Of a DNA stretch of 64,000 nucleotides, positions 1 to 64,000 are shown piece after piece. The notes beneath the pieces were generated by a model. The model made no database searches, was not told the origin of the DNA, and was given only the letters and a program-made list of their open reading frames with translations. Every line of letters starts with the position of its first letter. Positions within the stretch are counted from its first letter, which is position 1. The position numbers and the translations under genes were made by a program. This DNA is from Magnetococcales bacterium DCbin2 (GTDB lineage Bacteria; Pseudomonadota; Magnetococcia; Magnetococcales; UBA8363): assembly GCA_002753615.1 (NCBI GenBank), contig PEAO01000001.1, positions 28,319 through 92,318 of the forward strand, in the 5' to 3' direction.

Positions 1-217
1 GGCGGAGGTGTTTCGCGCCAATGTTGAGCGGATCAGGATTCCCCATGAATTTTCTCAGATTGCCCCTTTTGTCACTTTGAGCCTTGGTGTGGCGACGTTG
101 ATTCCATGTATGGAGAGCAAGCCGGTCACCTTGGTTGAAAAAGCCGATTCTCAACTCTATATTTCCAAAAAAAGTGGTCGAAACCGGGTGACTGGTGTCG
201 ATTTTGGCAAGCTTTGA
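1..217 (+). CDS. C-terminal fragment of a GGDEF-domain diguanylate cyclase (5' end outside window)
   Basis: Reading frame is open to the window edge. ...VTLSLGVATL...KADSQLYISKKSGRNRV matches the conserved GGDEF C-terminal pattern S.G.A ... AD.ALY.AK..GRNR. Confidence 0.7.
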   Translation, partial: AEVFRANVERIRIPHEFSQIAPFVTLSLGVATLIPCMESKPVTLVEKADSQLYISKKSGRNRVTGVDFGKL

Positions 218-688
218 AGGGTATCACCCAAAACCCACTGAACCCGATGACATACCAGAAATTGGTTGTATGAGTCCTCTCTTTTTCAAGATGTGGTACG
301 TGGATGCCGGGCCGATGGCGAAGAGTCACGATCCAGCATCAGAAACGTCAAACGACGGTAATCATCCTCTCGATATTCTTGATAAAAGAATATAGTTTCC
401 TATTATCTCCCAATTTTCCACCCATAAAGTCCCTTGGATGTAGAACTGTTATGGTCATTGATTTGACCATACCGCCCGTACCCGTTGTGGGGTTCGTCTC
501 TGCTAACATGGAAAATTGTGGGTTCTAGCGACTAATGCACTTTCCGGTAATAGAGGGGAAATAAGCCTTGACCGGCAGCATACTGCATGGAACGGGTCTG
601 TCTGATCTAAAATTGTTAATGATCAATCCCTTATATAAATAATACAACGCAAATATTATTAAGTTACGTTAATTTTGAAAAAAGTCAA

Positions 689-717
689 TTGACAATGTAA
701 ATTTGCATGAGTAGAAT
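689..717 (+). promoter_or_regulatory. Near-consensus sigma70-type promoter (TTGACA-N17-TAGAAT) upstream of the secretin operon
   Basis: TTGACA at 689-694, 17-nt spacer, TAGAAT at 712-717, embedded in an AT-rich stretch about 220 nt upstream of ATG 938. Confidence 0.55.
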
Positions 718-937
718 CCGCGAAATCAACGCAATTAGTCATCTAATTTTTTCTTCGTAGGGGGGGAACCTTTTTGTGGAAAAAGACGGTGACCGGATGG
801 GTCTGCTGAATCTGGTTGGAACTGGATAAAAACGAGTTTCACGGGGAGTGGAATTCCGTGTGCTGGTGGATGTGAAACCGATGAGCGATTCATTTTCGGT
901 TTTCATGTAACTATTCTGAGGTAGGGGAGGAGAGGGG

Positions 938-3217
938 ATGGGAGGTGTATCGCCACGGAACCGCCGTCTGGAAGCTACGAAACCGTCGCCTGGGTGGATG
1001 GGGGGGAGGTTGGCTGATGCCAAGGTTCTACTACCCCTGGGGTTGGTACTGATATTCCTGCTTGTTTTTTTCCATTCTGCAAGTGAAGCCTTGTCGGAAC
1101 CGAATCAAAATGAATCTCCTCAAGGTAATGCGGCTACTGGGAAGGAGCCTACGCGCCTGACGGCTGACACATTGAATGACCCTCATGGAGTTCCGTGGGA
1201 TAAGGTTAAGGCCGATAAGAAAACCGGCAGGGCCTCGTACAATATCGAACTTGGGCGTCTTTTATGGGGCCTGCTTCAGGGTAACACCACCGTTGATCTG
1301 ACCATTAAAATTGAAGGTCAGTTGATAGAAAAGGAAGAGGATAGTGCTAAAGCCCTGAATGAAAAAGTCTCCTACGACTTGCGGGAACTGACTGTCCAGG
1401 GAGCTTTCGAGAGACTTTTGAGGAAACATAATCTGTCTTTTCATTACGATGGAGAGAAGGAAGAAATTAACATTTTCAAAAATCAGGGGAGGCCCCAGTC
1501 CACAGGTGGGGGTGCCACGACAGAAAAGGATGAGACCGTTGCTGCACCGAAGGAAAACAATAAAACTTTAATCCATACATTTGCCAATCCTGAGATGGTA
1601 AATAAGCTGAAATTTGCACTGAGTCGAATGAATATTAGTGCAACGGATACCTCCTTTACTGTTATTGATGAGGTTACTGTTTTATTCCGGGGGCCTGATT
1701 CTATCATCAATGACGTCGGCACTATCGTTAGGGGTTTGCAGGAAAAGGAAACCAGGGAAGCTGTCAAAGTCGGAATCATAACAAATGATGTAAAAGAAAC
1801 GATTGACACTATTATGAAAAGGAATAAGTTAAAGTGTTCCTTGTCGGTGGAGGAGCAGCAATCGACTGAAATAATTTGGTCGGGTAATACAAAAAAAGGA
1901 CCAACCGAAGTATTCTGGCTCAGTGATACAGAGTGCGGGTTCAAGAGGAAGATAAGTCTCGGCAACGCCGTAGCCGACACGATTATGGAACCTATCCAGA
2001 CCATGATCGACAAGGTTTATCGCATTATTGATGTGAAGCCGGCGGAGCAGGAGTTGACTGCGAAAAATGTAGAACCAAAGGCAGAATCGACAGGGGGCTA
2101 TTCTTCGGCAGATCCAAAAAACAACCCTATCGTATTGCAGTTCCAATCGTCTGCCGAGCAAAAGAAGCAGCCATCATTTCCCGTCGTTGTGAGGGATCCG
2201 ACGTGCAATGGATTGATTATATACGCCACGAACATTGATCACATTCCAGCACTTTCAGAACTCATTAAAGATTTGGATCAACCGGCCCAGTTAGTCGAAA
2301 TCGAGGTCATGATTGTGGAGGCGCAGAAAAATCTGCTGCGTTCCCTGGGGACAAAGTTGGGGGGGAGTGCCTATCCCACGATAGTCACCAAAGATACTAC
2401 CAATACTTCCAGTATTTCCAATTTATTCGATGGAAACAGAGGGGACCATGCCAGTGTGATTTCCCCCCTGACGAGTGGGGCTTCCTTGGGTTTCCTTTAT
2501 CAGGGGTCGCGAAATCTCCTGGACGCCACTCTGTCTGCATTTGCCCGCGACAATCTTCTGGAACAGGTGGCATCGCCCAAGGTTGTTGTCCTCAATGGAA
2601 AATCTGCTGAAATCAAGAGTGCCGACCAGCAAAGTTTTCGGGTGGAAGGGAGTGCTTTAACCAATCCACCAACCAATGATAGCTATCAAACTGTGGATAC
2701 CGGTGTTGAGATCAACATTACCCCGACTGTGGTGAGTGGTAACCCGACGGAGCCACAGATGGATGGAAAGAAATTTATACAATTAATAATTCATGCGCAA
2801 AATAGTTCGGTCAATCCACAAACTTTGGCGGCATTTTCTCAAAATTCGCAAACAATGGATAGTGTCGTGATCGTCCCGGTGAACTCTACCTTCATTGTCG
2901 GCGGGCTTTTCAAGACAACTCGGGAGGAAATAGAGGCTGGGGTTCCCTATCTCAAGGAAATACCCCTTTTAGGCGGACTTTTTAAGGAAAATAAATCGGA
3001 AGATCGAACCAGAGAGACTATCTTTTTCATCACTCCGCGTTCCCATTCCATCAGCCTCAATGACAGACAGTCCCAAGACTTGGCTTCTCTTATCGGAGGA
3101 AAAGAAATGAAAGCTTATGTCGTGAAGAAAAAAGGTGAACTTGGCCGGGATCAGGCGGAAATAATCAAAAATAGTAAGCTGATCGACATCAAAGATCATT
3201 GGCAGGAGGATGAATAG
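938..3217 (+). CDS. Secretin (GspD/PilQ family outer-membrane channel)
   Basis: 759-aa ORF with a purine-rich RBS (ggaggagagggg) directly before ATG 938. Signal-like segment LLPLGLVLIFLLVFFHSASEA. C-terminal secretin core LVEIEVMIVEA ... GVPYLKEIPLLGGLFK ... ETIFFITPR. Confidence 0.88.
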   Translation: MGGVSPRNRRLEATKPSPGWMGGRLADAKVLLPLGLVLIFLLVFFHSASEALSEPNQNESPQGNAATGKEPTRLTADTLNDPHGVPWDKVKADKKTGRASYNIELGRLLWGLLQGNTTVDLTIKIEGQLIEKEEDSAKALNEKVSYDLRELTVQGAFERLLRKHNLSFHYDGEKEEINIFKNQGRPQSTGGGATTEKDETVAAPKENNKTLIHTFANPEMVNKLKFALSRMNISATDTSFTVIDEVTVLFRGPDSIINDVGTIVRGLQEKETREAVKVGIITNDVKETIDTIMKRNKLKCSLSVEEQQSTEIIWSGNTKKGPTEVFWLSDTECGFKRKISLGNAVADTIMEPIQTMIDKVYRIIDVKPAEQELTAKNVEPKAESTGGYSSADPKNNPIVLQFQSSAEQKKQPSFPVVVRDPTCNGLIIYATNIDHIPALSELIKDLDQPAQLVEIEVMIVEAQKNLLRSLGTKLGGSAYPTIVTKDTTNTSSISNLFDGNRGDHASVISPLTSGASLGFLYQGSRNLLDATLSAFARDNLLEQVASPKVVVLNGKSAEIKSADQQSFRVEGSALTNPPTNDSYQTVDTGVEINITPTVVSGNPTEPQMDGKKFIQLIIHAQNSSVNPQTLAAFSQNSQTMDSVVIVPVNSTFIVGGLFKTTREEIEAGVPYLKEIPLLGGLFKENKSEDRTRETIFFITPRSHSISLNDRQSQDLASLIGGKEMKAYVVKKKGELGRDQAEIIKNSKLIDIKDHWQEDE

Positions 3218-3250
3218 TCCCCATTCAAGAATCAACCTACGACTGGGAGC

Positions 3251-4006
3251 TTGTTATTGCAAATGGATATTATTAATAAAATGTATCGTTTAAAATTTAT
3301 GCTAAGTATTTTTATTATGGTTTTGGTGGTTTACGGTTGCGTTACTCCCGTCATCGAAGATCCTCAAGATGTTCAAGAGGACGACATCACAAGAGTGACT
3401 CCTGACTCTGCGGGCGTCCCGGTATGGACTGTTGGTGAAAGATGGGAATACAGCGATGGTTATGCGTTGGAGGTGGAGAGTGTTTCCAAGGAAGACGGCA
3501 CTTTGCGGGGTGATCATGAACCTTATCCCCCCGAAAATACATTGACACGCTTCAAGGTAACACTGCCGGGCGAAAGTTCCATGGAGTTTCGGGAGGATTC
3601 CTGGATAGTCTGTAAGGGTTTTTTTAAAGTTGAGTCAAATTTTAGCGGCGAACACAGGAAGAATGTCTTCGTTTCTGAAAAGCCAGACCAATTATTTCCT
3701 TTATCCGTTGGGAAATCGGTGACTTATGACCGCGAATTTCTTCGGAATGGAAAACTTATCAAACATCGTAGTTCCTGGCAGGTGATAGACTACCAACCCA
3801 AAGTAACAATCTCCAATCATGATTATGGGTGCTGGATTCTGGAATGGCAAACCGATTCTTTGCAAAGTGATTGGAGTGGACATGAAACTTGGTGGTATTG
3901 CCCAGAGATCAATAACTATGCGCGGATGGAATACCGTTATGGCGAAAATGAGACTTCTTCCCGAGTGTTGATCAAATACTCTCACCCTAACAAGCATGAC
4001 CAATAA
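3251..4006 (+). CDS. Hypothetical lipoprotein (possible pilotin/accessory protein of the secretin)
   Basis: N-terminus MLSIFIMVLVVYGC resembles a lipobox signal. Lies 33 nt after the secretin stop. Likely true start is ATG near 3281 (MYRLKF...). No recognisable catalytic motif. Confidence 0.5.
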   Translation: MLLQMDIINKMYRLKFMLSIFIMVLVVYGCVTPVIEDPQDVQEDDITRVTPDSAGVPVWTVGERWEYSDGYALEVESVSKEDGTLRGDHEPYPPENTLTRFKVTLPGESSMEFREDSWIVCKGFFKVESNFSGEHRKNVFVSEKPDQLFPLSVGKSVTYDREFLRNGKLIKHRSSWQVIDYQPKVTISNHDYGCWILEWQTDSLQSDWSGHETWWYCPEINNYARMEYRYGENETSSRVLIKYSHPNKHDQ

Positions 4007-4072
4007 AATTGACGAGAACAGATCAGGCTGACGTGGCGGTGTTGGTCGCTCCTTGGAAAGGGGCGATATGGG

Positions 4073-4690
4073 ATGGCTCGGACAGGACAGTGCAAGGAGA
4101 CGGTGATGGCCATTGAGAATAGAAAGGTGGGTCGGTTTGGGAGTCAAGGGGGTTTTACACTGGTGGAGTTGATGGTTGTGGTGACGATCATTGCAATCCT
4201 CTCTGCGGTCGGACTTCCCAGGTTGTATAAATATGTCCGCTCCAGCGAAGCGACCCAGGCATTGGAGGTTTCAGGTTGGATCGTCAAGGCAATTCATGGG
4301 TATGTGGACTCCCAAAGCAATACCCCCATCGACCAGTTGAATGCGCTCCTTAAGCCGGGGTCTGTGGGTAATCTGAACAGTGGTTCTCCAGACAAGGAAA
4401 TTTCCACTCTGATTCCGCACCTGACAGGGCCTCGTGAAGTAAAATTTCAGTACGAGATCAACGCTATCGTACAAGCGAACCACGATGTTTGGATTTGTGT
4501 CAAGTCGTGGGACAAAAAGGCAGACGGGGGGGGGGATCCCAACGCCTACATTCTTTATTCGGGGGCGGAATCGGCCAATCCTAACTGGCAGGGGCACTCG
4601 TTTTTGGCCAAGTATGTGGATGTTGCTGCTACGGCGATTCCCGGTGGTAACTGTGATGCCAATGGCGGAGCGGTCGCTGACCAGGATTGA
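4073..4690 (+). CDS. Prepilin-type N-terminal cleavage/methylation domain protein (major pilin/pseudopilin candidate)
   Basis: GG/FTLVELMVVVTIIAILSAVGLP: class III signal followed by a hydrophobic helix with Glu at +5. Alternative start ATG 4106 gives a 16-aa leader. Confidence 0.85.
   Translation: MARTGQCKETVMAIENRKVGRFGSQGGFTLVELMVVVTIIAILSAVGLPRLYKYVRSSEATQALEVSGWIVKAIHGYVDSQSNTPIDQLNALLKPGSVGNLNSGSPDKEISTLIPHLTGPREVKFQYEINAIVQANHDVWICVKSWDKKADGGGDPNAYILYSGAESANPNWQGHSFLAKYVDVAATAIPGGNCDANGGAVADQD
4526..4535 (+). repeat. Homopolymeric G10 tract inside the pilin CDS
   Basis: gac ggg ggg ggg gat encodes D-G-G-G-D (ADGGGDP); ten consecutive G. Confidence 0.9.
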
Positions 4691-4714
4691 TCATAAAATA
4701 TTAAAACGGGAAAA

Positions 4715-7309
4715 GTGGTCTTAGTCATGAATGGAAGTCATTATCTGCGTGTGACCTACCATATGGAAAGCGGTAATCCGAAAAGTTGCTGCTTTGAAAT
4801 GACCATGAAGGGTCCCAGATCGTTAGTTCTTGGCGGTTTGGGTCCCGACTATCCGAGATTCAATGATTTTGCTCTGTGTCATCCGAAATTTCCCTTGCCG
4901 TATCGGTTTTGTCTTCTGTCTCGATGCATGGATGGGAACGGGGGGTGGAAGTGGCAAATTCTTGATTTGGTGCCTAAGCGTAGTTGGGGGCGTGATCCTG
5001 CCAGGACGCAAGATTTGCGACCTTCCCAGGCCGTATGTTTCTTGGAAAAGGGGAATGTGCGGGTGGGTTACGAGCTGCTGGATGTGAAAAATGGCGATAA
5101 AGTTGTCATTCGCCCCCCCCACGGCAAGGGGGGGGGCGGTTCTCGGAATTTGCCAAGTATTGAACTAGAAATTCTCCATGTTCGTCCTGCTGGAAATTGC
5201 CAACGGGTTGAATATGATGGAAAAACAATGATCTGCGATCCTCAGGTCGAACTGGGTGGGTCAGGCTCTCCTTCGGTCAGTTGGAAAACCTTGATCTCCG
5301 ATCTCCATTGGGAGGATCTGTTGAGTGGGGTTATCAGTAATGAAATATATGATATATTTAATTATTTAAGACGAATCAAAGCGATAAAGAAAGGTGCTTT
5401 TTGGCAGCAAGACCAGAGCGAAAAAGAGTTGCGTGCTAAGTTTAAACATTTGAACAAGGTCATGGCTGAGAAATACACCAAGATTTATTCAAAGTGGGTT
5501 TTTGAAGTAAAAGATGAAGAAGAAAAATTAAAATCTGGTGCTATGCGGATCCTTAATCAGGATTTGACATCTTTTTTCCGTTTTCTTATGCGCATCTTAC
5601 AGCTTTATCAACTAGGACCGGAGCGAGTCAGAATCATCCAATGGGCTGGTTGGAAGACCGGGATACCCGTTTTCGTGGGTGATGCCATGGAAAAGGTATT
5701 GAAAGATATGGAGGGGGTTCCGAAAGGTCGTGGCGGTGCTTCAGGCAAGGGAAATGAGGCTGATGCCAACAAAGCTTCGGACAAAAAAGACTTGCCCCTC
5801 ATTATTTACACGAGGAAAAATCTAAAATATTTGGATAAATATCCTAAGGAAGTTTTGGACAGGTTTGGAATCATTCCTCTGGCCTCCTCGGTACGCCAGG
5901 ACCGTCATTATTGGGCGGTGCTGGATCCTTTCGATCAGGGGTGGCGATTTTTTATGGATGCGTTACGGCAGCCCAATGAACCGGAATATTTGCATGTGGT
6001 GGATATCGCAGATTACGACCAGTTCCGAGGCGAGATGGGAAAACGTCTGGATTATCGCCAAACTTCTGGGGATGGCGCATCGGTGGAGGATGGAAGCCAG
6101 GAATTGCCGTACGAAGCCATTCCAGATCGTATGCTGAAAATGTTGCAGGATGCCCAGGATCAACGGGCTTCCGATATCCATATTGAGGCGGACGATGAGA
6201 AAGGTGTTGTCCGTTTCCGGGTGGATGGCGTATTAAGCGAATATGCCGAATTCGCTAAGGAGACCCATAATGCTATTGTCTCCCATTTTAAGGTGAAAAC
6301 CCAGATGGATGTCACGGAGAAGCGACGGCCCCAGGACGGGCGTTTGACGGTTCATGGGACCGACATCCGAGCCTCAACCTATCCTACTGTCAAGGGAGAG
6401 AAATTTGTTTTGAGGTTGTTGGACCAGGAGGGGATCAAGAAGTCTACCGATTATTTGGGAATGCTCAGCATGGACTTGCAGCTTTTGCGTACCAACATCC
6501 ACAATCCCAGTGGTCTGATTCTTATCTGCGGTCCTACGGGTTCTGGGAAGACCACGACTCTCTACGCTTGCCTTTCGGAGTTGAACACACGCGAAAGCAA
6601 TATCATGACTATTGAAGAGCCGGTGGAATATCAACTGCATGGAATCAACCAGATGCAGGTGAGGACCGACATCGATCTTACTTTTGAAAAGGGTTTGCGG
6701 ACCATCCTCAGACAGGATCCCGACATCATCATGGTGGGGGAGATTCGCGACAGCAACACCGCCAACACCGCCATTCAGGCAGCCATGACGGGGCACCTCG
6801 TTTTATCCACCATCCATACCAATTCAGCACCCCAGGCAATAGGGCGGTTGTTGGAGATGGGGGTAGAGCCTTATATGATTACTTCCGCTCTGAATCTTAC
6901 GGTGTCTCAAAGACTGGTGCGTCGGGTCTGTTTGTCCTGCCGCAAACCGATATCGGGCGCGGAAATCAGGAGAAAAATGGATGATAATGGTTTTGATTAT
7001 GGCCATTTTGTCCAGACTTTTGGAATGGATATCCCTCTTCAAGATTATTTCTATGAGGCTGACCCGCATGGTTGCGAACAGTGTTTTAATCGTGGCTACC
7101 AGGGGCGGATGGCCATTTTTGAAACTTTTAATATGAATCGGGAAGTACGAGACTGTATTCATGCCAAAAAGACCGATACCGAGGAATTATGGGAGGCTCT
7201 GCGTGGTCCCAGGTGGAAGGAGATGACTCTTTGGGCACATGCGCGTTCTTTGTTGATGCGGCAAGGGGTGACGACATTCGATGAAATCACCCGCGTCATG
7301 GGGTATTAG
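4715..7309 (+). CDS. GspE/PilB-family secretion ATPase with a long unrecognised N-terminal extension
   Basis: Walker A GPTGSGKTTTLYA, Walker B/Asp box IIMVGEIRD, His box LVLSTIHTN, tetracysteine CLSC...CEQC. T2SSE_N-like segment YPKEVLDRFGIIPL...AVLDPFD. The preceding ~365 aa have no motif I can name. Confidence 0.9.
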   Translation: MVLVMNGSHYLRVTYHMESGNPKSCCFEMTMKGPRSLVLGGLGPDYPRFNDFALCHPKFPLPYRFCLLSRCMDGNGGWKWQILDLVPKRSWGRDPARTQDLRPSQAVCFLEKGNVRVGYELLDVKNGDKVVIRPPHGKGGGGSRNLPSIELEILHVRPAGNCQRVEYDGKTMICDPQVELGGSGSPSVSWKTLISDLHWEDLLSGVISNEIYDIFNYLRRIKAIKKGAFWQQDQSEKELRAKFKHLNKVMAEKYTKIYSKWVFEVKDEEEKLKSGAMRILNQDLTSFFRFLMRILQLYQLGPERVRIIQWAGWKTGIPVFVGDAMEKVLKDMEGVPKGRGGASGKGNEADANKASDKKDLPLIIYTRKNLKYLDKYPKEVLDRFGIIPLASSVRQDRHYWAVLDPFDQGWRFFMDALRQPNEPEYLHVVDIADYDQFRGEMGKRLDYRQTSGDGASVEDGSQELPYEAIPDRMLKMLQDAQDQRASDIHIEADDEKGVVRFRVDGVLSEYAEFAKETHNAIVSHFKVKTQMDVTEKRRPQDGRLTVHGTDIRASTYPTVKGEKFVLRLLDQEGIKKSTDYLGMLSMDLQLLRTNIHNPSGLILICGPTGSGKTTTLYACLSELNTRESNIMTIEEPVEYQLHGINQMQVRTDIDLTFEKGLRTILRQDPDIIMVGEIRDSNTANTAIQAAMTGHLVLSTIHTNSAPQAIGRLLEMGVEPYMITSALNLTVSQRLVRRVCLSCRKPISGAEIRRKMDDNGFDYGHFVQTFGMDIPLQDYFYEADPHGCEQCFNRGYQGRMAIFETFNMNREVRDCIHAKKTDTEELWEALRGPRWKEMTLWAHARSLLMRQGVTTFDEITRVMGY
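5113..5136 (+). repeat. C8 and G9 homopolymer tracts 7 nt apart inside the ATPase N-extension
   Basis: cgc ccc ccc cac ggc aag ggg ggg ggc encodes RPPHGKGGG. Confidence 0.9.
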
Positions 7310-7313
7310 GCCC

Positions 7314-8357
7314 ATGGCCCGCATTCGTCCTCGCTCCTTGCTTTTTTTTACCCGACAGTTTTCTTCGATGGTGAACAGTCACCTGCGGCTCAAGCAGATT
7401 CTGGAATCCATGGCGAATGATCCGAGTACGGACAAAAATATGAGGCCTGTATTACGACATCTATCGGATTCACTGGACCGGGGTATGGATCTTGATGTGG
7501 CGATGGGTAGTCGCAGAGATGTTTTCAATCAAGATTATATTTCTATTGTTCGATCGGGAGTGCAGTCCGGCAAATTGGGATCGGCACTGGAGCATCTAAC
7601 CAAATATCTGAGTGAAGCGCATCAAAATCGGAGCAAGCTGCTGACGGCCATCTCTTATCCCGTATTTATTTTTATAATTTTTCTGATCATGTTTCATATC
7701 ATGGTGTTTTTTATCCTGCCAAGATTTGAACTTATTTTTAAGGAGTTTGATAAGCCACTCCCGGAACTGACCCGGTGGGTGTTGGCATTCAGTCATTTTT
7801 ATCTTGAACACCTGACGATCATCATAACCTTGCTGGTACTGCCGGTGACCATGTTTCTGACTACCCGAATGAGTTCAAAGTGGCGACTGATCTGGGACAC
7901 GTACAAGTTGAACGTCCCCATTCTAGGATCCTTGTGGAAACTGTCGGCCCTGCACCGCTTTTTAAGTAGTCTCGGACTACAGGTAAAAAATGGCGTTTTG
8001 ATCGTGGATGCCATTCCGCTTGCCGGGAGTGCTGCCAACAATCTTTTTCTTAGAAGCATCTCTGATCAGGTGAAGCAAAGTCTCCAGGATGGTGCTTCTG
8101 TGACGGTGGCTTTTTCCCCCCACCCCCTTTTCCAAGGCGTTGCCCTCCAGATGATCCGCGCAGCCGAGGAGAGTGGTGTCATGGCCGAACCGTTGATTTC
8201 CACCGCAGACCATTTCAATGAACTGCTTCAGAGTCGGATACAGGTCATTACCGATCTGGTGACACCGATTCTGACCATTATTCTTGGGATGATCATTACT
8301 ATGATGCTTATTTCAGCCTTTCTGCCTGTATTCGAACTGGGAGGGTTACAGAGATGA
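7314..8357 (+). CDS. GspF/PilC-family inner-membrane platform protein
   Basis: Polytopic membrane protein with hydrophobic helices (LTAISYPVFIFIIFLIMFHIMVFFILP; LVTPILTIILGMIITMMLISAFLPV) and helical cytoplasmic repeats typical of T2SS protein F. ATG 7314 lies 4 nt after the ATPase stop (the track ORF begins at 7281). Confidence 0.8.
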   Translation: MARIRPRSLLFFTRQFSSMVNSHLRLKQILESMANDPSTDKNMRPVLRHLSDSLDRGMDLDVAMGSRRDVFNQDYISIVRSGVQSGKLGSALEHLTKYLSEAHQNRSKLLTAISYPVFIFIIFLIMFHIMVFFILPRFELIFKEFDKPLPELTRWVLAFSHFYLEHLTIIITLLVLPVTMFLTTRMSSKWRLIWDTYKLNVPILGSLWKLSALHRFLSSLGLQVKNGVLIVDAIPLAGSAANNLFLRSISDQVKQSLQDGASVTVAFSPHPLFQGVALQMIRAAEESGVMAEPLISTADHFNELLQSRIQVITDLVTPILTIILGMIITMMLISAFLPVFELGGLQR

Positions 8358-11300
8358 CCATCTCAACGCAACGGAACCTTTGGAATTTGCCCAATTGGGG
8401 ATTGATGTCCGAGCCGGAACCGTTTAGTTCTGTAGAAATACCCAGGAAAGATGCCGCTACCGGCGTGCTTCGTTGTCTGGCATGGAACCGTGACGGAACT
8501 TTGCTGGCCGCTGCCACCGATGAAGGGCTTTTCCTGAGTCCCAGTCAACAATCTGGGGAAGAGGAAAGGCCTGAAGAAAATAGTATCCGATGGAAAATGG
8601 TTATACCAGGTGTTTTTAACGCCATTATTTTTCGAGGGAATAACCGATTCGTCCTGGTAGATCGCCGGGGTATGATTCTCCCCTGTCTGTTTCGGGAGGA
8701 TCTTTTGAAGGTTCAGGTTGGCAAGGCGTTGCCTGGGTCCTCTGGACGATTTTGGTTACCAGCTTTTTCCGAAGACGGAAGCCTATTGGTTGCACCGACC
8801 GATGGCGGTGGTATCGGCCTTTATTTTCCGTATGGTTCAGAGGCGGATCGCAAATTTCTACCAGAGACGGGGAGAGCGATTGAGATGGCGGCCATCTCTC
8901 CCAATAAGAAATGGTTGGCCTACTCTCAGGCCTCTGGGAGTCGTTCCGAAATTTTTGTTTTTGGCTTGGTTTTGGATGATGGTGATAACGGATTGAAGAT
9001 AGGTTCAGAACCGCAACGGGTCTTGGAATACACTCAAAGTGGGGATTTTACCGCATCCTTTTTATTGTTTGATCGCGAGGGTACTGTTTTGTATGTTGGT
9101 GGTTCCAAGCACCAAATCAAGACATTTATTTATGGGCTGGACCCCGCTGGGTCGGATACATGGGTATGGGTCGAAAAGACGCACCGACATGGCGGTGGGG
9201 CTGGGAGGGTCAATGCCATTGAATTTTGGGGTGGTGCCGAGGAGTACATGGTTTCTGTCTCCGATAACCGCACGCTGTGTCTTTGGCATCGTGGTCACTC
9301 TCGTTCCTCCTCTATCGGTTATGACGCTTATTGGGTTGTCAGCCACTATGCTGGAGAACAGGTGGCTAAGATGGCATTTCACCCCAAAAAAACTTGGTTG
9401 GTCGCCCACAGGGCGGAAGAAGAGAGGATCAGCTTTTTTGCCGTAGACACACAAGATATCGCTAATCGAAAACAATTTACCAAGCTTCAAGCCTTCAAGG
9501 TACTTTTGGTCGGGGACGAGCCAGAAATAACGAGGCTGTTTGAGAAATTTCTTGCAGAGGGAAAGGCGAGCATTCAAAAGCAATTTGTTGGTGGAAGCAA
9601 TCATGACGATATTAATATTATTAGAGTCAACTGTAATAATTATTTTAGTGATGATGGACCGAACAGGGGACAGGGAGATCAAGACCAGGGAAAAGTATGG
9701 CGGGAGGTGTTCTTTTGGCGTCTTCCCAAACTGAAAATGGGAAGTGCCCATGATGCCATTCGGTGGTTATTACTGAGAGTTTATATACAGAACGCCGATT
9801 TATTGATCTACGTTGCCAAGGATCCATTGAAATCTGGCCTAACTCCCGATGGTATTTCAAAGTTTTCCAACGATTTGCGTCGTTGGGTCAGAGTTCTCAC
9901 AAATGCGGCCCCCAGGCGGGGTTCCCCCCATGACGATGGGATACCTTGGTTATTGGTTACCCAGAAAGATATCAAGGGAGAAGATGACAAAAAACTAGGT
10001 TCATTTCTCGCCGATCATCAATGTAGAGAAGTGGTGGAGATTGGTTCCTGGGATTTTCCAAGTGAGAATATGGAAAAAATCAGGGAGGCGGTTTGTTCCG
10101 TTCTTCTTAAGATGTTTCCTACGGGTAATATCGTAAAAAGAAATAGCGTATTTCCCATTTTTCGCGGATTCATGCGGGAGAGGTTTTATGCCCAGGCACA
10201 GATCCTTCCAACGGCAACGTTTCTTGATGAGGCCAACAAGATAACTCCTGGGGTTGACCGGCCTCAATTGGAGAGGGATTTCAATTCTTTCCGCGTTCCG
10301 GCGACCCGAAGCGGTTGGATGACGACGGCACCCGACAAGGATCTGTTATTGATTAACCGGTATGCCATGGATGCGTTGTTGGCACATCTTCTGGAAAGTG
10401 CGGTGAACAATCAACGCAAGGATGGAGCCGTGTTTTGGGATGAATGGGTGGAGAATTCTCAAAAGAGTTCCAATCAATTGGTATCCCGTGCTTGCCAATT
10501 GGGTTTGCGGGAATGGGTCTGGAGCCTATGCGAACGGGAGCAGTTGGCGGCAGGATTTGAAACTGTTTTGGAAGATGGGGAGTTGATCGAGCGGAGAAAA
10601 ATGGTATTTTCCCCCCTAACCAGTGGGCGTACATTTCCAACCGGGGGATACTTGCCAGCACCGAAAGTGACCTACTCTTTATCTTGTTCTGAGGATGAAC
10701 TGTTCCACAATCTTGTTATCAAGCTGAAAATAATATCAGGAATAAAAAGAATAGATGCATTCTGGCAGAATGGGATGATATTTTCCGCATCTGGCGACCA
10801 AAGGTACTCCCTTGGGTTTTATTTTGGCCTTTACGAAAGAAAGCGTGATTATTGTGACCGGCAGGAGGGAAACAGGGTTGTACTCAACCTTTTTTACATG
10901 GGTGAGAATATCCCCACTGCGACTTGGCAGCTATTTCAGGATACCGTTGAGACACTGTTGCGGACTTGGGCTTATGACTCTTTGACTCATCAGGAGCCTG
11001 CCAAGGAGGTTATCGCTGAGCGTTTTATCCGATTTTTTTGTACAAACAGGGAATGTGGCCATGACGAACTTGATTCTGTTCGTGCTAAAGAGGCATTCAA
11101 AAAAGGTAATCCACGGGAAACATGTCAGTGTGGTGCGCCGATTGAGTTGAGAAGCTTTTTCGATGTTGGCAGCGGTCAGGACGCTGGGACAAAACAATTA
11201 TATCGGGAAGAGAAAGTTGAGAGTCGTATCAGAAAACATAAACGGGATTTTTCAAAGTGGTTGCTTACAAATACATCTTATGAAATCTCACAAGCTACCC

Positions 11301-11914
11301 TAGATGGGTTGACGGTGGTTTTTACCGATATTAAAGGTTCCATGGATCTGCTGGCTCGGGAGAAAGAGGAAGGGTGGTTTAAGGCATTGATGCTCCATTT
11401 TGATCGGGCTAACGCTCTTCTTGAAGAATTTCGGAATGGGTATATGGTCAAGAACATGGGTGATGGATTTGTTTTTGTGTTTACCGATACTTTTGAAGCC
11501 CTGAACTATTGCGCCCAACTTCTTAAAGATTCCCCCCGCGACAAAGGTATTCAAATCCGGGCATCCATGCATAGTGGTCCAGTCTACATCGATACCGAGA
11601 TTGGAGATATTTTTGGTGTGCATGTGGGTTTGACGGCTCGGATTATGGAGCTTCACAAAGGGGCGGTCATTCTGGCCAGCCAAGTGGCCCTCGATAAACT
11701 CAAAAATCACCCAAATTTTGAGCCTCAATTTTCTACAGATCATATCGCATCGGTGGATAAAACGGGCAACAGATTTGTTATTGTCAATGAGGCGAGATAT
11801 ACCTCAGAAGAGCTTAAAAAGGTTGGAAAGGGAAATAAGGTTGATTCTTTGGCAGATGATGATGAGATCAAGGTTTATCTGATCGATCATCGCAAAGCAG
11901 CTACAACATCTTAG
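8354..11914 (+). CDS. 1186-aa multidomain protein: WD40-like beta-propeller, degenerate ROC/COR-like region, Zn-ribbon, class III nucleotidyl cyclase
   Basis: ATG overlaps the platform-gene stop (ATGA). WD-like strands: CLAWNRDGTLLAAATDEGLF, ISPNKKWLAYS, VSDNRTLCLWH. Ras/ROC-like strand KVLLVGDEPEITR (P-loop GKT/S lost) and LLVTQKD (NKxD-like). CxxC...CxC at FFCTNRECGH...CQCG. Cyclase motifs VVFTDIKGS, VKNMGDGFVFVF, FGVHVGLTAR. Confidence 0.75.
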   Translation: MTISTQRNLWNLPNWGLMSEPEPFSSVEIPRKDAATGVLRCLAWNRDGTLLAAATDEGLFLSPSQQSGEEERPEENSIRWKMVIPGVFNAIIFRGNNRFVLVDRRGMILPCLFREDLLKVQVGKALPGSSGRFWLPAFSEDGSLLVAPTDGGGIGLYFPYGSEADRKFLPETGRAIEMAAISPNKKWLAYSQASGSRSEIFVFGLVLDDGDNGLKIGSEPQRVLEYTQSGDFTASFLLFDREGTVLYVGGSKHQIKTFIYGLDPAGSDTWVWVEKTHRHGGGAGRVNAIEFWGGAEEYMVSVSDNRTLCLWHRGHSRSSSIGYDAYWVVSHYAGEQVAKMAFHPKKTWLVAHRAEEERISFFAVDTQDIANRKQFTKLQAFKVLLVGDEPEITRLFEKFLAEGKASIQKQFVGGSNHDDINIIRVNCNNYFSDDGPNRGQGDQDQGKVWREVFFWRLPKLKMGSAHDAIRWLLLRVYIQNADLLIYVAKDPLKSGLTPDGISKFSNDLRRWVRVLTNAAPRRGSPHDDGIPWLLVTQKDIKGEDDKKLGSFLADHQCREVVEIGSWDFPSENMEKIREAVCSVLLKMFPTGNIVKRNSVFPIFRGFMRERFYAQAQILPTATFLDEANKITPGVDRPQLERDFNSFRVPATRSGWMTTAPDKDLLLINRYAMDALLAHLLESAVNNQRKDGAVFWDEWVENSQKSSNQLVSRACQLGLREWVWSLCEREQLAAGFETVLEDGELIERRKMVFSPLTSGRTFPTGGYLPAPKVTYSLSCSEDELFHNLVIKLKIISGIKRIDAFWQNGMIFSASGDQRYSLGFYFGLYERKRDYCDRQEGNRVVLNLFYMGENIPTATWQLFQDTVETLLRTWAYDSLTHQEPAKEVIAERFIRFFCTNRECGHDELDSVRAKEAFKKGNPRETCQCGAPIELRSFFDVGSGQDAGTKQLYREEKVESRIRKHKRDFSKWLLTNTSYEISQATLDGLTVVFTDIKGSMDLLAREKEEGWFKALMLHFDRANALLEEFRNGYMVKNMGDGFVFVFTDTFEALNYCAQLLKDSPRDKGIQIRASMHSGPVYIDTEIGDIFGVHVGLTARIMELHKGAVILASQVALDKLKNHPNFEPQFSTDHIASVDKTGNRFVIVNEARYTSEELKKVGKGNKVDSLADDDEIKVYLIDHRKAATTS
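11306..11728 (+). other. Class III adenylate/guanylate cyclase homology domain of the 1186-aa protein
   Basis: Both metal-binding Asp are present (FTDIKG; MGDGF), as is the Lys in VKNMGD. The Arg of the N...R pair is present but the Asn position reads Gly (VGLTAR). Confidence 0.7.
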
Positions 11915-11974
11915 GTATATCGAGATTGTGGTGGTTATGTGGCTGTCACTGGGCAGATCCGTGCGAGGTTTTAA

Positions 11975-12613
11975 GTGGATAATAGTCCTGAGAATGGGTT
12001 TACGTTGGTTGAATTGATGATTGTTGTCGTCATCATCGGCATTTTGGGAATTCTTGGTCTTCCCAAGATGAGACCCTATATGTTGCAGGGCAATCTTCAA
12101 GCTGCGATTCCCTATCTTATGGCTATTGCAGCTAAAGAACGTTCCTACTACCAACTGAATGGATCCTATTATTCGTCGCCGGATAATGATGAGCAGGGCT
12201 TGGAGGATATTCTGGGTGTGGATTTGAGTGGGGCTGGAGACTTTTGTTTTTTGGTCAGATTCGGAGATGGAAACTATATCAGCCCTTCGGGAAACAGTGG
12301 CAGCGGTGATGAGGGGATCGCAAAATTTGAGGTGTGGGCACTTCTTCGGGACGATTCCTACTCTGGGCTGACTTCGGAAAACGATACCGTGACGGCCTTT
12401 AACTTGGCGAGTGTTTCGTGTATTACCGCCGATGAAAAAAATCATGCGACCGGATTTGTTGGTCCTGATGGGAGTGATGTGGGGGGGGAGGGGCGTATTC
12501 TATCACTTCGTTTTCCACCACCGGCGTTCGGCGTGGATCCTCGCACACGGGCCGGGCGCAGCATCAATCTGAACTGGGAAAACGGAGTTACCCTCCATGA
12601 CGCACTGCGCTGA
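11975..12613 (+). CDS. Prepilin-type N-terminal domain protein (second pilin/pseudopilin, GspG/H-like)
   Basis: MDNSPENG/FTLVELMIVVVIIGILGILGLP: short leader, Gly-Phe cleavage site, Glu +5. Confidence 0.85.
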   Translation: MDNSPENGFTLVELMIVVVIIGILGILGLPKMRPYMLQGNLQAAIPYLMAIAAKERSYYQLNGSYYSSPDNDEQGLEDILGVDLSGAGDFCFLVRFGDGNYISPSGNSGSGDEGIAKFEVWALLRDDSYSGLTSENDTVTAFNLASVSCITADEKNHATGFVGPDGSDVGGEGRILSLRFPPPAFGVDPRTRAGRSINLNWENGVTLHDALR

Positions 12614-12635
12614 CGATATGTTGGGGGATGATTGG

Positions 12636-13271
12636 ATGGGGAAGAGATCCAAACTGAAGAGGTATCGGCGGACAGCGGTACAACGGGGCATATCCTTGAT
12701 CGAAGTGATGATGGGGATTGTTTTGCTTTCTTTGTTTGTCATTGGTGTTGCGGAGTTTTGGGCGGTTTTTAAAGGGCAGCTTGTCCAAAACACGATTCGG
12801 CAGCAGGCGGTGTTTGTTCTTCATGGCCAGATGGAGCGTATTGTTGCCATTTATCGGCAACCGGACGAGTCCTATCAGATTTACGGTTTGACCACCGACT
12901 ATAACGCCGATCATCCCGATACGAGCCATTCCATTCTCGTTGACAGTCCCAATGGATTGGTGACGAGCGATAGGAACGATTTTGCCCAAGGAGTTATCTT
13001 CTTTCAGGATACGGGGATCTTTGGTCCCTCTTCCAAGGATCGCAATGTGGTCTGGATTGACCAGGAACATGGCGTGGCAGGTTACCTGAGTTGGGTATTG
13101 GCCGGTATTGGTCAAGCCAACTGTTATCCTGGCGTGTATTGTCAGGAATTAAAAATCTATTTGGATTATCCCTACTGGGTTGAAAAAAACGACATGATCT
13201 TGCAGCTTCGCCCATCCCCGGACGGCATTGATACGCTACGTATCGATACCTTGGTTGGGCAGTGGTCATGA
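12636..13271 (+). CDS. Minor pseudopilin (GspI/PilV-like)
   Basis: ...AVQRG/ISLIEVMMGIVLLSLFVIGV prepilin-like N-terminus. Internal ATG 12636 (MGKRSK...) is preferred over the track start 12597, which overlaps the upstream gene. Confidence 0.65.
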   Translation: MGKRSKLKRYRRTAVQRGISLIEVMMGIVLLSLFVIGVAEFWAVFKGQLVQNTIRQQAVFVLHGQMERIVAIYRQPDESYQIYGLTTDYNADHPDTSHSILVDSPNGLVTSDRNDFAQGVIFFQDTGIFGPSSKDRNVVWIDQEHGVAGYLSWVLAGIGQANCYPGVYCQELKIYLDYPYWVEKNDMILQLRPSPDGIDTLRIDTLVGQWS

Positions 13272-13909
13272 GTAGGGTGGCATTCACAGGTGCCATGGTG
13301 CCTGGATCGGCGAGGTTCTGCTGGCCACAGTCCGGGTCTACCCTGGTGGAGTTAATGGTCGCCTCTTTCATCTCCTTGCTTATTGGTTTGGCGGTGTTGC
13401 AGACCGTTTTTCAAATTGAAAAAATGGTGACCTTGTTATTGGCTACGGCACGGATGAATCAGGAAGCACGGGAAATATTTTTCCTTCTTCTTTCCGGGGG
13501 GAGGGAGGGGGATGCCTATTTTCCCGGGATTCACGGCCATGACCGCGATCCAACGGGTAGCGATCTGCTTCATGTCAGTGGGCAGATATGGTTGGGAGAT
13601 GGGATCAATGGAACTGGGATCTTTGATGGTGGGGTCTCTCCGTATGATATTTCCTGTCTGAAAGCAAATGATCCACTGCCTCTTTGTTCAGCCGGAGGTG
13701 ACCATGTTATTGGAAAAGGGATGGTTCTCGACTTCGGTACATCTCAATCTTTGGCCATTCATGGCCGAACGGTGGATGTCTCATTTCAGTTGTTTTCACC
13801 CCATCTTGTCCCCCGTGGGACGCATGGTGGCTATCATCAACCCGATTACATGAAGCGGTTTTGGACATCGGTAGGGATGATGCTTTCTCAAGCCCCGGAG
13901 GTCCCATGA
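13268..13909 (+). CDS. Minor pseudopilin (GspJ/PilW-like)
   Basis: ...PQSG/STLVELMVASFISLLIGLAVL prepilin-like N-terminus. ATG 13268 overlaps the upstream TGA (ATGA). Confidence 0.65.
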   Translation: MSRVAFTGAMVPGSARFCWPQSGSTLVELMVASFISLLIGLAVLQTVFQIEKMVTLLLATARMNQEAREIFFLLLSGGREGDAYFPGIHGHDRDPTGSDLLHVSGQIWLGDGINGTGIFDGGVSPYDISCLKANDPLPLCSAGGDHVIGKGMVLDFGTSQSLAIHGRTVDVSFQLFSPHLVPRGTHGGYHQPDYMKRFWTSVGMMLSQAPEVP

Positions 13910-14535
13910 CGCCATGCCGGTTGGGGTATGTCCATAAAGATTTAGGGGGAGAGTTCGGTGGTGTACTTATGACCATTTTGATCATCATTACAGCGATGGT
14001 CGGATTGATTGCCTTTTTGTTCGAGCATCTCCTCTATGTGGAGACCATGGCGGTGGAGGAATCATTGGCTCGGGTACGAATTTACTGGGCCATGTCGGGT
14101 CAGGGGAATTATTTTCTGAGCCGTTTGAAATGGCGCGTCAGAGAACTTGATGAGACAAGTGTCCCCTCATTTTCTGCCGTTCAGACCGCTTTGGGATCTT
14201 TCAATTTTGCACAACAGGATCCCGATCCCACCGTGTGTGCGACCACCATCGACAGTTCTATGATCATCCGCTGCATATGGGATGACGTGGCACCCCATAC
14301 TGCGCAAAATATTCGCCCTTGGGACTACGGACCGGGATATTTGCTTCCCATTCGTGTTTCTGGAGGTGAGAAAGCGGGCAGTATACTTTTTTCTTTGGCA
14401 CAGGGTGCTGTCGCCGGTAATGGACCGTTGTTACAGTCCAAATTAATCGCAGGCAAAGGGTTGCAGGTATCCTATGCCTTGGATGGTGCCAGCGGATTAT
14501 CCGCAACGGTTCGACTCACGCAATACCAGGAATAA
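13906..14535 (+). CDS. Minor pseudopilin-like membrane-anchored protein (GspK/PilX-like position)
   Basis: N-terminal hydrophobic anchor GGVLMTILIIITAMVGLIAFLF without Glu +5, as in GspK-type proteins. ATG 13906 overlaps the upstream stop (ATGA). The call rests on position and N-terminus only. Confidence 0.5.
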   Translation: MTPCRLGYVHKDLGGEFGGVLMTILIIITAMVGLIAFLFEHLLYVETMAVEESLARVRIYWAMSGQGNYFLSRLKWRVRELDETSVPSFSAVQTALGSFNFAQQDPDPTVCATTIDSSMIIRCIWDDVAPHTAQNIRPWDYGPGYLLPIRVSGGEKAGSILFSLAQGAVAGNGPLLQSKLIAGKGLQVSYALDGASGLSATVRLTQYQE

Positions 14536-14539
14536 TGGC

Positions 14540-16621
14540 ATGTTTGGGAATATAAAAACCTCCGGTGGGGTTACCCCCGAATCAAAAAATGTAAACCGTC
14601 CTCTTCCGAACTCTGTACGCGACCGGTTTATGAAAATAAAGGCAGATTTTCAGCATGGATTTCGCGCATGGTCTAAGGGACTTACCTCTACGAAGACGCC
14701 ACCTAAAGCGGATCCGCCAAAAAATAAGGTGTCGCTAAACAGGGAGGTGAATCTGGTGTTGACTTCCTGGGGTTGGTTGCGGCTCGGTCCTGGGAATCAA
14801 TCCAATGACAGGGTATTTTCTTATAAAGTTATTATTGACCAATATGAAAATAATAGAGAAAAACAAGATGATATCAGCAAGTCTGCCGAGCAGTCACGGT
14901 TAAAGCAACGGCATGAGACGCTGCAACTGTCGGCGGTTCTTCATTCGCTTAGAAATTGGTGGTCCGAATCTGCTGAGTCGCAATACCGAGACCAAATTTC
15001 CCATCTTCATGTGATGTTGGGTGAAATCAGTGGCGTCATTGTCATGCCCAAAGATGATAGTTTCGTGAGTCGCGCAAACTGGATACGGACGAATTATCGG
15101 ATTCACAAGGCCCTTTCCTGCCGTTTAGCCTCCTATCTTCCTGGTTCCTACGCCTTTGTGCAAAGAAAGGTTCTGGACGATTTTCATTCCAAATTTGAAC
15201 CCTTTAAGGAGTTCACCAACAAAAAAATTGCTGGGGTTTTTCCTCTGGATGTCCTCCTGCTACATCATACGGATATCAAGAAATACTATGATGATAAAAA
15301 ACTGGTTGGGATTCTTAACCTGGAAGCGAGAAGAACCCGAATATTTTTGATTGAACGAGAAAAAACAGAGACCCTCCCCTTTGATGTTCCATGGGGGTTT
15401 GTGGATGTATTTGAAGATAGTGAATTTTCTACCAGTTTAGACGGTACACCGGAGGAGATTATCGGGAACCTGTTACCCATCGATCAAGACGAGTTGTTGC
15501 GCTTGATGCACGCTTACCCTGTTCCCCATTTGGCGATGCAAAAACTTTTTTCTCATCTTCTTGGATCATTACGCCTTGTCCTGGAGGGATACGTTCTCCG
15601 GGAAGGGGAAGATATTTCTCAAGATAGCCCATTTTTTCTGGCTGGAGGTTTTGATCTTTACTCGGAAAAGACCCCCGATAGGAAGGATTGGAAGCTTTTA
15701 AATGAGCTGGGGAAAAGAGTCGTTCATATACTTGGATTCAAAGAGAAAACACTCTCATCCCATTCCGAATCTAGTTGGTTACCATTGACTAAAAAAGATA
15801 TACAAGGGATCGGCGGTGGCATCTATTTTTCCAAACCTGGTCTCAGGGAGGTTTCGTCCGAGAATGAGACAATAGAGACGTATTACTCTGAAAGTGATTT
15901 ATACTATGCTGGGAATTCGCCAAGTAATCATGCTCTATCAAAATTTGCATCTGCATCCCGGGAATCTGTCAATAGTCCTCTGCCCCATGCCGAGGTATCC
16001 CCGACCGTCCCTGATGAGGAGAAGCCCACGATGTCGATAGGCGGAAAGGTATTTACGGGTATTTTCCTAATCCTATGCATTGGTTTTTATTTTTTTAGTA
16101 GGCACTATAACTCCTTGTATGATGGTCTTTATACCGGTTATATCGACACCGTCAAGTCGAACAAGGTCAAGATGGAAGAATTGGATAAATACCGGGATTA
16201 TTATCTCTCATCATCAAGCAATCGGTTGCTGCGTTTGAGTAAGGAGATGGATGAACGGATTAAACTCCAGAAACTTCGCGTCACCAAGCTGGGATTGGGT
16301 CAGTACAAAATAATTTTAGAAGGGGTGTTTTATAATAAAATACAGGGAGATGGAACAAATTTGAAAGAGACGAGAATGATCGATGAGTCGCGTGTTCACC
16401 AAGATAAGGGTACGGGAAGCGGCTCCATCAAAGGGCTAGGCGACAAGGCTGTGAGTGACCACTTCAAGGAGTATCTTGGTCACCTTTTTAAATCGACCGA
16501 CTCCGTTACCTATGGAATCGGCGAGTTGAGCATCGTGGGGCAGGATCGGCAACAGTCCGGTGGATATAGTTTTATCGTGACGATTATTGAGAGCAGTAAT
16601 AAAAAAGAAATAAAACTTTAA
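14540..16621 (+). CDS. Bitopic membrane protein in the GspL / PilM-PilN position (assembly-platform component candidate)
   Basis: About 690 aa. Large predicted cytoplasmic part, a single TM (VFTGIFLILCIGFYFF) about 170 aa from the C-terminus, then a periplasmic tail. Start is 4 nt after the upstream stop. No sequence motif recognised; the call is from topology and synteny. Confidence 0.4.
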   Translation: MFGNIKTSGGVTPESKNVNRPLPNSVRDRFMKIKADFQHGFRAWSKGLTSTKTPPKADPPKNKVSLNREVNLVLTSWGWLRLGPGNQSNDRVFSYKVIIDQYENNREKQDDISKSAEQSRLKQRHETLQLSAVLHSLRNWWSESAESQYRDQISHLHVMLGEISGVIVMPKDDSFVSRANWIRTNYRIHKALSCRLASYLPGSYAFVQRKVLDDFHSKFEPFKEFTNKKIAGVFPLDVLLLHHTDIKKYYDDKKLVGILNLEARRTRIFLIEREKTETLPFDVPWGFVDVFEDSEFSTSLDGTPEEIIGNLLPIDQDELLRLMHAYPVPHLAMQKLFSHLLGSLRLVLEGYVLREGEDISQDSPFFLAGGFDLYSEKTPDRKDWKLLNELGKRVVHILGFKEKTLSSHSESSWLPLTKKDIQGIGGGIYFSKPGLREVSSENETIETYYSESDLYYAGNSPSNHALSKFASASRESVNSPLPHAEVSPTVPDEEKPTMSIGGKVFTGIFLILCIGFYFFSRHYNSLYDGLYTGYIDTVKSNKVKMEELDKYRDYYLSSSSNRLLRLSKEMDERIKLQKLRVTKLGLGQYKIILEGVFYNKIQGDGTNLKETRMIDESRVHQDKGTGSGSIKGLGDKAVSDHFKEYLGHLFKSTDSVTYGIGELSIVGQDRQQSGGYSFIVTIIESSNKKEIKL

Positions 16622-16649
16622 AACAGATTAATGGAGGAAACCCTATCCC

Positions 16650-17777
16650 ATGATTTCCTTTGAAAATATCAAAAAACAAGTTTTGCACCCACGACGGTTT
16701 GTTAAAGAAAATAATACGTCCATTATGGTGTTTATAGCATTTGTGGCATGGCCAATCTTGGGGGCCTTTTTCTTTACGAGTTACCCCAAAATTGATTCGA
16801 TCACCAGCCAGAGCGACGCGGCAGTTTGCTCTGATACACAGTTGAGTTTTATTTTGCAATCACGGAAAAATAATACAAATCAGTCCGATGATAATCCAAC
16901 GACATTGTTAATCCAAAATATAAAAGATGCGGCCAGGGGTGCGGGTGTTGCGGAGTTGAAGAATTTGCAGGTTGTTGTTAAGGGAAAGGACAAGGGGGTG
17001 GTCGATGTCAGTTATGATGGCACGTATGAGAAATTCGTTAGGATGGTGAATCAATTGGAAGAGAATGGCCATCAAATATCCGAGATGTCCCTGGAATTCC
17101 TAAAGGAAGAGGGTAATATTGATTTACTGGCGATACGTTTTTCTCTAGAACATACCAATTTCCCTAATTTTCATAGAGATTTGAATGGTTTTAAAAATAT
17201 TCCAAATGAGCTTTCCGATTTTATTGGTAAAAATGCCCAAGGGCAGCAGGATGCCAATGGAGATTCCAGTCTATACTCAAAAGATAATTGTAACTTCGAC
17301 GTGAAAGAAATCAAGTCTGCGGTTGGTTCGTTTCCGTCAGGTAGCGTACCAGCCGAATTTAAAAAAATATTTGATGAATTGGCTACGGTAGTGAAATATA
17401 ATATAGATCAGAGGAATATTGTTGACCAGATTGCCAGTATTTCTGAAAAAACACCTCAACAGGATATCATCTTATCATTCAGGAATCCGTTTCATGAGTA
17501 TATTCGGTATTTTGAGAAAAATTATCTGAAGGTTCCAGATTATTATAAATTAGACAGGATTGATATTGTCGATAATTCCAAACAAGCTGATATCAACGGT
17601 ATCAGGTATGTCGTTGGTGACAGATTTCCTCGTAATGCCCACCATAAAGATGGTACCGCATTCTCCAACCTGGATACCCTGGTGGTTCGAGAAATAGATC
17701 CGGGAGGGTTTGTCCTTTTCCGTCAGGATAATGTTTATCCTTCTTACCTATTGCTTCCAAAGTTAAAGAAACTATAG
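16650..17777 (+). CDS. N-terminally anchored membrane protein in the GspM / PilO position
   Basis: RBS ggagga about 12 nt upstream. TM IMVFIAFVAWPILGAFFF near the N-terminus. The N/K/D-rich remainder has no recognised motif. Confidence 0.4.
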   Translation: MISFENIKKQVLHPRRFVKENNTSIMVFIAFVAWPILGAFFFTSYPKIDSITSQSDAAVCSDTQLSFILQSRKNNTNQSDDNPTTLLIQNIKDAARGAGVAELKNLQVVVKGKDKGVVDVSYDGTYEKFVRMVNQLEENGHQISEMSLEFLKEEGNIDLLAIRFSLEHTNFPNFHRDLNGFKNIPNELSDFIGKNAQGQQDANGDSSLYSKDNCNFDVKEIKSAVGSFPSGSVPAEFKKIFDELATVVKYNIDQRNIVDQIASISEKTPQQDIILSFRNPFHEYIRYFEKNYLKVPDYYKLDRIDIVDNSKQADINGIRYVVGDRFPRNAHHKDGTAFSNLDTLVVREIDPGGFVLFRQDNVYPSYLLLPKLKKL

Positions 17778-17818
17778 GTTATATTTATAAATGGCGCGTT
17801 ACAGAAAGAGGATATTTT

Positions 17819-18205
17819 ATGAGTAAGATAAAAGAGATAAGATTGGACGAAGAGACTACTTTTTTCGTCCAGGTTGTGGACGATGAAGATGAAGTGGAGT
17901 GGCTGGATTCTTCAACGGAACAGGAAGAGTCTGGGGGACTGATCCGAGCCGGCCGGCGGGAAGAATCTTTGACCAAAAGAGTCTCCGTTTCGATGACGGA
18001 TGCCCTGACGGCGGTCTATCCGGTGATAGAAAAGGTTGTGGAAAAGTTTCGTGCCATCGATCCTTCGGAGTGCCGGGTCTCTTTTGGCCTGAAAGTTCAT
18101 GGCAATGTGGGGGTTGTCTTGGTCTCCGAAGTGGGGGTTGAAGCACAGTTGAAGGTAACCTTGCGTTGGCGTAAACCTAAGGCAAAAAAACAAAAAACAT
18201 CATAA
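17819..18205 (+). CDS. Small acidic protein resembling Trypco1 (trypsin-co-occurring domain 1 / CU044_2847-like)
   Basis: 128 aa. Acidic N-half (VVDDEDEVEWLDSSTEQEESG). C-terminal VSFGLKVHGNVGVVLVSEVGVEAQLKVTLRW matches my recollection of the Trypco1 signature (EFGLK...G...A.L.V.L.W). Sits immediately upstream of a trypsin-like protease gene. Confidence 0.6.
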   Translation: MSKIKEIRLDEETTFFVQVVDDEDEVEWLDSSTEQEESGGLIRAGRREESLTKRVSVSMTDALTAVYPVIEKVVEKFRAIDPSECRVSFGLKVHGNVGVVLVSEVGVEAQLKVTLRWRKPKAKKQKTS

Positions 18206-18219
18206 AAATAGGATTATAC

Positions 18220-19647
18220 GTGTCTAATAAGTTGAATGCCTATCACCGTTGTCTGGTCACATTTTTAGGTCCTTCAGGCACTTCGGTGGGTATGGGCTTT
18301 CTGGTTGGGGAGAGACTGATTCTTACCTGTGCCCATGTGGTGGAGAGCGCAATTGGGAGGAAGAAACCCCAGGAACAAATGCCGGGAGATCCAGTTAGCA
18401 TTGAATTTCCGTTTTTACACCAGGAAGGGAAAGCAACGGTCTCCCAGTGGAGGCACTGCAAAGTTTCCCCTTCTCTGGAAAGGGAAGGTGCTGCCGCCAC
18501 TACGGACCTAGCCCTTTTGACCCTGGTGGGTGATCCTCCGCCAGATGCTTATCCCATTACCCTGGTGAAGAATCGGTCTGGCGAGGGTTTGTCATGCAAG
18601 TGTTATGGTACTCCTGATCCGAAAGTCAGCGAAGATTGGGTGTACGGGCAGGTCGGAGAGGTGCATCCTGGGGGGTACCGGGATTTCAGACCTCCGGGAG
18701 GCGATAACTCTGTGCTTGGGAACACGTTCTTCGTCAGTGAAGGATTCAGTGGTTCTCCCGTTTATTTCCAGGATGACCCCCATCTGGCTTGGGGCATGGT
18801 TACCATGATCAAAAAACGGGGTGGTTCCCGTATCGCCTACCTTGTCCCCGCACACACTCTGATTGAAGTATTCCCGGGGGTCAAACGGGAAGACTATGCA
18901 CCTCCGAAAACCGGCGGAAGCCACGTCTCTCTACCCGATCAGGTCATTGCTAGGTTATGGCGTCTGGACCGTCAGCCACAATGGTATGCCCTTGAAAAAG
19001 CCGTTAAAGAGATACGTGACGGTACCCTGGTGACAGTTCTCTCTGGGAACCAAGCAGATCGTTCGGATATCCTGGTGAAGCGATTTAATAGTGATCTCTG
19101 GCATGTCATGGGCGGCTTGCCCAAGGGTGGCCATTCTGCACGGATAGTACACAAGAACTGGCCTTTCCTTTTGGACCGGGAAGAGATATGTCCCGCCGAC
19201 AAACCCACACTTCTCTACGTTCAGATCGATGCCGGAGCTTGGAGCCAGAAAGACGGGGAACAGTTTCGGGATTTTCTTCAGGAGATAAAAAACAATCCTC
19301 CACATGCTGGTACCGCAATTTTTATCTATTTTCAGTATTCTGAAGGGTTATTATCAAATTTTTTTTCACCATCAAAAAACAATCGACTGGGAAATCATGT
19401 CGAAAGCTTCTTGGGTGCGCATCCAGGATCCATTCACTTTCTTTCATTGCCGCCTTTTTCACTCATAACCGATCTGGATATTTACGGATGGATATTGAGC
19501 GAGGCTGAGAGAGTTCTGGAATGGTCGCAAGCAGAAAAATTAAGAAAAGAAATATTTTGTAGAAAACGGTGGAAGCCGATTACTATGGATAAAGTCGTGA
19601 ATCAGCTAGAAGAACTTATTCCTGCGCTCCCGAATATGACCTCCTGA
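18220..19647 (+). CDS. Trypsin-like serine protease fused to a ~250-aa unrecognised C-terminal domain
   Basis: Catalytic triad context: LILTCAHVV (His39), TDLALLTL (Asp96), GFSGSPVY (Ser177). GTG start 14 nt after the upstream stop. No signal peptide seen, so it is predicted cytoplasmic. Confidence 0.8.
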   Translation: MSNKLNAYHRCLVTFLGPSGTSVGMGFLVGERLILTCAHVVESAIGRKKPQEQMPGDPVSIEFPFLHQEGKATVSQWRHCKVSPSLEREGAAATTDLALLTLVGDPPPDAYPITLVKNRSGEGLSCKCYGTPDPKVSEDWVYGQVGEVHPGGYRDFRPPGGDNSVLGNTFFVSEGFSGSPVYFQDDPHLAWGMVTMIKKRGGSRIAYLVPAHTLIEVFPGVKREDYAPPKTGGSHVSLPDQVIARLWRLDRQPQWYALEKAVKEIRDGTLVTVLSGNQADRSDILVKRFNSDLWHVMGGLPKGGHSARIVHKNWPFLLDREEICPADKPTLLYVQIDAGAWSQKDGEQFRDFLQEIKNNPPHAGTAIFIYFQYSEGLLSNFFSPSKNNRLGNHVESFLGAHPGSIHFLSLPPFSLITDLDIYGWILSEAERVLEWSQAEKLRKEIFCRKRWKPITMDKVVNQLEELIPALPNMTS

Positions 19648-19663
19648 AAAGGTAAGATGACCA

Positions 19664-20668
19664 ATGTCTGATCTTTATACCGTCGATGGCCCGTCTCCTC
19701 AGGAACCGACAGCATGGAAGCCGATTCCCCTGAAAAACGTTTTGCAAGATTCCACCGGTTATCGGCCCGATCCGGGATTGGTGGATGCCGTCAATGTGGC
19801 CCTGACTCTGGGTATGCCCTTGTTGGTTACCGGGGAACCTGGTGTGGGCAAGACCGCCCTGGCAGATAGTGTGGCACGCCGTCTGGGGTTGGGAGATCCT
19901 TTAAAGTTTGTCGCTAAGAGCGAATCCCGCGCCTCGGATCTTTTTTTCACCTATGATCGTCTGCTCCGGTTTCAAGAGAGTCACTGTACGAATGAGCCAT
20001 TGGATTTTAAGAAGTATATTAGTTATGTCGCCCTGGGGCAGGCTATTCTGAACAGTCGCAGCCGAGAAGAATGGGGTGGCTTGTTGGATGGAAAGCCTCA
20101 TGACGGACCCAAACGGAGCGTCGTGCTGATTGATGAAATCGACAAGGCCCCACGAGATTTTGTCAACGATCTCTTGGTGGAGATTGAACGACTGGCCTTT
20201 CCGCCCCTGCCGGACATGCCTAACCAGATGTCCATGGAGGCTGACCCGAATCTGGCCCCGGTGGTGATTATCACCAGCAACCAGGAACGTTCCCTGCCAG
20301 ACCCCTTTCTACGCCGTTGTGTCTACTATCATATCCCTTTTCCCAACCACAAACAGTTGCAGGAGATTGTGGAAGTACGGATGAAAAAACTGTTCAACCC
20401 ACAAACTCAACCTGCTTGGCTGGCTCGCGCTATGGAGCTTTTCTGGTGGTTGCGGGAAGGGGTGAAACCGGAACTGCGTCGGAAACCAGGACTGGGAGAA
20501 CTCCTGACTTGGTTGGTTTTTCTTGGAGAACGAGCCATCGGGCAAAGTTCTCTGAAAGATTCCTTTTTGTTTGAAACTGCCTGTCCGTTGATGCTGAAAA
20601 CCAGCCTTGATCAGGGACGGCAAGAGGCTCTTATCAAGGTGTGGACGTCCAGTTCCAAACAAGGGTGA
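19664..20668 (+). CDS. MoxR-type AAA+ ATPase
   Basis: Walker A LLVTGEPGVGKTALA, Walker B VVLIDEIDKAPRDFVNDLL, sensor region VVIITSNQE, single AAA+ module of about 330 aa. Confidence 0.85.
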   Translation: MSDLYTVDGPSPQEPTAWKPIPLKNVLQDSTGYRPDPGLVDAVNVALTLGMPLLVTGEPGVGKTALADSVARRLGLGDPLKFVAKSESRASDLFFTYDRLLRFQESHCTNEPLDFKKYISYVALGQAILNSRSREEWGGLLDGKPHDGPKRSVVLIDEIDKAPRDFVNDLLVEIERLAFPPLPDMPNQMSMEADPNLAPVVIITSNQERSLPDPFLRRCVYYHIPFPNHKQLQEIVEVRMKKLFNPQTQPAWLARAMELFWWLREGVKPELRRKPGLGELLTWLVFLGERAIGQSSLKDSFLFETACPLMLKTSLDQGRQEALIKVWTSSSKQG

Positions 20669-20672
20669 TCCG

Positions 20673-23507
20673 GTGGCTGAAGAAAATGATCATCGCTTGC
20701 CCGATCCCACTGTATTTCTCCTGCAATGGCGGCACTACGGCCATCCCCTGACTCTGGAACGGTTGGTGGTGGTCCAACGTCTGTTGCTGGATCTGGCGGC
20801 ACGCGGCAATTTGCCTGCGGACCCTCGGCGATGGGCAGGGTTGCTTGCCCCTCTTTTTTGTCAATCCGCCGAGGAGCAGGAGACGTTTCACCAAAGCTAT
20901 GGCAAATGGTTGGATGGGTGGACTTCGAGTACTCATCCAAACCCTCAGGGAATACCAACATCCCCTGGCCAACCCCGCCCCTCCGTCCTGAAACAGGCTC
21001 TCAAGACCGCTCAACAGCCTCTACGATCATGCATTCACCTCTTTTCTGGGTTGCGCAACCGATGGTGGGATTATCTAAGACAGGTCGTCCTGTTCTTTTT
21101 GATCGCCGGTGTTTCCATCGCGTTGATCGCCGGTGTTTCCATCGCGGGTTATGCCGTGATCATGGGAGCAATATACGTTCCGTCTGGGGATCCTTTCTTG
21201 TTCCGGCGGCTATTGTTGGCCGGAATTGCGGTCGCTACCGCTTCTATCGTATTGAGGCAGCAACGGCGAAACCCGCGTTCATGGTTGTCGCGCCAGCCTG
21301 ATTCGGGGAGTATCACAGAATCTTTTCCCCTCTACCTGAGTCGTGATGGTCTGGGCGATCTTAGCCGTGAGGCCCGTGAGACTGCCAGATATTTACGTCA
21401 ACGTGAGGCAATTTTGACTCGGGATCTGGATGTGGAAGCTTCTCTGAAAGCCACACTGGACCAAGGTGGTTTGCCTACCCCCATTTTGGGGAAACGCCAT
21501 AAGGTACCGGAATATCTGGTCCTCGTGGATCGGCGCAATCTTCGGGATTCCCAAGCCGGCATGACCATGAAGTGGCTTGAATGGTTGCGCGAAGAGGCTG
21601 TTGAAGTCTCCAGTTGGACCTTTCATGGGGATCCTCGGTATTGCTCTCCAACGGATCCAGATGAGGCGTCCTGTTCGCTGGAGACTCTGCTGGCGCGCTA
21701 TCATGATCGGCGATTGTTGATCTTTGCCGAATCTCGCCTTTTCTTCGATTATGCACGGGGACTTTTTCAGCCCTGGGTGGCAGAGTTGGATGATTTCCCT
21801 TGGAAACTCCTGGCCGTCCCTGAAAATCCAGGGGCATGGGGGTTCCGGGAAAGGGGTATCCAGGGGTTGGGCATGATGGTTGCGCAAGCCAGCGTCTCCG
21901 GGTTACAACAGGCCATCGCGCGTCGTTCTGAATCCCTGCCGAGTGGACTGCCGCTGCCGGAACCCTCTACCGCCAATCCCTTTCCCCCTTTGTTGGCCGA
22001 CGATGATTTTTCCTGGCTGGGCGGGGCGACCCCAGAGCGTAAAAACATTGCTCGCCTGATGAGAGAGTTGGAACAATACCTCTCGGATGGTGGTGTGTCC
22101 TGGTTGCGGGCTTGCGCTATCTATCCAGAGTTGGATTGGCGTTTGACTTTACAATTGGGGAGCCGGTTGTCCGACCCCGATGGCCGAACGCTGTTTTCTC
22201 AGGATACCCTTCTCCGCCTGACTCGGCTTCCCTGGTTTCGTCTCGGTAGTATGCCCCTCTGGCTACGCCGGGAGTTGATTCGGAGTATAAACCGCAGGCA
22301 ACGTTCCAAAATACGCAAACTGATCTGGTCGTCCTTGTTAGAGGGGCGTGAGCATAAGGATCTCGCCTTATTGCTATCATCAGCCCACATTTCTTCTTTC
22401 AGTACCATGTTCAAAGCTTGGCTCAATCGTCAGCCCGATAGGGAACCTATGCGAGATAAGCTTTTTGTCTCCTTTCTATTGGGTTGGCGGCACTGGAACT
22501 ACCCCTTACCCCTTCCGCCGATGGAATTGATTTCGAGATGGAATACAACAGGATGGGAAATCGCTATGGGCTTGATGTCGGGAATGACGGTATTCCTGGT
22601 GATCACCGCGCCATCCACCCTGTTGACCATTACCGTTGCCTCTGGATTTGTTGGGTGGGTTGCCTTTTTTATCTGGAATACACGGAGCATTGCGCCTCTC
22701 TCTCTTGTTTCTCCATCGGTGACAAATTTATCTTCCGCCAAGCCCATGGTCCCACAAGAACCACAGCCCTTTGAAGTATGGCAGGATCATGTGAGTAAAA
22801 TGATGTTCGTTTGGATTCCACCGGGGCAATTCACTATGGGGAGTCCAGCGGATGAAAAAGGGCGGTCTTCCGATGAAGGTCCAGAACATGAGGTGGAGAT
22901 ATCGGGGTTTTGGTTGGGAAAATATGAGGTAACGCAGGGGGAATGGGAACGATTCATGGGGGAAAACCCCTCGCGTTTCAAAAAAGGGGATCGTTACCCG
23001 GTTGAACAGGTATCCTGGGACGATGTGCAGAAATTTATCTATAGGTTGAACATTGCAGGGGATGGTGGGTATCGTTTGCCAACGGAAGCGGAGTGGGAAT
23101 ATGCGTGCCGAGGAGGGACACGGACGCCGTTCTCATTGGGTGAGACTTTGATTGCGGGCACGGATGCCAATTTTGATGGAAGACAAGTTTCTCAACCTGA
23201 GGGTGTCCAAGGGGTTTATTGCGGGGAAACCATGCCGGTGGGGAGTTTCCCGGCCAATTCCCGGGGATTGCATGATATGCACGGAAATGTTTGGGAGTGG
23301 GTACATGACAGTTATGTTTCGGAAGCGTACTCGAACCATGCGCCTCAGGATCCATGCATTGACATAGACCGATCCAGCCGCATTCGTCGTGGCGGGGCAT
23401 GGGTTGGTGAAGTTAAGAACCTGCGTTGCGCCTCCCGCAAAAGTCTTGCCCACGACGACCGTGGTCACCATATCGGGTTTCGTCTTGCTAAAAATCACAA
23501 GGCGTAA
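20673..23507 (+). CDS. Polytopic membrane protein with a C-terminal FGE-sulfatase (SUMF1/EgtB/PvdO-like) domain
   Basis: GTG 20673 lies 4 nt after the MoxR stop (track ORF starts 20607 inside moxR). TM clusters VVLFFLIAGVSIALIAGVSIAGYAVIMGAIYV, LLLAGIAVATASIVL and WEIAMGLMSGMTVFLVITAPSTLLTITVASGFVGWVAFFIW. C-terminal FGE motifs listed in the domain entry. Confidence 0.8.
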   Translation: MAEENDHRLPDPTVFLLQWRHYGHPLTLERLVVVQRLLLDLAARGNLPADPRRWAGLLAPLFCQSAEEQETFHQSYGKWLDGWTSSTHPNPQGIPTSPGQPRPSVLKQALKTAQQPLRSCIHLFSGLRNRWWDYLRQVVLFFLIAGVSIALIAGVSIAGYAVIMGAIYVPSGDPFLFRRLLLAGIAVATASIVLRQQRRNPRSWLSRQPDSGSITESFPLYLSRDGLGDLSREARETARYLRQREAILTRDLDVEASLKATLDQGGLPTPILGKRHKVPEYLVLVDRRNLRDSQAGMTMKWLEWLREEAVEVSSWTFHGDPRYCSPTDPDEASCSLETLLARYHDRRLLIFAESRLFFDYARGLFQPWVAELDDFPWKLLAVPENPGAWGFRERGIQGLGMMVAQASVSGLQQAIARRSESLPSGLPLPEPSTANPFPPLLADDDFSWLGGATPERKNIARLMRELEQYLSDGGVSWLRACAIYPELDWRLTLQLGSRLSDPDGRTLFSQDTLLRLTRLPWFRLGSMPLWLRRELIRSINRRQRSKIRKLIWSSLLEGREHKDLALLLSSAHISSFSTMFKAWLNRQPDREPMRDKLFVSFLLGWRHWNYPLPLPPMELISRWNTTGWEIAMGLMSGMTVFLVITAPSTLLTITVASGFVGWVAFFIWNTRSIAPLSLVSPSVTNLSSAKPMVPQEPQPFEVWQDHVSKMMFVWIPPGQFTMGSPADEKGRSSDEGPEHEVEISGFWLGKYEVTQGEWERFMGENPSRFKKGDRYPVEQVSWDDVQKFIYRLNIAGDGGYRLPTEAEWEYACRGGTRTPFSLGETLIAGTDANFDGRQVSQPEGVQGVYCGETMPVGSFPANSRGLHDMHGNVWEWVHDSYVSEAYSNHAPQDPCIDIDRSSRIRRGGAWVGEVKNLRCASRKSLAHDDRGHHIGFRLAKNHKA
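21101..21148 (+). repeat. Direct in-frame tandem duplication (2 x 24 nt, 22/24 identical)
   Basis: gatcgccggtgtttccatcgcg occurs twice back to back, encoding IAGVSIAL-IAGVSIAG within a predicted TM helix. Confidence 0.9.
22770..23492 (+). other. FGE-sulfatase / SUMF1-like domain
   Basis: FVWIPPGQFTMGS, GFWLGKYEVTQGEW, YRLPTEAEWEYACRGG, GLHDMHGNVWEWV, RIRRGGAW, HIGFRLA. Confidence 0.85.
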
Positions 23508-23682
23508 TAAATCTTCGGGTGTTCTTGCTGAGGAATTCGTTTGCCGGCCAGACATCTTTAACGGTTTTTCGATAGTGATGGCACCGATGCGTCCTGCCTA
23601 CAGTGCAGATAAACGCTTTCTCACAAATAGCCTTGGTGTGCGGTCCGCGAGCGAGACAAACGGGCGGATGCTTGGCAGCACA

Positions 23683-24414
23683 TCAACGGCTGAAGGGTGG
23701 CTGGGACATTGGGTTTTTGAGACTATCTCTTGCACAGGTCCGTGCGTCCAGAAACAAATGATAAAGTGCGGATACGAGAGCAAAATCTCCAATCAGATAA
23801 TCGAGCAATCTTGAGTCAAAGATGTGCGGCTCATATTCGGAGACACGGCATAGATAAACATTCTTTTTTCCGTAAATATTGCGTATCGGTTCAGGCGTCC
23901 CCTCCGGTGGCATCACCGGCGGACGTTTATAGTTGGTACCTTCAACTGTAAACCCTTTTTCCTCGGCCTTTTTGATCGTACTGAGGAAGAGTTCCTGCTG
24001 TTGCTGGATAATGGTCCGAGCGATTCCCATCGTCGCTGGCTTGGCTGAGTAAAATCCCATTCCGTAGCGGCAGCGGTCTGGCGTCACTTCGAAAAAATAG
24101 GCCGGCATACCGGTCCATTCGGGGTCTGCACGGTGGTAGGCGAACCATGCTTCTGTCTTGTAAGGTGATTTGTTGGCGGAAAAACGGGTATCCCTCTGTG
24201 GACGCGACAGCTTCAGAGAAATGTGACTGTCGATTTGTACCATATGCGATGCCAAGGCTTCCGCCAGGGATTTCAGCGGTTTCATGACGTGGGTTTCATA
24301 GGCGTCTTTGTTTGAACGATACCACTCGCGCGAATTGTTCTCTCTTAGTTTCCCCAAAAGAAGCGGAAGTTGGTCACTCAGGGATAGAAAAGTCGGCGTG
24401 TTTGAGTCCTTCAT
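23683..24414 (-). CDS. DUF2461 / TIGR02453-family protein
   Basis: LRENNSREWYRSNKDAYETHV ... RPQRDTRFSANKSPYKTE ... GFYSAKP matches the family signature (NN.R.WF ... R..RD.RFS.DK.PYKT). Confidence 0.75.
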   Translation of the reverse strand: MKDSNTPTFLSLSDQLPLLLGKLRENNSREWYRSNKDAYETHVMKPLKSLAEALASHMVQIDSHISLKLSRPQRDTRFSANKSPYKTEAWFAYHRADPEWTGMPAYFFEVTPDRCRYGMGFYSAKPATMGIARTIIQQQQELFLSTIKKAEEKGFTVEGTNYKRPPVMPPEGTPEPIRNIYGKKNVYLCRVSEYEPHIFDSRLLDYLIGDFALVSALYHLFLDARTCARDSLKNPMSQPPFSR

Positions 24415-24464
24415 TTAAAAGCCCCTCCATTCCCATGACTCTGAAATCCATAACCCGCCGATGA

Positions 24465-25940
24465 TCATCGTTGCCATGAGGTCAGCTTTTCCCAAATCTT
24501 GCCCAAGAACTGTTTGGCAGACATCCTGCGGATGGATTGGTAACGTACATACCCACGGGGACTGGTCATGTACCACCGCACCAGTCCAAACACCCTGGGC
24601 AGAATCATGCAAATCCTGACGGCGAGACGACGGACGGGTGAATCCCGCCAAAGCTCAAGGTTCACCATGTCGGCATACATGGCAATCTTGCGTTTATGAG
24701 ACAGGGGATAATTCAGTGAAGAAAGGGAATAATAATTGCTGGGCCGGATTTTCGGATCAAAGAGATCCATGGCCAGAACTTTGGTGTAGAGTTCTGTCGC
24801 TGGCAACGGGTAAAACGTCGTCGCCTGGGCACTGTCAGGCTGGATGGTCTGCAACAGTCGGATACTATCTCGCATGACCAGCTCCGATTGTTCCGGCATT
24901 CCCATCATGACAAAAGCGTGCGTCCGAATCCCATGTTGTTGCATCAAACGGTAACTGTCGAGAATCTTTTGATCAGGCATGTTGCGTTTGAGAATTGTTC
25001 GACGGAACGCTTCATTGCCACTTTCAATTCCTATGGAACAGGAATAAGCCCCCGCTTCCTTCAGATCCCGTACCCGATTTTCACGAATCAATTCCGGGCG
25101 TTCCATAAAAACAAATGGAGTTTTCAAGTCATGGAGGTGTTCCCGCAATTCATCGGTACGATGGTCGGTCGTCATGACCACCTCATCGACAAGATACATC
25201 ATGTCCATACCGTAAGCCGATCGGAACAAATCCATTTCCCGCCGTAACTGGGAACCGCTCTTTTCCCGACGCCACTTGCCCGCCCCTTTGCTGAGGTCCA
25301 TCAATGCGGAATTACTACAGTAGGTACACAGATAGGGACAACCGCGACTCCCTTCAAAGACGCCACACACCCCCGCCTGTGGAACCAAACGTAAAAAACA
25401 ATGTTGCGTATAGTGCCGCGCATCAAACAGTTCATAACGGGGGGCGGGGGAATTGCTCAAATCAAACAGCGGCCCTACCGGATTTTTGACCAACTCACTC
25501 CCATATTGAAAAAAAATATTGGGGAGATCACGGATTCGTTCTGGCGCACCTTGGGCCATGGCACGGGCGACAGCCAGACAGGCATCCTCCCCATCGCCCA
25601 TCACCCCGTAATCCACCAGGGGTGCCAACTCCTGTGGAACAAACGTGGCATGGGGACCACCCGCCAACAACAGCCGGTTGCCTTTATTTTTTCTCAGGGC
25701 CTCCAGGACGGGGAGCGTCGCGGAGAATTCCAGGGTACGCAACGAAATTCCGATAATATCCGGTTGCCATCGTTCCATCTCAGCCATAACGTAGCCGGCC
25801 CATTGACCCGCCTCATGAAAAGTCAGGTCACATACGCGGACATCCACCCCATGATGCAGCAGATGGGAGCCTAACGCTAAAATACCCATCTGCGGCGTTT
25901 TTGGTCGGGTAATATTAGGATAAACAAACATGAACCGCAT
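24465..25940 (-). CDS. B12-binding-domain radical SAM enzyme
   Basis: N-terminal Rossmann-like cobalamin-binding region (MRFMFVYPN...GILALGSHLLHHGVDVRVCDL...LLAGGPHATF). CX3CX2C in EGSRGCPYLCTYCSNS. The track ORF extends to a GTG at 25964 that abuts the adhesin stop; ATG 25940 is the conservative start. Confidence 0.8.
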   Translation of the reverse strand: MRFMFVYPNITRPKTPQMGILALGSHLLHHGVDVRVCDLTFHEAGQWAGYVMAEMERWQPDIIGISLRTLEFSATLPVLEALRKNKGNRLLLAGGPHATFVPQELAPLVDYGVMGDGEDACLAVARAMAQGAPERIRDLPNIFFQYGSELVKNPVGPLFDLSNSPAPRYELFDARHYTQHCFLRLVPQAGVCGVFEGSRGCPYLCTYCSNSALMDLSKGAGKWRREKSGSQLRREMDLFRSAYGMDMMYLVDEVVMTTDHRTDELREHLHDLKTPFVFMERPELIRENRVRDLKEAGAYSCSIGIESGNEAFRRTILKRNMPDQKILDSYRLMQQHGIRTHAFVMMGMPEQSELVMRDSIRLLQTIQPDSAQATTFYPLPATELYTKVLAMDLFDPKIRPSNYYSLSSLNYPLSHKRKIAMYADMVNLELWRDSPVRRLAVRICMILPRVFGLVRWYMTSPRGYVRYQSIRRMSAKQFLGKIWEKLTSWQR

Positions 25941-25963
25941 GGCACGGCACCTTAAGTCATGCA

Positions 25964-28900
25964 CTACGTGGGGAGAGGGTGATTGAAATCAGCCATGCTC
26001 AATGTATCGGTAAGCTCTTTGAATATGGGGAAAAAAGAGTGTCCCTGTACGGCGTCATCCAGGTGCGTTGCACCACCTTCAAAAGCACTCTGGGCGGTTG
26101 CAACGCCATGGTAGAATTCTACCAAATCGCTGTAGATCGATGGCAATCCGTGTTGCCCCTGTTGCATGTCCATCACATGAAGATGATCGATCTGTTCCTG
26201 GTTCATGATCCCGGCAGGTTGGGTTTCCATGACCCAGTGCATGAAATTCACAAATTGATCTTCCAGTGAACCGTTGACGTCCGACGATGCATTCCCTTGT
26301 GTTTCCACCCCTGTATGGGCGTCTCCGCCAAGTTGTTCCGGTGGTTGACCCCATCCAGATTCTGGATGGGCCAGGGCATTCATGAAGTCCGTAAACTGCT
26401 TCTCAAACGGATCGACCTGGGTGGCTACCGAATGGTCACCAACATGAGGAGTCCCCATACCCGACGCATAGGACATGTTGACATCCGCCATGAGGCCCAC
26501 AGTCCCGTCAGCCCTCTCAAAACTCGCCAGTTCCGATATGAAATTGCCGGCTACCTCTGTTGGATGGGGTATCGTTTGTGATGTCAGCGTCAAGGTGGTA
26601 ATGCCCAGACCGCCCAGACCAACCAACGCGCCATCCGCCGCCAAAACATGCAGATTGCCGAAGGCCGCATCCTGCATATCGATATAATGGTCATGATTGT
26701 CATCCAAGGAGGCCAGTGCCGTCAGACCGTTGGTGCTTCCTGGGGAAAAGTATTCGGAAAACACCTCTCGAATATCGTCAATGACCCCATTGCCGTTACG
26801 ATCCATGACCAGCAAACCATCTCCGCCGGTGACCCAACCCGTCTGATCCAGCTTACCATCGGCGTTCATGTCGAAGGAAAAAGGATCGGTTTGTCTGGAG
26901 GAAAGTTCAATGCCATTACCATTCAGGTCCAGCACAAGGGGATCACCACCCCAGTCGTTGATGCTAGCAAGGGCAGTGCCGGTATCGCGATTGTCCAAAC
27001 TGGTATAATACGTGAAAGTGGCGGACGCCCCAGAGGCAAGCGATCCAACATCAAAGGTGATCGAAATCCCCTGGTCTGCGGTATAGGTTATCCCCGTTGC
27101 GGGAGCCGATTCATAGACCCCAGGATCATAAATATTTTTTATGGTAAAACCATCATTGCCGTACCCGTCGGTATACGGACCGTTGTAGTATGAGGGAAAG
27201 CTTGCAACCTGAGCGCGCGCATCATCCGAATAGAAAAAAATAGAGGCTTGGGTCTCGGTCAGGTTTTGATAAGCATCGTTGGGGAGGCTCGTAGCCTGGA
27301 CCAGGGAATGACCGCTGTCCTGATAGACCACGGTGTTAATGGTCGTGAAGCTTCCCCCTTTGTCAACCGTATTATCGGGGTCAAAACTGCGCATGAAACG
27401 AACCTCGTCCAGTGTTCCTGAACTTAGGTTAGTCAGCGTGACAACGTTGCGAAAGAAATTGGCATTGACATCAAAGCAGATAGTTTGCGAAATACCCAAA
27501 GCATTCTCAAGCTCACCCTCGATTGTGGCCGACAAAGTATTTCCCGCAGAATTGTCCGTAATAGAGAGGATGGTGATGTCACCACCGCCCGAAAGCTGGG
27601 AATTCGTACCGATGTGGGGGGTTCCTCCCTCTTTAAAACCGGCAGTCCATCGCTCTTCGGGCGTGCCGGGTAGGAAGAAATCGATGGCTGAATTGATCCC
27701 CTGGTTGAAACCATCATGATCGAAGCTCATCCCAATATTGGAGTGACTGGAAGTTCCGTAGAAACCTGTTGGTTTTGATCCCCCGGTGCCGAACGATCCC
27801 AGGGAGGAAATACCCAACTCAATATAATTTCCCCCTAGAAAAACCTCACCGCCATCCTTGGTGTGATGCGCCCCTGTGAGGGTTACGGAGGGGGCTATCT
27901 CCAGGGCAAAACTTTGACCCGAAATGGTACCGTCGCCATCACTCAGGGAAAAAAGAAAACTGTCACTGGTGCTTGCCCCACCATCGTGGGTATACCACAT
28001 GATACCGTCGTTGATATCGGCTTGGGTAAAGGTACTGCCCACCCCTAACATGGTTCCACCCTTGGTCAAAACGCCATGACTCGGCAAGGTGTCCAGGGTG
28101 TAAACCAAGGATGATGTGGATAGCGTTTCCACATCGGTGGTTACCAGGGTGGCGGAAGAGATGACGACATCACCATCATTGAAAAGAGACGCCCCCTGAT
28201 TGGCGATGGTTGGCGTATCGTTGGCACCGGTCATGTTGACATTCAGGGTCGCTGTCCTGGTGAGTGTTCCATCGTTGGCGGTAACCGAAAAACTGTCTAC
28301 CCCATTGGAGAGCAGGCTGTTGATGGTTTGGTCGTTTGGTACATAAACGTAGGCACCGCTTGCCGCATGGAGATAAAGCGTTCCGTAGGCTCCTTCGTTG
28401 ATGAGATCATAGGAAATACCGCCGATGGTGGTATTGAGACTGGTACCACCGACCATACCGTATGTGATGCTGCTTGCAGAAGAATGGGTGAGGAACAGGG
28501 TACCGCCGGTTTGGGTGAACACATCCAACCCAGCCGTATCGACATAAGTAATTGCATTCACGGTAAAGCTGGGGGAGGGGGGGGCGATCACGATCATGGT
28601 GACGGGGTTTGTGGCCTGACTTGCAACACTTTCCAGGGTGCTAAAACCGTCGGTATAGGAAGCGATGACACGGATGGTTTTATCGATCAGGGCATTGCTC
28701 AAGATCAAGGTGTTTCCTGTGGCCCCGGTGATATTGGTGCCGTTTGCCTGCCATTGATAACTGATGATCCCCAATCCGTCTCCATCAGCCAGGGTATTGG
28801 CCGCAGTCAAGATATGCCCCTGGATGGCTGTACCGGAAATGGTAACCGTTCCGGTAGGCTGTGCATTGATGTGAGTGACCGGATTGGTGGCACTGCTGGT

Positions 28901-30976
28901 GACACTTTCCGCCGTACTGTGGCCATCGGTATAGGTGGCGACAACCTTGATGGCCTTTCCCACTTGGTGTGCCGTCAATACCCACGTATCTCCTGTGGCA
29001 CCGTCGATGTTTTTGCCGTCTGCCTGCCACTGGTATGTGATGGTCCCCAATCCGTCCACATCGGCCAGGGTATTGCTTGCAATTAAGGTTTGTCCCTGAA
29101 CAGCATTCCCCAAGATCGTTACCGTCCCGGTAGGGAGGTCATTGACATTGGCAACCAAATCCGTTTTGTTGCTGGATATCTTCTCCACCTGACCACGGAC
29201 ATCGGTAACGGTGGCGGTGACATCGATCACCTTGCCAACCATGCTTTCCGTCAGAGTCAAAGAACTCCCAGTTGCGTCACGGATCTCCTTGCCGTCCGCC
29301 TGCCACTGATAAGTGACGGTCCCCAATCCATCGGCGTCGGCCAGGGTGCTGACGAGGGATAGAATTTCATTCTGAACGAATTTTCCTGAAATGGTGACCG
29401 AGCCGGAAACAGGGCGATTGACAACCGGCGTTGGTTCTGGTGTCGGTTCCGGTGTTGGTACGGGTGTCGGTTCCGGCGTTGGTACGGGTGCCGGTTCCGG
29501 CGTTGGTGCTGGTGTTGGTACGGGTGTCGGTTCCGGCGTTGGTTCCGGCGTTGGTTCCGGCGTTGGTTCTGGTGGCAACTCATTGGCTGGTTGTTTTGGT
29601 GTTTTGTTGACAACCAGTATTTCCGATGTCAGCTTGGGTTTGGCGACATCCGGCCCCGTGGCCCCAATTAAGCCCCCCAGGGAGAGTTGGGTCGGTGCTG
29701 GTTTTGCGGATAACGTGGTTCCGACATCTTGAGTCGCCACGTTCTGACCATTTAACGCTCCTCCGGTTCCGATCAGGTCGGCGAGATTGGCGGTATCGTT
29801 GGGTCCGTTTTCTGGATTGTTGGGCGTCTCTGCGGTATCTTCATTGATCCCCTGTGCGTCGGCGGCATTGTCACCTCCGTTTGCGGGTTTTCCTTCCCCT
29901 GGCGTTTCATTCCCTTCGGTTTTTGCTTGCGGCTCGTTACCTGTAGCGGGTGGTTCCGCACTCTGACTGCCCTGTGAATCCTGTGTATCCTCCCCTTTGC
30001 GTTCCTCTTTGGCCTTACCAATGTCTAACTGTTGCGTGATATGCGTCAAAAAGGCGGCAGGTGCTTTGAAAACGGGTTGCGGGGCACCGGCCCCAAAAGT
30101 TACCTGGGTGGCGGTTCCGGGTTCCACAAGGGTGACAGTCCCCTGTCCTTTTGCATCGGAGATATCCAAAATACCCGATGAATGCACGACGGTGGTTGAT
30201 CCATCTTCCGTGACCTCTCCGGCAAGCTGACTGCCTCGAATGCCAATCACCGCCGTTGGAGTTTTAATGGTTGAATGGTGTCCCGTATGTAACCCGGAAA
30301 TGGCACCACTTTCAAAGCTGAAAATGCCTCGGGTAATCGTTGCTTCAAACCCCCCCTGCTTTTCGCTGGGATTGAAAATATATTTATCCAGGACCGCCTG
30401 AGACTGTTCGCCCAGTTGAAAAGTGGTTCCATCAGGAAAAGCCAGTTTGACCAGCCCCCCTTTTTGCGTTCTAAGCACATCGCCCTTGAAAACGGCGTCG
30501 CCCTCCTTGAGAGGTCGTTCCACCCCATCGGCCCCCCTGACGATGACATCACCCAGCATTTCTGAAATCTTTCCGATGGGGGAAATCGTTTGTTTAGGCG
30601 GGGGTGCCCCAGGGGATGTTGTACCGGGTTGTGCCGATTCGGTCGTATTCATCGTTGGACCCGCAACCATGGTGACCGCTGGGTTTGCGTTGATAACCAG
30701 GAGCGCATGGACGGTTTCCGGCATAAGCAGGGCACCATTGGGGGCCATCAGAACGGGCGGAATCGAGGCATCAAAGTAGCCTTCAACCCGGAACGCCGCA
30801 CCATCGGAATCTGTGATAACAAGATCGCCATCCTCCCGCATGTAGCTTCCCTGAAGCAACATCGCCACATCTGGAATCGTGACCTCTGTTTCCAAACCGG
30901 AAAGTGCCACGCCATGATCAAACGATTCATTGGAAAAAGGTGTATGTTGATCAGGAATGATGGGTTGTATACTCAT
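25964..30976 (-). CDS. 1670-aa secreted repeat adhesin-like protein
   Basis: N-terminus LLQGSYMREDGDLVITDSDGAAFRVEGYF (giant-adhesin/BapA-prefix-like). FecR-like segment GDVIVRGADGVERPLKEGDAVFKGDVLRT...LAFPDGTTFQL. Pro-Thr linker. Three ~92-aa Ig-like repeats (TITYQWQADGK...). Cadherin/VCBS-like segment. Ca-binding-like GGDPLVLDLNGNGIE ... DRNGNGVIDD. Confidence 0.8.
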   Translation of the reverse strand: MSIQPIIPDQHTPFSNESFDHGVALSGLETEVTIPDVAMLLQGSYMREDGDLVITDSDGAAFRVEGYFDASIPPVLMAPNGALLMPETVHALLVINANPAVTMVAGPTMNTTESAQPGTTSPGAPPPKQTISPIGKISEMLGDVIVRGADGVERPLKEGDAVFKGDVLRTQKGGLVKLAFPDGTTFQLGEQSQAVLDKYIFNPSEKQGGFEATITRGIFSFESGAISGLHTGHHSTIKTPTAVIGIRGSQLAGEVTEDGSTTVVHSSGILDISDAKGQGTVTLVEPGTATQVTFGAGAPQPVFKAPAAFLTHITQQLDIGKAKEERKGEDTQDSQGSQSAEPPATGNEPQAKTEGNETPGEGKPANGGDNAADAQGINEDTAETPNNPENGPNDTANLADLIGTGGALNGQNVATQDVGTTLSAKPAPTQLSLGGLIGATGPDVAKPKLTSEILVVNKTPKQPANELPPEPTPEPTPEPTPEPTPVPTPAPTPEPAPVPTPEPTPVPTPEPTPEPTPVVNRPVSGSVTISGKFVQNEILSLVSTLADADGLGTVTYQWQADGKEIRDATGSSLTLTESMVGKVIDVTATVTDVRGQVEKISSNKTDLVANVNDLPTGTVTILGNAVQGQTLIASNTLADVDGLGTITYQWQADGKNIDGATGDTWVLTAHQVGKAIKVVATYTDGHSTAESVTSSATNPVTHINAQPTGTVTISGTAIQGHILTAANTLADGDGLGIISYQWQANGTNITGATGNTLILSNALIDKTIRVIASYTDGFSTLESVASQATNPVTMIVIAPPSPSFTVNAITYVDTAGLDVFTQTGGTLFLTHSSASSITYGMVGGTSLNTTIGGISYDLINEGAYGTLYLHAASGAYVYVPNDQTINSLLSNGVDSFSVTANDGTLTRTATLNVNMTGANDTPTIANQGASLFNDGDVVISSATLVTTDVETLSTSSLVYTLDTLPSHGVLTKGGTMLGVGSTFTQADINDGIMWYTHDGGASTSDSFLFSLSDGDGTISGQSFALEIAPSVTLTGAHHTKDGGEVFLGGNYIELGISSLGSFGTGGSKPTGFYGTSSHSNIGMSFDHDGFNQGINSAIDFFLPGTPEERWTAGFKEGGTPHIGTNSQLSGGGDITILSITDNSAGNTLSATIEGELENALGISQTICFDVNANFFRNVVTLTNLSSGTLDEVRFMRSFDPDNTVDKGGSFTTINTVVYQDSGHSLVQATSLPNDAYQNLTETQASIFFYSDDARAQVASFPSYYNGPYTDGYGNDGFTIKNIYDPGVYESAPATGITYTADQGISITFDVGSLASGASATFTYYTSLDNRDTGTALASINDWGGDPLVLDLNGNGIELSSRQTDPFSFDMNADGKLDQTGWVTGGDGLLVMDRNGNGVIDDIREVFSEYFSPGSTNGLTALASLDDNHDHYIDMQDAAFGNLHVLAADGALVGLGGLGITTLTLTSQTIPHPTEVAGNFISELASFERADGTVGLMADVNMSYASGMGTPHVGDHSVATQVDPFEKQFTDFMNALAHPESGWGQPPEQLGGDAHTGVETQGNASSDVNGSLEDQFVNFMHWVMETQPAGIMNQEQIDHLHVMDMQQGQHGLPSIYSDLVEFYHGVATAQSAFEGGATHLDDAVQGHSFFPIFKELTDTLSMADFNHPLPT
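28598..29419 (-). repeat. Three tandem ~276-nt coding repeats (Ig-like adhesin modules)
   Basis: Each unit contains P.G.VTI.G.A.QG..L.A..TLAD.DGLG.I.YQWQA.G..I.GATG..L.L.... Confidence 0.85.
29423..29578 (-). repeat. Degenerate tandem repeat encoding a (PEPTP/PVPTP)n Pro-Thr linker
   Basis: ggttccggcgttggt-type 12-15-nt units repeated about 10 times; in frame in the adhesin (aa ~467-518). Confidence 0.9.
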
Positions 30977-31426
30977 CGAAGACCTCGAAGTTATCGTGAC
31001 TTGCTCGGAATCATCGGGATATTCCTGTGCCTGGGGATACTGGTTTTATGATGCAAACTCTTGGCCATTGAGAAACCCAAGTGTCTCTTCTAAAATGAGC
31101 TGACCGATCTCTCCCCGATTATACCAACATACCAACAAATCGACCAACAAATTCGCTGGCACGCGACGGTTTTCTTTGGTCTCGATGGTGTCAGGCTACC
31201 CATGGAAAATCTTGAAAAAACCTTTATTAATGTTATTTTCCGCGATAAGTTTTTTTGACGTATTTTATTCGTTAAATAGCATAATCTGTATAACTAAGAG
31301 GCGTTTGCTGTGTTTAAATGTGTTATGATTCCAGGACAGCCATGGTTTGCCAATCATGGAGATCGGGAGAAGCGGAAGGATTTACTGGGGAAAACGTTAG
31401 ATCCAAATAGCTTTTAAGAAGAAATT

Positions 31427-32551
31427 TCATCGTGTCGAATGGATCTGAATGGGGGTGGCGGGATTTTGATGATCGTTTTCCAGGTTGAAGTAAGGGAGTG
31501 TCAATTGCCGCCAAGTTCCGGGAGGACTTTGGCAGGGACCGGACAGGGTGATCCCCAAGAGCCGTACCCCCCTGGGTGGAATCGCAATACGGCGAAATAA
31601 AAGCCTTGCGATGGCCATTATTTCTTGGGTATCCACGATGGGGCGGTCGCTGGTGCGGCTGCGGGTAACCTGCCGAAAATCGGCAAATTTGATCTTCAAC
31701 GTCAGCGTTTTGCCGGAAAAATGGCATTTTTCCATGCGTCGCACGACTTCATGGACAATGAATTCCAATCGGGCCAACAGTGCGTCAGGGTCGCGAAGAT
31801 CTTGCTCAAAGGTATCCTCCGTCCCCACCGAGTGGCGTTCCCGGCTGGGATCCACGGGCCGATCATCCTGATTGCGCACAATCTGGTAATAAAACCGACC
31901 TGTTTTTCCAAAGGCAGTCTCTAGCTCTACCAAGGGCCGACGCAATAAATCGGCCCCCGTTTTGATCCCCATGGCGTGCATTTTGGTGGCGGTGACTTTG
32001 CCGACCCCATAAAATTTTTCGATGGGTAACGTGGCGATGAACGACGACGCCTGTTGCGGCGCAATCAACGTGAAACCATCGGGTTTGTTCATGTCCGAGG
32101 CCACCTTGGCGAGAAATTTATTGATGCTGACACCCGCCGATGCGGTCAGGCCCGTTTGTTGGCGAATCCGGGTACGAATCTCCTGTGCCACCATGGACGC
32201 AGAAACCATCCCCTTTTTGTTGGTGGTGACATCCAGGAAGGCTTCATCCAATGAAAGCGGTTCCATCAGATCGGTATATTCCAGGAAGATGGCCTGAATT
32301 TGTTGGGATACCGCCTTGTAGGCGGCCATCCTGGGGGGGACGACGATCAGGTTTGGGCATTGGGCCAAGGCTTTTTGCATGGCCATGGCGGAGCGAACGC
32401 CAAATTTTCGCGCCTCATAACTGGCGGCGGCGACGACACCTCGGGCACTTTTCCCCCCGACCACCAGGGGATGGCCACGAAAGGCGGGGTTGTCCCTTTG
32501 CTCTACCGAAGCATAAAAAGCGTCCATGTCGATATGGATGATTTTGCGCAT
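31427..32551 (-). CDS. dinB: DNA polymerase IV
   Basis: MRKIIHIDMDAFYASVEQRDNP...PLVVGG...RGVV..ASYEARKFGV. Start moved to the ATG giving the canonical MRKIIH N-terminus. Confidence 0.92.
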   Translation of the reverse strand: MRKIIHIDMDAFYASVEQRDNPAFRGHPLVVGGKSARGVVAAASYEARKFGVRSAMAMQKALAQCPNLIVVPPRMAAYKAVSQQIQAIFLEYTDLMEPLSLDEAFLDVTTNKKGMVSASMVAQEIRTRIRQQTGLTASAGVSINKFLAKVASDMNKPDGFTLIAPQQASSFIATLPIEKFYGVGKVTATKMHAMGIKTGADLLRRPLVELETAFGKTGRFYYQIVRNQDDRPVDPSRERHSVGTEDTFEQDLRDPDALLARLEFIVHEVVRRMEKCHFSGKTLTLKIKFADFRQVTRSRTSDRPIVDTQEIMAIARLLFRRIAIPPRGVRLLGITLSGPCQSPPGTWRQLTLPYFNLENDHQNPATPIQIHSTR

Positions 32552-32826
32552 GACATCCGGCCCCGTTCCATGACACGCATGAAGCAAAAAAAAGATCATA
32601 AACGCTCCGTCTCTTTTTTCACAAGAAGCTTGTCAGCCGTTTCTTTCCAAACAGGCGTCCTTTTTATCCCCGCGAGCATTTTCCGGGAATTGAAATGAAA
32701 GGGGTGGGCAAGGGGGGGAAAATCGGGTAGAATTTGGGGTTCGATAACCAGTAGCTTTGATTCATCCAAATACCTGTGGCCAATCCTGGCCTAAAAACCG
32801 ATTGCCTAATGAATATTGAAGAGCTT

Positions 32827-35637
<2,811 letters not shown>

Positions 35638-35640
35638 GCC

Positions 35641-36933
35641 GTGTTGGATATCAAGCAGATTCGTGAGCAGCCGCAGTGGGTTGAAGATCGTCTGAAAAGG
35701 CGGGGAGGCAAGGTTGACCTGTCTGGTTTTCATGCTTCCGAGGCCCGATTGCGCGAGATTCGCGTGGAGACGGAAAAACTTCAGGCGCGTCGCAATGAAA
35801 TTTCCACGGAAATCGGTCGCCGCAAAGCGGCCAAGCAGGATATTACCGAGCTTTTCGAGGAAATGAAGACTTTGGGTCCGGCGTTGAAGAATCTTGAAAA
35901 CCAATTGCGGGATCAAGAACGACTTGTTGAAGCGACGCTGGTGGTGATTCCCAATCTCCCTGAAGATTCGGTTCCAGAGGGGCGGGATGAGCGGGATAAT
36001 GTGGTGTTGCGGTATTGGCCGGAGGAAAAGAGTCTGGCGCAGCATTCTTTTCAACCCAAGCCCCATTGGGAAATTGGCGAGGCGTTGGGTATTCTCGATT
36101 TTGAGGCGGGTACGCAGATTGCGGGGGCCCGGGTTACTGTCCTCCGGGGTGCGGGTGCGCGGTTGTCGCGGGCTTTGATCAATTTTATGTTGGATCTCCA
36201 TACGGGTGAGCATGGTTACACCGAAATTATGCCACCCTTGTTGGCGAATGATCGGACTTTGTTTGGTACGGGGCAACTGCCTAAATTTGAGGAAGATTTG
36301 TTTGCCTGTCGTGACAATCCCTTATTTTTGATCCCCACGGCTGAAGTTCCCCTGACCAATCTGGTTGCTGATCAGATTTTGGATGAAAAACAATTGCCCA
36401 TGCAGATGACCGCTTGGACAACTTGTTTTCGCCGTGAGGCGGGGGCGGCGGGTAAGGATACCCGTGGGTTGATCCGCCAGCATCAGTTTGACAAGGTTGA
36501 GCTGGTCTGGATTACCCGCCCGGAGGAGAGTGGTGCCGCACTGGAACGGTTGACGGGCCATGCCGAGGAGGTATTGAAACGTTTGGAATTGCCGTTTCGG
36601 ACGGTGAGTTTGTGTGCTGGGGATATGGGGTTTTCCGCTGCCAAGACCTATGATTTGGAGGTTTGGTTACCGGGGCAGGGGTGTTATCGGGAGATTTCTT
36701 CGTGTTCCAACACCCAGGCGTTCCAGGCGAGACGGATGAAGGCCCGTTTTCGTCGGGGTGGCGAGAAAAAGACCGAACTTGTGCATACGTTGAATGGATC
36801 TGGCGTTGCGGTGGGACGTACTTTGGTTGCTATTTTGGAAAATGGTCAGCAGGCGGATGGCAGTGTGGTGATCCCCAGGGCGTTGCGACCTTTTATGGGG
36901 GGGATGGAAGTGATTACCCCTCTGGCTGTTTGA
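35641..36933 (+). CDS. serS: Seryl-tRNA synthetase
   Basis: GTG start 3 nt after the gyrA stop. MLDIKQIRE..., N-terminal coiled coil, class II motifs FRREAG...GL.R.HQF.KVE and TLNGSG.AVGRTLVAILEN. Confidence 0.95.
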   Translation: MLDIKQIREQPQWVEDRLKRRGGKVDLSGFHASEARLREIRVETEKLQARRNEISTEIGRRKAAKQDITELFEEMKTLGPALKNLENQLRDQERLVEATLVVIPNLPEDSVPEGRDERDNVVLRYWPEEKSLAQHSFQPKPHWEIGEALGILDFEAGTQIAGARVTVLRGAGARLSRALINFMLDLHTGEHGYTEIMPPLLANDRTLFGTGQLPKFEEDLFACRDNPLFLIPTAEVPLTNLVADQILDEKQLPMQMTAWTTCFRREAGAAGKDTRGLIRQHQFDKVELVWITRPEESGAALERLTGHAEEVLKRLELPFRTVSLCAGDMGFSAAKTYDLEVWLPGQGCYREISSCSNTQAFQARRMKARFRRGGEKKTELVHTLNGSGVAVGRTLVAILENGQQADGSVVIPRALRPFMGGMEVITPLAV

Positions 36934-37039
36934 TTTGTAATAAATCAGAGTGGTTGCGGAGCAAAGCTTTTGTTTGAAGAAAGCGGATTTTAACAAGGTG
37001 GGGCATTTAAAAATCGAAAACATGACAAAGGGGTAAAAA

Positions 37040-37300
37040 ATGAAAAAAATCCTTGGTGCTGTGACTGGTTTGGCTCTGACGTTTGGTCTTTCTTCCGTTG
37101 CTTTGGCCCAGGATGTGGTCATCCATCCTGCGGTTGCTGGTGTGATGGTGCAGCCTGTTTCTCAGGGGACGCAACAGATGGTGATCATTCCTGTGGTTGA
37201 CGAGTCGCATGGTCATTTTCTGGGGCGTTCTCATTACCAAAGATACCACCACCACCATGGTTTTCTCAGCCATCTTTTTGGCAGTGCCGAGCATTGGTAG
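37040..37300 (+). CDS. Small secreted His-rich protein (hypothetical)
   Basis: Signal peptide MKKILGAVTGLALTFGLSSVALA/QD. C-terminus SHGHFLGRSHYQRYHHHHGFLSHLFGSAEHW. RBS-like aaagggg upstream. Confidence 0.55.
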   Translation: MKKILGAVTGLALTFGLSSVALAQDVVIHPAVAGVMVQPVSQGTQQMVIIPVVDESHGHFLGRSHYQRYHHHHGFLSHLFGSAEHW

Positions 37301-37320
37301 ACAATGCCGGATGGTCGATC

Positions 37321-37344
37321 AAGGGGGTCTTTCGAGACCCCCTT
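37321..37344. terminator. 10-bp GC-rich hairpin with UUCG loop between convergent genes
   Basis: aagggggtct-ttcg-agaccccctt. Lies between the stop at 37300 (+) and the stop at 37358 (-). No clear U-tract on either strand. Confidence 0.45.
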
Positions 37345-37357
37345 GAACTCCGTGTTA

Positions 37358-37684
37358 TCAGTGCAACGAAATGATTTGTCCTTCACATCGGGCGATTTCA
37401 ATCAAGGGGATGCTTTCATCTTCCGCCCATTGTCTGGTGCCTATCCCTACGGGTTCGATACGGCTATCGATGAATACGGCGGTTTCCCAAAGCAACTCTG
37501 TGTCTGACCAGGAGTCAGAATGGTCAAAACGGGGGGAGACCACGACCAGATCGACATCACTATCGGCGTGCGCGTCACCTCGTGCAAAGGAACCATATAG
37601 CACTCCAAAGGCAACGGGCATACCCCGCTCCTCCAGACGGTGCAAATAGCTTTTTATGGTGAGGATAATGTCTGTTGCAACCAT
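37358..37684 (-). CDS. Minimal nucleotidyltransferase (MNT/Pol-beta superfamily)
   Basis: GVLYGSFARGDAHADSDVDLVVV is the GS.ARG...SD(V/I)D motif. Start taken at the internal ATG (MVATDI...) because the upstream part of the track ORF overlaps gmhB. Confidence 0.7.
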   Translation of the reverse strand: MVATDIILTIKSYLHRLEERGMPVAFGVLYGSFARGDAHADSDVDLVVVSPRFDHSDSWSDTELLWETAVFIDSRIEPVGIGTRQWAEDESIPLIEIARCEGQIISLH

Positions 37685-37715
37685 GCTCTGACCTTTTGTG
37701 CATTGTGAAGGTAGC

Positions 37716-38312
37716 TCACGGTTTTTTCTCAGATTGGATCTGGCCTTGTAGAAACCATTTGGCAAAAACGGTGGTTTGACCCATATCTTCGGCAACATGG
37801 TGGGCTTCCAGGGCATCTTTATCGGTAATATCATAGCCGCTGTGAACCAAGACCAAATGACCGACACCCGCCTGACGCGCCGCTTGGATGTCGCTGAGTT
37901 TATCCCCGACCATGATGGAATGGGATAAATCAATCTGATGTCGCTCAGATGCCTCAAGGATCATGCCGGGTTGGGGTTTGCGACAGGAACATTGAAGGCG
38001 ATACTGGGGCAGGCGGGCTTTGGGATGATGGGGGCAGTAAAATACGTCGGTGAGCGCAATACCCGCTTCGAGGAAACGTGCGGTCATCCAGCGGTTCAGA
38101 TGGTGAAAATCATCCTCGGTGTAATACCCCCGGGCAATGCCCGACTGATTGGTCACAACAATCAGGGCATAGCCCGCATCCTGAAACAGGCGGCATGTGT
38201 CAAACAAATGGGGGATGAATATAAAATCTTCTATCTTATAAAGATAATTGACATCTTTGTTGATCACCCCATCGCGGTCCAGAAACAAAGCGGGTCGTTT
38301 CCTGTTGGTCAT
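37716..38312 (-). CDS. gmhB: D-glycero-D-manno-heptose 1,7-bisphosphate phosphatase (HAD-IIIA)
   Basis: LFLDRDGVIN, VVTNQSGIARG, Zn-site CPHHP...CSCRKPQPGM, VGDKLSDIQAA. Confidence 0.85.
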   Translation of the reverse strand: MTNRKRPALFLDRDGVINKDVNYLYKIEDFIFIPHLFDTCRLFQDAGYALIVVTNQSGIARGYYTEDDFHHLNRWMTARFLEAGIALTDVFYCPHHPKARLPQYRLQCSCRKPQPGMILEASERHQIDLSHSIMVGDKLSDIQAARQAGVGHLVLVHSGYDITDKDALEAHHVAEDMGQTTVFAKWFLQGQIQSEKKP

Positions 38313-38443
38313 GGTGAAAAAATACTCCGTGCGGAGAAAATAGTCTGGAAAGTTCGCGTCGCATTATAGACATGAGCCGCCCGGTTGCAAATGGATGGTC
38401 CGGCAAAAGGGGGATTAAAGAGGGTGGGTCTCGTTAAATAGCG

Positions 38444-38472
38444 TTGCCAAATCGCTCATTTTAGGATACTAG
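38444..38472 (+). promoter_or_regulatory. Candidate sigma70-type promoter (TTGCCA-N17-TACTAG)
   Basis: Hexamers lie about 75 nt upstream of ATG 38548. The -10 matches TATAAT in only 4 of 6 positions. Confidence 0.3.
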
Positions 38473-38547
38473 AATCGTCGGCATCCGAAATTAAATGTGA
38501 ACACGATGTTTTTCTTGCTCCTAAAAGCTTGATCAGGGGGGAATCTC

Positions 38548-39288
38548 ATGGCTGCAACGGCAAAACCACCGCGTATTCTGGCCATGACCCTGGCGAGGGG
38601 TGGGTCTAAGAGTGTACCCCGTAAAAATATCGCCCCCATACTCGGTATCCCCTTGATTGCCTATACCATCGGCGAAGCGAAGAAAAGTACGTTGATTACC
38701 CACTATGTAGTCTCCACCGATGATGTGGAAATTCAACAGGTGGCCATTGCGTATGGTGCCGAGGCCCCCTTTTTGCGCCCGGCGCACCTAGCCAGCGATA
38801 CCGCCAATTCCCGGGATCCCATGCAACATGCGGTCACCTGGATGGAGGGGCGTGAAGGGCAACCTTATGATTATGTGATCGAATTGATGGCAACCAATCC
38901 TATGAAAACGGTGGAGGATATCGATGGTTGTCTGAAAAAACTCATCGAGACAGGTGCCGATTCGGTGATTGCCGTGCATGAATTGCAGGATCATCATCCC
39001 ATGCGCATCAAAAAGGTTGTCGATGATCGTATTGTTGATTTTTGTGTTCCCGAACCGCCGAACGCCCGCCGCCAGGATCTTTTGCCCAAAGCCTACATCC
39101 GTAGTGGTGCTATCTATGCCATGCGGCGCGACCATTTGATGGTGGAAAATTGCCGTTACGGTTCAGCCAACAGCCGCCCTTGGTATTTATCCGCAGAAAG
39201 GGCTGTCAATGTCGATTCCATGGCCGATTTTTACTTGGCCGAAATTTTACTGAAACAACGCCAGGAGGGTGCAGGATGCGTATCTTAA
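38548..39288 (+). CDS. Acylneuraminate (nonulosonic acid) cytidylyltransferase family protein (NeuA/LegF/PseF-like)
   Basis: LARGGSKSVPRKNI..ILG.PLIAYTI..A, VSTDD, ...ATNP... pattern of CMP-sugar synthetases. Confidence 0.8.
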   Translation: MAATAKPPRILAMTLARGGSKSVPRKNIAPILGIPLIAYTIGEAKKSTLITHYVVSTDDVEIQQVAIAYGAEAPFLRPAHLASDTANSRDPMQHAVTWMEGREGQPYDYVIELMATNPMKTVEDIDGCLKKLIETGADSVIAVHELQDHHPMRIKKVVDDRIVDFCVPEPPNARRQDLLPKAYIRSGAIYAMRRDHLMVENCRYGSANSRPWYLSAERAVNVDSMADFYLAEILLKQRQEGAGCVS

Positions 39289-40013
39289 AAAGAAAGATTT
39301 CGGTGGTTGGATTGGTCGCCATGTGTGCATTGCCTTCCCTGGCATGGTCCGAAGATCCTGCCCCGACGGCGGCACCTGCGGCGATGGATCAACAGGCCAA
39401 ATTTAGCTATCTCTTGGGTTGGCGCATGGCTTCCGAACTGGAAAATTTTCCCATGAAGCTGGATCCCAAGGCGTTGATGCAGGCGATACAGGATCGGATG
39501 GCGGGAAGTCCGCCGAAAATAGATAAGACGGAGATGGAAAAGGTCCGTATGGAGATGATGGCCTCATTCCAAAAGGAAAAAGCGCGGCAGGTTGAAGAAC
39601 TGGGCGGAAAAAACCGGGCCGCAGGTCAGGCTTTTATGGTGGAGAATGCAAAAAAATCGGGGGTCATGACAACCCCCAGTGGTCTGCAATATCAGGTGTT
39701 GGTCGAGGGCAAAGGGGGCAAACCCAAGGCGACCGATCAGGTGACGGTCCATTATCGGGGTACCTTGTTGGATGGTACCGAGTTTGATAGTTCCATCAAG
39801 CGTGGCCAACCGACGACGTTTCCCTTGGACAAGGTGATTGCCGGTTGGACGGAAGGGTTGCAGTTGATGGCGCAAGGGGCCAAATACAAACTGTTTGTCC
39901 CCCCCCAACTGGCCTATGGCAAAATGGGGTCGGGAGGGGTTATTGGACCTGAGGCGACGCTGATCTTCGAGGTGGAATTGTTGGAAATCCAACCCGCTCA
40001 ATCGACCCCATGA
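39276..40013 (+). CDS. fkpA: Periplasmic FKBP-type peptidyl-prolyl isomerase (FkpA/Mip-like)
   Basis: Signal peptide MRILKRKISVVGLVAMCALPSLAWS, FKBP_N-like helix region, VTVHYRGTLLDGTEFDSS...F.L..VI.GW.EGL. ATG 39276 overlaps the upstream gene by 13 nt. Confidence 0.85.
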   Translation: MRILKRKISVVGLVAMCALPSLAWSEDPAPTAAPAAMDQQAKFSYLLGWRMASELENFPMKLDPKALMQAIQDRMAGSPPKIDKTEMEKVRMEMMASFQKEKARQVEELGGKNRAAGQAFMVENAKKSGVMTTPSGLQYQVLVEGKGGKPKATDQVTVHYRGTLLDGTEFDSSIKRGQPTTFPLDKVIAGWTEGLQLMAQGAKYKLFVPPQLAYGKMGSGGVIGPEATLIFEVELLEIQPAQSTP

Positions 40014-40049
40014 TGATTCGGGTACGTTATCCCCGGATGGAGACAAAAA

Positions 40050-41252
40050 ATGGTTGTTTTATCCCAACGCATTCAAAAGGTTAAACCTTCGGCAACACTG
40101 CAAATCACGGCTAAGGCCAAGGAGTTGCGTGCCCAGGGGAAAAATGTTATCGGATTGGGGGCCGGAGAGCCTGATTTTGATACCCCAGAGCATATCAAAG
40201 ACGCTGCGGTCACGGCGTTGCGTGCTGGTTTTACCAAATACACCCCTGTGGATGGCATTCCTGAATTAAAGAAAGCTATCGTTGGTAAAATGCAACGAGA
40301 TCACAACCTGTCTTACGGCGTTGATGAGGTGTTGGTCACGGCTGGGGGTAAACAGGCTTTTTTTAATATGGCGTTGGCCTTGCTGGATCCGGGTGATGAG
40401 GTGATCATACCGGCCCCCTATTGGGTCTCCTATCCCGATATGACCTTGGTGGCTGATGGCAAGCCGGTGATTGTGGATACCGAGGAGGCGGATGGATTTA
40501 AATTAAAACCGGAAAGGTTGGCTGCGGCCATCACGCCAAAGACCCGTTTTGTGGTGATCAACTCCCCTTCCAATCCGACGGGAGCCGCCTATTCCGTCGA
40601 TGAATTGGCAAAGATCGCCGAAGTCATTCGGCCCCATCCGCATGTCTGGGTGGTTACTGACGATATTTATGAACAGATTGTCTACGGCGGATTTCACCAA
40701 TCCAATATTGTCGCCGTGGCCCCGTTTCTGAAGGATCGGACCCTTTTGTTGAATGGTGTTTCCAAGACCTACTCCATGACGGGATGGCGCATCGGTTATG
40801 CCGTGGGACCACGCGATGCCATCAAGGCCATGGGCAAGGTTCAGGAGCAAAGCACCTCCTGCGCTACCTCTATCTCCCAAAAAGCGGCTGCCACAGCCAT
40901 ATCGGGGGACCAAAGCTGCATTCAACCCATGCTTCAGGCATTTTCCGAACGCCGCGACTTCGTTGTTCAGGCTTTGAATGCGATTCCCGGTATCCATTGC
41001 AACACACCGGAAGGGGCCTTTTATGTTTTTCCCAACGTGGCGGGTTTGATGGGGAAGAAGACCTCTCAGGGCAAGCTGATTCAGAATAGCATGGATTTGG
41101 CGGATCATCTGTTGAACGATTGGGAGGTCGCTTTGGTCCCTGGTTCTGCGTTTGGTAAAGATCCTTTTGTTCGGATTTCTTTTGCCATCTCTATGGACGA
41201 CCTCAAAGAGGCGATGAAACGAATCGAGCGGGCGGCACGAGAGCTTGTGTAA
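40050..41252 (+). CDS. Class I pyridoxal-phosphate aminotransferase (aspartate aminotransferase type)
   Basis: GAGEPDFDTP, INSPSNPTG, PLP-lysine context SKTYSMTGWRIGY. Confidence 0.88.
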   Translation: MVVLSQRIQKVKPSATLQITAKAKELRAQGKNVIGLGAGEPDFDTPEHIKDAAVTALRAGFTKYTPVDGIPELKKAIVGKMQRDHNLSYGVDEVLVTAGGKQAFFNMALALLDPGDEVIIPAPYWVSYPDMTLVADGKPVIVDTEEADGFKLKPERLAAAITPKTRFVVINSPSNPTGAAYSVDELAKIAEVIRPHPHVWVVTDDIYEQIVYGGFHQSNIVAVAPFLKDRTLLLNGVSKTYSMTGWRIGYAVGPRDAIKAMGKVQEQSTSCATSISQKAAATAISGDQSCIQPMLQAFSERRDFVVQALNAIPGIHCNTPEGAFYVFPNVAGLMGKKTSQGKLIQNSMDLADHLLNDWEVALVPGSAFGKDPFVRISFAISMDDLKEAMKRIERAARELV

Positions 41253-41258
41253 TCCTGA

Positions 41259-42065
41259 ATGTGTGTGGAAAAGAAAATGCAAAAAGAAATAGCATTGGAT
41301 CGGATCGCCTTGTTGCGAAGGCAACTCGATGACCACCCCGTTTACTCCGCCGTAAAATCGATCGAAGATTTGCGCGTGTTTATGTCGCACCATATTTTTT
41401 CGGTGTGGGACTTTATGAGTTTGTTGAAGTTTCTCCAAAGAGAACTCGCCCCGACCGAGATTCCCTGGGCACCGCGTGGGAATACTTCCGTCCGCCGTTT
41501 TATCAACCACATCGTCTTAGAAGAAGAGACCGATTTGGGCCTCCCAGATGAAGCGGGTGAGCCACGGTATGCCAGTCACTTTGAGCTTTATGCGGCGGCC
41601 ATGGAAGAGGTGGGCGCGACTTCCCTGGTTGCGCAACAATTTGCGAGAAAAGCGGCAGAGAAGGGATTTCATGATGCACTGCTTGCATCGGCCCATGACA
41701 TCCCGCAACCCGCCCAAAATTTTATGAAGCAGACATTCGCGTTTATTGCGAGTGGAAAACCCCACGTTGTCGCAGCGGCGTTCGCCCTCGGAAGGGAACA
41801 CATCATACCGCCGATGTTTCGGGCATTGATCAGGAAAATGTCGATTTCACCCGCCGAAGCCCCAGCGTTTCATTATTATCTGGAAAGGCATATTCACCTG
41901 GATGAAGATCACCACGGGCCATTGTCCTTGTTGATGCTCAATTCATTGTGTGCCGCTGACCCCTCTTTTTTTGAGGAAGCGGAGACTGCCGCCAAACAGG
42001 CGATTCAAGCACGCATCCAATTTTGGGATGGTGTGTTGGAATCGCTCCAAATGGCAGGGCATTGA
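41259..42065 (+). CDS. DUF3050-family (heme-oxygenase-like fold) protein
   Basis: HPVYSAVKSIEDLRVFMSHHIFSVWDFMSLLKFLQ ... RRFINHIVLEEETD matches my recollection of the DUF3050 signature. Confidence 0.65.
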   Translation: MCVEKKMQKEIALDRIALLRRQLDDHPVYSAVKSIEDLRVFMSHHIFSVWDFMSLLKFLQRELAPTEIPWAPRGNTSVRRFINHIVLEEETDLGLPDEAGEPRYASHFELYAAAMEEVGATSLVAQQFARKAAEKGFHDALLASAHDIPQPAQNFMKQTFAFIASGKPHVVAAAFALGREHIIPPMFRALIRKMSISPAEAPAFHYYLERHIHLDEDHHGPLSLLMLNSLCAADPSFFEEAETAAKQAIQARIQFWDGVLESLQMAGH

Positions 42066-42102
42066 TCCACGCGCCGGGGTCAACATTTTTAAGGAGAATA
42101 CG

Positions 42103-42501
42103 ATGGATAAAAGTCAATATGTCGTTTTAAAATTCGTTCAAGGAACCTTTGACGCCGTGGTGGCCAAGGTGCGTCATGCGTTGATGCAGCAGGGCTTTGG
42201 CGTGTTGACGGAAATCGATCTGTCGGGAACTTTTAAAAGCAAATTGAATGTTGATTGGCCGCGGACTATCATTTTGGGCGCGTGCAATCCCCCGGTGGCA
42301 CATCGGGCAATGGCGGCTGATCATGATGTCGCTGTCTTTCTGCCGTGTAACGTGGTTGTCCGAGAAGACGGCCACGGTGCGGTGGAAGTTGCCGCCATGA
42401 ACCCGGAAATCATCGGTTATGTCATTCAAAATAATCATCTTACCGAGGTGGTCACCGAGGTTCTGGCGAAAATACGCACAGCCCTGGATCATGTGGAATG
42501 A
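42103..42501 (+). CDS. DUF302-domain protein
   Basis: RBS aaggag 6 nt upstream of ATG 42103. GFGVLTEIDLS..FK.KL......ILGACNP..A...M......V..LPCNVVV. Confidence 0.7.
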   Translation: MDKSQYVVLKFVQGTFDAVVAKVRHALMQQGFGVLTEIDLSGTFKSKLNVDWPRTIILGACNPPVAHRAMAADHDVAVFLPCNVVVREDGHGAVEVAAMNPEIIGYVIQNNHLTEVVTEVLAKIRTALDHVE

Positions 42502-42509
42502 TCAAGCCG

Positions 42510-42546
42510 GTGTGTCCACAACCTGAACTCAGGGTTGTGGACACAC
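42510..42546. terminator. Perfect 14-bp hairpin between convergent genes (bidirectional terminator candidate)
   Basis: gtgtgtccacaacc-(9 nt)-ggttgtggacacac, between the stop at 42501 (+) and the stop at 42560 (-). Confidence 0.55.
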
Positions 42547-42559
42547 GCACGACCTTCAA

Positions 42560-43618
42560 TCAGGAAAACACTTCTGGGTAATCCCGGCTTGCCTGTTGCA
42601 AGTCTCCCATTCGCCCGATGTCCATCCAATAATCCAAGAACGGAAATGCGGCGGTGGCATGTCCTTTGGCGATGACCCGGTGGAACAAGTCGGGCATGTC
42701 AAAATAGGTGTTTTCCGGGATGTAATCGATGACCTTGGGATCCAGCAGATAGATCCCCGCATTGATGAAATACTCCTGAACCGGCTTTTCTTCAATGCTT
42801 AACAGGGTATGGTGGTGCGTGTGAACGACGCCATAGGGGATGGACTGTTCCACCTTGCGGACGCACAACGTCGCCAATGACCCATGTTCCTCATGGAATT
42901 CCAGGATGTTTTTATAGTTGATCTGGGTCAGAAGATCACCGTTCATGACAAAAAACGGATCTTCCGGCATTTCAGGCAATAACGCCAGTGGCCCCGCCGT
43001 GCCCCGCCGATCCTGTTCTTCCAGGTATTGGATGGTGACTCCCCAGTCGGAACCATCCTTGAAATAATCCTGGATGATCTCTTTGCGATAATTGACGGAG
43101 AAATAAAACTGTTTGAAGCCGTCGGCGGCAAAGCTTTCCAGGATTAATTCCAGTATGGGTTTGCTCCCGACCTTCAGCATGGGTTTGGGACAGGATTTGG
43201 TCAGCGGTCCCATGCGGGAACCTAATCCCCCCGCCATAAGAACCACCCAATTGTTACGTTGTTCCCGACTGGCCAATTCCCGCAATGTTTTGAGACCGAT
43301 CAGGTGACCATCCTCATCAACGACCGGCATGTGGTCGATACTTTTGCTGGTCATCAGTGCCAAGACTCGATCTTCAGAGTCGCTGACCCGTGCAACGGTC
43401 GGTGTTCGTGCCATCACGTTCTCGACGGGATCTTTCATGTTGATGCCACTCAATAATCCTCGGCGTATGTCGCCATCGGTGACGACACCGATTAAACGGC
43501 TAGACTCGTCAGTCACCAGGGCTACCCTGAGTGCGCCCCGGTCGATCACCTTCATGACATCCAACACGGATGTCTGTGAACCAATGACAACCTTCCGCCA
43601 ATATTCTACGGCCGTCAT
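42560..43618 (-). CDS. CBS-pair + sugar-phosphate nucleotidyltransferase (PtmE-like, nonulosonic acid pathway)
   Basis: N-terminal CBS pair (VLDVMKVIDRGALRVALVTDESSRLIGVVTDGDIRR). NTP-transferase motif VVLMAGGLGSRMGPLTKSCPKPMLKV. Confidence 0.8.
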   Translation of the reverse strand: MTAVEYWRKVVIGSQTSVLDVMKVIDRGALRVALVTDESSRLIGVVTDGDIRRGLLSGINMKDPVENVMARTPTVARVSDSEDRVLALMTSKSIDHMPVVDEDGHLIGLKTLRELASREQRNNWVVLMAGGLGSRMGPLTKSCPKPMLKVGSKPILELILESFAADGFKQFYFSVNYRKEIIQDYFKDGSDWGVTIQYLEEQDRRGTAGPLALLPEMPEDPFFVMNGDLLTQINYKNILEFHEEHGSLATLCVRKVEQSIPYGVVHTHHHTLLSIEEKPVQEYFINAGIYLLDPKVIDYIPENTYFDMPDLFHRVIAKGHATAAFPFLDYWMDIGRMGDLQQASRDYPEVFS

Positions 43619-43818
43619 AACGATATCCTCCCTGGCATTTCAACTGGCTCCAAACCCAAGACATTCAAGGGTTCTGTGGGTGAGTATGCAGAAAAGGTGC
43701 CTAAATGGAAGTTTTCTTTATATCGTTGTTATTGTTGTGTAATAGCTATCGATTTTTATGGTTTCATAAAACAGGGGAATGTCCATGGGCAAATCGGTGT
43801 TCATTCGAACGGCAAGAA

Positions 43819-44499
43819 TTACCGCAGACCGTGGACTGGTTTGGCGGGAATACCCACCACCCTGGCGTTTTCAGGGACATCGGTGACGACGGTGGCCCCC
43901 GCAGCAACCAAGGCACCGGAACCGATATGGATTCCCTGGATGATCACCGCCCCCGTACCGATGTGGACACCAGATCCCACATGAATGCCGCCCGATAACA
44001 CCGCTCCGGGGGCAATGTGGACGTGGCTTTCAATCTGGCAATCGTGGTCGATGATGGCTCCGGTATTGAGGATGACGTTATCATGCAGGGTGGTACCCGG
44101 TTGGATCATGGATCCCGCCATGAGTTGGCAACCTTCCCCGATGGTGACGGCTTGGGCGCAATAATGACGGGGATGGACGACCGAGGCGAAGCGATATCCT
44201 AGATTCCGATAATGAATAAAAAGTTGTTTTCGTTTTTCGTTGCTTGCCACCGAACCGATTCCCATAATCAAGTGTACGGTACGGGGGGGAAACTGTTGGA
44301 GGAGGGCGGCGTCGGAGGAAATACGCAGTATCTTTTCTCCCCAGGGGGGGACACTGGCATCCGGGGGGATATACAGACCCAGAATTTTTTGCTGGCTTGG
44401 GTACAGGGCATCCATCAGGACGCGGGCATGTCCTCCGGCACCCAGCAATATTAAGGGATCGGCGTGATTGGGAATGATGGTTGAATCTTCACACATCAT
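43819..44499 (-). CDS. NeuD/PglD-family hexapeptide-repeat sugar N/O-acetyltransferase
   Basis: N-terminal LILLGAGGHARVLMDAL and a C-terminal left-handed beta-helix (IG.G..I..G..I). ATG 44499 overlaps the upstream TGA (ATGA). Confidence 0.8.
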   Translation of the reverse strand: MMCEDSTIIPNHADPLILLGAGGHARVLMDALYPSQQKILGLYIPPDASVPPWGEKILRISSDAALLQQFPPRTVHLIMGIGSVASNEKRKQLFIHYRNLGYRFASVVHPRHYCAQAVTIGEGCQLMAGSMIQPGTTLHDNVILNTGAIIDHDCQIESHVHIAPGAVLSGGIHVGSGVHIGTGAVIIQGIHIGSGALVAAGATVVTDVPENARVVGIPAKPVHGLR

Positions 44500-45662
44500 T
44501 CCAACCCTTGTAACCCCCGACGAACTTCTGCGACAACATGCTGGAGTTCTTTTTCGGTGATGGTGGTGGAGCAGGGAAGGACCACAATCCGAAACCAAAG
44601 TCCCTCACTGACGGTTTGGCGGGTTGTCGGGGCGTTGCGATAAGGGGCCTGGAGGTGCAATGGTTTCCAAAACGGCTTGGACTCGATCCCCTGTTGCCGC
44701 AAGAAAGTTCTGAGTTCCGTTGTCACGGTGGGCGATGGGTTTTTCAGGACAATTCCAGAAAACCAATCTGCCGATTGGCCATGAAGGGATTGGGGAAACG
44801 GGGTAACCGCTTCCATGTCGTGGAATGCTCGGCGATAGGTTTCCCGGATTTTTTGTTTTCTGGCGACCAGATGATCCAACCGTTCCAGTTGGGCGCACCC
44901 CACGGCGGCCTGGATATTGGTCAAACGATAATTAAATCCGATGTGATCATGATCATAACCTTCGCCACGGCGGGCGGTGGTGGATAAATGGCGGACGTGT
45001 TGTAGCAGTTCCTTGTCCGAACCGACGACGGCACCGCCCCCCCCACAGGTGATGGTCTTGTTGCCATTGAATGAAAACACCGTCAAATCGGCACCCAGAT
45101 CACCCACGTTGCGGCCATGATATCGGGCACCCAGGGCGGCGGCGGCGTCGGCCACCACCGGCAGGCCAAATTTCTGGGCCAGGGGGAGGATACGATCCAT
45201 ATCCGCCGGAGTGCCCAGGGTATGGACCGGCATGATGGCGGCAACCCGTTGGCCCGTTTTTTTCTGGGTCACCCGTCCACAGCAAGAGTCACATTCTTCG
45301 GTAAGAATCTGTTCCAACAATCCGCAATCCAGGTTCCATGTGTCTGGATCACAATCCACCAGCCACGGTTGGGCACCGCAATAGCTGACGGCATTGGCAG
45401 TGGCGATGAAGGTTAAACTGGGAAGGATCACTAAGTCTCCCGGTTTTACCCCCAACGCGACCAGGGCGACGTGCAATCCCGCCGTACCGGAGGCGGTGGC
45501 CACGGCATAGGGAGATCCTGCCGCCTGGGCGATCATCTGTTCAAATCGGCTGACAAACGGCCCTACCGAGGAGACAAACCCACTGTCGATACATTCTTGC
45601 AGGTATTGGGCTTCGTTACCGGAAAGATTGGGAACAGCCAGAGGGATCAGGGTGGCGGTCAC
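44496..45662 (-). CDS. DegT/DnrJ/EryC1/StrS-family PLP aminotransferase (PglE/LegC-like)
   Basis: LSGNEAQYLQECIDSGFVSS.GPFV..FE, TFIATANA, PLP-lysine context FSFNGNKTITCGGGG. Confidence 0.85.
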   Translation of the reverse strand: MTATLIPLAVPNLSGNEAQYLQECIDSGFVSSVGPFVSRFEQMIAQAAGSPYAVATASGTAGLHVALVALGVKPGDLVILPSLTFIATANAVSYCGAQPWLVDCDPDTWNLDCGLLEQILTEECDSCCGRVTQKKTGQRVAAIMPVHTLGTPADMDRILPLAQKFGLPVVADAAAALGARYHGRNVGDLGADLTVFSFNGNKTITCGGGGAVVGSDKELLQHVRHLSTTARRGEGYDHDHIGFNYRLTNIQAAVGCAQLERLDHLVARKQKIRETYRRAFHDMEAVTPFPQSLHGQSADWFSGIVLKNPSPTVTTELRTFLRQQGIESKPFWKPLHLQAPYRNAPTTRQTVSEGLWFRIVVLPCSTTITEKELQHVVAEVRRGLQGLE

Positions 45663-46894
45663 ATTTTTTCATCCAGATTTTTGGTTTTTGCCAGATGTTT
45701 GAGTCCAGGGACCGCCAAACCGAGCCAATGGGCCATGGTGTGTGAGTCCCAATCCTGGGAGTCGCGTAATGCACACAATCCACGTATCGCTTCTTGAACC
45801 GGCCCCTCCAGGCTGGGTTGGCTCAAAACACGCAAAATTGCGTGAAAGCGTGCGTCATCGACGGTTTCCGAGGGGTCGAAAAATTCCTCAAACGGTTTTT
45901 CCCCCGAAGTATCACTGAGAGAAAAACAACAGGGCCAACGGATATCGTCCGGGTGGCGGTTGCGGGCAAAAGTACGGGCTTCTCGGTCATCGGCACAGAG
46001 TTCCGCTTCCAATCCCCGATCCTGCAACAAGAGAAGGGCGATATCGGCAAAACTTTTCAAGTCGGTATCGGGGTTGAGCTTGGGGATATAGATTTCGCGA
46101 TGTTCTCCCAGAAAACAGGCCAGGAGACACAATTGGCCCGCTTCTTCATGAGAAATAAAATAACGTTGAATATCCCGTGGTGCCGATAGGGGTTGCCCTT
46201 TTTCCAATCGCCGTAAAAATCCATGGGTCAGGCTTCCATCGGAAAAAGCGACATTGGCAAAGCGCGCACTGGTACAGGTAAAGTTACGCGATGGGAGAAA
46301 CATCAAACGTTCCATCATCGCCTTGGAGGCACCCATAAGACTGGCGGGCTGTACCGCTTTATCCGAGGAGACGGAAAAAAAACGGTGTGGGGGTGCTTTT
46401 TCCAGTTGATCCAGCCAGTGCGCCAAATCAAGCACGTTGGTTTGAATCATCCGCATGGTGCTGAAAGGGTCACGTTCGGAGCGGACATGTTTGAGGGCGG
46501 CAAAATTGACCACGGTGTCGAACTGGGGGACGCTGGCGAGAAAACGGTCAAACATGGGGGTGCCCAAGGCGATGGAAACGGTGGAAAAATCCTTGGGGAA
46601 AACGATGTGGGAGGAACGCAGATCTCTGACCAATTCTACCAAGTTGTTCTCACTGGGATCCACCAAGCAGACCCCTTGGGGACCGATTTCCATGAGTTGT
46701 TTAACAAAGTGTGAGCCAATAGAACCCGCAGCACCGACGACCAACACCCGGCTCGGCTGAACAAGTGCGGTAATCCGATCTTTGGATGCCGCAAAATCCT
46801 GCTGAAAAAGCCCCTGGGATCGTCCCAAAAGGCGGGCCATGAATTGGGTGTTCTCAGGCATCAGCGGCTCCTTGTTGATGGGTCGCTTTCTCAA
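45659..46894 (-). CDS. CapD/PglF-family NDP-sugar 4,6-dehydratase/epimerase
   Basis: Rossmann motif RVLVVGAAGSIGSHFVKQL, FVNFAALKHV, SSDKAV. The start is uncertain (ATGs at 46894, 46861 and 46840); 46840 avoids overlap with the upstream gene. Confidence 0.75.
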   Translation of the reverse strand: MRKRPINKEPLMPENTQFMARLLGRSQGLFQQDFAASKDRITALVQPSRVLVVGAAGSIGSHFVKQLMEIGPQGVCLVDPSENNLVELVRDLRSSHIVFPKDFSTVSIALGTPMFDRFLASVPQFDTVVNFAALKHVRSERDPFSTMRMIQTNVLDLAHWLDQLEKAPPHRFFSVSSDKAVQPASLMGASKAMMERLMFLPSRNFTCTSARFANVAFSDGSLTHGFLRRLEKGQPLSAPRDIQRYFISHEEAGQLCLLACFLGEHREIYIPKLNPDTDLKSFADIALLLLQDRGLEAELCADDREARTFARNRHPDDIRWPCCFSLSDTSGEKPFEEFFDPSETVDDARFHAILRVLSQPSLEGPVQEAIRGLCALRDSQDWDSHTMAHWLGLAVPGLKHLAKTKNLDEKM

Positions 46895-49361
46895 GCAGCA
46901 TCAGGGCCATTTTGTGTCCCGCATCCTTATCCAAAATGGTTTGGCAACACCCTTTGACCCCATCCCAGTCACCTTCTTCCAACAGCAATTGTGCCAGCTT
47001 GACCTGGCTTACAAAATCATCCTTGGCGATTCGTGTATAATCTTTGTAGATGCCAATCGCCATGGACCGTTCACCCGTCATGCGTAACAAATCGGCAAGG
47101 AATGGGAAATGGGCCAAAGAGTTTTCCGCCAGACGTTTGGCAACCGCCGTGGCACTCACCAATTCTCTGCGTCGCAGGTGTACCGTCAATTGGCGTTGCA
47201 ATCCTTCCATGATTAACGGTTTATAGGAAATCATGCGATACCATTTCAAAGCTTGATCAAAATCGGCATCCTGTTCGGCCAAAAGTCCCCGGATCAGAGA
47301 GACAAATTGATCCTTTTCTTCCATGGTCCCCTGGCTGATTCCATCCATAAAGTTTTTCAGCCGTTCGATTTCATTATTTTGATACATGGTCATGATCTTG
47401 AAACGGACGGCACCTGGGGCCGCCAGACGATTTTTGCAATGCTCCTTATAGTCATTTTGGGTTTGTTGCATCAGGGCGATGAATTCATTTTGAAACGCTT
47501 CCAGCCGCGTTTTCATTTTTTCGGGATAACTGTCGGGCGACTTCTGCTGCTTGGCGAGGAAAACGGCCACGCGCCCCTGTTGGCCATCTTTTTGATATTG
47601 TTCCAGGATTGCCTTGATATTGGGCGATTTTTTCTCCTCTTCCATGCGAGATTGGACGCGGGCGCGGTTTTCGTCGATGGTTTTTAACAGGTTGGTGGCA
47701 CTATCGCGATAAATCTCATAATAACGACGGCCAACGGTTTCAATTTCTTCATCGCTCCATTCCTTGTTTTTATCGGGTCGGCTTAACTTGAGGAGATCAC
47801 CAACACTCCACCGTTTGACCAGACGGGAGGCATCGACCAATTCGCCATCCAAAATGGCTTCAATGGCATCCATCCGTTTTTTATATTTAAAATCGGGTGG
47901 CTTTCCTTTTCTGCCGAATAACCGCTGATTGCAATCGATCCCTTCGATCGTCAGTTTTCGGATGCGGCGAATCTCGCCTCGAAGGCGCAATAACTCGGTT
48001 TCGACCTGTTGAAAATGGTTGAGACGATCTTCGGAACTTTCTGCGGGGAGTGTTTGTTGGATCACTTCCCAGGCGGTGCGGTCCACCGGCTCACAGTGCA
48101 GTTGATCCCAGGGATGCCAGGCAATTCCTTCAATTTTAGCTGCTGCCGCCGCTGGATTGATCACCTCACACCCATGGGATTGGGCATATTCCGCCAATGA
48201 ATGCAGGGCGGGCAAGGCATTGAAGAAATCACTGCTGGTTTCGGCCCGCCAGCCGCCGTTGGTTTCAACCCAAAGTTCCGAACGGTGGACATACGGCCCG
48301 GTCGCCATTTCGATGCTGCCACGGGCATGGGTAAACCCTTCCTTGCTGAAACATAAATCGAATCCTGCCAGGATAATTCTGGAAAATCCCATCTCCACCG
48401 CCGTCCCCAGGGCCTGATGGCTGACGGTAATGCCCGGATAATTGCGCGATGCAGGATTCAACGGGGTTGGCCAGGGAAAGAGGGTTCCCATGAACAGGCT
48501 ACGCCCCCGCCATAACCCGACGAGCCGGGGGTTGAGATGGTACATGTTGACCAGGAGGCTTTTTTCGTGGAATTCGAGCGTTTTTTTGCTCTGATGGAAG
48601 ATAATGTCGTTCGGATCGATGGCAAACAGCATATCCGGTACAATGTTTTGGGCTGCCAACTGTTCGGCGATACGCGCTACCGCCATGACGACAAGATTAT
48701 CTCGATTTTTTTTGACCCAATCAAAACTTTCATCCAAAGAGGGTCCGCCTCCCAAAAGTACAGCGGTGCGTCCCTTGAAAACCTGATCGAAAAGGATGAC
48801 GGGGGTGCGGTTTTCCGCCAGATTTTCCAGGCCCTTGACCATGAAAATCCGGGAACCGGTCTCCTGGGCCACTCCGATCTGGAATTGGCCGAGGCGTTCG
48901 TCAAAATCGTTCCAAAGTTTCACGTAGGCGGCATGGTTGCCATCGATGACCGCCATGGAACGCAGGGAGATGACATTGCCAATGTAAAAATAATCCTTAA
49001 GGGATAACTCCTCCGCCTTTTTTAACCATGTATCGGGGGTGGCGATGGCAATATGGTCTGGCAATTGGGGGGGGAGTATGTGTTCATCGTGGAGGCGTTG
49101 CAGTAGTTCGGGGTGTTCGATAAACAGATACCGGCTTCCTTCGCCGGTTTTTTTATGACAAATCCAGTTGACGAGCAATCCACCATCGGTGCCGGGGATC
49201 AGATGCAGGGAATCCTTGTTTTGCAGGATATTTCCGAAATGTCGTTGAAAATAACTTTCCGAACCGATTTTGGAAAAGGTTTCACCGTTGATGGCGGGAA
49301 AATACCGTTCACCAAAAGAGTTGGTGAGGATGGTACCAAAGGGTGGGGTAGTATCGCTCAT
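46854..49361 (-). CDS. Motility-associated factor (Maf, DUF115/MptE-like) glycosyltransferase with C-terminal helical/TPR-like region
   Basis: AVLLGGGPSLDESFDWVKKNRDNLVVMAV.RIAEQL...NIVPDMLFAIDPND is the DUF115 core pattern. It sits within a nonulosonic-acid gene cluster. Confidence 0.65.
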   Translation of the reverse strand: MSDTTPPFGTILTNSFGERYFPAINGETFSKIGSESYFQRHFGNILQNKDSLHLIPGTDGGLLVNWICHKKTGEGSRYLFIEHPELLQRLHDEHILPPQLPDHIAIATPDTWLKKAEELSLKDYFYIGNVISLRSMAVIDGNHAAYVKLWNDFDERLGQFQIGVAQETGSRIFMVKGLENLAENRTPVILFDQVFKGRTAVLLGGGPSLDESFDWVKKNRDNLVVMAVARIAEQLAAQNIVPDMLFAIDPNDIIFHQSKKTLEFHEKSLLVNMYHLNPRLVGLWRGRSLFMGTLFPWPTPLNPASRNYPGITVSHQALGTAVEMGFSRIILAGFDLCFSKEGFTHARGSIEMATGPYVHRSELWVETNGGWRAETSSDFFNALPALHSLAEYAQSHGCEVINPAAAAAKIEGIAWHPWDQLHCEPVDRTAWEVIQQTLPAESSEDRLNHFQQVETELLRLRGEIRRIRKLTIEGIDCNQRLFGRKGKPPDFKYKKRMDAIEAILDGELVDASRLVKRWSVGDLLKLSRPDKNKEWSDEEIETVGRRYYEIYRDSATNLLKTIDENRARVQSRMEEEKKSPNIKAILEQYQKDGQQGRVAVFLAKQQKSPDSYPEKMKTRLEAFQNEFIALMQQTQNDYKEHCKNRLAAPGAVRFKIMTMYQNNEIERLKNFMDGISQGTMEEKDQFVSLIRGLLAEQDADFDQALKWYRMISYKPLIMEGLQRQLTVHLRRRELVSATAVAKRLAENSLAHFPFLADLLRMTGERSMAIGIYKDYTRIAKDDFVSQVKLAQLLLEEGDWDGVKGCCQTILDKDAGHKMALMLLEKATHQQGAADA

Positions 49362-49467
49362 GGTTGAGAAGTCTTTGGCTAAGAAGTTAAAAGAGAACTT
49401 GATTTTTACTTGGAGGGGAGCCTATCTTCAAGAGATTATTGGCAGTTGTACGCAGTTTCGACCGTGA

Positions 49468-50958
49468 ATGGTAACCATGTCATCAGACCCCTCCGATCCT
49501 GTACAAACTTTAATCCATGAATCGGTCCGGTTGCTCAAGAGCAATTTGGGAAAAGAGGTTGTTGCCCGCATCAAGCCTTTCATTCAGCAATTTCCGGGCC
49601 ATCCACGATTGCATCATCTCCTGGGATTGGCCCTGGAGCAATGCGGTGATGCCGATGCCGCCATGCATCACGTCAGCCGGGCCATCGCTCTGGAGCCTGA
49701 CGAGGGGGAATCGTATAAGTCATTGGCCATGTTGCTGAGGAAAAAAGGGAAAATTTCTATTGCTCTGGCCAGGGCTATGGATGCCCTGGAACGGAGACCC
49801 CAGGATTCGGATATTCACTTTTTGTTGGGTGATCTCCATATGGATCGGGGGGCCATGGAACAGGCGATAGCCAGTTTGACCCAGGCCGTTACCCTGCAAC
49901 CGGAATTTTTATCCGCATGGATCAATTTGGGGTTGTGTTACAAGGCTCAGGGACAATTGGTCCGTGCCAAAGAATGTTTTGAACAGGTTTTGACTATTGA
50001 CCCCGAAAGCTCGTTGGCCCACGTTAATTTGGCTTTGACATGGTTGCTTCTGGGGGAGTATGGACGCGGTTTTGATGCCTTTGAATGGCGTTTTCGTTTA
50101 CCGTCGGGGGAACATCCCCCCATTCCACCACCGGAAAATATTCCTCGGTGGCATGGAGAGTCTTTGCAGGGCAAGAATATCCTGGTCATCGCGGAACAGG
50201 GTTATGGGGATACCATTCAGTTTGTCCGGTTTTTGCCGCGATTGGAATCTTTGGGTGCCAAGGTCCATGTGATGGTACCGGTCCCCCTTGAATCTTTGTT
50301 GGCGCGGCATCCAGAAATGGGGCAGGTGCAATCCACGACCCGGTGGGAGGAAACATTGGATTATTTTATCCCCATGATGAGTCTGGGGCAATTTTTTGCG
50401 CGCGACCTGGGGCAACTGGCTATTTTTTCCGACTATCTGACTGCCGACCCTGAAAAATCTTGTTATTGGCAACGCCGGTTACCGCAGGATCGTTTGAAAG
50501 TTGGTTTGGTATGGGAGGGAAAGCCCTTACATAGCAACGACCCTCTGCGACGCCGTTCGGTGACGCCGCATGATCTTGCCCCCCTGGGGCAGTTGCCGGA
50601 GGAGAAAGTTGTGTTTGTCAGTTTGCAACGGGAGGTCACTCAGGAACAACGGCACTGTTTTCCCCAAGGGATGACGGTGGTGGATGTTGGAATGGATTTG
50701 CACGATTTTTCCGATACGGCGGCGGTGATGGCCAATCTGGATTTGATGATCACCGTCGATACCGCTGCGGCGCATCTGGCGGGGGCCATGGGGAAACCTG
50801 CTTGGGTGCTGCTCCCTTTGGCACCCGATTGGCGGTGGAGTATGGATCGGGATTCTTCTCCCTGGTATCCCAGTTCCAAGCTTTATCGGCAAACCCGGAT
50901 CAATCATTGGGAGGGGCCGATCCGTCAAATGGTCATCGATCTGAGAAACAGGCTATGA
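49468..50958 (+). CDS. TPR-repeat protein with C-terminal GT9-like (heptosyltransferase-fold) glycosyltransferase domain
   Basis: N-terminal TPRs (..HLLGLALEQCGDADAAM.H..RAIAL.P). C-terminal AEQGYGDTIQFVRFLP...WEGKP...DLHDFSDTAAVMANLDLMITVDTAAAHLAGAMGKP.W.LL. Confidence 0.7.
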   Translation: MVTMSSDPSDPVQTLIHESVRLLKSNLGKEVVARIKPFIQQFPGHPRLHHLLGLALEQCGDADAAMHHVSRAIALEPDEGESYKSLAMLLRKKGKISIALARAMDALERRPQDSDIHFLLGDLHMDRGAMEQAIASLTQAVTLQPEFLSAWINLGLCYKAQGQLVRAKECFEQVLTIDPESSLAHVNLALTWLLLGEYGRGFDAFEWRFRLPSGEHPPIPPPENIPRWHGESLQGKNILVIAEQGYGDTIQFVRFLPRLESLGAKVHVMVPVPLESLLARHPEMGQVQSTTRWEETLDYFIPMMSLGQFFARDLGQLAIFSDYLTADPEKSCYWQRRLPQDRLKVGLVWEGKPLHSNDPLRRRSVTPHDLAPLGQLPEEKVVFVSLQREVTQEQRHCFPQGMTVVDVGMDLHDFSDTAAVMANLDLMITVDTAAAHLAGAMGKPAWVLLPLAPDWRWSMDRDSSPWYPSSKLYRQTRINHWEGPIRQMVIDLRNRL

Positions 50959-52448
50959 GCGAAGAGACAATTCCACAGTTATTGCAGCAGGCCACCGAGT
51001 TTTACGCTCAGGGTAATCTCGCCAAGGCGGGTGCGCTGGCCAACCAGGTCTATGGCAAACAACCCGATAACCATCATGCCCTCTATATTCTAGGGATGGT
51101 CGCCAATGCCGCTGGTCGGGATACACTGGCGGTGACGTTGTTACAGCAGGCCATCGCCATCCATGCGCAGCACCCTTATTATTATTTTCATTTGGGGAGT
51201 ATTCTGCAAGGTCAGGAACGATTGGTACGGGCCAAAGATGCTTATCAGTCGGCCCTTCAACTCAAACCTGATTTTTGTGAAGCGCATTTGAATCTGGGCA
51301 ATATTCAGTTTTTAGAGGGCGATGCCGGGGGTGCCAGGGAAAGTTTTCAGGCGGCCATCGCCTGTAATCCCAATCATGCCACGGCTTATTTCAATCTTGG
51401 GGTGTTATCTCAGGAAGAGGGCAATCATGAAGCTGCTCTGTTGTCTATTGATCGTTCGCTACAGTGTCATCCCGATGCCCCCCAGGCCCACATGGCCAAA
51501 GCATTTTCATTGCTGATGCTGGAGCGTTTTGCCGAGGGATGGCTGGAATATGAATGGCGTTGGCGTCTGGACAATCTTTCGCCACGGATTTGTCCCAAAC
51601 CTCGTTGGCAGGGCGAATCATTGGCGGGGAAGAGTATCTATGTTTATACCGAACAGGGTTTTGGCGATGCCATCATGGTGTGCCGCCTTTTGAAGTTATT
51701 GAAGGCTGGAGGGGCACGGGTTCATTTTGAGTGTAAGGCGGAGTTGGAATCTTTGTTTCGCCTTGCCGAGTTGTCGGATTTACTGCACATCCGCCAGCCC
51801 GATGATGTCGATCCTCCCCCTTTTGACTATGATGTGCATCTTCCCATCATGAGTTTGCCTGGTTTTTTCATCCAGACTTTGGCCGACATTCCCAAGGAAA
51901 TTCCTTATTTGAAGGCAGACCCTGATCGCCTTCTGTATTGGTGTCGTCGTCTGAATCCGGGACATGGATTAAAAGTGGGGCTGAACTGGTCCGGCAATCC
52001 CACCGCTACCGCCAACCGTTACCGGGCTTGCACGCTTCAGGATTTATATCCACTGACCCAGGTTCCTGGAGTCCGTTTTTTCAGTTTGCAAAAGGGATCA
52101 CCCGCCGAGCAGTTGCGGTTTGTGGACCAGGAGGGAAAAATCACCGATTATGCGGACGAGTTGGTTGATTTTGCCGAAACTGCCGCATTATTAAGCAATT
52201 TGGATTTGTTGATTTCCACCGATACGGCTGTGGTGCATTTGGCGGGGGCGTTGGGGATTCCCACCTGGACGTTGTTGCATACTGGTTCCGAGTGGCGTTG
52301 GCTGGCGCATCGTGATGACAGCCCTTGGTATCCTGGTATGCGGTTGTTTCGTCAAAAGACTCCCAAAGATTGGGCGTCGATGATTGCGGATGTTGTCCAG
52401 GAGTTGAAAATTTTTCGTCGGGGATTACGGAAAAAGTCGATGCCATGA
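50955..52448 (+). CDS. Second TPR + GT9-like glycosyltransferase (tandem paralog)
   Basis: ATG 50955 overlaps the upstream TGA (ATGA). Same architecture: TEQGFGDAIMVCRLL...NWSGNP...LVDFAETAALLSNLDLLISTDTAVVHLAGALGIPTWTLL. Confidence 0.7.
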   Translation: MSEETIPQLLQQATEFYAQGNLAKAGALANQVYGKQPDNHHALYILGMVANAAGRDTLAVTLLQQAIAIHAQHPYYYFHLGSILQGQERLVRAKDAYQSALQLKPDFCEAHLNLGNIQFLEGDAGGARESFQAAIACNPNHATAYFNLGVLSQEEGNHEAALLSIDRSLQCHPDAPQAHMAKAFSLLMLERFAEGWLEYEWRWRLDNLSPRICPKPRWQGESLAGKSIYVYTEQGFGDAIMVCRLLKLLKAGGARVHFECKAELESLFRLAELSDLLHIRQPDDVDPPPFDYDVHLPIMSLPGFFIQTLADIPKEIPYLKADPDRLLYWCRRLNPGHGLKVGLNWSGNPTATANRYRACTLQDLYPLTQVPGVRFFSLQKGSPAEQLRFVDQEGKITDYADELVDFAETAALLSNLDLLISTDTAVVHLAGALGIPTWTLLHTGSEWRWLAHRDDSPWYPGMRLFRQKTPKDWASMIADVVQELKIFRRGLRKKSMP

Positions 52449-53383
52449 TAAGGATCTGGGGGGAGAGTCCTACAGAAATTTTTTCTTGGAAAAACAATTC
52501 CAAATCGTGTAGCGTTACATAGAGGGTGAAATGAGGGGGCTAGCACGGATTATTGCCAATGGTGATTCTGGGTTGGGGCTATGAAACTCAAAACCGAAGG
52601 GTGTTTGGAATGCAGTGAGGTCGGAGAGGGGGATGGCGCATTGACTGTTGCACAGATGGATCGCGATCATGCCCGACGGATGGATGAGGAGATGCGGTTG
52701 TCTGGAATGAAACATACCTCCTGGTCGTCTATCTCAGCCGATGAGGAGGATCTTGAACCTTCTTGATCGGGTTGCCTTTTCCTGAGTTGGCTGTTCAACC
52801 GTAGCGGTGGGTTTTCACGCAAAAATTTCAAACCAAGACAAGTCAGGCAAATATTATACAATATTAATTTGTTATAATAAAGTATTTTCCGAATAGAGTG
52901 GCCTTGTCCTGCATGGTGAAGGCAGGATCTTAGAATAGGATTATAATAATGAACATTCATTGTTTTATATTTTAGCAAGATAATTGCGTGTATTTTTTAA
53001 ATAAGGGGGGCGATGCCTGTGATTGTGCTTGAAATGGCCCTGAAAATTGCTTATGATGAGTGTCAAGGGTGAAAATGATGTTCATGGAAAAGAACTGGGC
53101 CAAGGAGGAGCGTGGTTGGTGCGCGGGGGTGTATGAAAATTAGAATAATCGCAAAAAGCGCGTGATAGACTAGGTGTCATTATTTGCGGTTGGCTACACA
53201 AAGACCCCCGGTTTGCTTCGATGATGGGGACCTGGAGGTGATTTTGGGCAGATGGTATCCGGTTGGTTGAATCTTCGTTGCTCTTGAATTGAAAAAGTTG
53301 ACATCTCCTGGCTGCGGTGGCCGCTCTGGCGGCACTCCGGTGGGTTCGTGTTTGTCAAAAATCCTTGTCGAGTGAGTCGAACC

Positions 53384-54139
53384 ATGACTAAGAAACCCCC
53401 TTCCGATACGGAATCTCCAAGCACTGTCCTGGAAGAGTTGACGGCGGCCCAGATCAAAGAACTCGAAGCATCCCGTCGCAGTGAAGAAGAAGCCCGTTTA
53501 CATGCCGAAGCGGAAAAAATTCGCCAAATTCGTGAGGAAGAGGCCCAAAAAGGGAAAAAAAAGGTCGTCGAGAAAATTTCCATTGAAGATGCCCCCGTCG
53601 TCATGGAAGAAAAAAAACAGGGACTCCCGGAAAGAATTAAAAAATTACCCAAAGACCATCCCGAACGGATCCTCTTTGAAAAAGGATACAACGCACGGCA
53701 ACACAGAGAGGGGAATAAAGCCTCCCAAAGGAAACGGCATTTTGCCCCCGTTATCAGCAAAATGTTTATTTTGGACGTGTTGGTCTTCTTGGCCGCTGTG
53801 GGCGGTCTGTACTACGGTGCCATTCAATATGCCGTTGCCGTGGAAGATACCCGCGATGCCATCGTCAAAATACTGAAACAAAAACATTATTCCCTTAACG
53901 ACCCCAAAATATCCGGGGATTTTCTATATCTGCATACAGTCAACTGGCTCCCTAAGCTCTACGCCCTCTACAGTACCGCAAAATCCTTGGATATCAATTA
54001 TGATACGTTTGAGGACAATCCTGAGGAGGGGACGTATCTCGACTATATCCGGCGGCACAATAAGCCGTTTGACGAAAGAGAAGCGATGGTCTGGCGGGTG
54101 CGCGAAGTCCGTAAACCCAGCAAAGGGAGAAGCCAATAA
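53384..54139 (+). CDS. Hypothetical K/E-rich protein with one TM segment
   Basis: Charged N-half (EEARLHAEAEKIRQIREEEAQKGKKK), TM MFILDVLVFLAAVGGLYYGAI. No motif recognised. Start could be 53348 (track) or ATG 53384. Confidence 0.4.
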   Translation: MTKKPPSDTESPSTVLEELTAAQIKELEASRRSEEEARLHAEAEKIRQIREEEAQKGKKKVVEKISIEDAPVVMEEKKQGLPERIKKLPKDHPERILFEKGYNARQHREGNKASQRKRHFAPVISKMFILDVLVFLAAVGGLYYGAIQYAVAVEDTRDAIVKILKQKHYSLNDPKISGDFLYLHTVNWLPKLYALYSTAKSLDINYDTFEDNPEEGTYLDYIRRHNKPFDEREAMVWRVREVRKPSKGRSQ

Positions 54140-54159
54140 CCGGCCATTTGCGGATCATG

Positions 54160-57100
54160 TCACTGTGCCGTTTTTTTCCCCGCAAGGGTGTCGAGTATCC
54201 GTTCCAGGTGTTGTAGGCGTGCATGGGGGTCTTCCCAGTTGCGCTCTCGAAACGAAAGCAGATTTTTGTCTTGATTAAATAATACCGATCCTCCCCCTTT
54301 CCGAATCATGTCGATCAACACCGGCGGGTGGATGTTGGGTTGCGGGTGAAAGGTGAAAACCGCCCCTTTGGGGCCAGCCTCCAGTTTCAACACCTTCACG
54401 GTAACGCATTTTCTTTTGATGGATACCACCTTCAATAGATTTTCCACCGAGGTGGGGAGGGGACCAAAACGGTCGGTGAACTCCACCTTCATTTCCGCAG
54501 TTTCCTCCGACGATTTTAACTCGGCGACCCGTTTATAGAGTGTCAAACGCAAATTCATGTCGGTGATGTAGGTGTCGGGGATGTTGGTGGACAAACTCAG
54601 GTTGATCATAGGGACGATTTCTTCTTCCGGCATCTCCCCTTGGGCATCCACAACCGTCCCCGCACCAAAGGCTTCCACCGCTTCCTTGAGCATTTGGTTG
54701 TATAATTCAAAGCCTATTTCTTTGATGTGACCCGATTGGGCATCCCCCAAGACGTTGCCAACGCCGCGAATTTCCATATCCTGACTGGCCAACATAAAAC
54801 CCGATCCCAACTCTTCCAACGATTCGATTGCCTCCAACCGTTTTCGGGCATCGGCGGATTGAGCCTGGATGGGGGGGGTGAGCAGATAGGCATAGGCCCG
54901 ATGGCGGGAGCGTCCGACCCGACCCCGTAATTGATGCAGTTGCGCCAGACCAAAATGATCGGCCCGATGAATGATGATGGTATTGGCACTGGGGATATCG
55001 ACCCCGTTTTCAATGATGGTGGTACATAGGAGGACGTTGAACTCCTGGCGATAAAATGAAACCATGATCCGTTCAAGGCGACCTACGGGCATTTGTCCAT
55101 GGGCGATGCCGATTTTGGCTTCTGGGACCAGTTCCAGGAGCCGATGGGACATCCGTTCGATCTCCTGAACCTTGTTGAACACATAAAAAACCTGCCCACC
55201 ACGATAAATTTCTCGAAGAATCGCCTCCCGAATGCGGCTTGGAGAATATTCAATGACAAAGGTTCGTATGGCTAGGCGGTTGGTCGGGGGGGTGGCGATG
55301 ATGGAGATGTCACGGATGCCCGACATGGCCATGTGCAGGGTACGGGGGATCGGGGTTGCGGTCAGGGTGAGAATATCGACATTGGCACGCATTTTTTTGA
55401 TCTGTTCCTTGTGGACGACACCGAAACGTTGTTCCTCATCCACAACCAAAAGTCCAAGATCCTTGAATCCGACATCTTCCTGCAACAGCCGATGGGTGCC
55501 GATGATGATATCGGTTCTCCCTTCGCGGGTTTTTTCGACTAGTTCGGTCAATTGTTTTGCGCTGCGAAACCGCGACATGACCGCGACGTTGACGGGGTAG
55601 GGGGCAAAACGGCGGGAAAAGGTTTCATAATGTTGTTGCGCCAGAATGGTGGTGGGGGCCAGGACCGCCACCTGTTTGCCATCCATGACGCAGCGAAAGG
55701 CGGCCCGTAACGCCACTTCCGTCTTTCCAAACCCCACGTCGCCACAAATCAATCGATCCATGGCGTGGGGGGAGGTCATGTCTGCCAGGACCGCCTCGAT
55801 GGCTTGGGCCTGATCGGGGGTCTCCTCGTAGGGGAACGTGGCACCAAATTCATGGTCGGCGGCATGGGGCGGGGAAAAACGGATCCCCTGAGCGGTTTCC
55901 CGTTTGGCTTGAATGGCCACCAGTTCCGCAGCCATTTCCAAAATTTTCTTTTTGACCTTCTGTCGGGTCTTTTTCCACTTGGTTCCACCCAGTTTATCCA
56001 GGATTACCTCGTCGGAACCGGCATACTTGCTGACCCGATCCAGGTTTTCCACCGGAACATAGAGTTTATCCGAGCCGGCGTAGGTCAGCAGAAGAAAATC
56101 GTTTTGGATTCCTCCCACCGCCAAAGTATGTAGACCGCCAAAACAGCCGATGCCATGATCGGCGTGGACGACAAAACTCCCCTCTTTTAGATTGCGAAAG
56201 GAGGCCAATATCCGGTCAAGATAGTTGGGGTCGGTGTGTTTACGACGGGTGCGGGTTCCCAGGATCGCATCTTCATGGATCACCGTCAGGCCAAGACCGG
56301 AATGGGAAAAACCGTTGGCCAAATCACCGATGACCAATTGGATCACATTGGTTGCGGTCGTCAGTGCCTGATGCCAGCTCAGGGCGGTTTCCGATTTTTG
56401 TCCATGATCGGCCAGTAACTCCCCAACCCGGTCGCGTTGGCCCAGGGAACGGGCGGAAACAATGATACGTTGACGCCGTTTTTTCTCCCCTTTGATGAAG
56501 GCGACGACGCGATCCAAAACCGAATGTCCTGCGGGAACCTCCTCGCTCACCGGATCGAGAAATTCGGGAATGGCTTCAAAACCGAGGGAGCATCCCCCTT
56601 CGGAGGGATGATTGTCGATCCCAACGCTATGAAAACGGTCCAAAGACTCCATGAGTTGGCTGGCAGTCAGATAGAAACGGTCGGAAGGGAGCAACCGTCT
56701 CTGGGCGGCTGGGTCTTCTTGTAACAAAAGCTCTTTTTGGGTCTCTATCTTTTGGGCAAAGGCAACCGCTGCCGGTTCGACATCGGTATCGAGGATAACG
56801 TGACTCCCTTCGGGGAGATAATCGGTCAACAGGTCGGTGGTTTCGTAGAACAGGGGGAGGAATCGTTCCATCCCTTGGAGTTTTGCCCCGGAAGAAATGA
56901 CTTTATAGAGTTCATCCTGGGCCGCTTGGCCTCCGAAAGTTTCGCGGTATTGGGTCCGAAAACAGCGGATGGTCTCCTCGGTCAGGAGGACTTCACTCAT
57001 GGGGAGGGTTTCCAGCCGGGAGGCTCTTTGGGTAGACCTTTGGGTGTGGATGTCAAAATGGCGGATGGTTTCCACTTGGTCGCCGAATAGTTCAATCCGC

Positions 57101-57723
57101 ACCGGTTCTTCATATCCGGGGGGGAACAGGTCGATGATGCCGCCACGAGCGGCGAATTCACCCGGTTCTTCGATCTGGGTGGCGGAGCGATAACCGGAGC
57201 TAATCAAAAATTGTTTGAAGGCGGGTAGATCCATCTGATCCGACTCCCGAATGGCAAAGCCATGAGCCGCCAGGAGGTGCCGGGGGATGAGTCTTTGCAT
57301 CAACGCCATGGGGGTGGTGATGATGATGGCCTGTTTTTGTCCCCGTTCATTTTCGGCACGCACCGCACCCAATCCCAACATTTGGGTCAGACGGTACAGG
57401 GTGGCAATCCGTTCCCCGACAATCGGCCCATAAGGTGATAAGGGTTCAAAGGGCAATATCTCCCAGGAGGGAAACGGGAGAATGGTGGTAGGTTTATGGC
57501 GATCCCCCTGGAATAGCAGGAGTTCTCGGTATATCGCCTCGGCGCGGGCGGTCGTCCCGGTGACGATGACCAAGGGGTCGGCCAACCCCTGTGCCCACTC
57601 TTTGGCAAGCAGACTGAGGGTCGCCCCCGGCAGATCGGTCAGGATGCCATGGGGGCGTCCTTTCCGGTGGGGTAGAGTATCCAAGCGTTGGGCAAACAGG
57701 GTGGCAAGTGGGGTTGCGTCCAT
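54160..57723 (-). CDS. mfd: Transcription-repair coupling factor
   Basis: 1187 aa. Helicase motifs LICGDVGFGKTEVA, LLVVDEEQRFGV, TLTATPIPRTL, RGRVGRS. UvrB-homology N-region and TRG motif region. Confidence 0.95.
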   Translation of the reverse strand: MDATPLATLFAQRLDTLPHRKGRPHGILTDLPGATLSLLAKEWAQGLADPLVIVTGTTARAEAIYRELLLFQGDRHKPTTILPFPSWEILPFEPLSPYGPIVGERIATLYRLTQMLGLGAVRAENERGQKQAIIITTPMALMQRLIPRHLLAAHGFAIRESDQMDLPAFKQFLISSGYRSATQIEEPGEFAARGGIIDLFPPGYEEPVRIELFGDQVETIRHFDIHTQRSTQRASRLETLPMSEVLLTEETIRCFRTQYRETFGGQAAQDELYKVISSGAKLQGMERFLPLFYETTDLLTDYLPEGSHVILDTDVEPAAVAFAQKIETQKELLLQEDPAAQRRLLPSDRFYLTASQLMESLDRFHSVGIDNHPSEGGCSLGFEAIPEFLDPVSEEVPAGHSVLDRVVAFIKGEKKRRQRIIVSARSLGQRDRVGELLADHGQKSETALSWHQALTTATNVIQLVIGDLANGFSHSGLGLTVIHEDAILGTRTRRKHTDPNYLDRILASFRNLKEGSFVVHADHGIGCFGGLHTLAVGGIQNDFLLLTYAGSDKLYVPVENLDRVSKYAGSDEVILDKLGGTKWKKTRQKVKKKILEMAAELVAIQAKRETAQGIRFSPPHAADHEFGATFPYEETPDQAQAIEAVLADMTSPHAMDRLICGDVGFGKTEVALRAAFRCVMDGKQVAVLAPTTILAQQHYETFSRRFAPYPVNVAVMSRFRSAKQLTELVEKTREGRTDIIIGTHRLLQEDVGFKDLGLLVVDEEQRFGVVHKEQIKKMRANVDILTLTATPIPRTLHMAMSGIRDISIIATPPTNRLAIRTFVIEYSPSRIREAILREIYRGGQVFYVFNKVQEIERMSHRLLELVPEAKIGIAHGQMPVGRLERIMVSFYRQEFNVLLCTTIIENGVDIPSANTIIIHRADHFGLAQLHQLRGRVGRSRHRAYAYLLTPPIQAQSADARKRLEAIESLEELGSGFMLASQDMEIRGVGNVLGDAQSGHIKEIGFELYNQMLKEAVEAFGAGTVVDAQGEMPEEEIVPMINLSLSTNIPDTYITDMNLRLTLYKRVAELKSSEETAEMKVEFTDRFGPLPTSVENLLKVVSIKRKCVTVKVLKLEAGPKGAVFTFHPQPNIHPPVLIDMIRKGGGSVLFNQDKNLLSFRERNWEDPHARLQHLERILDTLAGKKTAQ

Positions 57724-58078
57724 AATAGGTTAATGCCAACCACCGTCGTTCTGCCTGAACCACCGATCAACGGGGCCATGGGTTGGAGGGTGACGGCTGA
57801 ATCGAAGATCACTGGTCTGATGGATCCATGGGGGATCGGATCGTCTCATACTATATTCATTATATTTCATAATGTTGTACAGGAAAACGCAGGACTGATT
57901 CCCTGTATAAAACGATCGGGAATTAGCCTTTTGCATGAAAACAGCATGTCAGGTCAACGAGAGGTACTACCGAACATTGCAGCAGCCGCCCGGAATCCCA
58001 GAGTTCAACCATGGCGGGCCACAGGCTACTTGAATTTTGGGATTTAGGCAATGCTATCAATTGAGACGAGTTCCTTTT

Positions 58079-58112
58079 GGGGGGTATAAGCCCCCCCCTA
58101 CGATTTTTTTTT
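58079..58112. terminator. G6-loop-C8 hairpin followed by a T9 run
   Basis: gggggg-tataag-cccccccc then tacg-ttttttttt on the + strand, about 25 nt beyond the stop of the 1290-aa minus-strand gene. The U-tract sits on the + strand, so the direction of action is unclear. Confidence 0.35.
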
Positions 58113-58134
58113 GTCGGATTGCGGTCACGCTACG

Positions 58135-61100
58135 TTATCCTTTTTCCCACCTCTTCATGATCTGTTTGAATTGGGTCAGATCAATGATGGCTCCATCTTC
58201 TTTAGCATAGTTAACATCCTTGAGAAATTCTTTGAGGAACTGACTCATGAACAGATGGCGGCGCTTGGCCAATTTCTGGCTTGCAGGCAGGTTGAGGTGA
58301 TCGGTCAAATTGAGCAACTTTTCATAAAAGTGGGTGATGGCAGAACGGTAACGGTCGAAGCCCTTGCCATAGGGATTTCCCAACTCTTTCAGCGTACGTG
58401 GGGTTTCCTTAAAATTATAAATGCCCCGGTTTTTCCTGAAGGCAAAACAGCGTGCGATGCCAATGGCACCGATCGCATCGATCCGGTCTGCATCCTCCAG
58501 AAGCTTGCATATAGTACGATCAATCACACTTTCCAACTTTGCCCAGCGGTTCTCCTTGTCGGTTTTGTTGACGTAATCTTCAAAAGAGGTACACATCACA
58601 ATTTCTTTAACGCGCTCGATGGTTGCCTGACTCAGGTTCCATGCCTCCATTTCCGGTGTCAGGAACTCAATCACCATCTTGTCACGTTGATCCGCGCTAT
58701 CCAAGGTTATCTTGCTATCCCCGAGATCGTGAAGCAGGCAAGCGGCCTGAAAAACATCAAGATCGACTTCTTTGAACAGAAACCCCTCTTCTTTGGCAAT
58801 GTCTCTCGCCAGATCCCTTACCCGAATGAAGTGGTCGATCGCATGGCTCGGATCGGAAGTTTCTGGAAGAAGGGCCTTTAGTTTCCGCTCAATTTTTTCT
58901 CCCAGGCTCAATTCTTTGGGATTGAAAGTTTTTTCGTTGTAGAGGCATTTCTCGTTGGGACAATTCTGGAGAAAATGATTATTCTTTCCAATACACAGAA
59001 CCTGGGAGAACTTCCGTGACCCATCCCCGACATGAGTGAGGCAGGTACTTTGGGTCATGAGAGACAATGCGCAGGGGCTGGAGAGAAAAACAGTGGGTCT
59101 TTCCCTGCCTGATCGCCACCCGTTGTTTATTTCATCTCCCAGGATCCATTTTTTTATATCGGGTACCCAGTCGAACACATGGGCCACCTCGTTTGTACCG
59201 GTGGGATGTTTCTGGTCACTGTTGTGGGCACTGTAAGTCTCATACTGCCGCATGAAATTGTAGGGACCATCGGCAAGTTTATGAAGATTAACATCTTTTT
59301 TATTATTTAAAGACCAAAGCGCCATCTTGTGAGATATGCTTCGGGTCATGTAAGCGGAGCCGACGACAATCACCTTGCATTGGGCTAACAGCCCAGAGAG
59401 TTCCGTGTCGGTATCGGTTATTCCGGGCAGAAAGGGTTTTACATAGGGGATGACATGCATTCCGTATTCTTGAAGAAGCCCTTCTTCATCCTGATGCTTG
59501 GCAATAGTAGAGAGGTCTTCTTTTAATCTTTCTGCACGCTTCTCTCCCGGTGTACAGGATTCGAGGGTATTGGCATGTTTGACGGTGGAAAGTGAATAGA
59601 AAATCACGATTCTTCCACGTATCATTCTTGTGACGTCGGTTTGACTGTATTGCTTTTGTCCCTCATGTTCCCTGTCGATCAATGTTTTTTCAATGGATGC
59701 CTTTAGCCGTGCAACCGTGTCCAGGGATTCCTTGGTGGCAATCTGGATGATATTTTTTGTCTCATAACGCAAAAAGTGTTCAAGCAGTAGAGACAGGACG
59801 GTCACCGTGGTGTTGAAGTTTAAACCGGCACTCAGAGGATCATTGCTGTTTCCGAAGGAGAAGATAAAATCATCTACCTGCATTTTGTTTCTCAAACTTT
59901 TATACTCTTCAACGAAGACTTTCTTATCCATTTTCTCAGGGGGAATGTGGTCACTAATGCAGTATTGACAGCCCCTTTTGCAGATATCGCCGTAGTTGAT
60001 GAATAGCCGGTGTTCCTGATCGAACGGAGGTTTATAGAAATATTTGTATTTTTCCTTGTGCATCACCTCCAGCGAATTGACGTTTCCTGAAGAGAGGATG
60101 CGGTAGAACTCGTCCTTGTGTTTGCCCTCTGCCGTCCATTCGTGCATGCCCAATTCATCCCGGATGCTCTCTAATTCTATTGGACAGTCCGTGCGTTTGT
60201 CATTCTTTTTTACTTTGTCGAGGTAGACTACCAAACCCGATGGTCGGGCAAGATCGGACATTCGGGAAGCCAAGTTGGCTGCATTTCCCGAAAAGTGGTA
60301 TTCATGTTGCTGTGTGCCTTCGATGGCGCATTCAATCCGTTCCAGCGTACCATAGGCGATTCCGATCCCTACTCCCAGACTTTCTCGCGCCATTTCTCCA
60401 AGAAAACGTCTGGCACCCCGGATCAATTTGGCTAGAACAGGAAGCCAGTCTTTCGGACCATGGTTATGCGGGTCAAAGTACTTGGCCATGATATAACCAT
60501 CACCGGAATAGTTGATATCATCCATATGGTCGGCCAAGTGAATCTGAATCATTTCTTTCAGTTTTGACATGACTCTCTTGGGTCTTTTCTGTTCACCATC
60601 TTGGGTTTCAAGATTGGCCTTCGTCCAACCCCTCAAATCGACACATACCGATATAGCGTCCTTGGTGGTAATATCATCCGGCTTTCCCAAAATCTGATGT
60701 TTTTTGGCAAACTGAGATTCGTATCCATTGATAATTTTACTGGTTGTATCATTCAGTCTTTCCCAATTTCCCGAACCAACAGACGCATTTTTGAAAAATC
60801 TCATTATATGATCAATGTTTTTCTTCGTTGAATCCAAAAGCTCATAACTTCCAAGGAGTCTTGGAAGTTTTTTCTTGATATCTTCTTCCACTTTTGCCCA
60901 GTGGTTCTCATGAAGATCTTCAATAATATCTATGAGAAATGTCTTGAGTTCCGTTTTATAGTCATGGCTGTGTTCGACCGCATTCCTGTATTTCTCAATG
61001 AGTGGAACTATATATGTTTTATAAATAAAATCGACATCAGCTTTATTTTTTGGATCATTTTTTGCCAGTTCTACAAATACTTGGAAAAAATGCACAAGAT

Positions 61101-62007
61101 AATACTCATTCTTATCTTCTCCAAGCAGTTCCAAGCATATTCTAAAGCATTCACCAGCATTCCCTAGACGGTCGTTTCTGTTTTCTCTAACATCATCACT
61201 CAAAAAATAATGAAAGTGTCCTAAACTGAACTGAACCATATAGGTATTAAAATCAGAGGTGGCAAGTTCAAATTCATGTGTGATTTTACCAATAATGTCA
61301 GCTCTGTTGGCTTGATCTTTCATTCCCATGAAATAGTATCGGCGTAGGAATGTTGCATGATGTTTATGCGAAAAATGGAGAATATGTTTCTTTTCTACTT
61401 CTGAAAGTTCGTGACCAAGACCTTCCATATTTAACAAATCATGAAACAAATATCTTGCTCTAATGAAATCACCAGAGTTCTGAGTGGCCACGATTTTGCC
61501 ATCCAGAGATAAGAGATAAAGATAGGGATGTCTCTGTTTGCCCAGGGTTTCCATGATATGATCGAATAGAGAAATAGCCCGGGCCTGATAGCCAAGCTTG
61601 TCCAAAAAACGTCCAACTTCATAGCAGATTGATTCAATGGATTTTTCGATATTATCGCCATATTCTTGTTTTGCTTGATGATACGCTTGATTCCACAATG
61701 AAGGCTCCAGAAGCTTGCCAACAAAACGGTATTCCATTTCTTTGGGATCGCCTCCATTACTACGCGCACATTTCTTAATGCATTCCTCAAGATGGTACCC
61801 ACACTGCCGCCTTAGGGTCTCCAACAGGTGTTCCGTATGAACATTCTCCAGGGGAACCAGCGCGAGATAGGTGATAAATGCCCGTGGCAGATTTTTAAGG
61901 CAATTTAAGCCATGACCGGAGAAGGCTGCGTTTACTTTTTCTCGAATATGTATTAAGTAATTTCCACCAAATTTTTCCCCCATGATTTCGTCTATTCTAA
62001 CATCCAT
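58135..62007 (-). CDS. 1290-aa fusion protein: helical N-domain, class III nucleotidyl cyclase, SplB-like radical SAM domain, Cys-rich linker, HD phosphohydrolase
   Basis: Strong RBS (ggagggg) 4-5 nt upstream of ATG 62007. Domain motifs are listed in the three sub-feature entries. No neighbouring gene on the same strand is close enough to form an operon. Confidence 0.8.
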   Translation of the reverse strand: MDVRIDEIMGEKFGGNYLIHIREKVNAAFSGHGLNCLKNLPRAFITYLALVPLENVHTEHLLETLRRQCGYHLEECIKKCARSNGGDPKEMEYRFVGKLLEPSLWNQAYHQAKQEYGDNIEKSIESICYEVGRFLDKLGYQARAISLFDHIMETLGKQRHPYLYLLSLDGKIVATQNSGDFIRARYLFHDLLNMEGLGHELSEVEKKHILHFSHKHHATFLRRYYFMGMKDQANRADIIGKITHEFELATSDFNTYMVQFSLGHFHYFLSDDVRENRNDRLGNAGECFRICLELLGEDKNEYYLVHFFQVFVELAKNDPKNKADVDFIYKTYIVPLIEKYRNAVEHSHDYKTELKTFLIDIIEDLHENHWAKVEEDIKKKLPRLLGSYELLDSTKKNIDHIMRFFKNASVGSGNWERLNDTTSKIINGYESQFAKKHQILGKPDDITTKDAISVCVDLRGWTKANLETQDGEQKRPKRVMSKLKEMIQIHLADHMDDINYSGDGYIMAKYFDPHNHGPKDWLPVLAKLIRGARRFLGEMARESLGVGIGIAYGTLERIECAIEGTQQHEYHFSGNAANLASRMSDLARPSGLVVYLDKVKKNDKRTDCPIELESIRDELGMHEWTAEGKHKDEFYRILSSGNVNSLEVMHKEKYKYFYKPPFDQEHRLFINYGDICKRGCQYCISDHIPPEKMDKKVFVEEYKSLRNKMQVDDFIFSFGNSNDPLSAGLNFNTTVTVLSLLLEHFLRYETKNIIQIATKESLDTVARLKASIEKTLIDREHEGQKQYSQTDVTRMIRGRIVIFYSLSTVKHANTLESCTPGEKRAERLKEDLSTIAKHQDEEGLLQEYGMHVIPYVKPFLPGITDTDTELSGLLAQCKVIVVGSAYMTRSISHKMALWSLNNKKDVNLHKLADGPYNFMRQYETYSAHNSDQKHPTGTNEVAHVFDWVPDIKKWILGDEINNGWRSGRERPTVFLSSPCALSLMTQSTCLTHVGDGSRKFSQVLCIGKNNHFLQNCPNEKCLYNEKTFNPKELSLGEKIERKLKALLPETSDPSHAIDHFIRVRDLARDIAKEEGFLFKEVDLDVFQAACLLHDLGDSKITLDSADQRDKMVIEFLTPEMEAWNLSQATIERVKEIVMCTSFEDYVNKTDKENRWAKLESVIDRTICKLLEDADRIDAIGAIGIARCFAFRKNRGIYNFKETPRTLKELGNPYGKGFDRYRSAITHFYEKLLNLTDHLNLPASQKLAKRRHLFMSQFLKEFLKDVNYAKEDGAIIDLTQFKQIMKRWEKG
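58408..58860 (-). other. HD-domain phosphohydrolase (YpgQ/YedJ-like; aa ~1050-1200)
   Basis: SHAIDHFIRVRDLARDIA ... AACLLHDLGD ... LEDADRIDAIGAIGIARCF gives the H...HD...D metal-ligand pattern. Confidence 0.75.
59338..60015 (-). other. Radical SAM domain, SplB / COG1533-like (aa ~665-890)
   Basis: FINYGDICKRGCQYCISD contains CX3CX2C (Cys676/680/683; nt ~59959-59982). The following FSFGNSNDPL resembles the GT.TDPY motif of the DNA-repair-photolyase-like radical SAM family. Confidence 0.65.
60208..60660 (-). other. Class III nucleotidyl cyclase homology domain (aa ~450-600)
   Basis: SVCVDLRGWTK (first metal Asp), NYSGDGYIMAKYF (second metal Asp, no Lys at the usual purine-specifying position), GVGIGIAYGT, FSGNAANLASRM (Asn...Arg pair intact). 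Confidence 0.7.
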
Positions 62008-62484
62008 TTTCCCCTCCAGATTTATGTCAGGATTGTAAAATTAAGTAAAGGTTTTAAGCGTCACGCATAACCACAAATACCAAAGGATTGTTGTATACCA
62101 TACTGGCAATGAAATTAACACCGAAAAATATTCCAGAAGAGGAAAAAATTATCAATATTTTTGTATTCCTCCGCAACGATGAGTTGGTTGACCTTCCCCA
62201 CGTGTGACGCATGAGATTTAATATTATTATTTTACGAATGACAAATATATAAATTTTAGGTTTGACAACAATCTTGAGGGCGGAGAGGCAACCAAGACTG
62301 CATGAAATTGGATTTTTTGAACGATTTATATTTTAGTATTGTGCCTGTGCATCGCCAAGGCAAGAAGATCAGGTAGTTTCGCATAAAACATGACAACTGC
62401 GTGTCATTCTGTCAGAATGATGCGAAACTGTTTGCTTTTTGATTGTTTCTTTTAGAAGCCACGCCATTCTTCGGGAGCCAGGTT

Positions 62485-63693
62485 ATGAAACGTCGTGCAT
62501 TCATTCAATCATCCGCTCTGGCGGCCACCGCCATGGTGGTGGGAACCCCGGCTCAGGGGGAGGAATCACCGGTGCGAGCGGACGTTCGCCGCTTTCGTGA
62601 TTTGGGTAAAACCGGAATCGCCATGAGTGACATCTCCTTTGGTGCCGGGAGCGTCCCTTCCGGTTCCCTCATACTGCGTGCCATCGATCGGGGAATCAAC
62701 TATTTTGACACCGCCCCCGATTATGGCCCCAGTGAAGATCGTTTTGGCGAAGTCATGAAACGGATCAAAGATCGGGAAAAGATTAAAATTGCTTCCAAAT
62801 TTTGCCACCCCGTCCCCTACCAGGAGGGTAAAAGTCACCTAGCTCTGGGAACCAGCGTCCATGACTATATTGCCTCTGTGGATAACAGCCTTAAACGGAT
62901 GAGGACCGATTATTTGGATGCCGTTTTTGTACACGCCATCGGGGAAAGGAATGATCTGGAGGGGGAAAAAGGGCGCATGTTGGACGAAAACATGCTGAAC
63001 GCCACAGAAAAACTAAAAAAAGCGGGTAAGGTTCGGCATCTGGCGGTATCCTCTCACGGTCCACACAACATGGAACCCCTCATGGTGGAAGCGGTCAATT
63101 CGGGCCATTTTGATTGGATCATGATTGCGTTCAACTTTATGAAATTTCCCCGTATCCCCGATATTTTGCGCCTGGCCAAACAAAAGGGGGTGGGGGTCAT
63201 CGCCATGAAAACCCTCGCGGGGGCCAAGGAGAGCGGTGCCAAACTGGATGTGGGACAGTTTGAACAGGCGGCCTTGAAATGGGTTTTAAACCATGAAGAA
63301 ATCGCCGGATTGGTGATTACCTTCAAATCGGCCCAGGATTTGGATCTTTACCTGCCCGCTTCTGGACAAACTTTGACCGCCAGGGATCAAAAAGCTCTGG
63401 ATCATTATGCGGCACTCCACGGGGATCAATACTGCCGTACCGGCTGTGGTGATTGCTCTGGCGTGTGTGACCATCAGGTCGATATCGCCACCATCCTGCG
63501 CTATAACATGTATTTTAGCGATTATCGGGATGAAAAACGGGCGATGGAATCCTATGCCAGACTGCCGCAGTCGGCCCGTCCATGTCTGGATTGTCGCACA
63601 CAGGCTTGTGCCGGTCTTTGTCCCCACGGTTTGGATGTGGTGGCGCAACTGCGCCAAGCACATCACCATTTGACGTTGACCGGTGTGGCGTAA
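62485..63693 (+). CDS. Tat-signal aldo/keto reductase with C-terminal Cys-rich (Fe-S-like) extension
   Basis: MKRRAFIQSSALAATAMVVGTPAQG twin-arginine signal with RBS gggag upstream. AKR motifs GINYFDTAPDYG, VFVHAI. C-terminal CRTGCGDCSGVC ... CLDCRTQACAGLCPHG. Confidence 0.8.
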   Translation: MKRRAFIQSSALAATAMVVGTPAQGEESPVRADVRRFRDLGKTGIAMSDISFGAGSVPSGSLILRAIDRGINYFDTAPDYGPSEDRFGEVMKRIKDREKIKIASKFCHPVPYQEGKSHLALGTSVHDYIASVDNSLKRMRTDYLDAVFVHAIGERNDLEGEKGRMLDENMLNATEKLKKAGKVRHLAVSSHGPHNMEPLMVEAVNSGHFDWIMIAFNFMKFPRIPDILRLAKQKGVGVIAMKTLAGAKESGAKLDVGQFEQAALKWVLNHEEIAGLVITFKSAQDLDLYLPASGQTLTARDQKALDHYAALHGDQYCRTGCGDCSGVCDHQVDIATILRYNMYFSDYRDEKRAMESYARLPQSARPCLDCRTQACAGLCPHGLDVVAQLRQAHHHLTLTGVA

Positions 63694-63744
63694 GATCGAC
63701 CGAAATGAACCGATAACGACCCTGTTTTCCAGGCAAAGAAGATT

Positions 63745-64000
63745 ATGCCCGCATCGAATGAACCCCACCCCTGGATTCGGGTCGTATTGCTCCTCATCCT
63801 TGGGTTATTAGCCCTGGGGATTGGGTATGACGGGCAGCGGTATGACCCTGGACTGCTTGATTTTTCCAAAGGGGATCGGTCGGGGGCGGCGATGGATACC
63901 TCCTGGATTCCCGAGCAATTGCCCCCGCTGTCTCGTGTGGGACCGTTGCGCCATTTCACCCGGGATAACCTGTTTGAATACGTCAATGGCCATGCCGAGT
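63745..64000 (+). CDS. 5' fragment of a membrane-anchored hypothetical protein (runs off window)
   Basis: ATG 63745, open to the window end. MPASNEPHPWIRVVLLLILGLLALGIGY... carries an N-terminal TM. Not in the ORF track because no stop is reached. Confidence 0.4.
   Translation, partial: MPASNEPHPWIRVVLLLILGLLALGIGYDGQRYDPGLLDFSKGDRSGAAMDTSWIPEQLPPLSRVGPLRHFTRDNLFEYVNGHAE

What the first reader, a model, noticed from the sequence alone, without database searches (positions are those of the whole stretch)
938..23507. Sixteen-gene gap-free array welding a divergent T2SS / type IV filament machine to a cyclase sensor and a protease-MoxR-FGE module
Seen: every junction from 938 to 23507 is at most 66 nt. 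Four junctions are 4-nt ATGA start/stop overlaps or 4-nt gaps (8354/8357, 13268/13271, 13906/13909, 14535/14540, 20668/20673). The only convincing promoter is upstream at 689-717. Gene order secretin - lipoprotein - pilin - E ATPase - F platform - X - pilin - three minor pilins - L-like - M-like mirrors gsp synteny. There is no GspC and no prepilin peptidase. A 1186-aa WD40/cyclase gene is inserted after gspF. Four non-secretion genes (Trypco1-like, trypsin-like protease, MoxR, TM-FGE) follow after only a 41-nt gap. Known: T2SS and T4P operons normally contain only machine components. MoxR/trypsin/FGE cassettes have been discussed as stand-alone conflict systems. Inference: this may be one functional unit in which a filament/secretion nanomachine is coupled to nucleotide signalling and a regulated protease. 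I do not know of a described equivalent.
Basis: partly seen in the sequence, partly recalled or inferred. Interest (0 to 1): 0.88.

Follow-up and report, generated by a model that had tools for sequence, protein, structure and literature searches.

The report
Pilus-type machine with built-in cyclase
The 16-gene array is real but consists of two separate parts: a rare 12-gene pilus/secretion machine that always carries its own cyclase signalling protein, and an ordinary four-gene bacterial defence cassette that sits beside it in this lineage only.

Summary
Sixteen same-strand genes run from 938 to 23507 with tight junctions and one strong upstream promoter-like site.

Genes 1-12 (998-17777) form one conserved unit: secretin, lipoprotein, pilin, GspE/PilB-class ATPase, GspF platform, a 1186-aa cyclase protein, four minor pilins, and two single-pass (bitopic) membrane proteins. 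This unit recurs with the same order and the same 4-nt couplings in two other Magnetococcales lineages. In each lineage it has different flanks and a lower G+C than its surroundings.

The cyclase protein is always present. It reads as WD40-like, degenerate Roc, COR, zinc ribbon, then class III cyclase, that is, a ROCO-type architecture. The 693-aa 'L-like' protein and the full-length cyclase protein were found nowhere else in billions of proteins.

The last four genes (17819-23507) are absent from both other lineages and have host-like G+C. Their AAA+ and large proteins are homologous to iSTAND-type MoxR-vWA conflict systems, which stand alone in unrelated bacteria with no secretion genes nearby. 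That juxtaposition is lineage-specific. Functional coupling through read-through transcription is not excluded.

Verdict: a new variant of a type IV filament machine, plus a new member of a known conflict-system class.

The parts
689..717 (+). Sigma-70-like promoter candidate, TTGACA-17-TAGAAT, followed by a leader of about 220-280 nt
   Evidence: Best match in 24 kb, 11 of 12. Conserved as TTGACA-17-TAGGAT upstream of the L011 ortholog cluster. No Rfam family in the leader.
938..3217 (+). Secretin (759 aa from 938, or 739 aa from 998), with a signal-anchor-like hydrophobic N-terminus and a weak STN/N0-like hit
   Evidence: PF00263, E 4e-29. NCBIfam PilQ 128 bits and GspD 115 bits, both far below their cutoffs. 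STN E 0.007. 50-54% identical to the orthologs.
3263..4006 (+). Lipoprotein (lipobox ...VVYGC), conserved partner gene after the secretin
   Evidence: 62-68% identical in the orthologs. 31% identical homolog at the same position in the Rhodospirillaceae locus L017, where it has a weak DUF3108-like hit. No Pfam or PDB hit of its own.
4106..4690 (+). Major prepilin-type subunit (leader ...SQGG|FTLVELM, Glu5, two C-terminal Cys)
   Evidence: N_methyl E 1.9e-7. 73-78% identical orthologs. Sequence.
4727..7309 (+). GspE/PilB-class assembly ATPase, 860 aa. It has a conserved 465-aa N-terminal extension: an FHA-like start, an unknown middle, then a T2SSE_N/MshEN-like segment
   Evidence: T2SSE E 4e-117. 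GspE 435 bits and PilB 412 bits, both below cutoff. PDB: PilB 307 bits, GspE 299 bits. Extension conserved. Weak positional match to the FHA domain of the L017 ATPase (E 0.24, not significant).
7314..8357 (+). GspF/PilC platform protein, 347 aa
   Evidence: T2SSF E 3e-41. GspF 213 bits, below the 424 cutoff. 72-77% identical orthologs, all with a 4-nt gap after the ATPase gene.
8354..11914 (+). Cytoplasmic 1186-aa protein: WD40-like propeller, degenerate Roc, COR, Cys4 zinc ribbon, class III nucleotidyl cyclase (ROCO-type architecture). Its ATG overlaps the platform gene's stop codon
   Evidence: Guanylate_cyc above cutoff. PDB cyclases Ma1120 and Rv1900c, E 3e-11 to 1e-8. Foldseek of the mid-region model hits LRRK2 and C. 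tepidum Roc-COR, E 1.9e-11 to 2e-8. Conserved with the same overlap in all three lineages. No TM segment.
11975..12613 (+). Prepilin-type subunit 2 (ENG|FTLVELM)
   Evidence: N_methyl E 1.2e-7. 80% identical orthologs. Motif conserved upstream of the orthologs' called starts.
12636..13271 (+). Minor pilin-like 3 (RG|ISLIEVM); the ORF could start at 12597
   Evidence: N_methyl E 1.3e-3. Motif conserved in the orthologs.
13268..13909 (+). Minor pilin-like 4 (SG|STLVELM), ATGA overlap at both ends
   Evidence: N_methyl E 1e-3. 69-72% identical orthologs.
13906..14535 (+). Minor pilin-like 5, with an N-terminal TM segment and no Glu5 (GspK/PilX-like feature)
   Evidence: TM at residues 20-38. No family hit. 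66-72% identical orthologs. Sequence.
14540..16621 (+). Orphan 693-aa single-pass protein: about 500 aa cytoplasmic, one TM (500-518), then a coiled coil and a beta-beta-alpha-beta-beta periplasmic end. Positional and topological analog of GspL or fused PilM-PilN
   Evidence: Only three proteins in 5.8 billion clusters and in an exhaustive HMMER profile search of 1.84 billion representatives. TM. AF2 model is poor (pLDDT 35), so only the secondary-structure pattern is used.
16650..17777 (+). Orphan 375-aa single-pass protein (TM 25-43, the rest periplasmic). Positional analog of GspM/PilO, possibly with an added GspC/PilP-like C-terminal domain (untested)
   Evidence: TM. 48-52% identical orthologs. 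No family or PDB hit. This is the last gene of the conserved unit in all three lineages.
17819..18205 (+). Trypco1 protein, first gene of the lineage-specific conflict module
   Evidence: PF19493, 66.4 bits against a 24.6 cutoff. Trypco1 is defined as a neighbour of trypsin genes in these systems (PMC7159879).
18220..19647 (+). Trypsin-like serine protease (His38, Asp96 and Ser178 present) with a 280-aa C-terminal domain that is probably iSTAND
   Evidence: Trypsin_2 E 3.7e-8. Triad read. iSTAND: Pfam E 0.04; hhalign E 0.018 with a 3-sequence profile, then E 0.0014 (probability 18%) with a 4-sequence profile, collinear over 219 columns.
19664..20668 (+). MoxR-like AAA+ ATPase of the iSTAND ternary-system type
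   Evidence: AAA/AAA_5. 45-50% identical to the AAA+ genes that sit between iSTAND and vWA-position genes in L012, L014 and L015.
20673..23507 (+). 944-aa protein: N-terminal helical domain, 2 TM, vWA-position domain, helical region, 1-2 TM, FGE-sulfatase (FGS, C-type-lectin-fold) domain
   Evidence: FGE-sulfatase E 6e-51. The N-terminal ~650 aa are homologous to proteins at the vWA position of iSTAND trios that carry WD40, TPR, FGE or IcmF-related C-termini. TM segments.
23397..23411 (+). Two-allele hypervariable patch in the FGE domain (RGGAWVGEV here, RGGSWFDDV elsewhere)
   Evidence: These are the only 4 differences in 16-21 kb against three other assemblies. Alleles P0019 versus P0010/P0018.

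Best explanation
Two evolutionary units lie head to tail on one strand.

Unit A (998-17777)
- It is a low-G+C, self-contained island encoding a divergent type IV filament (T4F) machine with a T2SS-like gene layout.
- Shown: it encodes a secretin, a partner lipoprotein, one major and four further prepilin-type subunits, a GspE/PilB-class ATPase with a long conserved N-terminal extension, a GspF-type platform, and two orphan single-pass membrane proteins. The orphans occupy the positions and have the membrane topology of GspL and GspM.
- Shown: a cytoplasmic 1186-aa protein is a fixed member of this unit, and its gene is translationally coupled to the platform gene.
- Shown with caveats: its architecture is WD40-like, Roc-like with all GTP-binding motifs lost, COR, zinc ribbon, then a class III cyclase. 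The cyclase keeps both metal-binding Asp residues, the Lys/Asp pair that specifies adenine, and the catalytic Arg.
- Inferred mechanism: the ATPase and platform polymerise the pilins into a filament that passes through the secretin. The ROCO-type protein is the machine's own regulator. Its propeller binds a cytoplasmic partner or cue, most plausibly the ATPase N-extension or the cytoplasmic part of the 693-aa protein. COR-mediated dimerisation brings two cyclase domains together, which class III cyclases need for activity. The resulting cAMP links filament activity to cell-wide signalling, or the reverse.
- Support from a relative: a Rhodospirillaceae cluster carries a Ser/Thr kinase-FGE protein between the pilin and ATPase genes, a PP2C phosphatase upstream of the secretin, and a true FHA domain on the ATPase. 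This T4F clade seems to take embedded signalling modules that act on the ATPase.

Unit B (17819-23507)
- It is an iSTAND-type MoxR-vWA ternary conflict system with a Trypco1-trypsin pair and an FGS (C-type-lectin-fold) sensor/effector domain.
- It was acquired only in this lineage.
- Following the published proposals, the membrane-anchored FGE protein would sense a ligand, the AAA+ protein would remodel the complex, and the trypsin would be released or activated.
- It probably rides on read-through from unit A's promoter, but it is not part of the machine.
For: Conservation of unit A
- Same 12 genes, order and -4/+4 nt couplings in three lineages at 44-80% protein identity. Flanks differ on both sides.
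- Core G+C is below its flanks in every lineage: 46.5 against 51-52, 46.1 against 53-57, and 41.9 against 52-54.

Rarity
- The L-like protein has only three representatives in 5.8 billion clusters and in 1.84 billion HMMER-scanned representatives.
- The full-length cyclase protein is likewise limited to three.

Cyclase protein
- Pfam hit above cutoff, and PDB adenylyl cyclases at E 3e-11.
- The cyclase domain is the best-conserved part of the protein, 48% invariant.
- D992, K1033, D1037, D1085 and R1096 are invariant.
- Roc-COR: Foldseek hits LRRK2 at 1.9e-11, C. tepidum Roco 6hlu at 2e-8, the COR domain 3dpt at 2.9e-5, and Rab/Rho GTPases at TMt 0.6-0.67.

Related cluster with kinase-FGE, PP2C and FHA-ATPase.

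Unit B
- Absent from the orthologous loci, with host-like G+C.
- The AAA+ is 45-50% identical, and the 944-aa N-region 28-34% identical, to four independent iSTAND / AAA+ / X trios without secretion genes nearby.
- It matches the published description of iSTAND systems: a CoxE-like helical N-terminus, TM segments, FGS as the commonest effector, trypsin fused to iSTAND, and Trypco1 beside trypsin (PMC7159879).
- The trypsin catalytic triad is intact.
Against: - There is no experimental or transcript data. The 41-nt gap at 17777/17819 has no terminator-like site, so co-transcription, and hence some functional coupling in this lineage, is possible.
- Only three lineages are known, all uncultured and related. 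'Always with the cyclase' therefore rests on n = 3.
- The Roc-COR call rests on a low-confidence model (mean pLDDT 46.8, TMq about 0.25).
- The L-like model is unusable (pLDDT 35).
- The GspL/M analogy is by position and topology only.
- No cNMP receptor was found in the cluster.
- The canonical cyclase Asn is replaced by Gly. The active cyclase Ma1120 has Ala at the aligned position.
- The FHA-like reading of the ATPase N-terminus is not statistically supported (E 0.24).
- The iSTAND assignment of the trypsin C-terminus is weak (E 0.0014, probability 18%).
- No Pfam vWA model hits the 944-aa protein.
Confidence: 0.68

Rival explanations
1. One reading: all 16 genes form one functional unit. 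The filament or secretion machine would be coupled to cyclic-nucleotide signalling and to a MoxR-regulated protease. For example, envelope or pilus perturbation by phage would be sensed and answered by proteolysis.
For: - All genes are on the same strand, with a 41-nt gap and no terminator-like site at 17777/17819.
- There is one strong upstream promoter.
- The 944-aa protein is membrane-anchored.
- A distant relative of the cluster (L017) also contains an FGE-domain protein, fused to a kinase, between the pilin and ATPase genes.
- cNMP cyclases and propellers are common parts of such conflict systems (PMC7159879).
Against: - The module is missing from both other lineages that keep the complete 12-gene cluster. 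One of them lives in the same metagenome, 3300003895.
- The module's G+C matches the host, not the core.
- Its homologs are stand-alone trios with no secretion genes in the flanks.
- The FGE domain in L017 sits in a different protein architecture.
Confidence: 0.12
2. The WD40 / pseudo-Roc / COR / cyclase gene is itself a self-standing sensor or conflict gene of STAND/ROCO type with a cyclase output. It would merely be lodged in the island and inherited with it, with no role in the filament machine.
For: - Sensor repeat, NTPase-like switch and cyclase architectures are typical of conflict and signalling proteins (PMC7159879).
- No cNMP receptor lies in the cluster.
- PADLOC and the secretion-family models do not recognise it.
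Against: - The position between gspF and the minor pilins, and the ATGA overlap with gspF, are kept at 44-50% protein identity in three lineages. Hitch-hiking genes are not expected to keep these.
- No homolog exists outside these clusters.
- A relative of the cluster has a different signalling set in the same neighbourhood: kinase-FGE between the pilin and ATPase genes, PP2C, and an FHA domain on the ATPase.
Confidence: 0.15
3. Unit A is a classical type II secretion system whose GspC, L and M are too divergent to recognise. The cyclase protein would be a secreted or accessory substrate-handling factor.
For: - Five prepilin-type genes followed by two single-pass membrane protein genes mirror gspG-H-I-J-K-L-M.
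- There is no retraction ATPase.
- GspE and GspF are the top NCBIfam hits.
Against: - All NCBIfam equivalog scores are far below cutoff, and PilQ and PilB score as well as GspD and GspE.
- The pilins are about 180-190 aa, and the major one has a C-terminal Cys pair typical of true pilins.
- The cyclase protein has no signal peptide or TM segment, so it is cytoplasmic.
- No GspC was detected.
Confidence: 0.05

Closest known systems
Type II secretion system (Gsp) and type IVa/MSH pili, i.e. the type IV filament superfamily
   Same: It has a secretin, a GspE/PilB-class ATPase with a tetracysteine motif, a GspF/PilC platform, and five class III signal-peptide subunits (four with Glu5, one without). 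Two single-pass inner-membrane proteins follow in the GspL and GspM positions. The gene order of minor pilins followed by L and M is as in gsp operons.
   Different: - Every component scores far below the NCBIfam equivalog cutoffs.
- It is equidistant from T2SS and T4aP.
- The L and M analogs are sequence orphans.
- No GspC/PilP, prepilin peptidase or PilT is present in the cluster.
- The ATPase has a 465-aa N-extension.
- A ROCO-type cyclase gene is a fixed member of the cluster.
Myxococcus xanthus Kil Tad-like system (PMC8460266), and the T6SS PpkA/PppA/Fha1 pathway cited in it
   Same: These are envelope nanomachines whose gene clusters contain signalling proteins, and in Kil the central ATPase carries an FHA domain. 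The related Rhodospirillaceae cluster L017 has exactly kinase, PP2C and FHA-ATPase.
   Different: Kil is Tad-type (CpaF ATPase, Flp pilin). The cluster here is GspE/PilB-type. Its FHA-like region is degenerate, and the embedded signalling protein is a cyclase, not a kinase.
ROCO proteins (C. tepidum Roco, LRRK2)
   Same: The Roc-COR tandem fold is the top Foldseek result. Repeat sensor domains flank it, and an enzymatic output domain follows it.
   Different: The G1, G3 and G4 GTP-binding motifs are lost in all three orthologs, so it would be a pseudo-GTPase. The output is a class III cyclase. The gene is embedded in a T4F operon. The structural model is of low confidence.
iSTAND-type MoxR-vWA ternary conflict systems (Kaur, Burroughs, Iyer, Aravind 2020, PMC7159879)
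   Same: The AAA+ is 45-50% identical to those of iSTAND trios. The large protein is homologous to their vWA-position component, with an N-terminal helical domain, TM segments and a C-terminal FGS domain. A trypsin is fused to an iSTAND-like C-terminal domain. Trypco1 is the neighbour of the trypsin gene.
   Different: The iSTAND and vWA domains are too divergent for Pfam thresholds. The module sits directly behind a T4F operon without its own obvious promoter. No DGR was found, although the FGE domain has a hypervariable patch.

Membership tests
Type II secretion system (Gsp) | GspD secretin, GspE ATPase and GspF platform at equivalog level | tested here: not met
   Pfam domains are present, but the NCBIfam equivalog scores are 115/351 (GspD), 435/630 (GspE) and 213/424 (GspF). 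PilQ and PilB score equally well.
Type II secretion system (Gsp) | One major and four minor pseudopilins with a prepilin-type signal | tested here: met
   There are five genes. Four have a G|(F/S/I)xLxE motif and one lacks Glu5. The pilins are longer than typical GspG.
Type II secretion system (Gsp) | GspC, GspL and GspM assembly-platform proteins | tested here: inconclusive
   No family, NCBIfam or PDB profile hit. Two single-pass proteins have the right position and topology. The AF2 model is unusable. GspC was not found.
Type II secretion system (Gsp) | Prepilin peptidase GspO/PilD | tested here: not met
   No Peptidase_A24 among the Pfam-scanned long ORFs of the 64-kb window, nor in the precomputed Pfam lists of the orthologous loci. 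It could be encoded elsewhere in the genome.
Type IVa pilus | PilM-N-O-P-Q set, PilB and PilT retraction ATPase | tested here: not met
   PilB scores 412 against a 675 cutoff and PilQ 128 against 284. There is no second PilT-type ATPase and no PilM/N/O/P families in the cluster.
Class III nucleotidyl cyclase | Catalytic domain with two metal-binding Asp residues, substrate-specifying residues and a transition-state Arg and Asn | tested here: met
   PF00211 scores 27.3 bits against a 21.9 cutoff. It aligns to Ma1120 and Rv1900c. D992, D1037, K1033, D1085 and R1096 are invariant in three orthologs. The Asn position is Gly, and Ala in Ma1120. Activity itself was not tested.
ROCO proteins | Roc GTPase domain immediately followed by a COR domain | tested here: inconclusive
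   Foldseek of the AF2 mid-region hits LRRK2 at 1.9e-11, CtRoco 6hlu at 2e-8, COR 3dpt at 2.9e-5 and Rab/Rho at TMt 0.6-0.67. The model's mean pLDDT is 46.8. No Pfam Roc or COR hit.
ROCO proteins | Functional GTP-binding motifs (G1 GxxxxGK[ST], G3 DxxG, G4 NKxD) | tested here: not met
   The G1 position reads GDEPEITR, GMESLTST or GDEPYTSN. The G3 and G4 positions are not conserved in any ortholog.
iSTAND MoxR-vWA ternary system | MoxR-clade AAA+ ATPase gene adjacent to the vWA component | tested here: met
   AAA/AAA_5. 45-50% identical to AAA+ genes flanked by iSTAND and vWA-position genes in L012, L014 and L015. The same trio layout is seen in L042.
iSTAND MoxR-vWA ternary system | vWA component with a variable C-terminal effector (FGS is the commonest) | tested here: inconclusive
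   The N-terminal ~650 aa are homologous to proteins in the vWA position of four trios. The FGE domain is clear. No Pfam vWA model hits, and no structure was obtained.
iSTAND MoxR-vWA ternary system | Third component with an iSTAND domain, often fused to a peptidase | tested here: inconclusive
   Pfam iSTAND E 0.04, 14.7 bits against a cutoff of 24. hhalign E 0.018, then E 0.0014 at probability 18%, collinear over 219 columns. A CHAT-iSTAND precedent exists in L042.
iSTAND MoxR-vWA ternary system | Trypco1 or Trypco2 gene next to the trypsin gene | tested here: met
   PF19493 scores 66.4 bits against a 24.6 cutoff, 14 nt upstream of the trypsin gene. The rule is stated in PMC7159879.
Diversity-generating retroelement target | VR/TR repeat pair and a nearby reverse transcriptase | tested here: not met
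   No TR-like repeat in 64 kb. No YxDD ORF in the window. No RT family in the Pfam-scanned window ORFs or in the 10 kb upstream of the window. The rest of the genome was not seen.

The most novel reading that the evidence does not exclude
The 12-gene unit would be a previously unclassified subtype of type IV filament machine. A pseudo-GTPase ROCO-type adenylyl cyclase would be a stoichiometric cytoplasmic part of the assembly platform, so that filament extension or load is read out as cAMP, or gated by it. In the window's lineage this machine would have captured an iSTAND protease system. Its hypervariable FGE sensor would then be expressed with the filament and would guard it, for example against pilus-targeting phages.
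Probability: 0.12. Interest if true: 0.8.

Novelty: new variant of a known kind. Interest (0 to 1): 0.55.

Why it matters
If the cyclase protein really is a working part of the machine, it would be an example of a type IV filament system with a built-in second-messenger generator. It would also be a bacterial ROCO-type protein with a clear genomic partner. That would give a direct way to study how Roc-COR scaffolds control an output domain, and how pilus or secretion activity is tied to cAMP. I found no described equivalent in three literature searches.

The related kinase / PP2C / FHA version suggests a wider, unrecognised clade of filament machines regulated through the ATPase N-terminus.

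The 3' module shows that tight same-strand spacing alone does not define a functional unit. It also offers a natural two-allele variant of an FGE-type sensor.

Tried and rejected
- Genome scan with the cyclase alignment: no relatives among 185,579 species representatives.
- Metagenome scan with the platform alignment: 19 loci, all generic PilB/PilC pairs at 22-30% identity with no other cluster gene.
- PDB profile searches with the ATPase N-extension, the L-like protein, the M-like protein and the lipoprotein: nothing meaningful.
- AF2 of the L-like protein: pLDDT 35, so no fold search was attempted.
- PADLOC: nothing for the cyclase, L, M, Trypco1 or FGE proteins. Only weak domain-level hits for the trypsin (LmuA, 2.8e-6) and the AAA+.
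- Rfam on 1-24000 and on the 5' leader: nothing.
- DGR hypothesis for the FGE patch: no template repeat and no reverse transcriptase in the window or 10 kb upstream.
- Assembly chimera at the core/module junction: rejected, because three other assemblies are identical across it.
- Plasmid origin: the lipoprotein has no tblastn match in PLSDB.
- Link to the mitochondrial T2SS and its WD40 'Gcp' proteins (PMC8134430): considered only because of shared keywords. Gcp1-3 are Pex7-like eukaryotic paralogs, so this was not pursued.
- FHA identity of the ATPase N-terminus: hhalign against the L017 FHA domain gives the right position but E 0.24, so it is not claimed.

Full report
**1. What is in the sequence**

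The window comes from an uncultured magnetotactic-type bacterium. Identical genes occur in MAGs GCA_015234035.1 and GCA_003483605.1, in JGI metagenome 3300003895, and in Logan assemblies of two sequencing runs. Sources label the organism 'Nitrospirae bacterium' or 'Magnetococcales bacterium'.

Start codons were refined using the orthologs. ATGA overlaps lie at 8354, 13268 and 13906.

The site at 689-717 (TTGACA-17-TAGAAT) is the best promoter-like match in 24 kb. It is conserved upstream of an orthologous cluster. Overall counts of promoter-like and terminator-like sites equal chance, and none lies in a junction. No Rfam family matches.

**2. The decisive comparison**

The 693-aa 'L-like' protein has exactly two relatives among 5.8 billion protein clusters. 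An exhaustive HMMER profile scan of 1.84 billion representatives adds none. The full-length cyclase protein shows the same pattern. All relatives are from Magnetococcales MAGs.

Their loci are L004/L011 (GCA_015228815.1), and L005/L009 and L008 (GCA_015234015.1 and GCA_015229035.1). They contain the same twelve genes in the same order:
- secretin, lipoprotein and pilin;
- ATPase and platform;
- the WD40/cyclase gene;
- four pilin-like genes;
- the 663-674-aa and 368-376-aa single-pass membrane proteins.

Protein identity to the window is 44-80%. The short couplings are the same, including the 4-nt overlap between the platform and cyclase genes.

The flanks differ on both sides in every lineage:
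- Window: REC-GGDEF upstream; downstream of the whole 16-gene array, DUF2461 and others.
- L011: GcvP-enolase upstream, RecQ and others downstream.
- L008: an integrase fragment upstream, opposite-strand genes and rpsB-tsf downstream.

The twelve genes also have lower G+C than their surroundings in all three lineages: 46.5 against 51-52%, 46.1 against 53-57%, and 41.9 against 52-54%. The twelve genes are therefore one inherited unit.

None of the other lineages has the Trypco1-trypsin-AAA-FGE genes (tblastn). One of them (L006) was recovered from the same metagenome as the window's population (L002). The module's G+C (52.0%) equals the host background, not the core. The core/module junction is identical in three other assemblies, so it is not a chimera.

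**3. The core machine**

It is a type IV filament system with a T2SS-like layout, but it belongs to no curated family.
- NCBIfam equivalog scores are far below cutoff for GspD, PilQ, GspE, PilB, GspF and PilC.
- PDB comparison puts the ATPase equally close to PilB (307 bits) and GspE (299 bits).
- Five genes encode prepilin-type subunits. Four have G|(F/S/I)xLxE and one lacks Glu5. The motifs are conserved in the orthologs, even where gene callers truncated them.
- The 693-aa protein has about 500 cytoplasmic residues, one TM segment, then a predicted coiled coil and a beta-beta-alpha-beta-beta end.
- The 375-aa protein has an N-terminal TM segment and a periplasmic body.

This is the topology of GspL (or fused PilM-PilN) and GspM/PilO. 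There is no sequence evidence for that assignment, and the AF2 model is too poor to use (pLDDT 35). No GspC/PilP, prepilin peptidase or PilT-type ATPase was found in the window or in the orthologous loci.

The ATPase carries a 465-aa N-terminal extension, conserved in all orthologs. Its last ~100 residues look like a T2SSE_N/MshEN segment (my reading of the sequence). Its first ~110 residues resemble a degenerate FHA domain by eye.

**4. The cyclase protein**

It has no TM segment or signal peptide, so it is cytoplasmic. The C-terminal domain is a class III cyclase (Pfam above cutoff; Ma1120 and Rv1900c, E 3e-11 to 1e-8). It is the best-conserved part of the protein.

Five catalytic residues are invariant:
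- both metal-binding Asp residues (D992, D1037);
- the adenine-specifying Lys/Asp pair (K1033, D1085);
- the catalytic Arg (R1096).

The canonical Asn is Gly. Ma1120 has Ala at the aligned position. That Ma1120 is an active adenylyl cyclase is my own knowledge.

The N-terminus gives weak WD40/propeller hits.

An AF2 model of residues 366-985 is of low confidence (pLDDT 46.8). Even so, it gives a coherent Foldseek result:
- LRRK2 Roc-COR, E 1.9e-11;
- C. tepidum Roco LRR-Roc-COR, E 2e-8;
- an isolated COR domain, E 2.9e-5;
- many Rab/Rho GTPases covering the first ~220 residues, TMt 0.6-0.67.

This agrees with the sequence ('KVLLVGDEPE...'). The G1, G3 and G4 motifs are lost in all three orthologs, so the Roc-like domain would be a pseudo-GTPase. 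A Cys4 zinc-ribbon-like motif lies between the COR-like region and the cyclase.

Inference: COR is a dimerisation device (cited in PMC7159879), and class III cyclases act as dimers (established knowledge). The architecture therefore suggests a sensor-controlled dimerisation switch for cAMP synthesis, attached to the filament machine.

**5. A more distant relative points the same way**

The only other related cluster found is in a Rhodospirillaceae MAG (L017). Identities to the window are platform 36%, lipoprotein 31%, pilin 35% and ATPase C-terminal domain 45%.

Its gene order is PP2C phosphatase, secretin, an unannotated 160-aa ORF, lipoprotein, pilin, Ser/Thr kinase fused to FGE-sulfatase, FHA-MshEN-T2SSE ATPase (952 aa), then platform.

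This T4F clade therefore tolerates or requires signalling proteins inside the cluster, acting on an ATPase N-terminal module. The window ATPase aligns to that FHA domain at the right place but without significance (E 0.24). Published precedents for such embedded signalling are the Kil Tad-like system and the T6SS threonine-phosphorylation pathway (PMC8460266).

**6. The 3' module**

The N-terminal ~650 residues of the 944-aa protein are homologous to proteins with WD40, TPR, FGE or IcmF-related C-termini. Each such protein is preceded by an AAA+ gene. Three of these AAA+ proteins (L012, L014, L015) are 45-50% identical to the window's. The AAA+ gene in turn is preceded by a DUF4062-iSTAND or CHAT-iSTAND gene. 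None of these loci has secretion genes in the 8-10 kb flanks shown.

This is the iSTAND class of MoxR-vWA ternary conflict systems. Its published description includes:
- a CoxE-like helical N-terminus;
- TM segments in about 28% of systems;
- FGS as the commonest effector, in about 22%;
- peptidases fused to iSTAND;
- Trypco1 or Trypco2 beside trypsin genes (PMC7159879).

The window trypsin keeps its catalytic triad. Its C-terminal 280 residues match iSTAND weakly but collinearly (Pfam E 0.04; hhalign E 0.0014). The module is a new member of a known kind.

**7. How the two parts relate**

Shown: they are separate evolutionary units, and the module is lineage-specific.

Not excluded: read-through transcription from the core promoter across the 41-nt AT-rich gap, and hence co-expression.

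The FGE domain in L017 belongs to a kinase, which is a different architecture. It is only a faint hint of a recurrent link between FGE sensors and this machine.

**8. Seen in passing**

The window differs from three other assemblies of the same population at only four positions in 16-21 kb. All four lie within 15 nt of the FGE domain (23397-23411), changing RGGSWFDDV to RGGAWVGEV.

By my own estimate, four random differences falling within 15 nt of a 21-kb stretch has a probability of about 1e-9. This looks like a diversifying ligand site of a C-type-lectin-fold sensor. Such domains are DGR targets in related systems (bioRxiv 10.1101/2023.09.22.558884). No template repeat or reverse transcriptase was found within reach.

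**9. Verdict**

The interesting object is smaller than claimed, but it is real. It is a very rare, mobile-looking type IV filament island whose fixed gene set includes a ROCO-type adenylyl cyclase and two orphan platform proteins. The protease-AAA-FGE cassette is an ordinary conflict system parked behind it.

Novelty: a new variant of a known kind. Interest: 0.55.

Noticed in passing
window 23397-23411: Four SNPs within 15 nt are the only differences from three other assemblies over 16-21 kb. They change residues 909-913 of the FGE domain (AWVGE against SWFDD). The patch resembles a DGR-type or otherwise diversifying ligand site, but no template repeat or reverse transcriptase was found in the window or 10 kb upstream.
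   Followed up: partly
L017 540-11038 (Rhodospirillaceae MAG CAYFPL010000003.1): A related filament cluster carries a PP2C phosphatase, a Ser/Thr kinase fused to an FGE-sulfatase domain, and a 952-aa ATPase with a true FHA domain and an MshEN-like segment. No minor pilins or L/M-like genes follow the platform gene.
   Followed up: partly
window 998-17777; L011 2589-19232; L008 1734-18445: The 12-gene core has 5-11 points lower G+C than its flanks in all three lineages and sits in a different genomic neighbourhood each time. An integrase fragment or integrase gene lies nearby in two of them. This suggests a horizontally moving island.
   Followed up: partly
window 1-216 and L039 1-9280 (upstream of the window): Directly upstream lie a hemerythrin gene and a REC-GGDEF gene on the same strand. 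Further upstream, on the opposite strand, are a PAS hybrid histidine kinase, Hpt, REC, an HD_5 (HD-GYP-like) protein, two more small N_methyl (pilin-like) genes and a transposase. This may be c-di-GMP control of the cluster.
   Followed up: no
window 25964-30976 (- strand), repeats at 28705-29347 and 29401-29604: A 1670-aa FecR/cadherin-like protein contains three 276-nt spaced repeats and a 12-nt tandem array of about 12 or more units (a Gly/Thr/Pro-rich linker on the coding strand).
   Followed up: no
L042 6959-14422 (Acidobacteria MAG JACQZR010000215.1): An iSTAND trio in which the third component is CHAT-iSTAND. The vWA-position protein, homologous to the window's 944-aa N-region, carries T6SS_VasE and IcmF-related domains at its C-terminus. 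It is not inside a T6SS cluster.
   Followed up: no
window 689-717 against L011 ~2380-2410: The -35 and -10 hexamers and their 17-nt spacing are conserved between two lineages (TTGACA...TAGAAT against TTGACA...TAGGAT), although the surrounding intergenic DNA is otherwise poorly alignable. The third lineage (L008) lacks a clear counterpart.
   Followed up: partly
whole window (source records): Identical proteins are labelled 'Nitrospirae bacterium' in one NCBI MAG record and 'Magnetococcales bacterium' in nr. The taxonomic assignment of the source MAG is inconsistent between records.
   Followed up: no
window 58135-62007 (- strand): A 1290-aa protein whose only recognisable domain is a C-terminal HD domain. 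Its region has a noticeably lower G+C (41-46%) than its neighbours.
   Followed up: no

Follow-up and report, generated by a model that had tools for sequence, protein, structure and literature searches.

A Roco-type protein with a degenerate GTPase domain and a class III cyclase domain encoded in a type II secretion-like operon of Magnetococcales

What is a 1186-residue protein that combines repeats, a GTPase-like region, a metal ribbon and a nucleotide cyclase doing in the middle of a set of secretion genes? The question is raised by a gene in the window, that is, the whole 64,000-nucleotide stretch of Magnetococcales DNA that was analysed. The gene lies inside a 17-kb type II secretion-like operon, whose parts are as follows:

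689-717, + strand: best sigma-70-like site, ahead of the secretin gene
938-3217, + strand: secretin, with which the conserved cluster opens
3251-4006, + strand: 251-aa protein whose N-terminus is lipoprotein-like and which matches no family
4073-4690, + strand: prepilin-type (pseudo)pilin
4715-7309, + strand: GspE/PilB-type ATPase, 864 aa
7281-8357, + strand: GspF/PilC-type platform protein
8340-8345, + strand: Shine-Dalgarno-like GGAGGG, 8 nt upstream of the target ATG
8354-8357, + strand: ATGA, a 4-nt overlap of the target ATG with the gspF TGA
8354-11914, + strand: target gene, 1186 aa, with WD40, pseudo-Roc, COR, Zn-ribbon and class III cyclase regions
11975-14535, + strand: four overlapping small genes, three of them with prepilin N-methylation motifs
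14474-17777, + strand: two single-TM proteins of 715 and 375 aa, with which the conserved cluster ends

The first-pass annotation had placed a real gene at 8354 with its start codon overlapping the GspF-like stop, and this was borne out by the shared ATGA and by an open reading frame that is uninterrupted by stops from 8354 to 11914. The same 4-nt overlap between gspF and the target was present in both other orthologous loci (L001 and L002), and no terminator-like site was found in the 60-nt gap after the target. The protein is held in GenBank as HAT49642.1 and MBF0602094.1 under the label "hypothetical protein". No hydrophobic segment of sufficient length for a TM helix was detected in it, and we therefore take it to be cytoplasmic. 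Searches with Pfam and NCBIfam gave no match of the target to secretion families (GspC/L/M, PilM/N/O and the like); the target is an addition to the secretion machine rather than a divergent core component of it.

The GspE-type ATPase carries a conserved N-terminal extension of ~470 aa for which no relatives were found in the PDB or Pfam, and the same databases held no homologs of the 715-aa and 375-aa proteins, which are GspL/M-like by topology alone; a scan of the genome collection with the 715-aa protein was also empty. Neither Pfam nor NCBIfam recognised GspL, GspM, GspC or PilM in the cluster, and no cNMP-binding protein was detected among the cluster proteins and the subset of other window ORFs that was scanned.

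Orthologous loci were found in Magnetococcales MAGs only, from a few magnetotactic bacteria. The gene order was identical in all three distinct loci (secretin, the uncharacterised second gene, pilin, E, F, target, four small genes, ~700 aa, ~370 aa), with the target always between gspF and the pseudopilin genes, so that the orthologs were confined to secretion/pilus neighbourhoods as the earlier reading required. The flanks of the cluster differed between genomes, with an integrase fragment upstream in L002. Downstream of the cluster in the window, at 17819-23507, lie Trypco1, trypsin, AAA, FGE and sulfatase genes; this protease/MoxR module, which the target had been suggested to control, was missing after the cluster in L001 (where RecQ is found) and in L002 and L003 (where other genes follow), and the suggested link was dropped.

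Along the protein, the following regions were delimited:

8444-9478, + strand (about aa 31-375): WD40 beta-propeller, its blade number left unassigned by the poor model
9479-10123, + strand (aa 376-590): pseudo-Roc with a Ras-like G-domain fold, from hhalign, motif alignment and Foldseek
10124-11023, + strand (aa 591-890): COR-like region, its N-terminal half helical and its C-terminal half alpha/beta
11024-11158, + strand (aa 891-935): Zn ribbon with C896, C901, C924 and C926
11306-11893, + strand (aa 985-1180): class III nucleotidyl cyclase, from Pfam PF00211, PDB profile and family HMM

The WD-like N-terminal repeats seen at first reading and the propeller and cyclase folds proposed there were all recovered by profile searches. 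With aa 1-375 alone, Pfam WD40 scored 31.5 bits (gathering cutoff 27), and in an exhaustive HMMER search all 13 matches from outside the family were confined to the WD40 region of the target; seven of these 13 were scanned against Pfam, and all seven were WD40 proteins. The WD40 region also aligned by hhalign with that of P0008 (MBW8014843.1), a protein from Planctomycetota. For the cyclase, PF00211 scored 27.3 bits (gathering cutoff 21.9). Similarly, the predicted cysteine ribbon near aa 896-926 was upheld, with the layout C896-x4-C901 ... C924-x-C926 unchanged in the three orthologs and matching cysteine pairs, at slightly variable spacing, across the wider family described below.

The middle of the protein was the most difficult region to assign. 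No direct Pfam match was obtained for its 611 aa, even at E <= 10, and the pseudo-Roc part, which carries an insertion of ~45 aa after helix 1, had only 25% invariant columns across orthologs. When profiles were compared, the middle region alone matched the Roc-COR-Zn ribbon family profile with hhalign probabilities of 95.9% and 96.5%, and KVLLVGDEPEITR of the target aligned with KVVLVGDTGVGKS of the Roc-containing relatives. AlphaFold2 models were of low mean confidence (pLDDT 40 for the full length and 49 for the middle region), owing to there being only three orthologs, and we used only their fold-search ranking, and that with caution. In Foldseek the low-confidence model of the middle region ranked LRRK2, LRRK1, CtRoco, the CtRoco COR and Rab GTPases at the top, the best 15 including LRRK2, LRRK1, CtRoco (6hlu) and its COR domain (3dpt), with MbRoco2 (4wnr) at rank 49; the LRRK2/LRRK1 matches had E-values of 1e-10 to 4e-9 over ~620 aligned columns, with TM-scores kept low by the poor query model. 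Thus hhalign, the bridging homolog P0008 and Foldseek all place a Ras-like Roc immediately before a COR, the arrangement by which Roco proteins are recognised. A CheY-like pseudo-receiver at aa 380-590 (KVLLVGDEPEI..LFEKFL) was also considered, and the profile-profile and fold searches favoured Roc/Ras.

The degenerate ROC-COR without a P-loop proposed for this region was accordingly recovered, but one detail of it was not. The G1 motif of the target is GDEPEITR, against GDTGVGKS in the family, and none of the three orthologous versions (GDEPEITR, GMESLTST and GDEPYTSN) contains GxxxxGK[S/T]. At G3 (switch II) the family WDLAGQ is replaced by WRLPKL, which is unchanged across orthologs. The TQKD at residues 536-539 had been read as a retained NKxD-like motif, but the orthologs have TKEG and SVNI in its place and the family G4 motif is (S/A)ARxD. 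With the P-loop Lys/Ser, the switch II DxxG and G4 all gone, the Roc domain has, as judged from its motifs, become a pseudo-GTPase, and GTP binding, hydrolysis and nucleotide-dependent dimerisation are predicted to be absent.

To what family does such a protein belong? An alignment of the three orthologs matched eight WD40-Roc-COR-Zn ribbon-cyclase proteins in hhalign at 99.8% (E 2e-29), as a single collinear alignment of 756 columns spanning query residues 230-1106, and matched P0008, a TIR version of the same layout (WD40-Roc-COR-Zn ribbon-TIR), at 99.0% (E 4e-18). P0008 itself contains Pfam Roc and Ras domains and matches the CtRoco Roc-COR structures 3dpu and 6hlu over ~380 aa. The target is a very divergent, collinear member of a bacterial family with the architecture [WD40]-Roc-COR-Zn ribbon-[TIR or class III cyclase], and we hold this identity and family assignment with high confidence. 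Members occur in hosts that include Nitrospira, Pyrinomonadaceae and Ktedonobacteraceae; one example, P0024, carries the JGI name "class 3 adenylate cyclase/GTPase SAR1 family protein". Less sensitive searches did not bridge this distance. Direct HMMER with residues 1-985 against 1.84 billion representatives reached relatives through the WD40 part alone and otherwise returned just the family's own representative; the genome-collection scan with the target gave no relatives, a metagenome scan for further relatives was empty, and a word-indexed search with the middle-region alignment gave no match and likewise missed the query's own proteins.

The relatives set the target in relief. They are 650-890 aa long, against 1186 aa for the target, which has large insertions relative to the family, and they retain G1, G3 and G4, with the P-loop GxxxxGK[ST] kept in 119 of the 121 examined. 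A class III cyclase is present in 23 of these 121 proteins, the remainder having TIR or being truncated, and its catalytic Asn is kept in all but one of the 23. The domain combination, which had been called unusual, is therefore not unique by itself; what is unusual in the target is the loss of the G motifs, the change of Asn to Gly and the setting in a secretion operon.

The cyclase domain had been described as having both metal Asp and the Lys/Arg residues, with Gly in place of the catalytic Asn, and this description stood in every part. A family-specific cyclase HMM scored 75.6 bits on the target, whose cyclase domain is thus related specifically to those of the family, and the best solved relatives in a PDB profile search were Ma1120 (E 3e-11) and Rv1900c (E 3e-9). 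The metal-binding pair, D992 (FTDIKGS) and D1037 (KNMGDG), is unchanged in the orthologs and aligns with FTDvvGST and KTIGDSFM of the family, while the specificity pair, K1033 and D1085, aligns with K101 and D157 of Ma1120 and with the family K/D and is of the type usual for ATP-using enzymes. Altogether six of the seven canonical catalytic residues are kept, and D992, K1033, D1037, D1085, R1096 and K1159 do not vary across orthologs. The exception is G1092, which occupies the transition-state Asn position in all three orthologs although its partner R1096 is kept; in addition, the Thr of the phosphate loop FTDxxGST is Met in the target (GSM). Both substitutions could reduce cyclase activity. 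However, Ma1120 is an active adenylyl cyclase with Ala164 at the Asn position, and its activity falls in the A164N variant (PMC4215837), so that the Gly by itself does not mean a loss of activity and the earlier hint of a domain that only binds nucleotide is weakened. The cyclase core was also the most conserved domain of the target, with 49% invariant columns across the three orthologs. Taken together, these results make it probable that the domain is functional and forms cAMP.

A different view of the same residues is that the protein is a double pseudoenzyme, its GTPase and cyclase both dead and the cyclase domain at most binding ATP, serving as a structural, dimeric piece of the platform that could replace or partner GspL/PilM-type adaptors. 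The loss of every G motif, the Gly at a position where nearly all cyclase-bearing relatives keep Asn and the altered phosphate loop agree with this, as do the lack of recognised GspL, GspM, GspC and PilM in the cluster and of a detected cNMP receptor among the window proteins scanned. A scaffold, however, would not need the invariance of the remaining catalytic residues, both metal Asp included, in the best conserved domain of the protein; Ma1120 is active without the Asn, and the adaptor slot may already be occupied by the 715-aa and 375-aa proteins with their GspL/M-like topology. We consider a scaffold of this kind unlikely.

The degenerate G motifs, the lost Asn and the large insertions might also be taken as signs of a decaying, functionless Roco-cyclase remnant trapped in the operon. 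In the three distinct loci, however, the ORFs are intact and encode 1159-1186 aa; they share 45-52% identity, and 43-49% of the columns in the WD40 and the cyclase core do not vary. A pseudogene at such divergence would be expected to contain stops and frameshifts, and we give this explanation almost no credence. The 715-aa and 375-aa proteins also showed 45-52% identity between loci, and GspE 62-65%, so that the target has diverged at about the rate of the other accessory genes of the cluster.

A further comparison is that with the contexts of the wider family. In the neighbourhoods of five canonical relatives, the genes stood alone in variable contexts with T2SS genes absent nearby, and some adjoined a restriction-modification system or a PemK toxin gene. 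For canonical relatives, the PADLOC matches were at domain level only (TIR, and a weak match to Pycsar PycC for the family cyclases), and the PADLOC-DB defence-system models did not match the target. The TIR alternative and the solitary contexts of the canonical relatives fit an ancestry as immune sensors better than a role in secretion. The target itself might accordingly be a conflict-type protein, self-contained, with a WD40 sensor, Roc-COR and an effector whose output is a nucleotide signal, that guards the machine, for instance from phages that depend on the pilus or the secretin, or simply hitch-hikes on a mobile 17-kb module, with no control of secretion. The exchange of TIR and cyclase outputs on one sensor-switch chassis, the stand-alone habit of the relatives and their neighbours, the Pycsar resemblance, the varying flanks of the cluster and the integrase fragment in L002 would suit such a protein. 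On the other hand, PADLOC did not recognise the target, its clade alone has lost the GTPase switch, and the strict translational coupling to gspF and the fixed internal place have been kept over ~45-52% protein identity, which speaks for a target integrated into the expression and stoichiometry of the machine. A conflict-type role for the target is, in our estimation, quite improbable.

We infer instead that the target is a lineage-specific cytoplasmic accessory subunit of a T2SS-like machine. Its operon position, which is the sole link of the target to the Gsp proteins, suggests a machine with its own second-messenger generator. Class III cyclases need two domains together to form their active sites. 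In the mechanism that we propose, the WD40 propeller would dock the target on a cytoplasmic part of the platform, for which the 470-aa GspE extension, GspF and the long stretch of the 715-aa protein that lies in the cytoplasm, aa 1-517, are candidates; the COR region would dimerise it, as in known Roco proteins, and so juxtapose two cyclase domains, and the resulting cAMP might report or tune the state of the machine. Given the loss of GTP binding, partner binding may have supplanted the ancestral nucleotide-driven switch. A machine-associated, COR-dimerised adenylate cyclase is put forward tentatively, the statement as a whole, mechanism included, falling somewhat short of probable. The earlier idea of a sensor or switch that emits or binds a nucleotide from within a secretion operon thus survives as to its domains and its fixed place in the operon, and loses its binding-only hint and its link to the downstream module.

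A more elaborate version of this proposal, for a type II secretion-like machine of magnetotactic cocci with a dedicated second-messenger generator, is doubtful. In it the target would be a captured immune-sensor Roco, docked by its WD40 propeller on GspE/GspF and frozen as a pseudo-GTPase, with the acidic "DEPE" of its P-loop set opposite the invariant basic "RLPKL" that replaces switch II. Machine assembly or substrate engagement would then dimerise the cyclase and release cAMP; alternatively, cAMP made on the spot could in turn regulate the ATPase, by way of the orphan 470-aa domain at the N-terminus of that protein.

These results may have implications beyond the one operon. According to a 2019 review, the prokaryotic Roco proteins then known were all simply LRR-Roc-COR (PMC6337361), and we found no description of the [WD40]-Roc-COR-Zn ribbon-[TIR/cyclase] family in the reviews consulted. 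Our analysis brings to light a large bacterial family, of roughly 300 members, whose Roc-COR is joined to a simple enzyme domain as its output, either TIR or a class III cyclase. Since that output is easy to assay, a bacterial Roco of this kind would be a convenient system in which to study how Roc-COR controls an effector domain; the target provides a natural pseudo-GTPase version of the family. That a cyclase is translationally coupled to gspF suggests that cAMP acts as a local signal at a T2SS-like platform, of which we found no description. If the more elaborate proposal above is true, no Roco with a defined partner machine would have been known before the target, and no secretion system with a cyclase built into it. 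In evolutionary terms, a sensor chassis of the conflict type seems to have been domesticated into a housekeeping machine. The target comes from no more than a handful of MAGs, all of uncultured Magnetococcales, and what is said here of its function is inferred.

Among known systems, CtRoco of Chlorobium tepidum (PDB 3DPU, 6HLU) and Roco2 of Methanosarcina barkeri (4WNR) share the Roc-COR tandem with the target. COR is the dimerisation device of Roco proteins, which pass through a monomer-dimer cycle (Wauters et al. 2019, PMC6337361). CtRoco has the layout LRR-Roc-COR, without an enzymatic output domain, and as an active GTPase it passes between monomer and dimer in a GTP-dependent manner; the target differs from it in its N-terminal WD40, its dead G domain and the presence of a Zn ribbon and a cyclase. 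LRRK2 and LRRK1 follow the same logic as the target, in that repeats are followed by Roc-COR and Roc-COR by an enzymatic output, with a WD40 in addition, but their output is a kinase, their WD40 is C-terminal and their GTP binding is intact. Ma1120 of Mycobacterium avium resembles the target in its K/D specificity pair and in missing the canonical Asn; unlike the target, Ma1120 and Rv1900c/LipJ are single-domain or lipase-fused, without Roc-COR and without a link to secretion genes. CyaB of Pseudomonas aeruginosa sits in the membrane, is controlled through a chemosensory pathway and is not a Roco protein; its gene lies elsewhere and not, like that of the target, in the platform/pilin interval. 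The Pil-Chp/FimL-CyaB system of Pseudomonas aeruginosa type IV pili (PMC3019171) likewise pairs a nanomachine with a class III cyclase and cAMP, and is a functional analogy only. The closest comparison remains that with the canonical members of its own family, which share with the target the collinear run from WD40 to cyclase and the ribbon cysteines, the G motifs and the Asn having been lost in the target.

The uninterrupted 1186-codon reading frame at 8354-11914 (+) encodes a pseudo-GTPase Roco-cyclase recruited into a 17-kb type II secretion-like (T2SS-like) operon. Within the sequence ATGA (8354-8357) its ATG start codon overlaps the preceding gene's TGA stop codon, as the first-pass annotation had stated, and GGAGGG lies 8 nt upstream of the ATG. 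The cluster genes all lie on the + strand, and neighbours either overlap or are separated by short gaps.

Genes of the cluster and those that follow it
Before gspF (+): secretin, unknown lipoprotein-like gene, prepilin and GspE-type ATPase, in that order
Directly upstream of 8354 (+): gspF, GspF/PilC-type platform protein
8354-11914 (+): Roco-cyclase, 1186 aa
After the Roco-cyclase gene (+): four small genes, of which three encode prepilin N-methylation motifs
14474-16621 (+): 715-aa protein, single TM segment near residue 520, GspL/M-like topology
16650-17777 (+): 375-aa protein, single TM segment near residue 25, GspL/M-like topology
17819-23507 (+): consecutive genes for Trypco1 (128 aa), a trypsin-like peptidase (475 aa), an AAA ATPase (334 aa) and a 966-aa protein with a C-terminal FGE-sulfatase domain

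The top-scoring promoter-like site was 5' of the secretin gene, no terminator-like site was found 3' of the Roco-cyclase gene, and the Roco-cyclase itself has no TM-like segments. Homologs of the 715-aa and 375-aa proteins were not detected in Pfam, NCBIfam, the PDB or the species-representative genome collection. The GspE-type ATPase carries an N-terminal extension of ~470 aa (4715-6130, +), which is kept in all three orthologous clusters at 45-49% identity, gave no matches in Pfam and PDB sequence searches, and may have a regulatory or docking role. Peptidase/ATPase conflict modules of the Trypco1/trypsin/AAA kind have been described (PMC7159879), and a functional link to the protease/MoxR genes had been proposed for this locus; because the Trypco1, trypsin, AAA and FGE-sulfatase genes are absent 3' of the cluster at the other orthologous loci, we place them outside the secretion unit and abandon that link. 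Elsewhere in the window, a gene for a 1670-aa protein with FecR and cadherin-like domains (25964-30976, -) adjoins B12-binding radical SAM (24465-25964, -) and DUF2461 (23683-24414, -) genes, and a 1290-aa protein (58135-62007, -) has a weak C-terminal HD domain as its sole Pfam match.

The Roco-cyclase is rare. Among 5.8 billion clusters, a word-indexed search retrieved just the protein and two orthologs (50% and 44% identity); all three come from Magnetococcales MAGs and carry the annotation 'hypothetical protein'. The same kind of search with a three-sequence alignment of the middle region gave zero matches and missed even the source proteins, which the full-length single query had retrieved. 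When residues 1-985 were searched exhaustively with HMMER among 1.84 billion representatives, the protein's own family representative was the sole full match, the remaining 13 matches being confined to the WD40 part, and pattern scans of genome and metagenome collections for relatives found none. The expectation that homologs lie beside gspE/F-like genes held at all three distinct orthologous loci, which share the order secretin, unknown, pilin, GspE (833-864 aa), GspF, Roco-cyclase, four small genes and two larger proteins (about 670-715 aa and about 370 aa), together with the 4-nt gspF overlap. The flanks vary, with enolase and RecQ at one locus and an integrase fragment and rpsB at another; one ortholog (P0003) recurs on another MAG contig, identical in layout, and on a short Logan contig. 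Identity between orthologs is 45-52%, the same as for the 715-aa and 375-aa proteins, and is higher for GspE (62-65%), so the protein diverges at about the rate of the cluster's other accessory genes.

Direct Pfam searches recovered the two ends of the protein much as first annotated: a WD40 region (31.5 bits against a threshold of 27, scanning the N-terminal 375 aa alone) and a class III cyclase domain at residues 982-1124 (27.3 bits; gathering threshold 21.9). The 611-residue middle region was blank in Pfam even at E ≤ 10, and likewise in NCBIfam and PADLOC. Its AF2 model was poor (pLDDT 49); the best PDB match to this model was LRRK2 (E 1e-10), with LRRK1, the LRR-Roc-COR of Chlorobium tepidum Roco (CtRoco) and a long run of Rab/Ras GTPases also among the best, and the isolated CtRoco COR domain and Methanosarcina barkeri Roco2 (MbRoco2) at lower ranks. 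This fold search lends independent structural support to a predicted Roc-COR. A CheY-like pseudo-receiver was considered for the region and dropped, as profile and fold searches point to Roc/Ras.

The link to Roco proteins came through P0008 (MBW8014843.1, Planctomycetota, 969 aa), first met as a WD40-only match, which combines WD40, a Pfam Roc/Ras domain with intact GDTGVGKS, a long middle region, a Zn ribbon and TIR. Its Roc and downstream region match the CtRoco Roc-COR crystal structures 3dpu, 6hlu and 8r4b over ~360-380 residues, which marks P0008 as a genuine Roco protein. When the three-ortholog alignment was compared with P0008 profile to profile, the match had 99.0% probability (E 4e-18, 721 columns, residues 31-926), pairing KVLLVGDEPEITRLF with KIVLLGDTGVGKSGLA and the ribbon RFFCTNREC...CQCGAPI with RIFVCPNPEC...CPCGATI. 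Without WD40, the middle region still matched P0008 (95.9%, E 6e-9) and a 105-sequence Roc-COR-ribbon profile (96.5%, E 9e-10, 425 columns), bearing out the degenerate ROC-COR and Zn ribbon originally proposed.

Searching with the Roc-COR-ribbon region of P0008 returned 306 proteins, the best 120 at 397-475 bits. These members (P0018-P0137), together with P0008, have intact GTPase motifs and are built as [WD40]-Roc-COR-Zn ribbon-[TIR_2 or Guanylate_cyc]. They are spread over Nitrospira, Pyrinomonadaceae, Ktedonobacteraceae and numerous metagenomes, and some are labelled at source, for example as 'class 3 adenylate cyclase/GTPase SAR1 family protein'. A cyclase is present in 23 of the 121 sequences examined. 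Our protein is collinear from WD40 through cyclase with eight WD40-Roc-COR-ribbon-cyclase members (99.8%, E 2e-29, 756 columns), and a family-built cyclase HMM gives it 75.6 bits, far more than the generic Pfam model does. Its ancestry therefore lies in this architecture, and the combination of domains, earlier thought unusual, is not unique to it. With just ~125 aa ahead of the P-loop, most members seem to have partial propellers, which oligomerisation might complete. At the locus of one Roc-COR-cyclase gene (P0048; L009, 7001-9322), a 79-aa WD40 ORF lies closely upstream (6657-6896), so some 'WD40-less' members may be split or mis-called genes. A 2019 review held every prokaryotic Roco protein identified by then to be LRR-Roc-COR only (PMC6337361), and Kaur et al. 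2020 mentioned Roc-COR solely as a rare NTPase module in vWA-MoxR conflict systems (PMC7159879). Our literature search found no paper describing the WD40-Roc-COR-ribbon-TIR/cyclase family, a broad group of bacterial Roco proteins with enzymatic outputs to which our protein draws attention.

Family GTPase motifs are G1 GDTGVGKS, G3 WDLAGQP and G4 (S/A)ARxD, and the P-loop is retained in 119 of 121 relatives, the remaining two being N-terminally truncated. In the three orthologs G1 reads GDEPEITR, GMESLTST and GDEPYTSN, without the Lys or Ser of the P-loop, and the G3 position is an invariant WRLPKL. The G4 position varies (TQKD, TKEG, SVNI), and the NKxD-like motif reported as retained is thus not kept in the orthologs. 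Two short segments occupy the former P-loop and switch II positions:

9515-9526 (+): DEPE, aa 388-391, acidic, at the former P-loop; E389 alone strictly invariant
9719-9733 (+): RLPKL, aa 456-460, basic, at the switch II position, invariant in the three orthologs

That these might pair, mimicking a nucleotide-filled pocket, is pure speculation. Among the folded parts of the protein, the pseudo-Roc is conserved least (25% invariant columns among the three orthologs). Decay of the whole protein into a remnant is very unlikely, because its ORFs are intact and conserved.

The cyclase core, at 49% invariant columns, is better conserved than any other domain. Family cyclases have the complete canonical set FTDvvGST, KTIGDSFM, DVFGGTVNFAARV and KG; ours retains D992, K1033, D1037, D1085, R1096 and K1159, and has G1092 at the Asn position, the Gly noted in the first-pass annotation, where 22 of 23 cyclase-bearing relatives keep Asn. 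Its closest solved relative (E 3e-11), Ma1120 of Mycobacterium avium, is an active adenylyl cyclase with a K/D pair and Arg and with Ala at the Asn position, and its A164N mutant has lowered activity (PMC4215837). Gly-for-Asn is therefore no sign of a dead enzyme, although the protein may still be a doubly dead scaffold.

Class III cyclase active sites arise solely across the dimer interface. Roco proteins dimerise through COR, with GTP binding shifting the monomer-dimer equilibrium (PMC6337361). A GTP-controlled switch is therefore the natural reading for the canonical family, in which WD40 would provide input, Roc-COR the dimer switch, and the cyclase or an oligomerising TIR the dimer-dependent output. 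In our protein the nucleotide switch would be gone; the propeller would dock the protein on some cytoplasmic component of the platform, and COR-mediated, partner-dependent dimerisation would control cAMP synthesis, with translational coupling to gspF keeping the protein's stoichiometry in step with that of the platform. The propeller might dock on the 470-aa GspE extension, on GspF or on the ~517-aa cytoplasmic part of the 715-aa protein.

The protein may alternatively be a still-autonomous conflict sensor guarding the machine; neighbours of canonical relatives include a restriction-modification pair at one locus and a PemK toxin gene at another. The five canonical cyclase-type relatives examined are stand-alone genes in unrelated neighbourhoods, none with T2SS genes nearby, whereas ours lies inside a T2SS-like operon. 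It is also longer (1186 aa versus 650-890 aa), with a full-length WD40 region, a ~45-aa Roc insertion, and a longer COR and C-terminus.

What the first reader, a model, noticed from the sequence alone, without database searches (positions are those of the whole stretch)
17819..23507. Trypco1-like protein + cytoplasmic trypsin-like protease + MoxR AAA+ ATPase + polytopic FGE/SUMF1-domain protein: candidate NTP-dependent conflict/signalling cassette lacking a vWA partner
Seen: four tightly spaced genes (gaps 14, 16 and 4 nt). The 128-aa protein ends in VSFGLKVHGNVGVVLVSEVGVEAQLKVTLRW. The protease has an intact His39/Asp96/Ser177 triad, no signal peptide and an unassigned ~250-aa C-domain. The MoxR has intact Walker A/B. 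The 944-aa protein has at least four TM segments, about 400 aa of unassigned sequence and a complete FGE-sulfatase domain. Known: as I recall, comparative genomics from the Aravind group (Kaur et al. 2020) predicted MoxR-centred, trypsin/caspase/FGE-associated conflict systems and coined Trypco1. These normally include a vWA protein and often a beta-propeller. To my knowledge they remain experimentally uncharacterised. Inference: this is a variant with no obvious vWA gene, with the only propeller 6 kb upstream in the same operon, and physically fused to a secretion-machine operon. It is a good candidate for an undescribed defence or envelope-surveillance system.
Basis: partly seen in the sequence, partly recalled or inferred. 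Interest (0 to 1): 0.86.

Follow-up and report, generated by a model that had tools for sequence, protein, structure and literature searches.

The report
iSTAND-type MoxR–vWA protease/pore conflict system
The four genes are real, but they are an ordinary complete member of a predicted bacterial immune/suicide system (iSTAND–MoxR–vWA "ternary" system with a protease-activated pore toxin), and the vWA partner said to be missing is hidden inside the 944-aa membrane protein.

Summary
Four co-directional genes (gaps 14, 16 and 4 nt) encode Trypco1, a trypsin-like protease with an intact His39/Asp96/Ser177 triad, an AAA+ ATPase, and a polytopic protein ending in an FGE-like domain.

The claimed novelty does not hold.
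- **Protease C-domain.** The "unassigned" C-domain is a divergent inactive-STAND (iSTAND) domain.
- **vWA partner.** Residues ~225-425 of the 944-aa protein are most likely a divergent CoxE/NorD-like vWA domain. It belongs to a family with more than 3000 representatives.
- **Synteny.** In about 65 loci from many phyla, this family sits directly after an orthologous AAA+ gene and an iSTAND gene.

This is the iSTAND class of MoxR-vWA ternary conflict systems described by Kaur et al. 2020. One Desulfobacteraceae MAG carries the same four-gene architecture, including the FGE domain.

The FGE domain lacks both catalytic cysteines, so it is a lectin-like binding module rather than a sulfatase maturase. 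None of 83 related loci lies next to secretion genes, so the link to the secretion operon looks incidental.

Verdict: a new member of a known kind. The complete system has not been tested experimentally.

The parts
17819..18205 (+). Trypco1/Pepco small protein (128 aa): predicted latent β-barrel pore-forming toxin with an 11-residue basic, proline-containing C-terminal tail (RKPKAKKQKTS).
   Evidence: Pfam PF19493 E=3.5e-18 and NCBIfam CU044_2847_fam E=3e-13. Alignment with Trypco1 proteins of L006, L014, L050 and L073. Function taken from Evans et al. 2025 preprint.
18220..18870 (+). Trypsin-like serine protease domain (residues ~1-217) with catalytic H39, D96 and S177 and no signal peptide.
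   Evidence: Pfam Trypsin_2 E=3.7e-8 and Trypsin E=1.9e-4. Triad residues checked. Closest relatives are trypsin domains fused to STAND, VMAP and FGE modules.
18958..19623 (+). Inactive STAND (iSTAND) domain (residues ~247-468) of the protease protein. The Walker A position reads SGNQADRS instead of GxxxxGK[ST].
   Evidence: An HMM built only from 54 non-protease iSTAND proteins of syntenic loci scores 42.5 bits, E≈1e-11. Pfam PF19995 is the top hit but sub-threshold, E=0.027. 51 of 60 proteins in the same operon position match PF19995.
19664..20668 (+). MoxR-clade AAA+ ATPase (334 aa): Walker A at residues 57-64, Walker B DE at 157-158, sensor-1 N206, RR at 217-218.
   Evidence: Pfam AAA and AAA_5. 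48% identical to the AAA+ of a Pfam-verified iSTAND operon. Family profile versus PDB gives midasin AAA domains as best hits, E=2e-17. NCBI names it 'MoxR family ATPase'. An orthologue directly precedes the vWA-family gene in about 65 loci.
20706..20930 (+). N-terminal four-helix domain (residues ~12-86) of the vWA component, conserved across the family.
   Evidence: AF2 helices at 12-21, 28-43, 51-62 and 66-86, pLDDT about 80-90. Conserved columns in alignments A1 and A2. Matches Kaur et al.'s description of a CoxE-type four-helical N-domain. Homology to CoxE-N was not tested.
21087..21269 (+). First pair of transmembrane helices (residues ~139-199).
   Evidence: Hydropathy and AF2 helices 115-163 and 174-199. 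A TM region occurs at this position in homologues.
21345..21947 (+). Divergent CoxE/NorD-like vWA (Rossmannoid α/β) domain (residues ~225-425, core 280-421). D286 and D292 lie after β1. Glu353 stands where the family consensus has Asp after β4.
   Evidence: AF2 domain model pLDDT 91.4, pTM 0.85, with β1-α-β2-β3-α-β4-α-β5-α-β6-α order. Foldseek best-TM hits are NorD of the NorQD complex, prob 0.99-1.0, TM 0.42-0.46. VWA_CoxE weak hits in 14 of 80 homologues. 3258 representative homologues.
21978..22478 (+). Conserved α-helical linker domain (residues ~436-602), probably the 'vWA-L' linker, containing the family signature WLxACAVYPxLxW...RLPWFRxGxMPxWLR.
   Evidence: Conserved columns in A1 and A2. 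AF2 helices. vWA-L concept from Kaur et al. 2021. The assignment is by position and was not tested against a vWA-L profile.
22554..22676 (+). Second pair of hydrophobic helices (residues ~628-668) separated by a short APS turn.
   Evidence: Hydropathy and AF2 helices 618-644 and 649-670 at low confidence. This element is variable in homologues: none in L050, one in L036.
22806..23492 (+). Non-catalytic FGE-sulfatase-fold (FGS / C-type-lectin-like) domain (residues 712-940): predicted ligand-binding sensor or effector module.
   Evidence: Pfam PF03781 E=6e-51. Best PDB match is PvdO, E=5e-32. In the alignment to human FGE, C336 is replaced by Gly and C341 falls in a 3-residue deletion. The same C-terminal domain occurs in L050, L036 and 5 of 46 family members.

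Best explanation
The cassette is a complete iSTAND-type MoxR-vWA 'ternary' conflict system in a Magnetococcales chromosome. Its output module is a Trypco1/Pepco pore toxin paired with a protease.

**Components**
1. The vWA component is an inner-membrane protein. It runs: four-helix N-domain, 2 TM, divergent vWA, helical linker, 2 TM, non-catalytic FGE-fold lectin-like domain.
2. The MoxR AAA+ is presumably a hexameric ring.
3. The third component is a trypsin-like protease fused to an inactive STAND domain.
4. Trypco1/Pepco is the latent toxin.

**Proposed mechanism**
- The FGE-fold domain and/or the iSTAND domain binds an invader-derived ligand.
- The vWA site captures a peptide of a partner subunit.
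- ATP hydrolysis by MoxR remodels the complex and sets an activation threshold.
- The protease is thereby licensed.
- The protease cuts the basic C-terminal tail off pre-assembled Pepco β-barrels.
- The barrels then permeabilise the membrane, and the infected cell dies or arrests (abortive infection).

**What is shown and what is inferred**
- Shown here: the domain identities, intact catalytic motifs, and a conserved iSTAND→MoxR→vWA gene order across phyla.
- Taken from the literature: Pepco is a pore toxin activated by tail cleavage by its adjacent trypsin-like protease. This was shown for a Streptomyces Pepco-Avs4 pair, not for this system.
- Inferred: which subunit senses, what the ligand is, the role of MoxR/vWA remodelling, and the defence function itself.
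For: - **Profile hits.** Trypco1, Trypsin_2, AAA/AAA_5 and FGE-sulfatase are all found.
- **Synteny.** Both close homologues of the 944-aa protein's N-terminal region sit in syntenic operons. One is preceded by Pfam iSTAND plus AAA+, the other by Trypco1, trypsin and AAA+.
- **Family size.** The core family has 3258 representatives with variable C-termini, including FGE, PEGA-like and WD40 domains.
- **Gene order.** Among 80 genome loci, essentially every one with enough upstream DNA shows iSTAND→AAA+→core protein.
- **iSTAND neighbours.** 51 of 60 upstream proteins match Pfam iSTAND. Their N-domains are TIR, DUF4062, trypsin, caspase, bDLD3 and EADs, as described by Kaur et al..
- **Protease C-domain.** It hits a clean iSTAND HMM at E≈1e-11.
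- **AAA+.** It is 48% identical to an iSTAND-operon AAA+. Its family profile best matches midasin, and NCBI names it MoxR.
- **vWA evidence.**
- **Recurrence.** L050 has an identical four-gene architecture, with components 27-44% identical (Trypco1, AAA+ and FGE domain 40-44%).
- **Pepco mechanism.**
Against: - The vWA assignment rests on weak signals: Foldseek E≈1e-3 with TM below 0.5, generic Rossmannoid PRTases scoring similarly, and no Pfam or PDB sequence hit above threshold.
- The window protein has Glu rather than Asp at the β4 position.
- Pfam's own iSTAND model is sub-threshold on the window protein, E=0.027.
- No PADLOC model recognises the system.
- No phage-defence experiment exists for any MoxR-vWA ternary system in the searched literature.
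- The host is a unicellular magnetotactic coccus, whereas these systems are reported as enriched in multicellular bacteria.
- The Pepco cleavage-site residue (a conserved Ile in the Streptomyces protein) could not be mapped here.
Confidence: 0.78

Rival explanations
1. One reading: a new variant with no vWA partner, functionally tied to the upstream type II secretion / type IV pilus-like operon, acting as an envelope-surveillance system.
For: - The cassette starts 41 nt after the last gene of a co-directional operon encoding secretin, GspE-like, GspF-like and pseudopilin proteins, with no terminator-like site predicted between them.
- The 944-aa protein is polytopic.
- No Pfam VWA model reaches threshold.
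Against: - A divergent vWA-like domain is present.
- None of 83 related loci has secretin, GspE, GspF or the two unknown upstream genes within 7 kb.
- GC content drops to 37-39% in the ORF just upstream and rises to 48-57% in the cassette, suggesting separate origins.
- The even number of predicted TM helices (2+2) puts the FGE-fold domain in the cytoplasm. The closest architectural twin, L050, has no TM before its FGE domain.
Confidence: 0.07
2. A housekeeping MoxR-vWA chaperone pair, like NorQ/NorD or CoxD/CoxE, that matures or assembles a membrane complex such as the neighbouring secretion machine. The protease would act in quality control.
For: - Best structural hit is NorD of the NorQD complex.
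- Weak VWA_CoxE similarity.
- The cassette lies next to a membrane machine operon.
Against: - The obligatory upstream partner across the family is an iSTAND protein carrying TIR, caspase, trypsin, Death-like or EAD domains.
- C-termini are hypervariable.
- A Pepco toxin gene is present.
- No conserved client gene is found nearby.

These are hallmarks of conflict systems rather than assembly chaperones (Kaur et al. 2020).
Confidence: 0.05
3. The 944-aa protein is a true formylglycine-generating enzyme that matures a sulfatase, and the gene cluster is fortuitous.
For: A full-length FGE-sulfatase Pfam match, E=6e-51.
Against: - Both catalytic cysteines of human FGE are missing: C336 is replaced by Gly and C341 falls in a deletion.
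- The best solved relative is PvdO, not an FGE.
- No sulfatase was found among the ORFs scanned from 0.9 to 43.6 kb.
- The FGE domain is only one of many interchangeable C-terminal modules in the family.
Confidence: 0.02
4. The FGE-fold domain is a target of a diversity-generating retroelement (DGR), making the system a hypervariable antigen receptor as in the cyanobacterial and Thiohalocapsa loci.
For: - FGE/CLec domains of MoxR-associated proteins are frequent DGR targets (Kaur 2020; Doré et al. preprint).
- TvpA, a DGR variable protein, is among the PDB matches.
Against: - No direct repeat of 40 nt or more pairs the 3' end of the gene with any other place in the 64-kb window.
- No reverse transcriptase was found among the ORFs scanned.
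- A template repeat elsewhere in the genome cannot be excluded.
Confidence: 0.05

Closest known systems
iSTAND ternary systems (vWA-MoxR subsystem 2) of Kaur, Burroughs, Iyer & Aravind, eLife 2020 (PMC7159879)
   Same: - Gene order runs from an iSTAND protein with an N-terminal signalling or peptidase domain, to MoxR, to the vWA component.
- The vWA component has a four-helical N-domain, N-terminal TM segments and a C-terminal FGS domain. That paper reports TM segments in 28% and FGS in 22% of such systems.
- A trypsin domain is fused to iSTAND, with a neighbouring Trypco1 gene.
   Different: - The window's iSTAND and vWA domains are unusually divergent. Pfam iSTAND is sub-threshold, and Glu replaces the second conserved Asp.
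- A second TM pair precedes the FGS domain.
- The host is a unicellular Magnetococcales bacterium rather than a multicellular one.
- There is no DGR in the window.
Pepco (Trypco1/2)-protease effector modules, Evans et al., bioRxiv 10.1101/2025.11.14.688446
   Same: - A small Trypco1-family protein is encoded immediately upstream of an active trypsin-like serine protease.
- It has a charged, proline-containing C-terminal tail.
- That paper lists FGE among the sensors linked to Pepco-associated proteases.
   Different: - The characterised protease is fused to an active Avs4 STAND sensor and triggered by phage portal protein. Here it is fused to an inactive STAND domain and accompanied by a separate MoxR ATPase and a vWA-FGS membrane protein.
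- The tail here is 11 residues, against about 20 in the Streptomyces protein.
- The cleavage residue was not identified.
VMAP ternary systems (vWA-MoxR subsystem 1) and DGR-linked MoxR loci (Doré et al., bioRxiv 10.1101/2023.09.22.558884)
   Same: - Trypsin with Trypco1, MoxR, and a vWA protein ending in an FGS/CLec domain.
[quoted passage not shown] This is probably the same family.
   Different: - No VMAP-C domain is present; the third component is iSTAND.
- No DGR reverse transcriptase or template repeat lies in the window.
NorQ/NorD and CoxD/CoxE MoxR-vWA chaperone pairs
   Same: A MoxR-clade AAA+ is followed by a vWA protein. NorD is the best structural match, and VWA_CoxE is the only recurrent Pfam signal.
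   Different: These are housekeeping metal-centre insertion chaperones with a conserved client. They lack iSTAND, protease, toxin and variable C-terminal modules.

Membership tests
iSTAND-type MoxR-vWA ternary system (Kaur et al. 2020) | A third component containing an iSTAND domain is encoded directly upstream of the MoxR gene. | tested here: met
   Protease residues 247-468 score 42.5 bits, E≈1e-11, against an HMM built from 54 non-protease iSTAND proteins of syntenic loci. 51 of 60 such proteins match Pfam PF19995. Pfam PF19995 itself is only E=0.027 on the window protein.
iSTAND-type MoxR-vWA ternary system (Kaur et al. 2020) | The STAND module is inactive, with eroded NTP-binding motifs. 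| tested here: met
   At the aligned Walker A position the window has SGNQADRS and the family consensus is HGDExQxHD. There is no GxxxxGK[ST]. This is by inspection of alignments.
iSTAND-type MoxR-vWA ternary system (Kaur et al. 2020) | A MoxR-clade AAA+ ATPase with intact Walker A/B and arginine finger, without the N/C extensions of VMAP-type MoxR. | tested here: met
   Walker A at 57-64, Walker B at 155-160, invariant RR at 217-218. AAA_5 hit. Profile best matches midasin AAA domains, E=2e-17. NCBI names it MoxR family ATPase. It is 334 aa with no extra domains. The clade-defining helix-2 insert was not examined structurally.
iSTAND-type MoxR-vWA ternary system (Kaur et al. 2020) | A vWA-domain protein is encoded directly downstream of MoxR, with Asp residues at the ends of strands 1 and 4 (MIDAS). 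| tested here: inconclusive
   Position and family membership are met. Fold topology is vWA-like with a high-confidence model. The best-TM Foldseek hit is NorD, but TM is 0.42-0.46 and E≈1e-3. VWA_CoxE weak hits occur in 14 of 80 homologues. D286 is present, but the β4 position is Glu353 where the consensus is Asp. No above-threshold sequence hit to any vWA model.
iSTAND-type MoxR-vWA ternary system (Kaur et al. 2020) | The vWA component has a four-helical (CoxE-type) N-terminal domain, often with N-terminal TM segments. | tested here: met
   AF2 shows four helices at residues 12-86 followed by two TM helices, and these are conserved in homologues. Homology to the CoxE N-domain was not tested.
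iSTAND-type MoxR-vWA ternary system (Kaur et al. 2020) | A variable C-terminal effector region across family members, with FGS the commonest. | tested here: met
   Family C-termini include FGE-sulfatase, CarboxypepD_reg, WD40/TPR, IcmF-related, Lcl_C, CHAT and MFS. The window has FGE-sulfatase.
Pepco/Trypco1-protease effector module (Evans et al. 2025) | A Trypco1-family small protein is encoded next to a catalytically intact serine or cysteine protease. | tested here: met
   PF19493 scores 66.4 bits against a cut-off of 24.6. The protease gene is 14 nt downstream and has H39, D96 and S177.
Pepco/Trypco1-protease effector module (Evans et al. 2025) | A disordered, charged, proline-containing C-terminal tail removed by cleavage after a conserved Ile. 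| tested here: inconclusive
   The tail RKPKAKKQKTS is present after the last β-strand. No reference Pepco sequence was available to align, so the equivalent of Ile97 could not be located.
Pepco/Trypco1-protease effector module (Evans et al. 2025) | Forms SDS-resistant nonameric or decameric β-barrels that permeabilise membranes after cleavage. | not testable with these tools
   Needs multimer modelling or biochemistry.
VMAP ternary system | A VMAP-C domain in the third component. | tested here: not met
   No VMAP Pfam families on the protease at E≤0.01, nor on the C-domain at E≤10. The C-domain is iSTAND instead.
Formylglycine-generating enzyme (catalytic FGE/SUMF1) | The two active-site cysteines (human C336 and C341). 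| tested here: not met
   In the alignment to 1y1e/2aft, C336 aligns to Gly and C341 lies in a 3-residue deletion.
DGR variable protein | A variable repeat at the 3' end paired with a template repeat, and a nearby reverse transcriptase. | tested here: not met
   No matching repeat in the 64-kb window and no RT among scanned ORFs. The rest of the genome was not searched.
Catalogued anti-phage systems (PADLOC-DB v2) | Hits to system-specific models. | tested here: not met
   Only weak domain-level hits were found: LmuA protease domain at 2.8e-6, and P-loop matches to TRIP13 and IetA. Nothing for Trypco1 or the 944-aa protein.

The most novel reading that the evidence does not exclude
In this genome the membrane-anchored vWA-FGS subunit might face the periplasm and be co-transcribed with the upstream type II secretion / type IV pilus-like machine. 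The iSTAND-MoxR-vWA system would then monitor pilus- or secretin-dependent invasion at the envelope and trigger the Pepco pore. That would be a physical coupling of a surface machine to an abortive-infection module. My evidence does not strictly exclude this: the gap is 41 nt, no terminator is predicted, and the TM topology is uncertain. But nothing supports it beyond adjacency.
Probability: 0.06. Interest if true: 0.7.

Novelty: new member of a known kind. Interest (0 to 1): 0.3.

Why it matters
- **Annotation.** The work removes an apparent anomaly, a MoxR conflict system without vWA. It shows that a large, Pfam-unannotated family (more than 3000 representative proteins) is the vWA component of iSTAND systems. 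Current domain libraries miss both this vWA domain and divergent iSTAND domains. The 'unidentified N-terminal extensions' reported next to MoxR in DGR loci are probably the same thing.
- **Biology.** The locus is a compact four-gene example that joins an experimentally understood output (protease-activated Pepco pore) to an untested upstream logic (iSTAND, MoxR, vWA, lectin-like domain). That makes it a reasonable candidate for reconstituting how MoxR-vWA ternary systems are triggered.
- **Limits.** It is not a new kind of system.

Tried and rejected
1. **Word-indexed homologue searches.** Searches with the protease, with the 700-aa N-region and with alignment A2 returned almost nothing beyond self. 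The exhaustive HMMER search and the genome scan were needed.
2. **Sequence searches of PDB.** The full family profile and the domain profile found no vWA protein, only a chance lipase-related match.
3. **Structure prediction with locus-derived segments.** It was redone with full-length library proteins.
4. **NCBIfam 'MadB family AAA-type ATPase'.** The hit is partial (58 bits against a cut-off of 475). A literature search for MadB gave nothing relevant. It was dropped as a lead.
5. **Kaur et al. supplement.** The text held contains only the organism list, not the per-system tables, so the family could not be cross-checked by accession.
6. **DGR hypothesis.** No template or variable repeat was found.
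7. **Sulfatase-maturation hypothesis.** Rejected because the catalytic cysteines are missing.
8. **Secretion-operon linkage.** Rejected because conservation is absent.
9. **Promoter and terminator scans.** These were at background level and uninformative.

Full report
**1. Observation**

The region holds four co-directional ORFs:
- 17819-18205, 128 aa
- 18220-19647, 475 aa
- 19664-20668, 334 aa
- 20673-23507, 944 aa from a GTG start; a TTG at 20607 is also open

The gaps between them are 14, 16 and 4 nt.

Pfam gives Trypco1 (PF19493, 66 bits), Trypsin_2, AAA/AAA_5 and a full-length FGE-sulfatase match at residues 712-940. The catalytic H39, D96 and S177 are in place, as are Walker A (GEPGVGKT, residue 57) and Walker B (VVLIDEID, residue 155). 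Four hydrophobic segments are present in two pairs, at about 139-197 and 628-668.

The identical locus is present in two public MAGs. NCBI labels them Magnetococcales and, for one assembly, Nitrospirae, and already names the AAA+ 'MoxR family ATPase'.

**2. The protease C-domain**

The word-indexed search found no close homologue of the whole protease. Its trypsin domain is about 30% identical to trypsin domains fused to STAND NTPases, VMAP modules and FGE domains.

Pfam's iSTAND model (PF19995) is the top hit on the C-terminal 251 residues, but only at E=0.027.

I built an HMM from 54 iSTAND proteins taken from syntenic loci. All of them lack a protease domain, and the window and its protease-bearing relatives were excluded. 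This HMM matches window residues 247-468 with 42.5 bits, E≈1e-11.

At the Walker A position the window reads SGNQADRS, so the module is an inactive STAND domain.

**3. The 944-aa protein and the 'missing' vWA**

*Close homologues and their contexts.* The N-terminal 700 residues have two close homologues, and both lie in syntenic operons.
- In a Blastocatellia MAG the homologue follows a DUF4062+iSTAND protein and an AAA+ that is 48% identical to the window's.
- On a Logan contig the homologue follows Trypco1, a trypsin protein and an AAA+.

*Family size.* An exhaustive HMMER search found 3258 representative proteins (849 at E≤1e-30). They share residues ~15-100 and ~235-615 and have very different lengths and C-termini. 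The C-termini include FGE-sulfatase, CarboxypepD_reg, WD40/TPR, IcmF-related, Lcl_C, CHAT and MFS. No Pfam model covers the shared core.

*Gene order across genomes.* A scan of one genome per species returned 80 loci. They come from Beggiatoa-like Gammaproteobacteria, cyanobacteria, Acidobacteriota, Chloroflexaceae, Calditrichia, Planctomycetota and Desulfobacteraceae. My ORF and HMM analysis shows that essentially every locus with enough upstream DNA has the order iSTAND protein → ~330-aa AAA+ → core protein.

*Upstream partners.* Of 60 upstream proteins, 51 match Pfam iSTAND. Their N-terminal domains are TIR (18), DUF4062 (5), Trypsin_2 (5, including the window), caspase (3), bDLD3 and several EADs.

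This matches the 'iSTAND ternary system' of Kaur et al. 2020, which they describe as follows:
- iSTAND fused to TIR, peptidase or EAD domains;
- a MoxR without extensions;
- a vWA component with a four-helical CoxE-type N-domain, N-terminal TM segments in 28% of cases, and variable C-terminal effectors, of which FGS is the commonest (22%).

*Direct tests of the vWA assignment.*
- An AlphaFold2 model of residues 1-700 is confident for residues 230-420.
- A domain-only model of residues 222-430, built with a 63-sequence alignment, reaches pLDDT 91.4 and pTM 0.85.
- From residue ~280 the element order is β1-α-β2-β3-α-β4-α-β5-α-β6-α, which is the vWA order.
- D286 and D292 follow β1. Glu353 lies after β4, where the family consensus is Asp.
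- In Foldseek against PDB, the best-TM hits for both models are chain G of the NorQD complex (9qhe, 9qhf). This chain is NorD, the vWA partner of the MoxR ATPase NorQ. Probability is 0.99-1.0, but TM is only 0.42-0.46 and E≈1e-3, and generic Rossmannoid phosphoribosyltransferases score close behind.
- A relaxed Pfam scan of 80 domain-only homologues gave VWA_CoxE in 14 and VWA_2 in one. No other family appeared in more than three.
- Profile searches of PDB sequences found no vWA protein.

I conclude that the domain is very probably a divergent CoxE/NorD-like vWA domain. I mark formal membership as inconclusive.

The helical region after it (~436-602, with the family signature RLPWFRxGxMPxWLR) fits the 'vWA-L' linker described by Kaur et al. 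2021.

**4. The AAA+**

Beyond its orthology with iSTAND-operon ATPases, an 18-sequence profile best matches midasin AAA domains in PDB, E=2e-17, well ahead of Clp, Lon and RuvBL. Pfam AAA_5 covers the domain. Walker A, Walker B, sensor-1 Asn and an invariant RR pair are conserved. This supports the MoxR/midasin clade. I did not examine the clade-defining helix-2 insert.

**5. The FGE-fold domain**

The best solved relative is PvdO, E=5e-32.

In the alignment to human FGE (…GGSYMCHRSYCYRYRCAAR…) the window reads …GGAWVGE---VKNLRCASR…. C336 is replaced by Gly and C341 lies in a deletion. The FGE domains of L050 and L036 lack the pair too. The roles of C336 and C341 are established knowledge about FGE.

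The domain is therefore a non-catalytic, lectin-like 'FGS' module. No sulfatase is present among the ORFs scanned from 0.9 to 43.6 kb. There is no template/variable repeat pair or reverse transcriptase in the window, so DGR diversification is not supported here.

**6. Context**

The cassette starts 41 nt downstream of a co-directional operon. That operon encodes a secretin, a GspE-like ATPase, GspF, a WD40+cyclase protein, pseudopilins and two unknown proteins.

None of these genes has a homologue within 7 kb of the vWA gene in any of the 83 related loci. GC content also shifts, from 37-39% in the last upstream ORF to 48-57% in the cassette. Promoter and terminator scans are at background level.

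The adjacency is best read as incidental. Downstream genes (DUF2461, a B12-radical SAM protein, a 1670-aa FecR/cadherin-like protein, dinB, gyrA, serS) are ordinary chromosomal genes on either strand.

**7. How common is this exact architecture?**

Trypco1 with a protease-iSTAND protein occurs in the window and in L006, L050 and L073. L014 has a caspase-iSTAND protein with Trypco1 on the opposite strand.

L050, a Desulfobacteraceae MAG, has the same four genes including a C-terminal FGE domain, with 27-44% identity per component (Trypco1, AAA+ and FGE domain 40-44%; protease 27%; N-terminal core of the 944-aa protein 30%). Its vWA-FGS protein has only the first TM pair, so its FGE domain would be cytoplasmic.

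The window has 2+2 predicted TM helices, which also implies a cytoplasmic FGE domain. L036 has 2+1. Topology is therefore variable across the family and remains uncertain for the window.

**8. Mechanism**

*From the literature.* Pepco (Trypco1/2) forms stable 9-10-mer β-barrels. Its adjacent trypsin-like protease removes a charged, proline-rich C-terminal tail, and this makes the barrel toxic to membranes (Evans et al. 2025 preprint). That paper lists FGE among the sensors linked to Pepco-associated proteases.

Kaur et al. propose that the vWA domain captures a peptide and that MoxR ATP hydrolysis remodels the ternary complex as a thresholding step. Doré et al. propose that the vWA-CLec protein is the sensor.

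*Applied to this locus.*
- Ligand binding by the FGS and/or iSTAND module leads to MoxR/vWA remodelling.
- Remodelling licenses the trypsin domain.
- The trypsin domain cleaves the Pepco tail.
- Pepco forms a pore, and the cell dies or arrests.

Only the domain identities and the synteny are shown here. The sensing step, the gating step and the defence role are inferred.

No experimental study of any MoxR-vWA ternary system was found in the held literature. PADLOC has no model for it.

**9. Verdict**

Its headline claims do not survive: the vWA partner is not missing, the large regions are not unassigned, and the coupling to a secretion machine is not supported.

This is a divergent but complete member of a known, computationally defined class, and its output module is now experimentally understood. 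The full system is untested, and its vWA and iSTAND domains escape standard annotation, so it keeps modest value.

Interest 0.3; novelty: new member of a known kind.

Noticed in passing
window 8354-11914 (+): A 1186-aa protein sits inside the T2SS/T4P-like operon, between the GspF-like gene and the pseudopilin genes. It combines weak WD40/β-propeller matches at the N-terminus with an adenylate/guanylate cyclase catalytic domain at residues ~982-1124. This is an unusual component for a secretion or pilus operon.
   Followed up: partly
window 14474-17777 (+): Two ORFs (715 aa and 375 aa) at the end of the secretion operon have no Pfam, NCBIfam or PADLOC match. The 375-aa ORF has markedly low GC (37-39%) compared with both flanks.
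   Followed up: partly
window 25964-30976 (-): A 1670-aa protein carries a FecR domain and a cadherin-like domain. It contains a 12-nt tandem array (about 29401-29604, encoding a short Pro/Thr/Glu/Ala/Asn-rich repeat, which Pfam weakly matches to procyclin PARP repeats) and three 276-nt-spaced repeats (28705-29347).
   Followed up: no
window 23683-25964 (-): Convergent with the cassette are a DUF2461 protein and a B12-binding radical SAM protein. The radical SAM protein gives a weak PADLOC hit to candidate system PDC-M51A, E=7.7e-7. One related locus (L049) also has a radical SAM homologue nearby.
   Followed up: partly
L014:3789-5979: In a Phormidium MAG the Trypco1 gene lies on the opposite strand, next to an iSTAND protein whose N-terminal domain aligns as caspase-like rather than trypsin-like. 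Its vWA component ends in TPR plus CHAT. This is consistent with Pepco pairing with cysteine proteases.
   Followed up: partly
L073:6905-11869: In a Cyclobacteriaceae MAG, a Trypco1/trypsin-iSTAND/MoxR operon has a vWA component that ends in a Major Facilitator Superfamily transporter domain. This is an unusual 'effector' for such a system.
   Followed up: no
window 17819-20668 (public records HAT49649-51 / MBF0602085-87): Identical proteins are deposited under two different organism labels, 'Nitrospirae bacterium' and 'Magnetococcales bacterium'. One MAG is probably mis-binned or mislabelled.
   Followed up: no
window 20607-20672: An alternative TTG start 66 nt upstream would extend the 944-aa protein to 966 aa and overlap the 3' end of the MoxR gene by 62 nt. 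Public annotations use the GTG at 20673.
   Followed up: no
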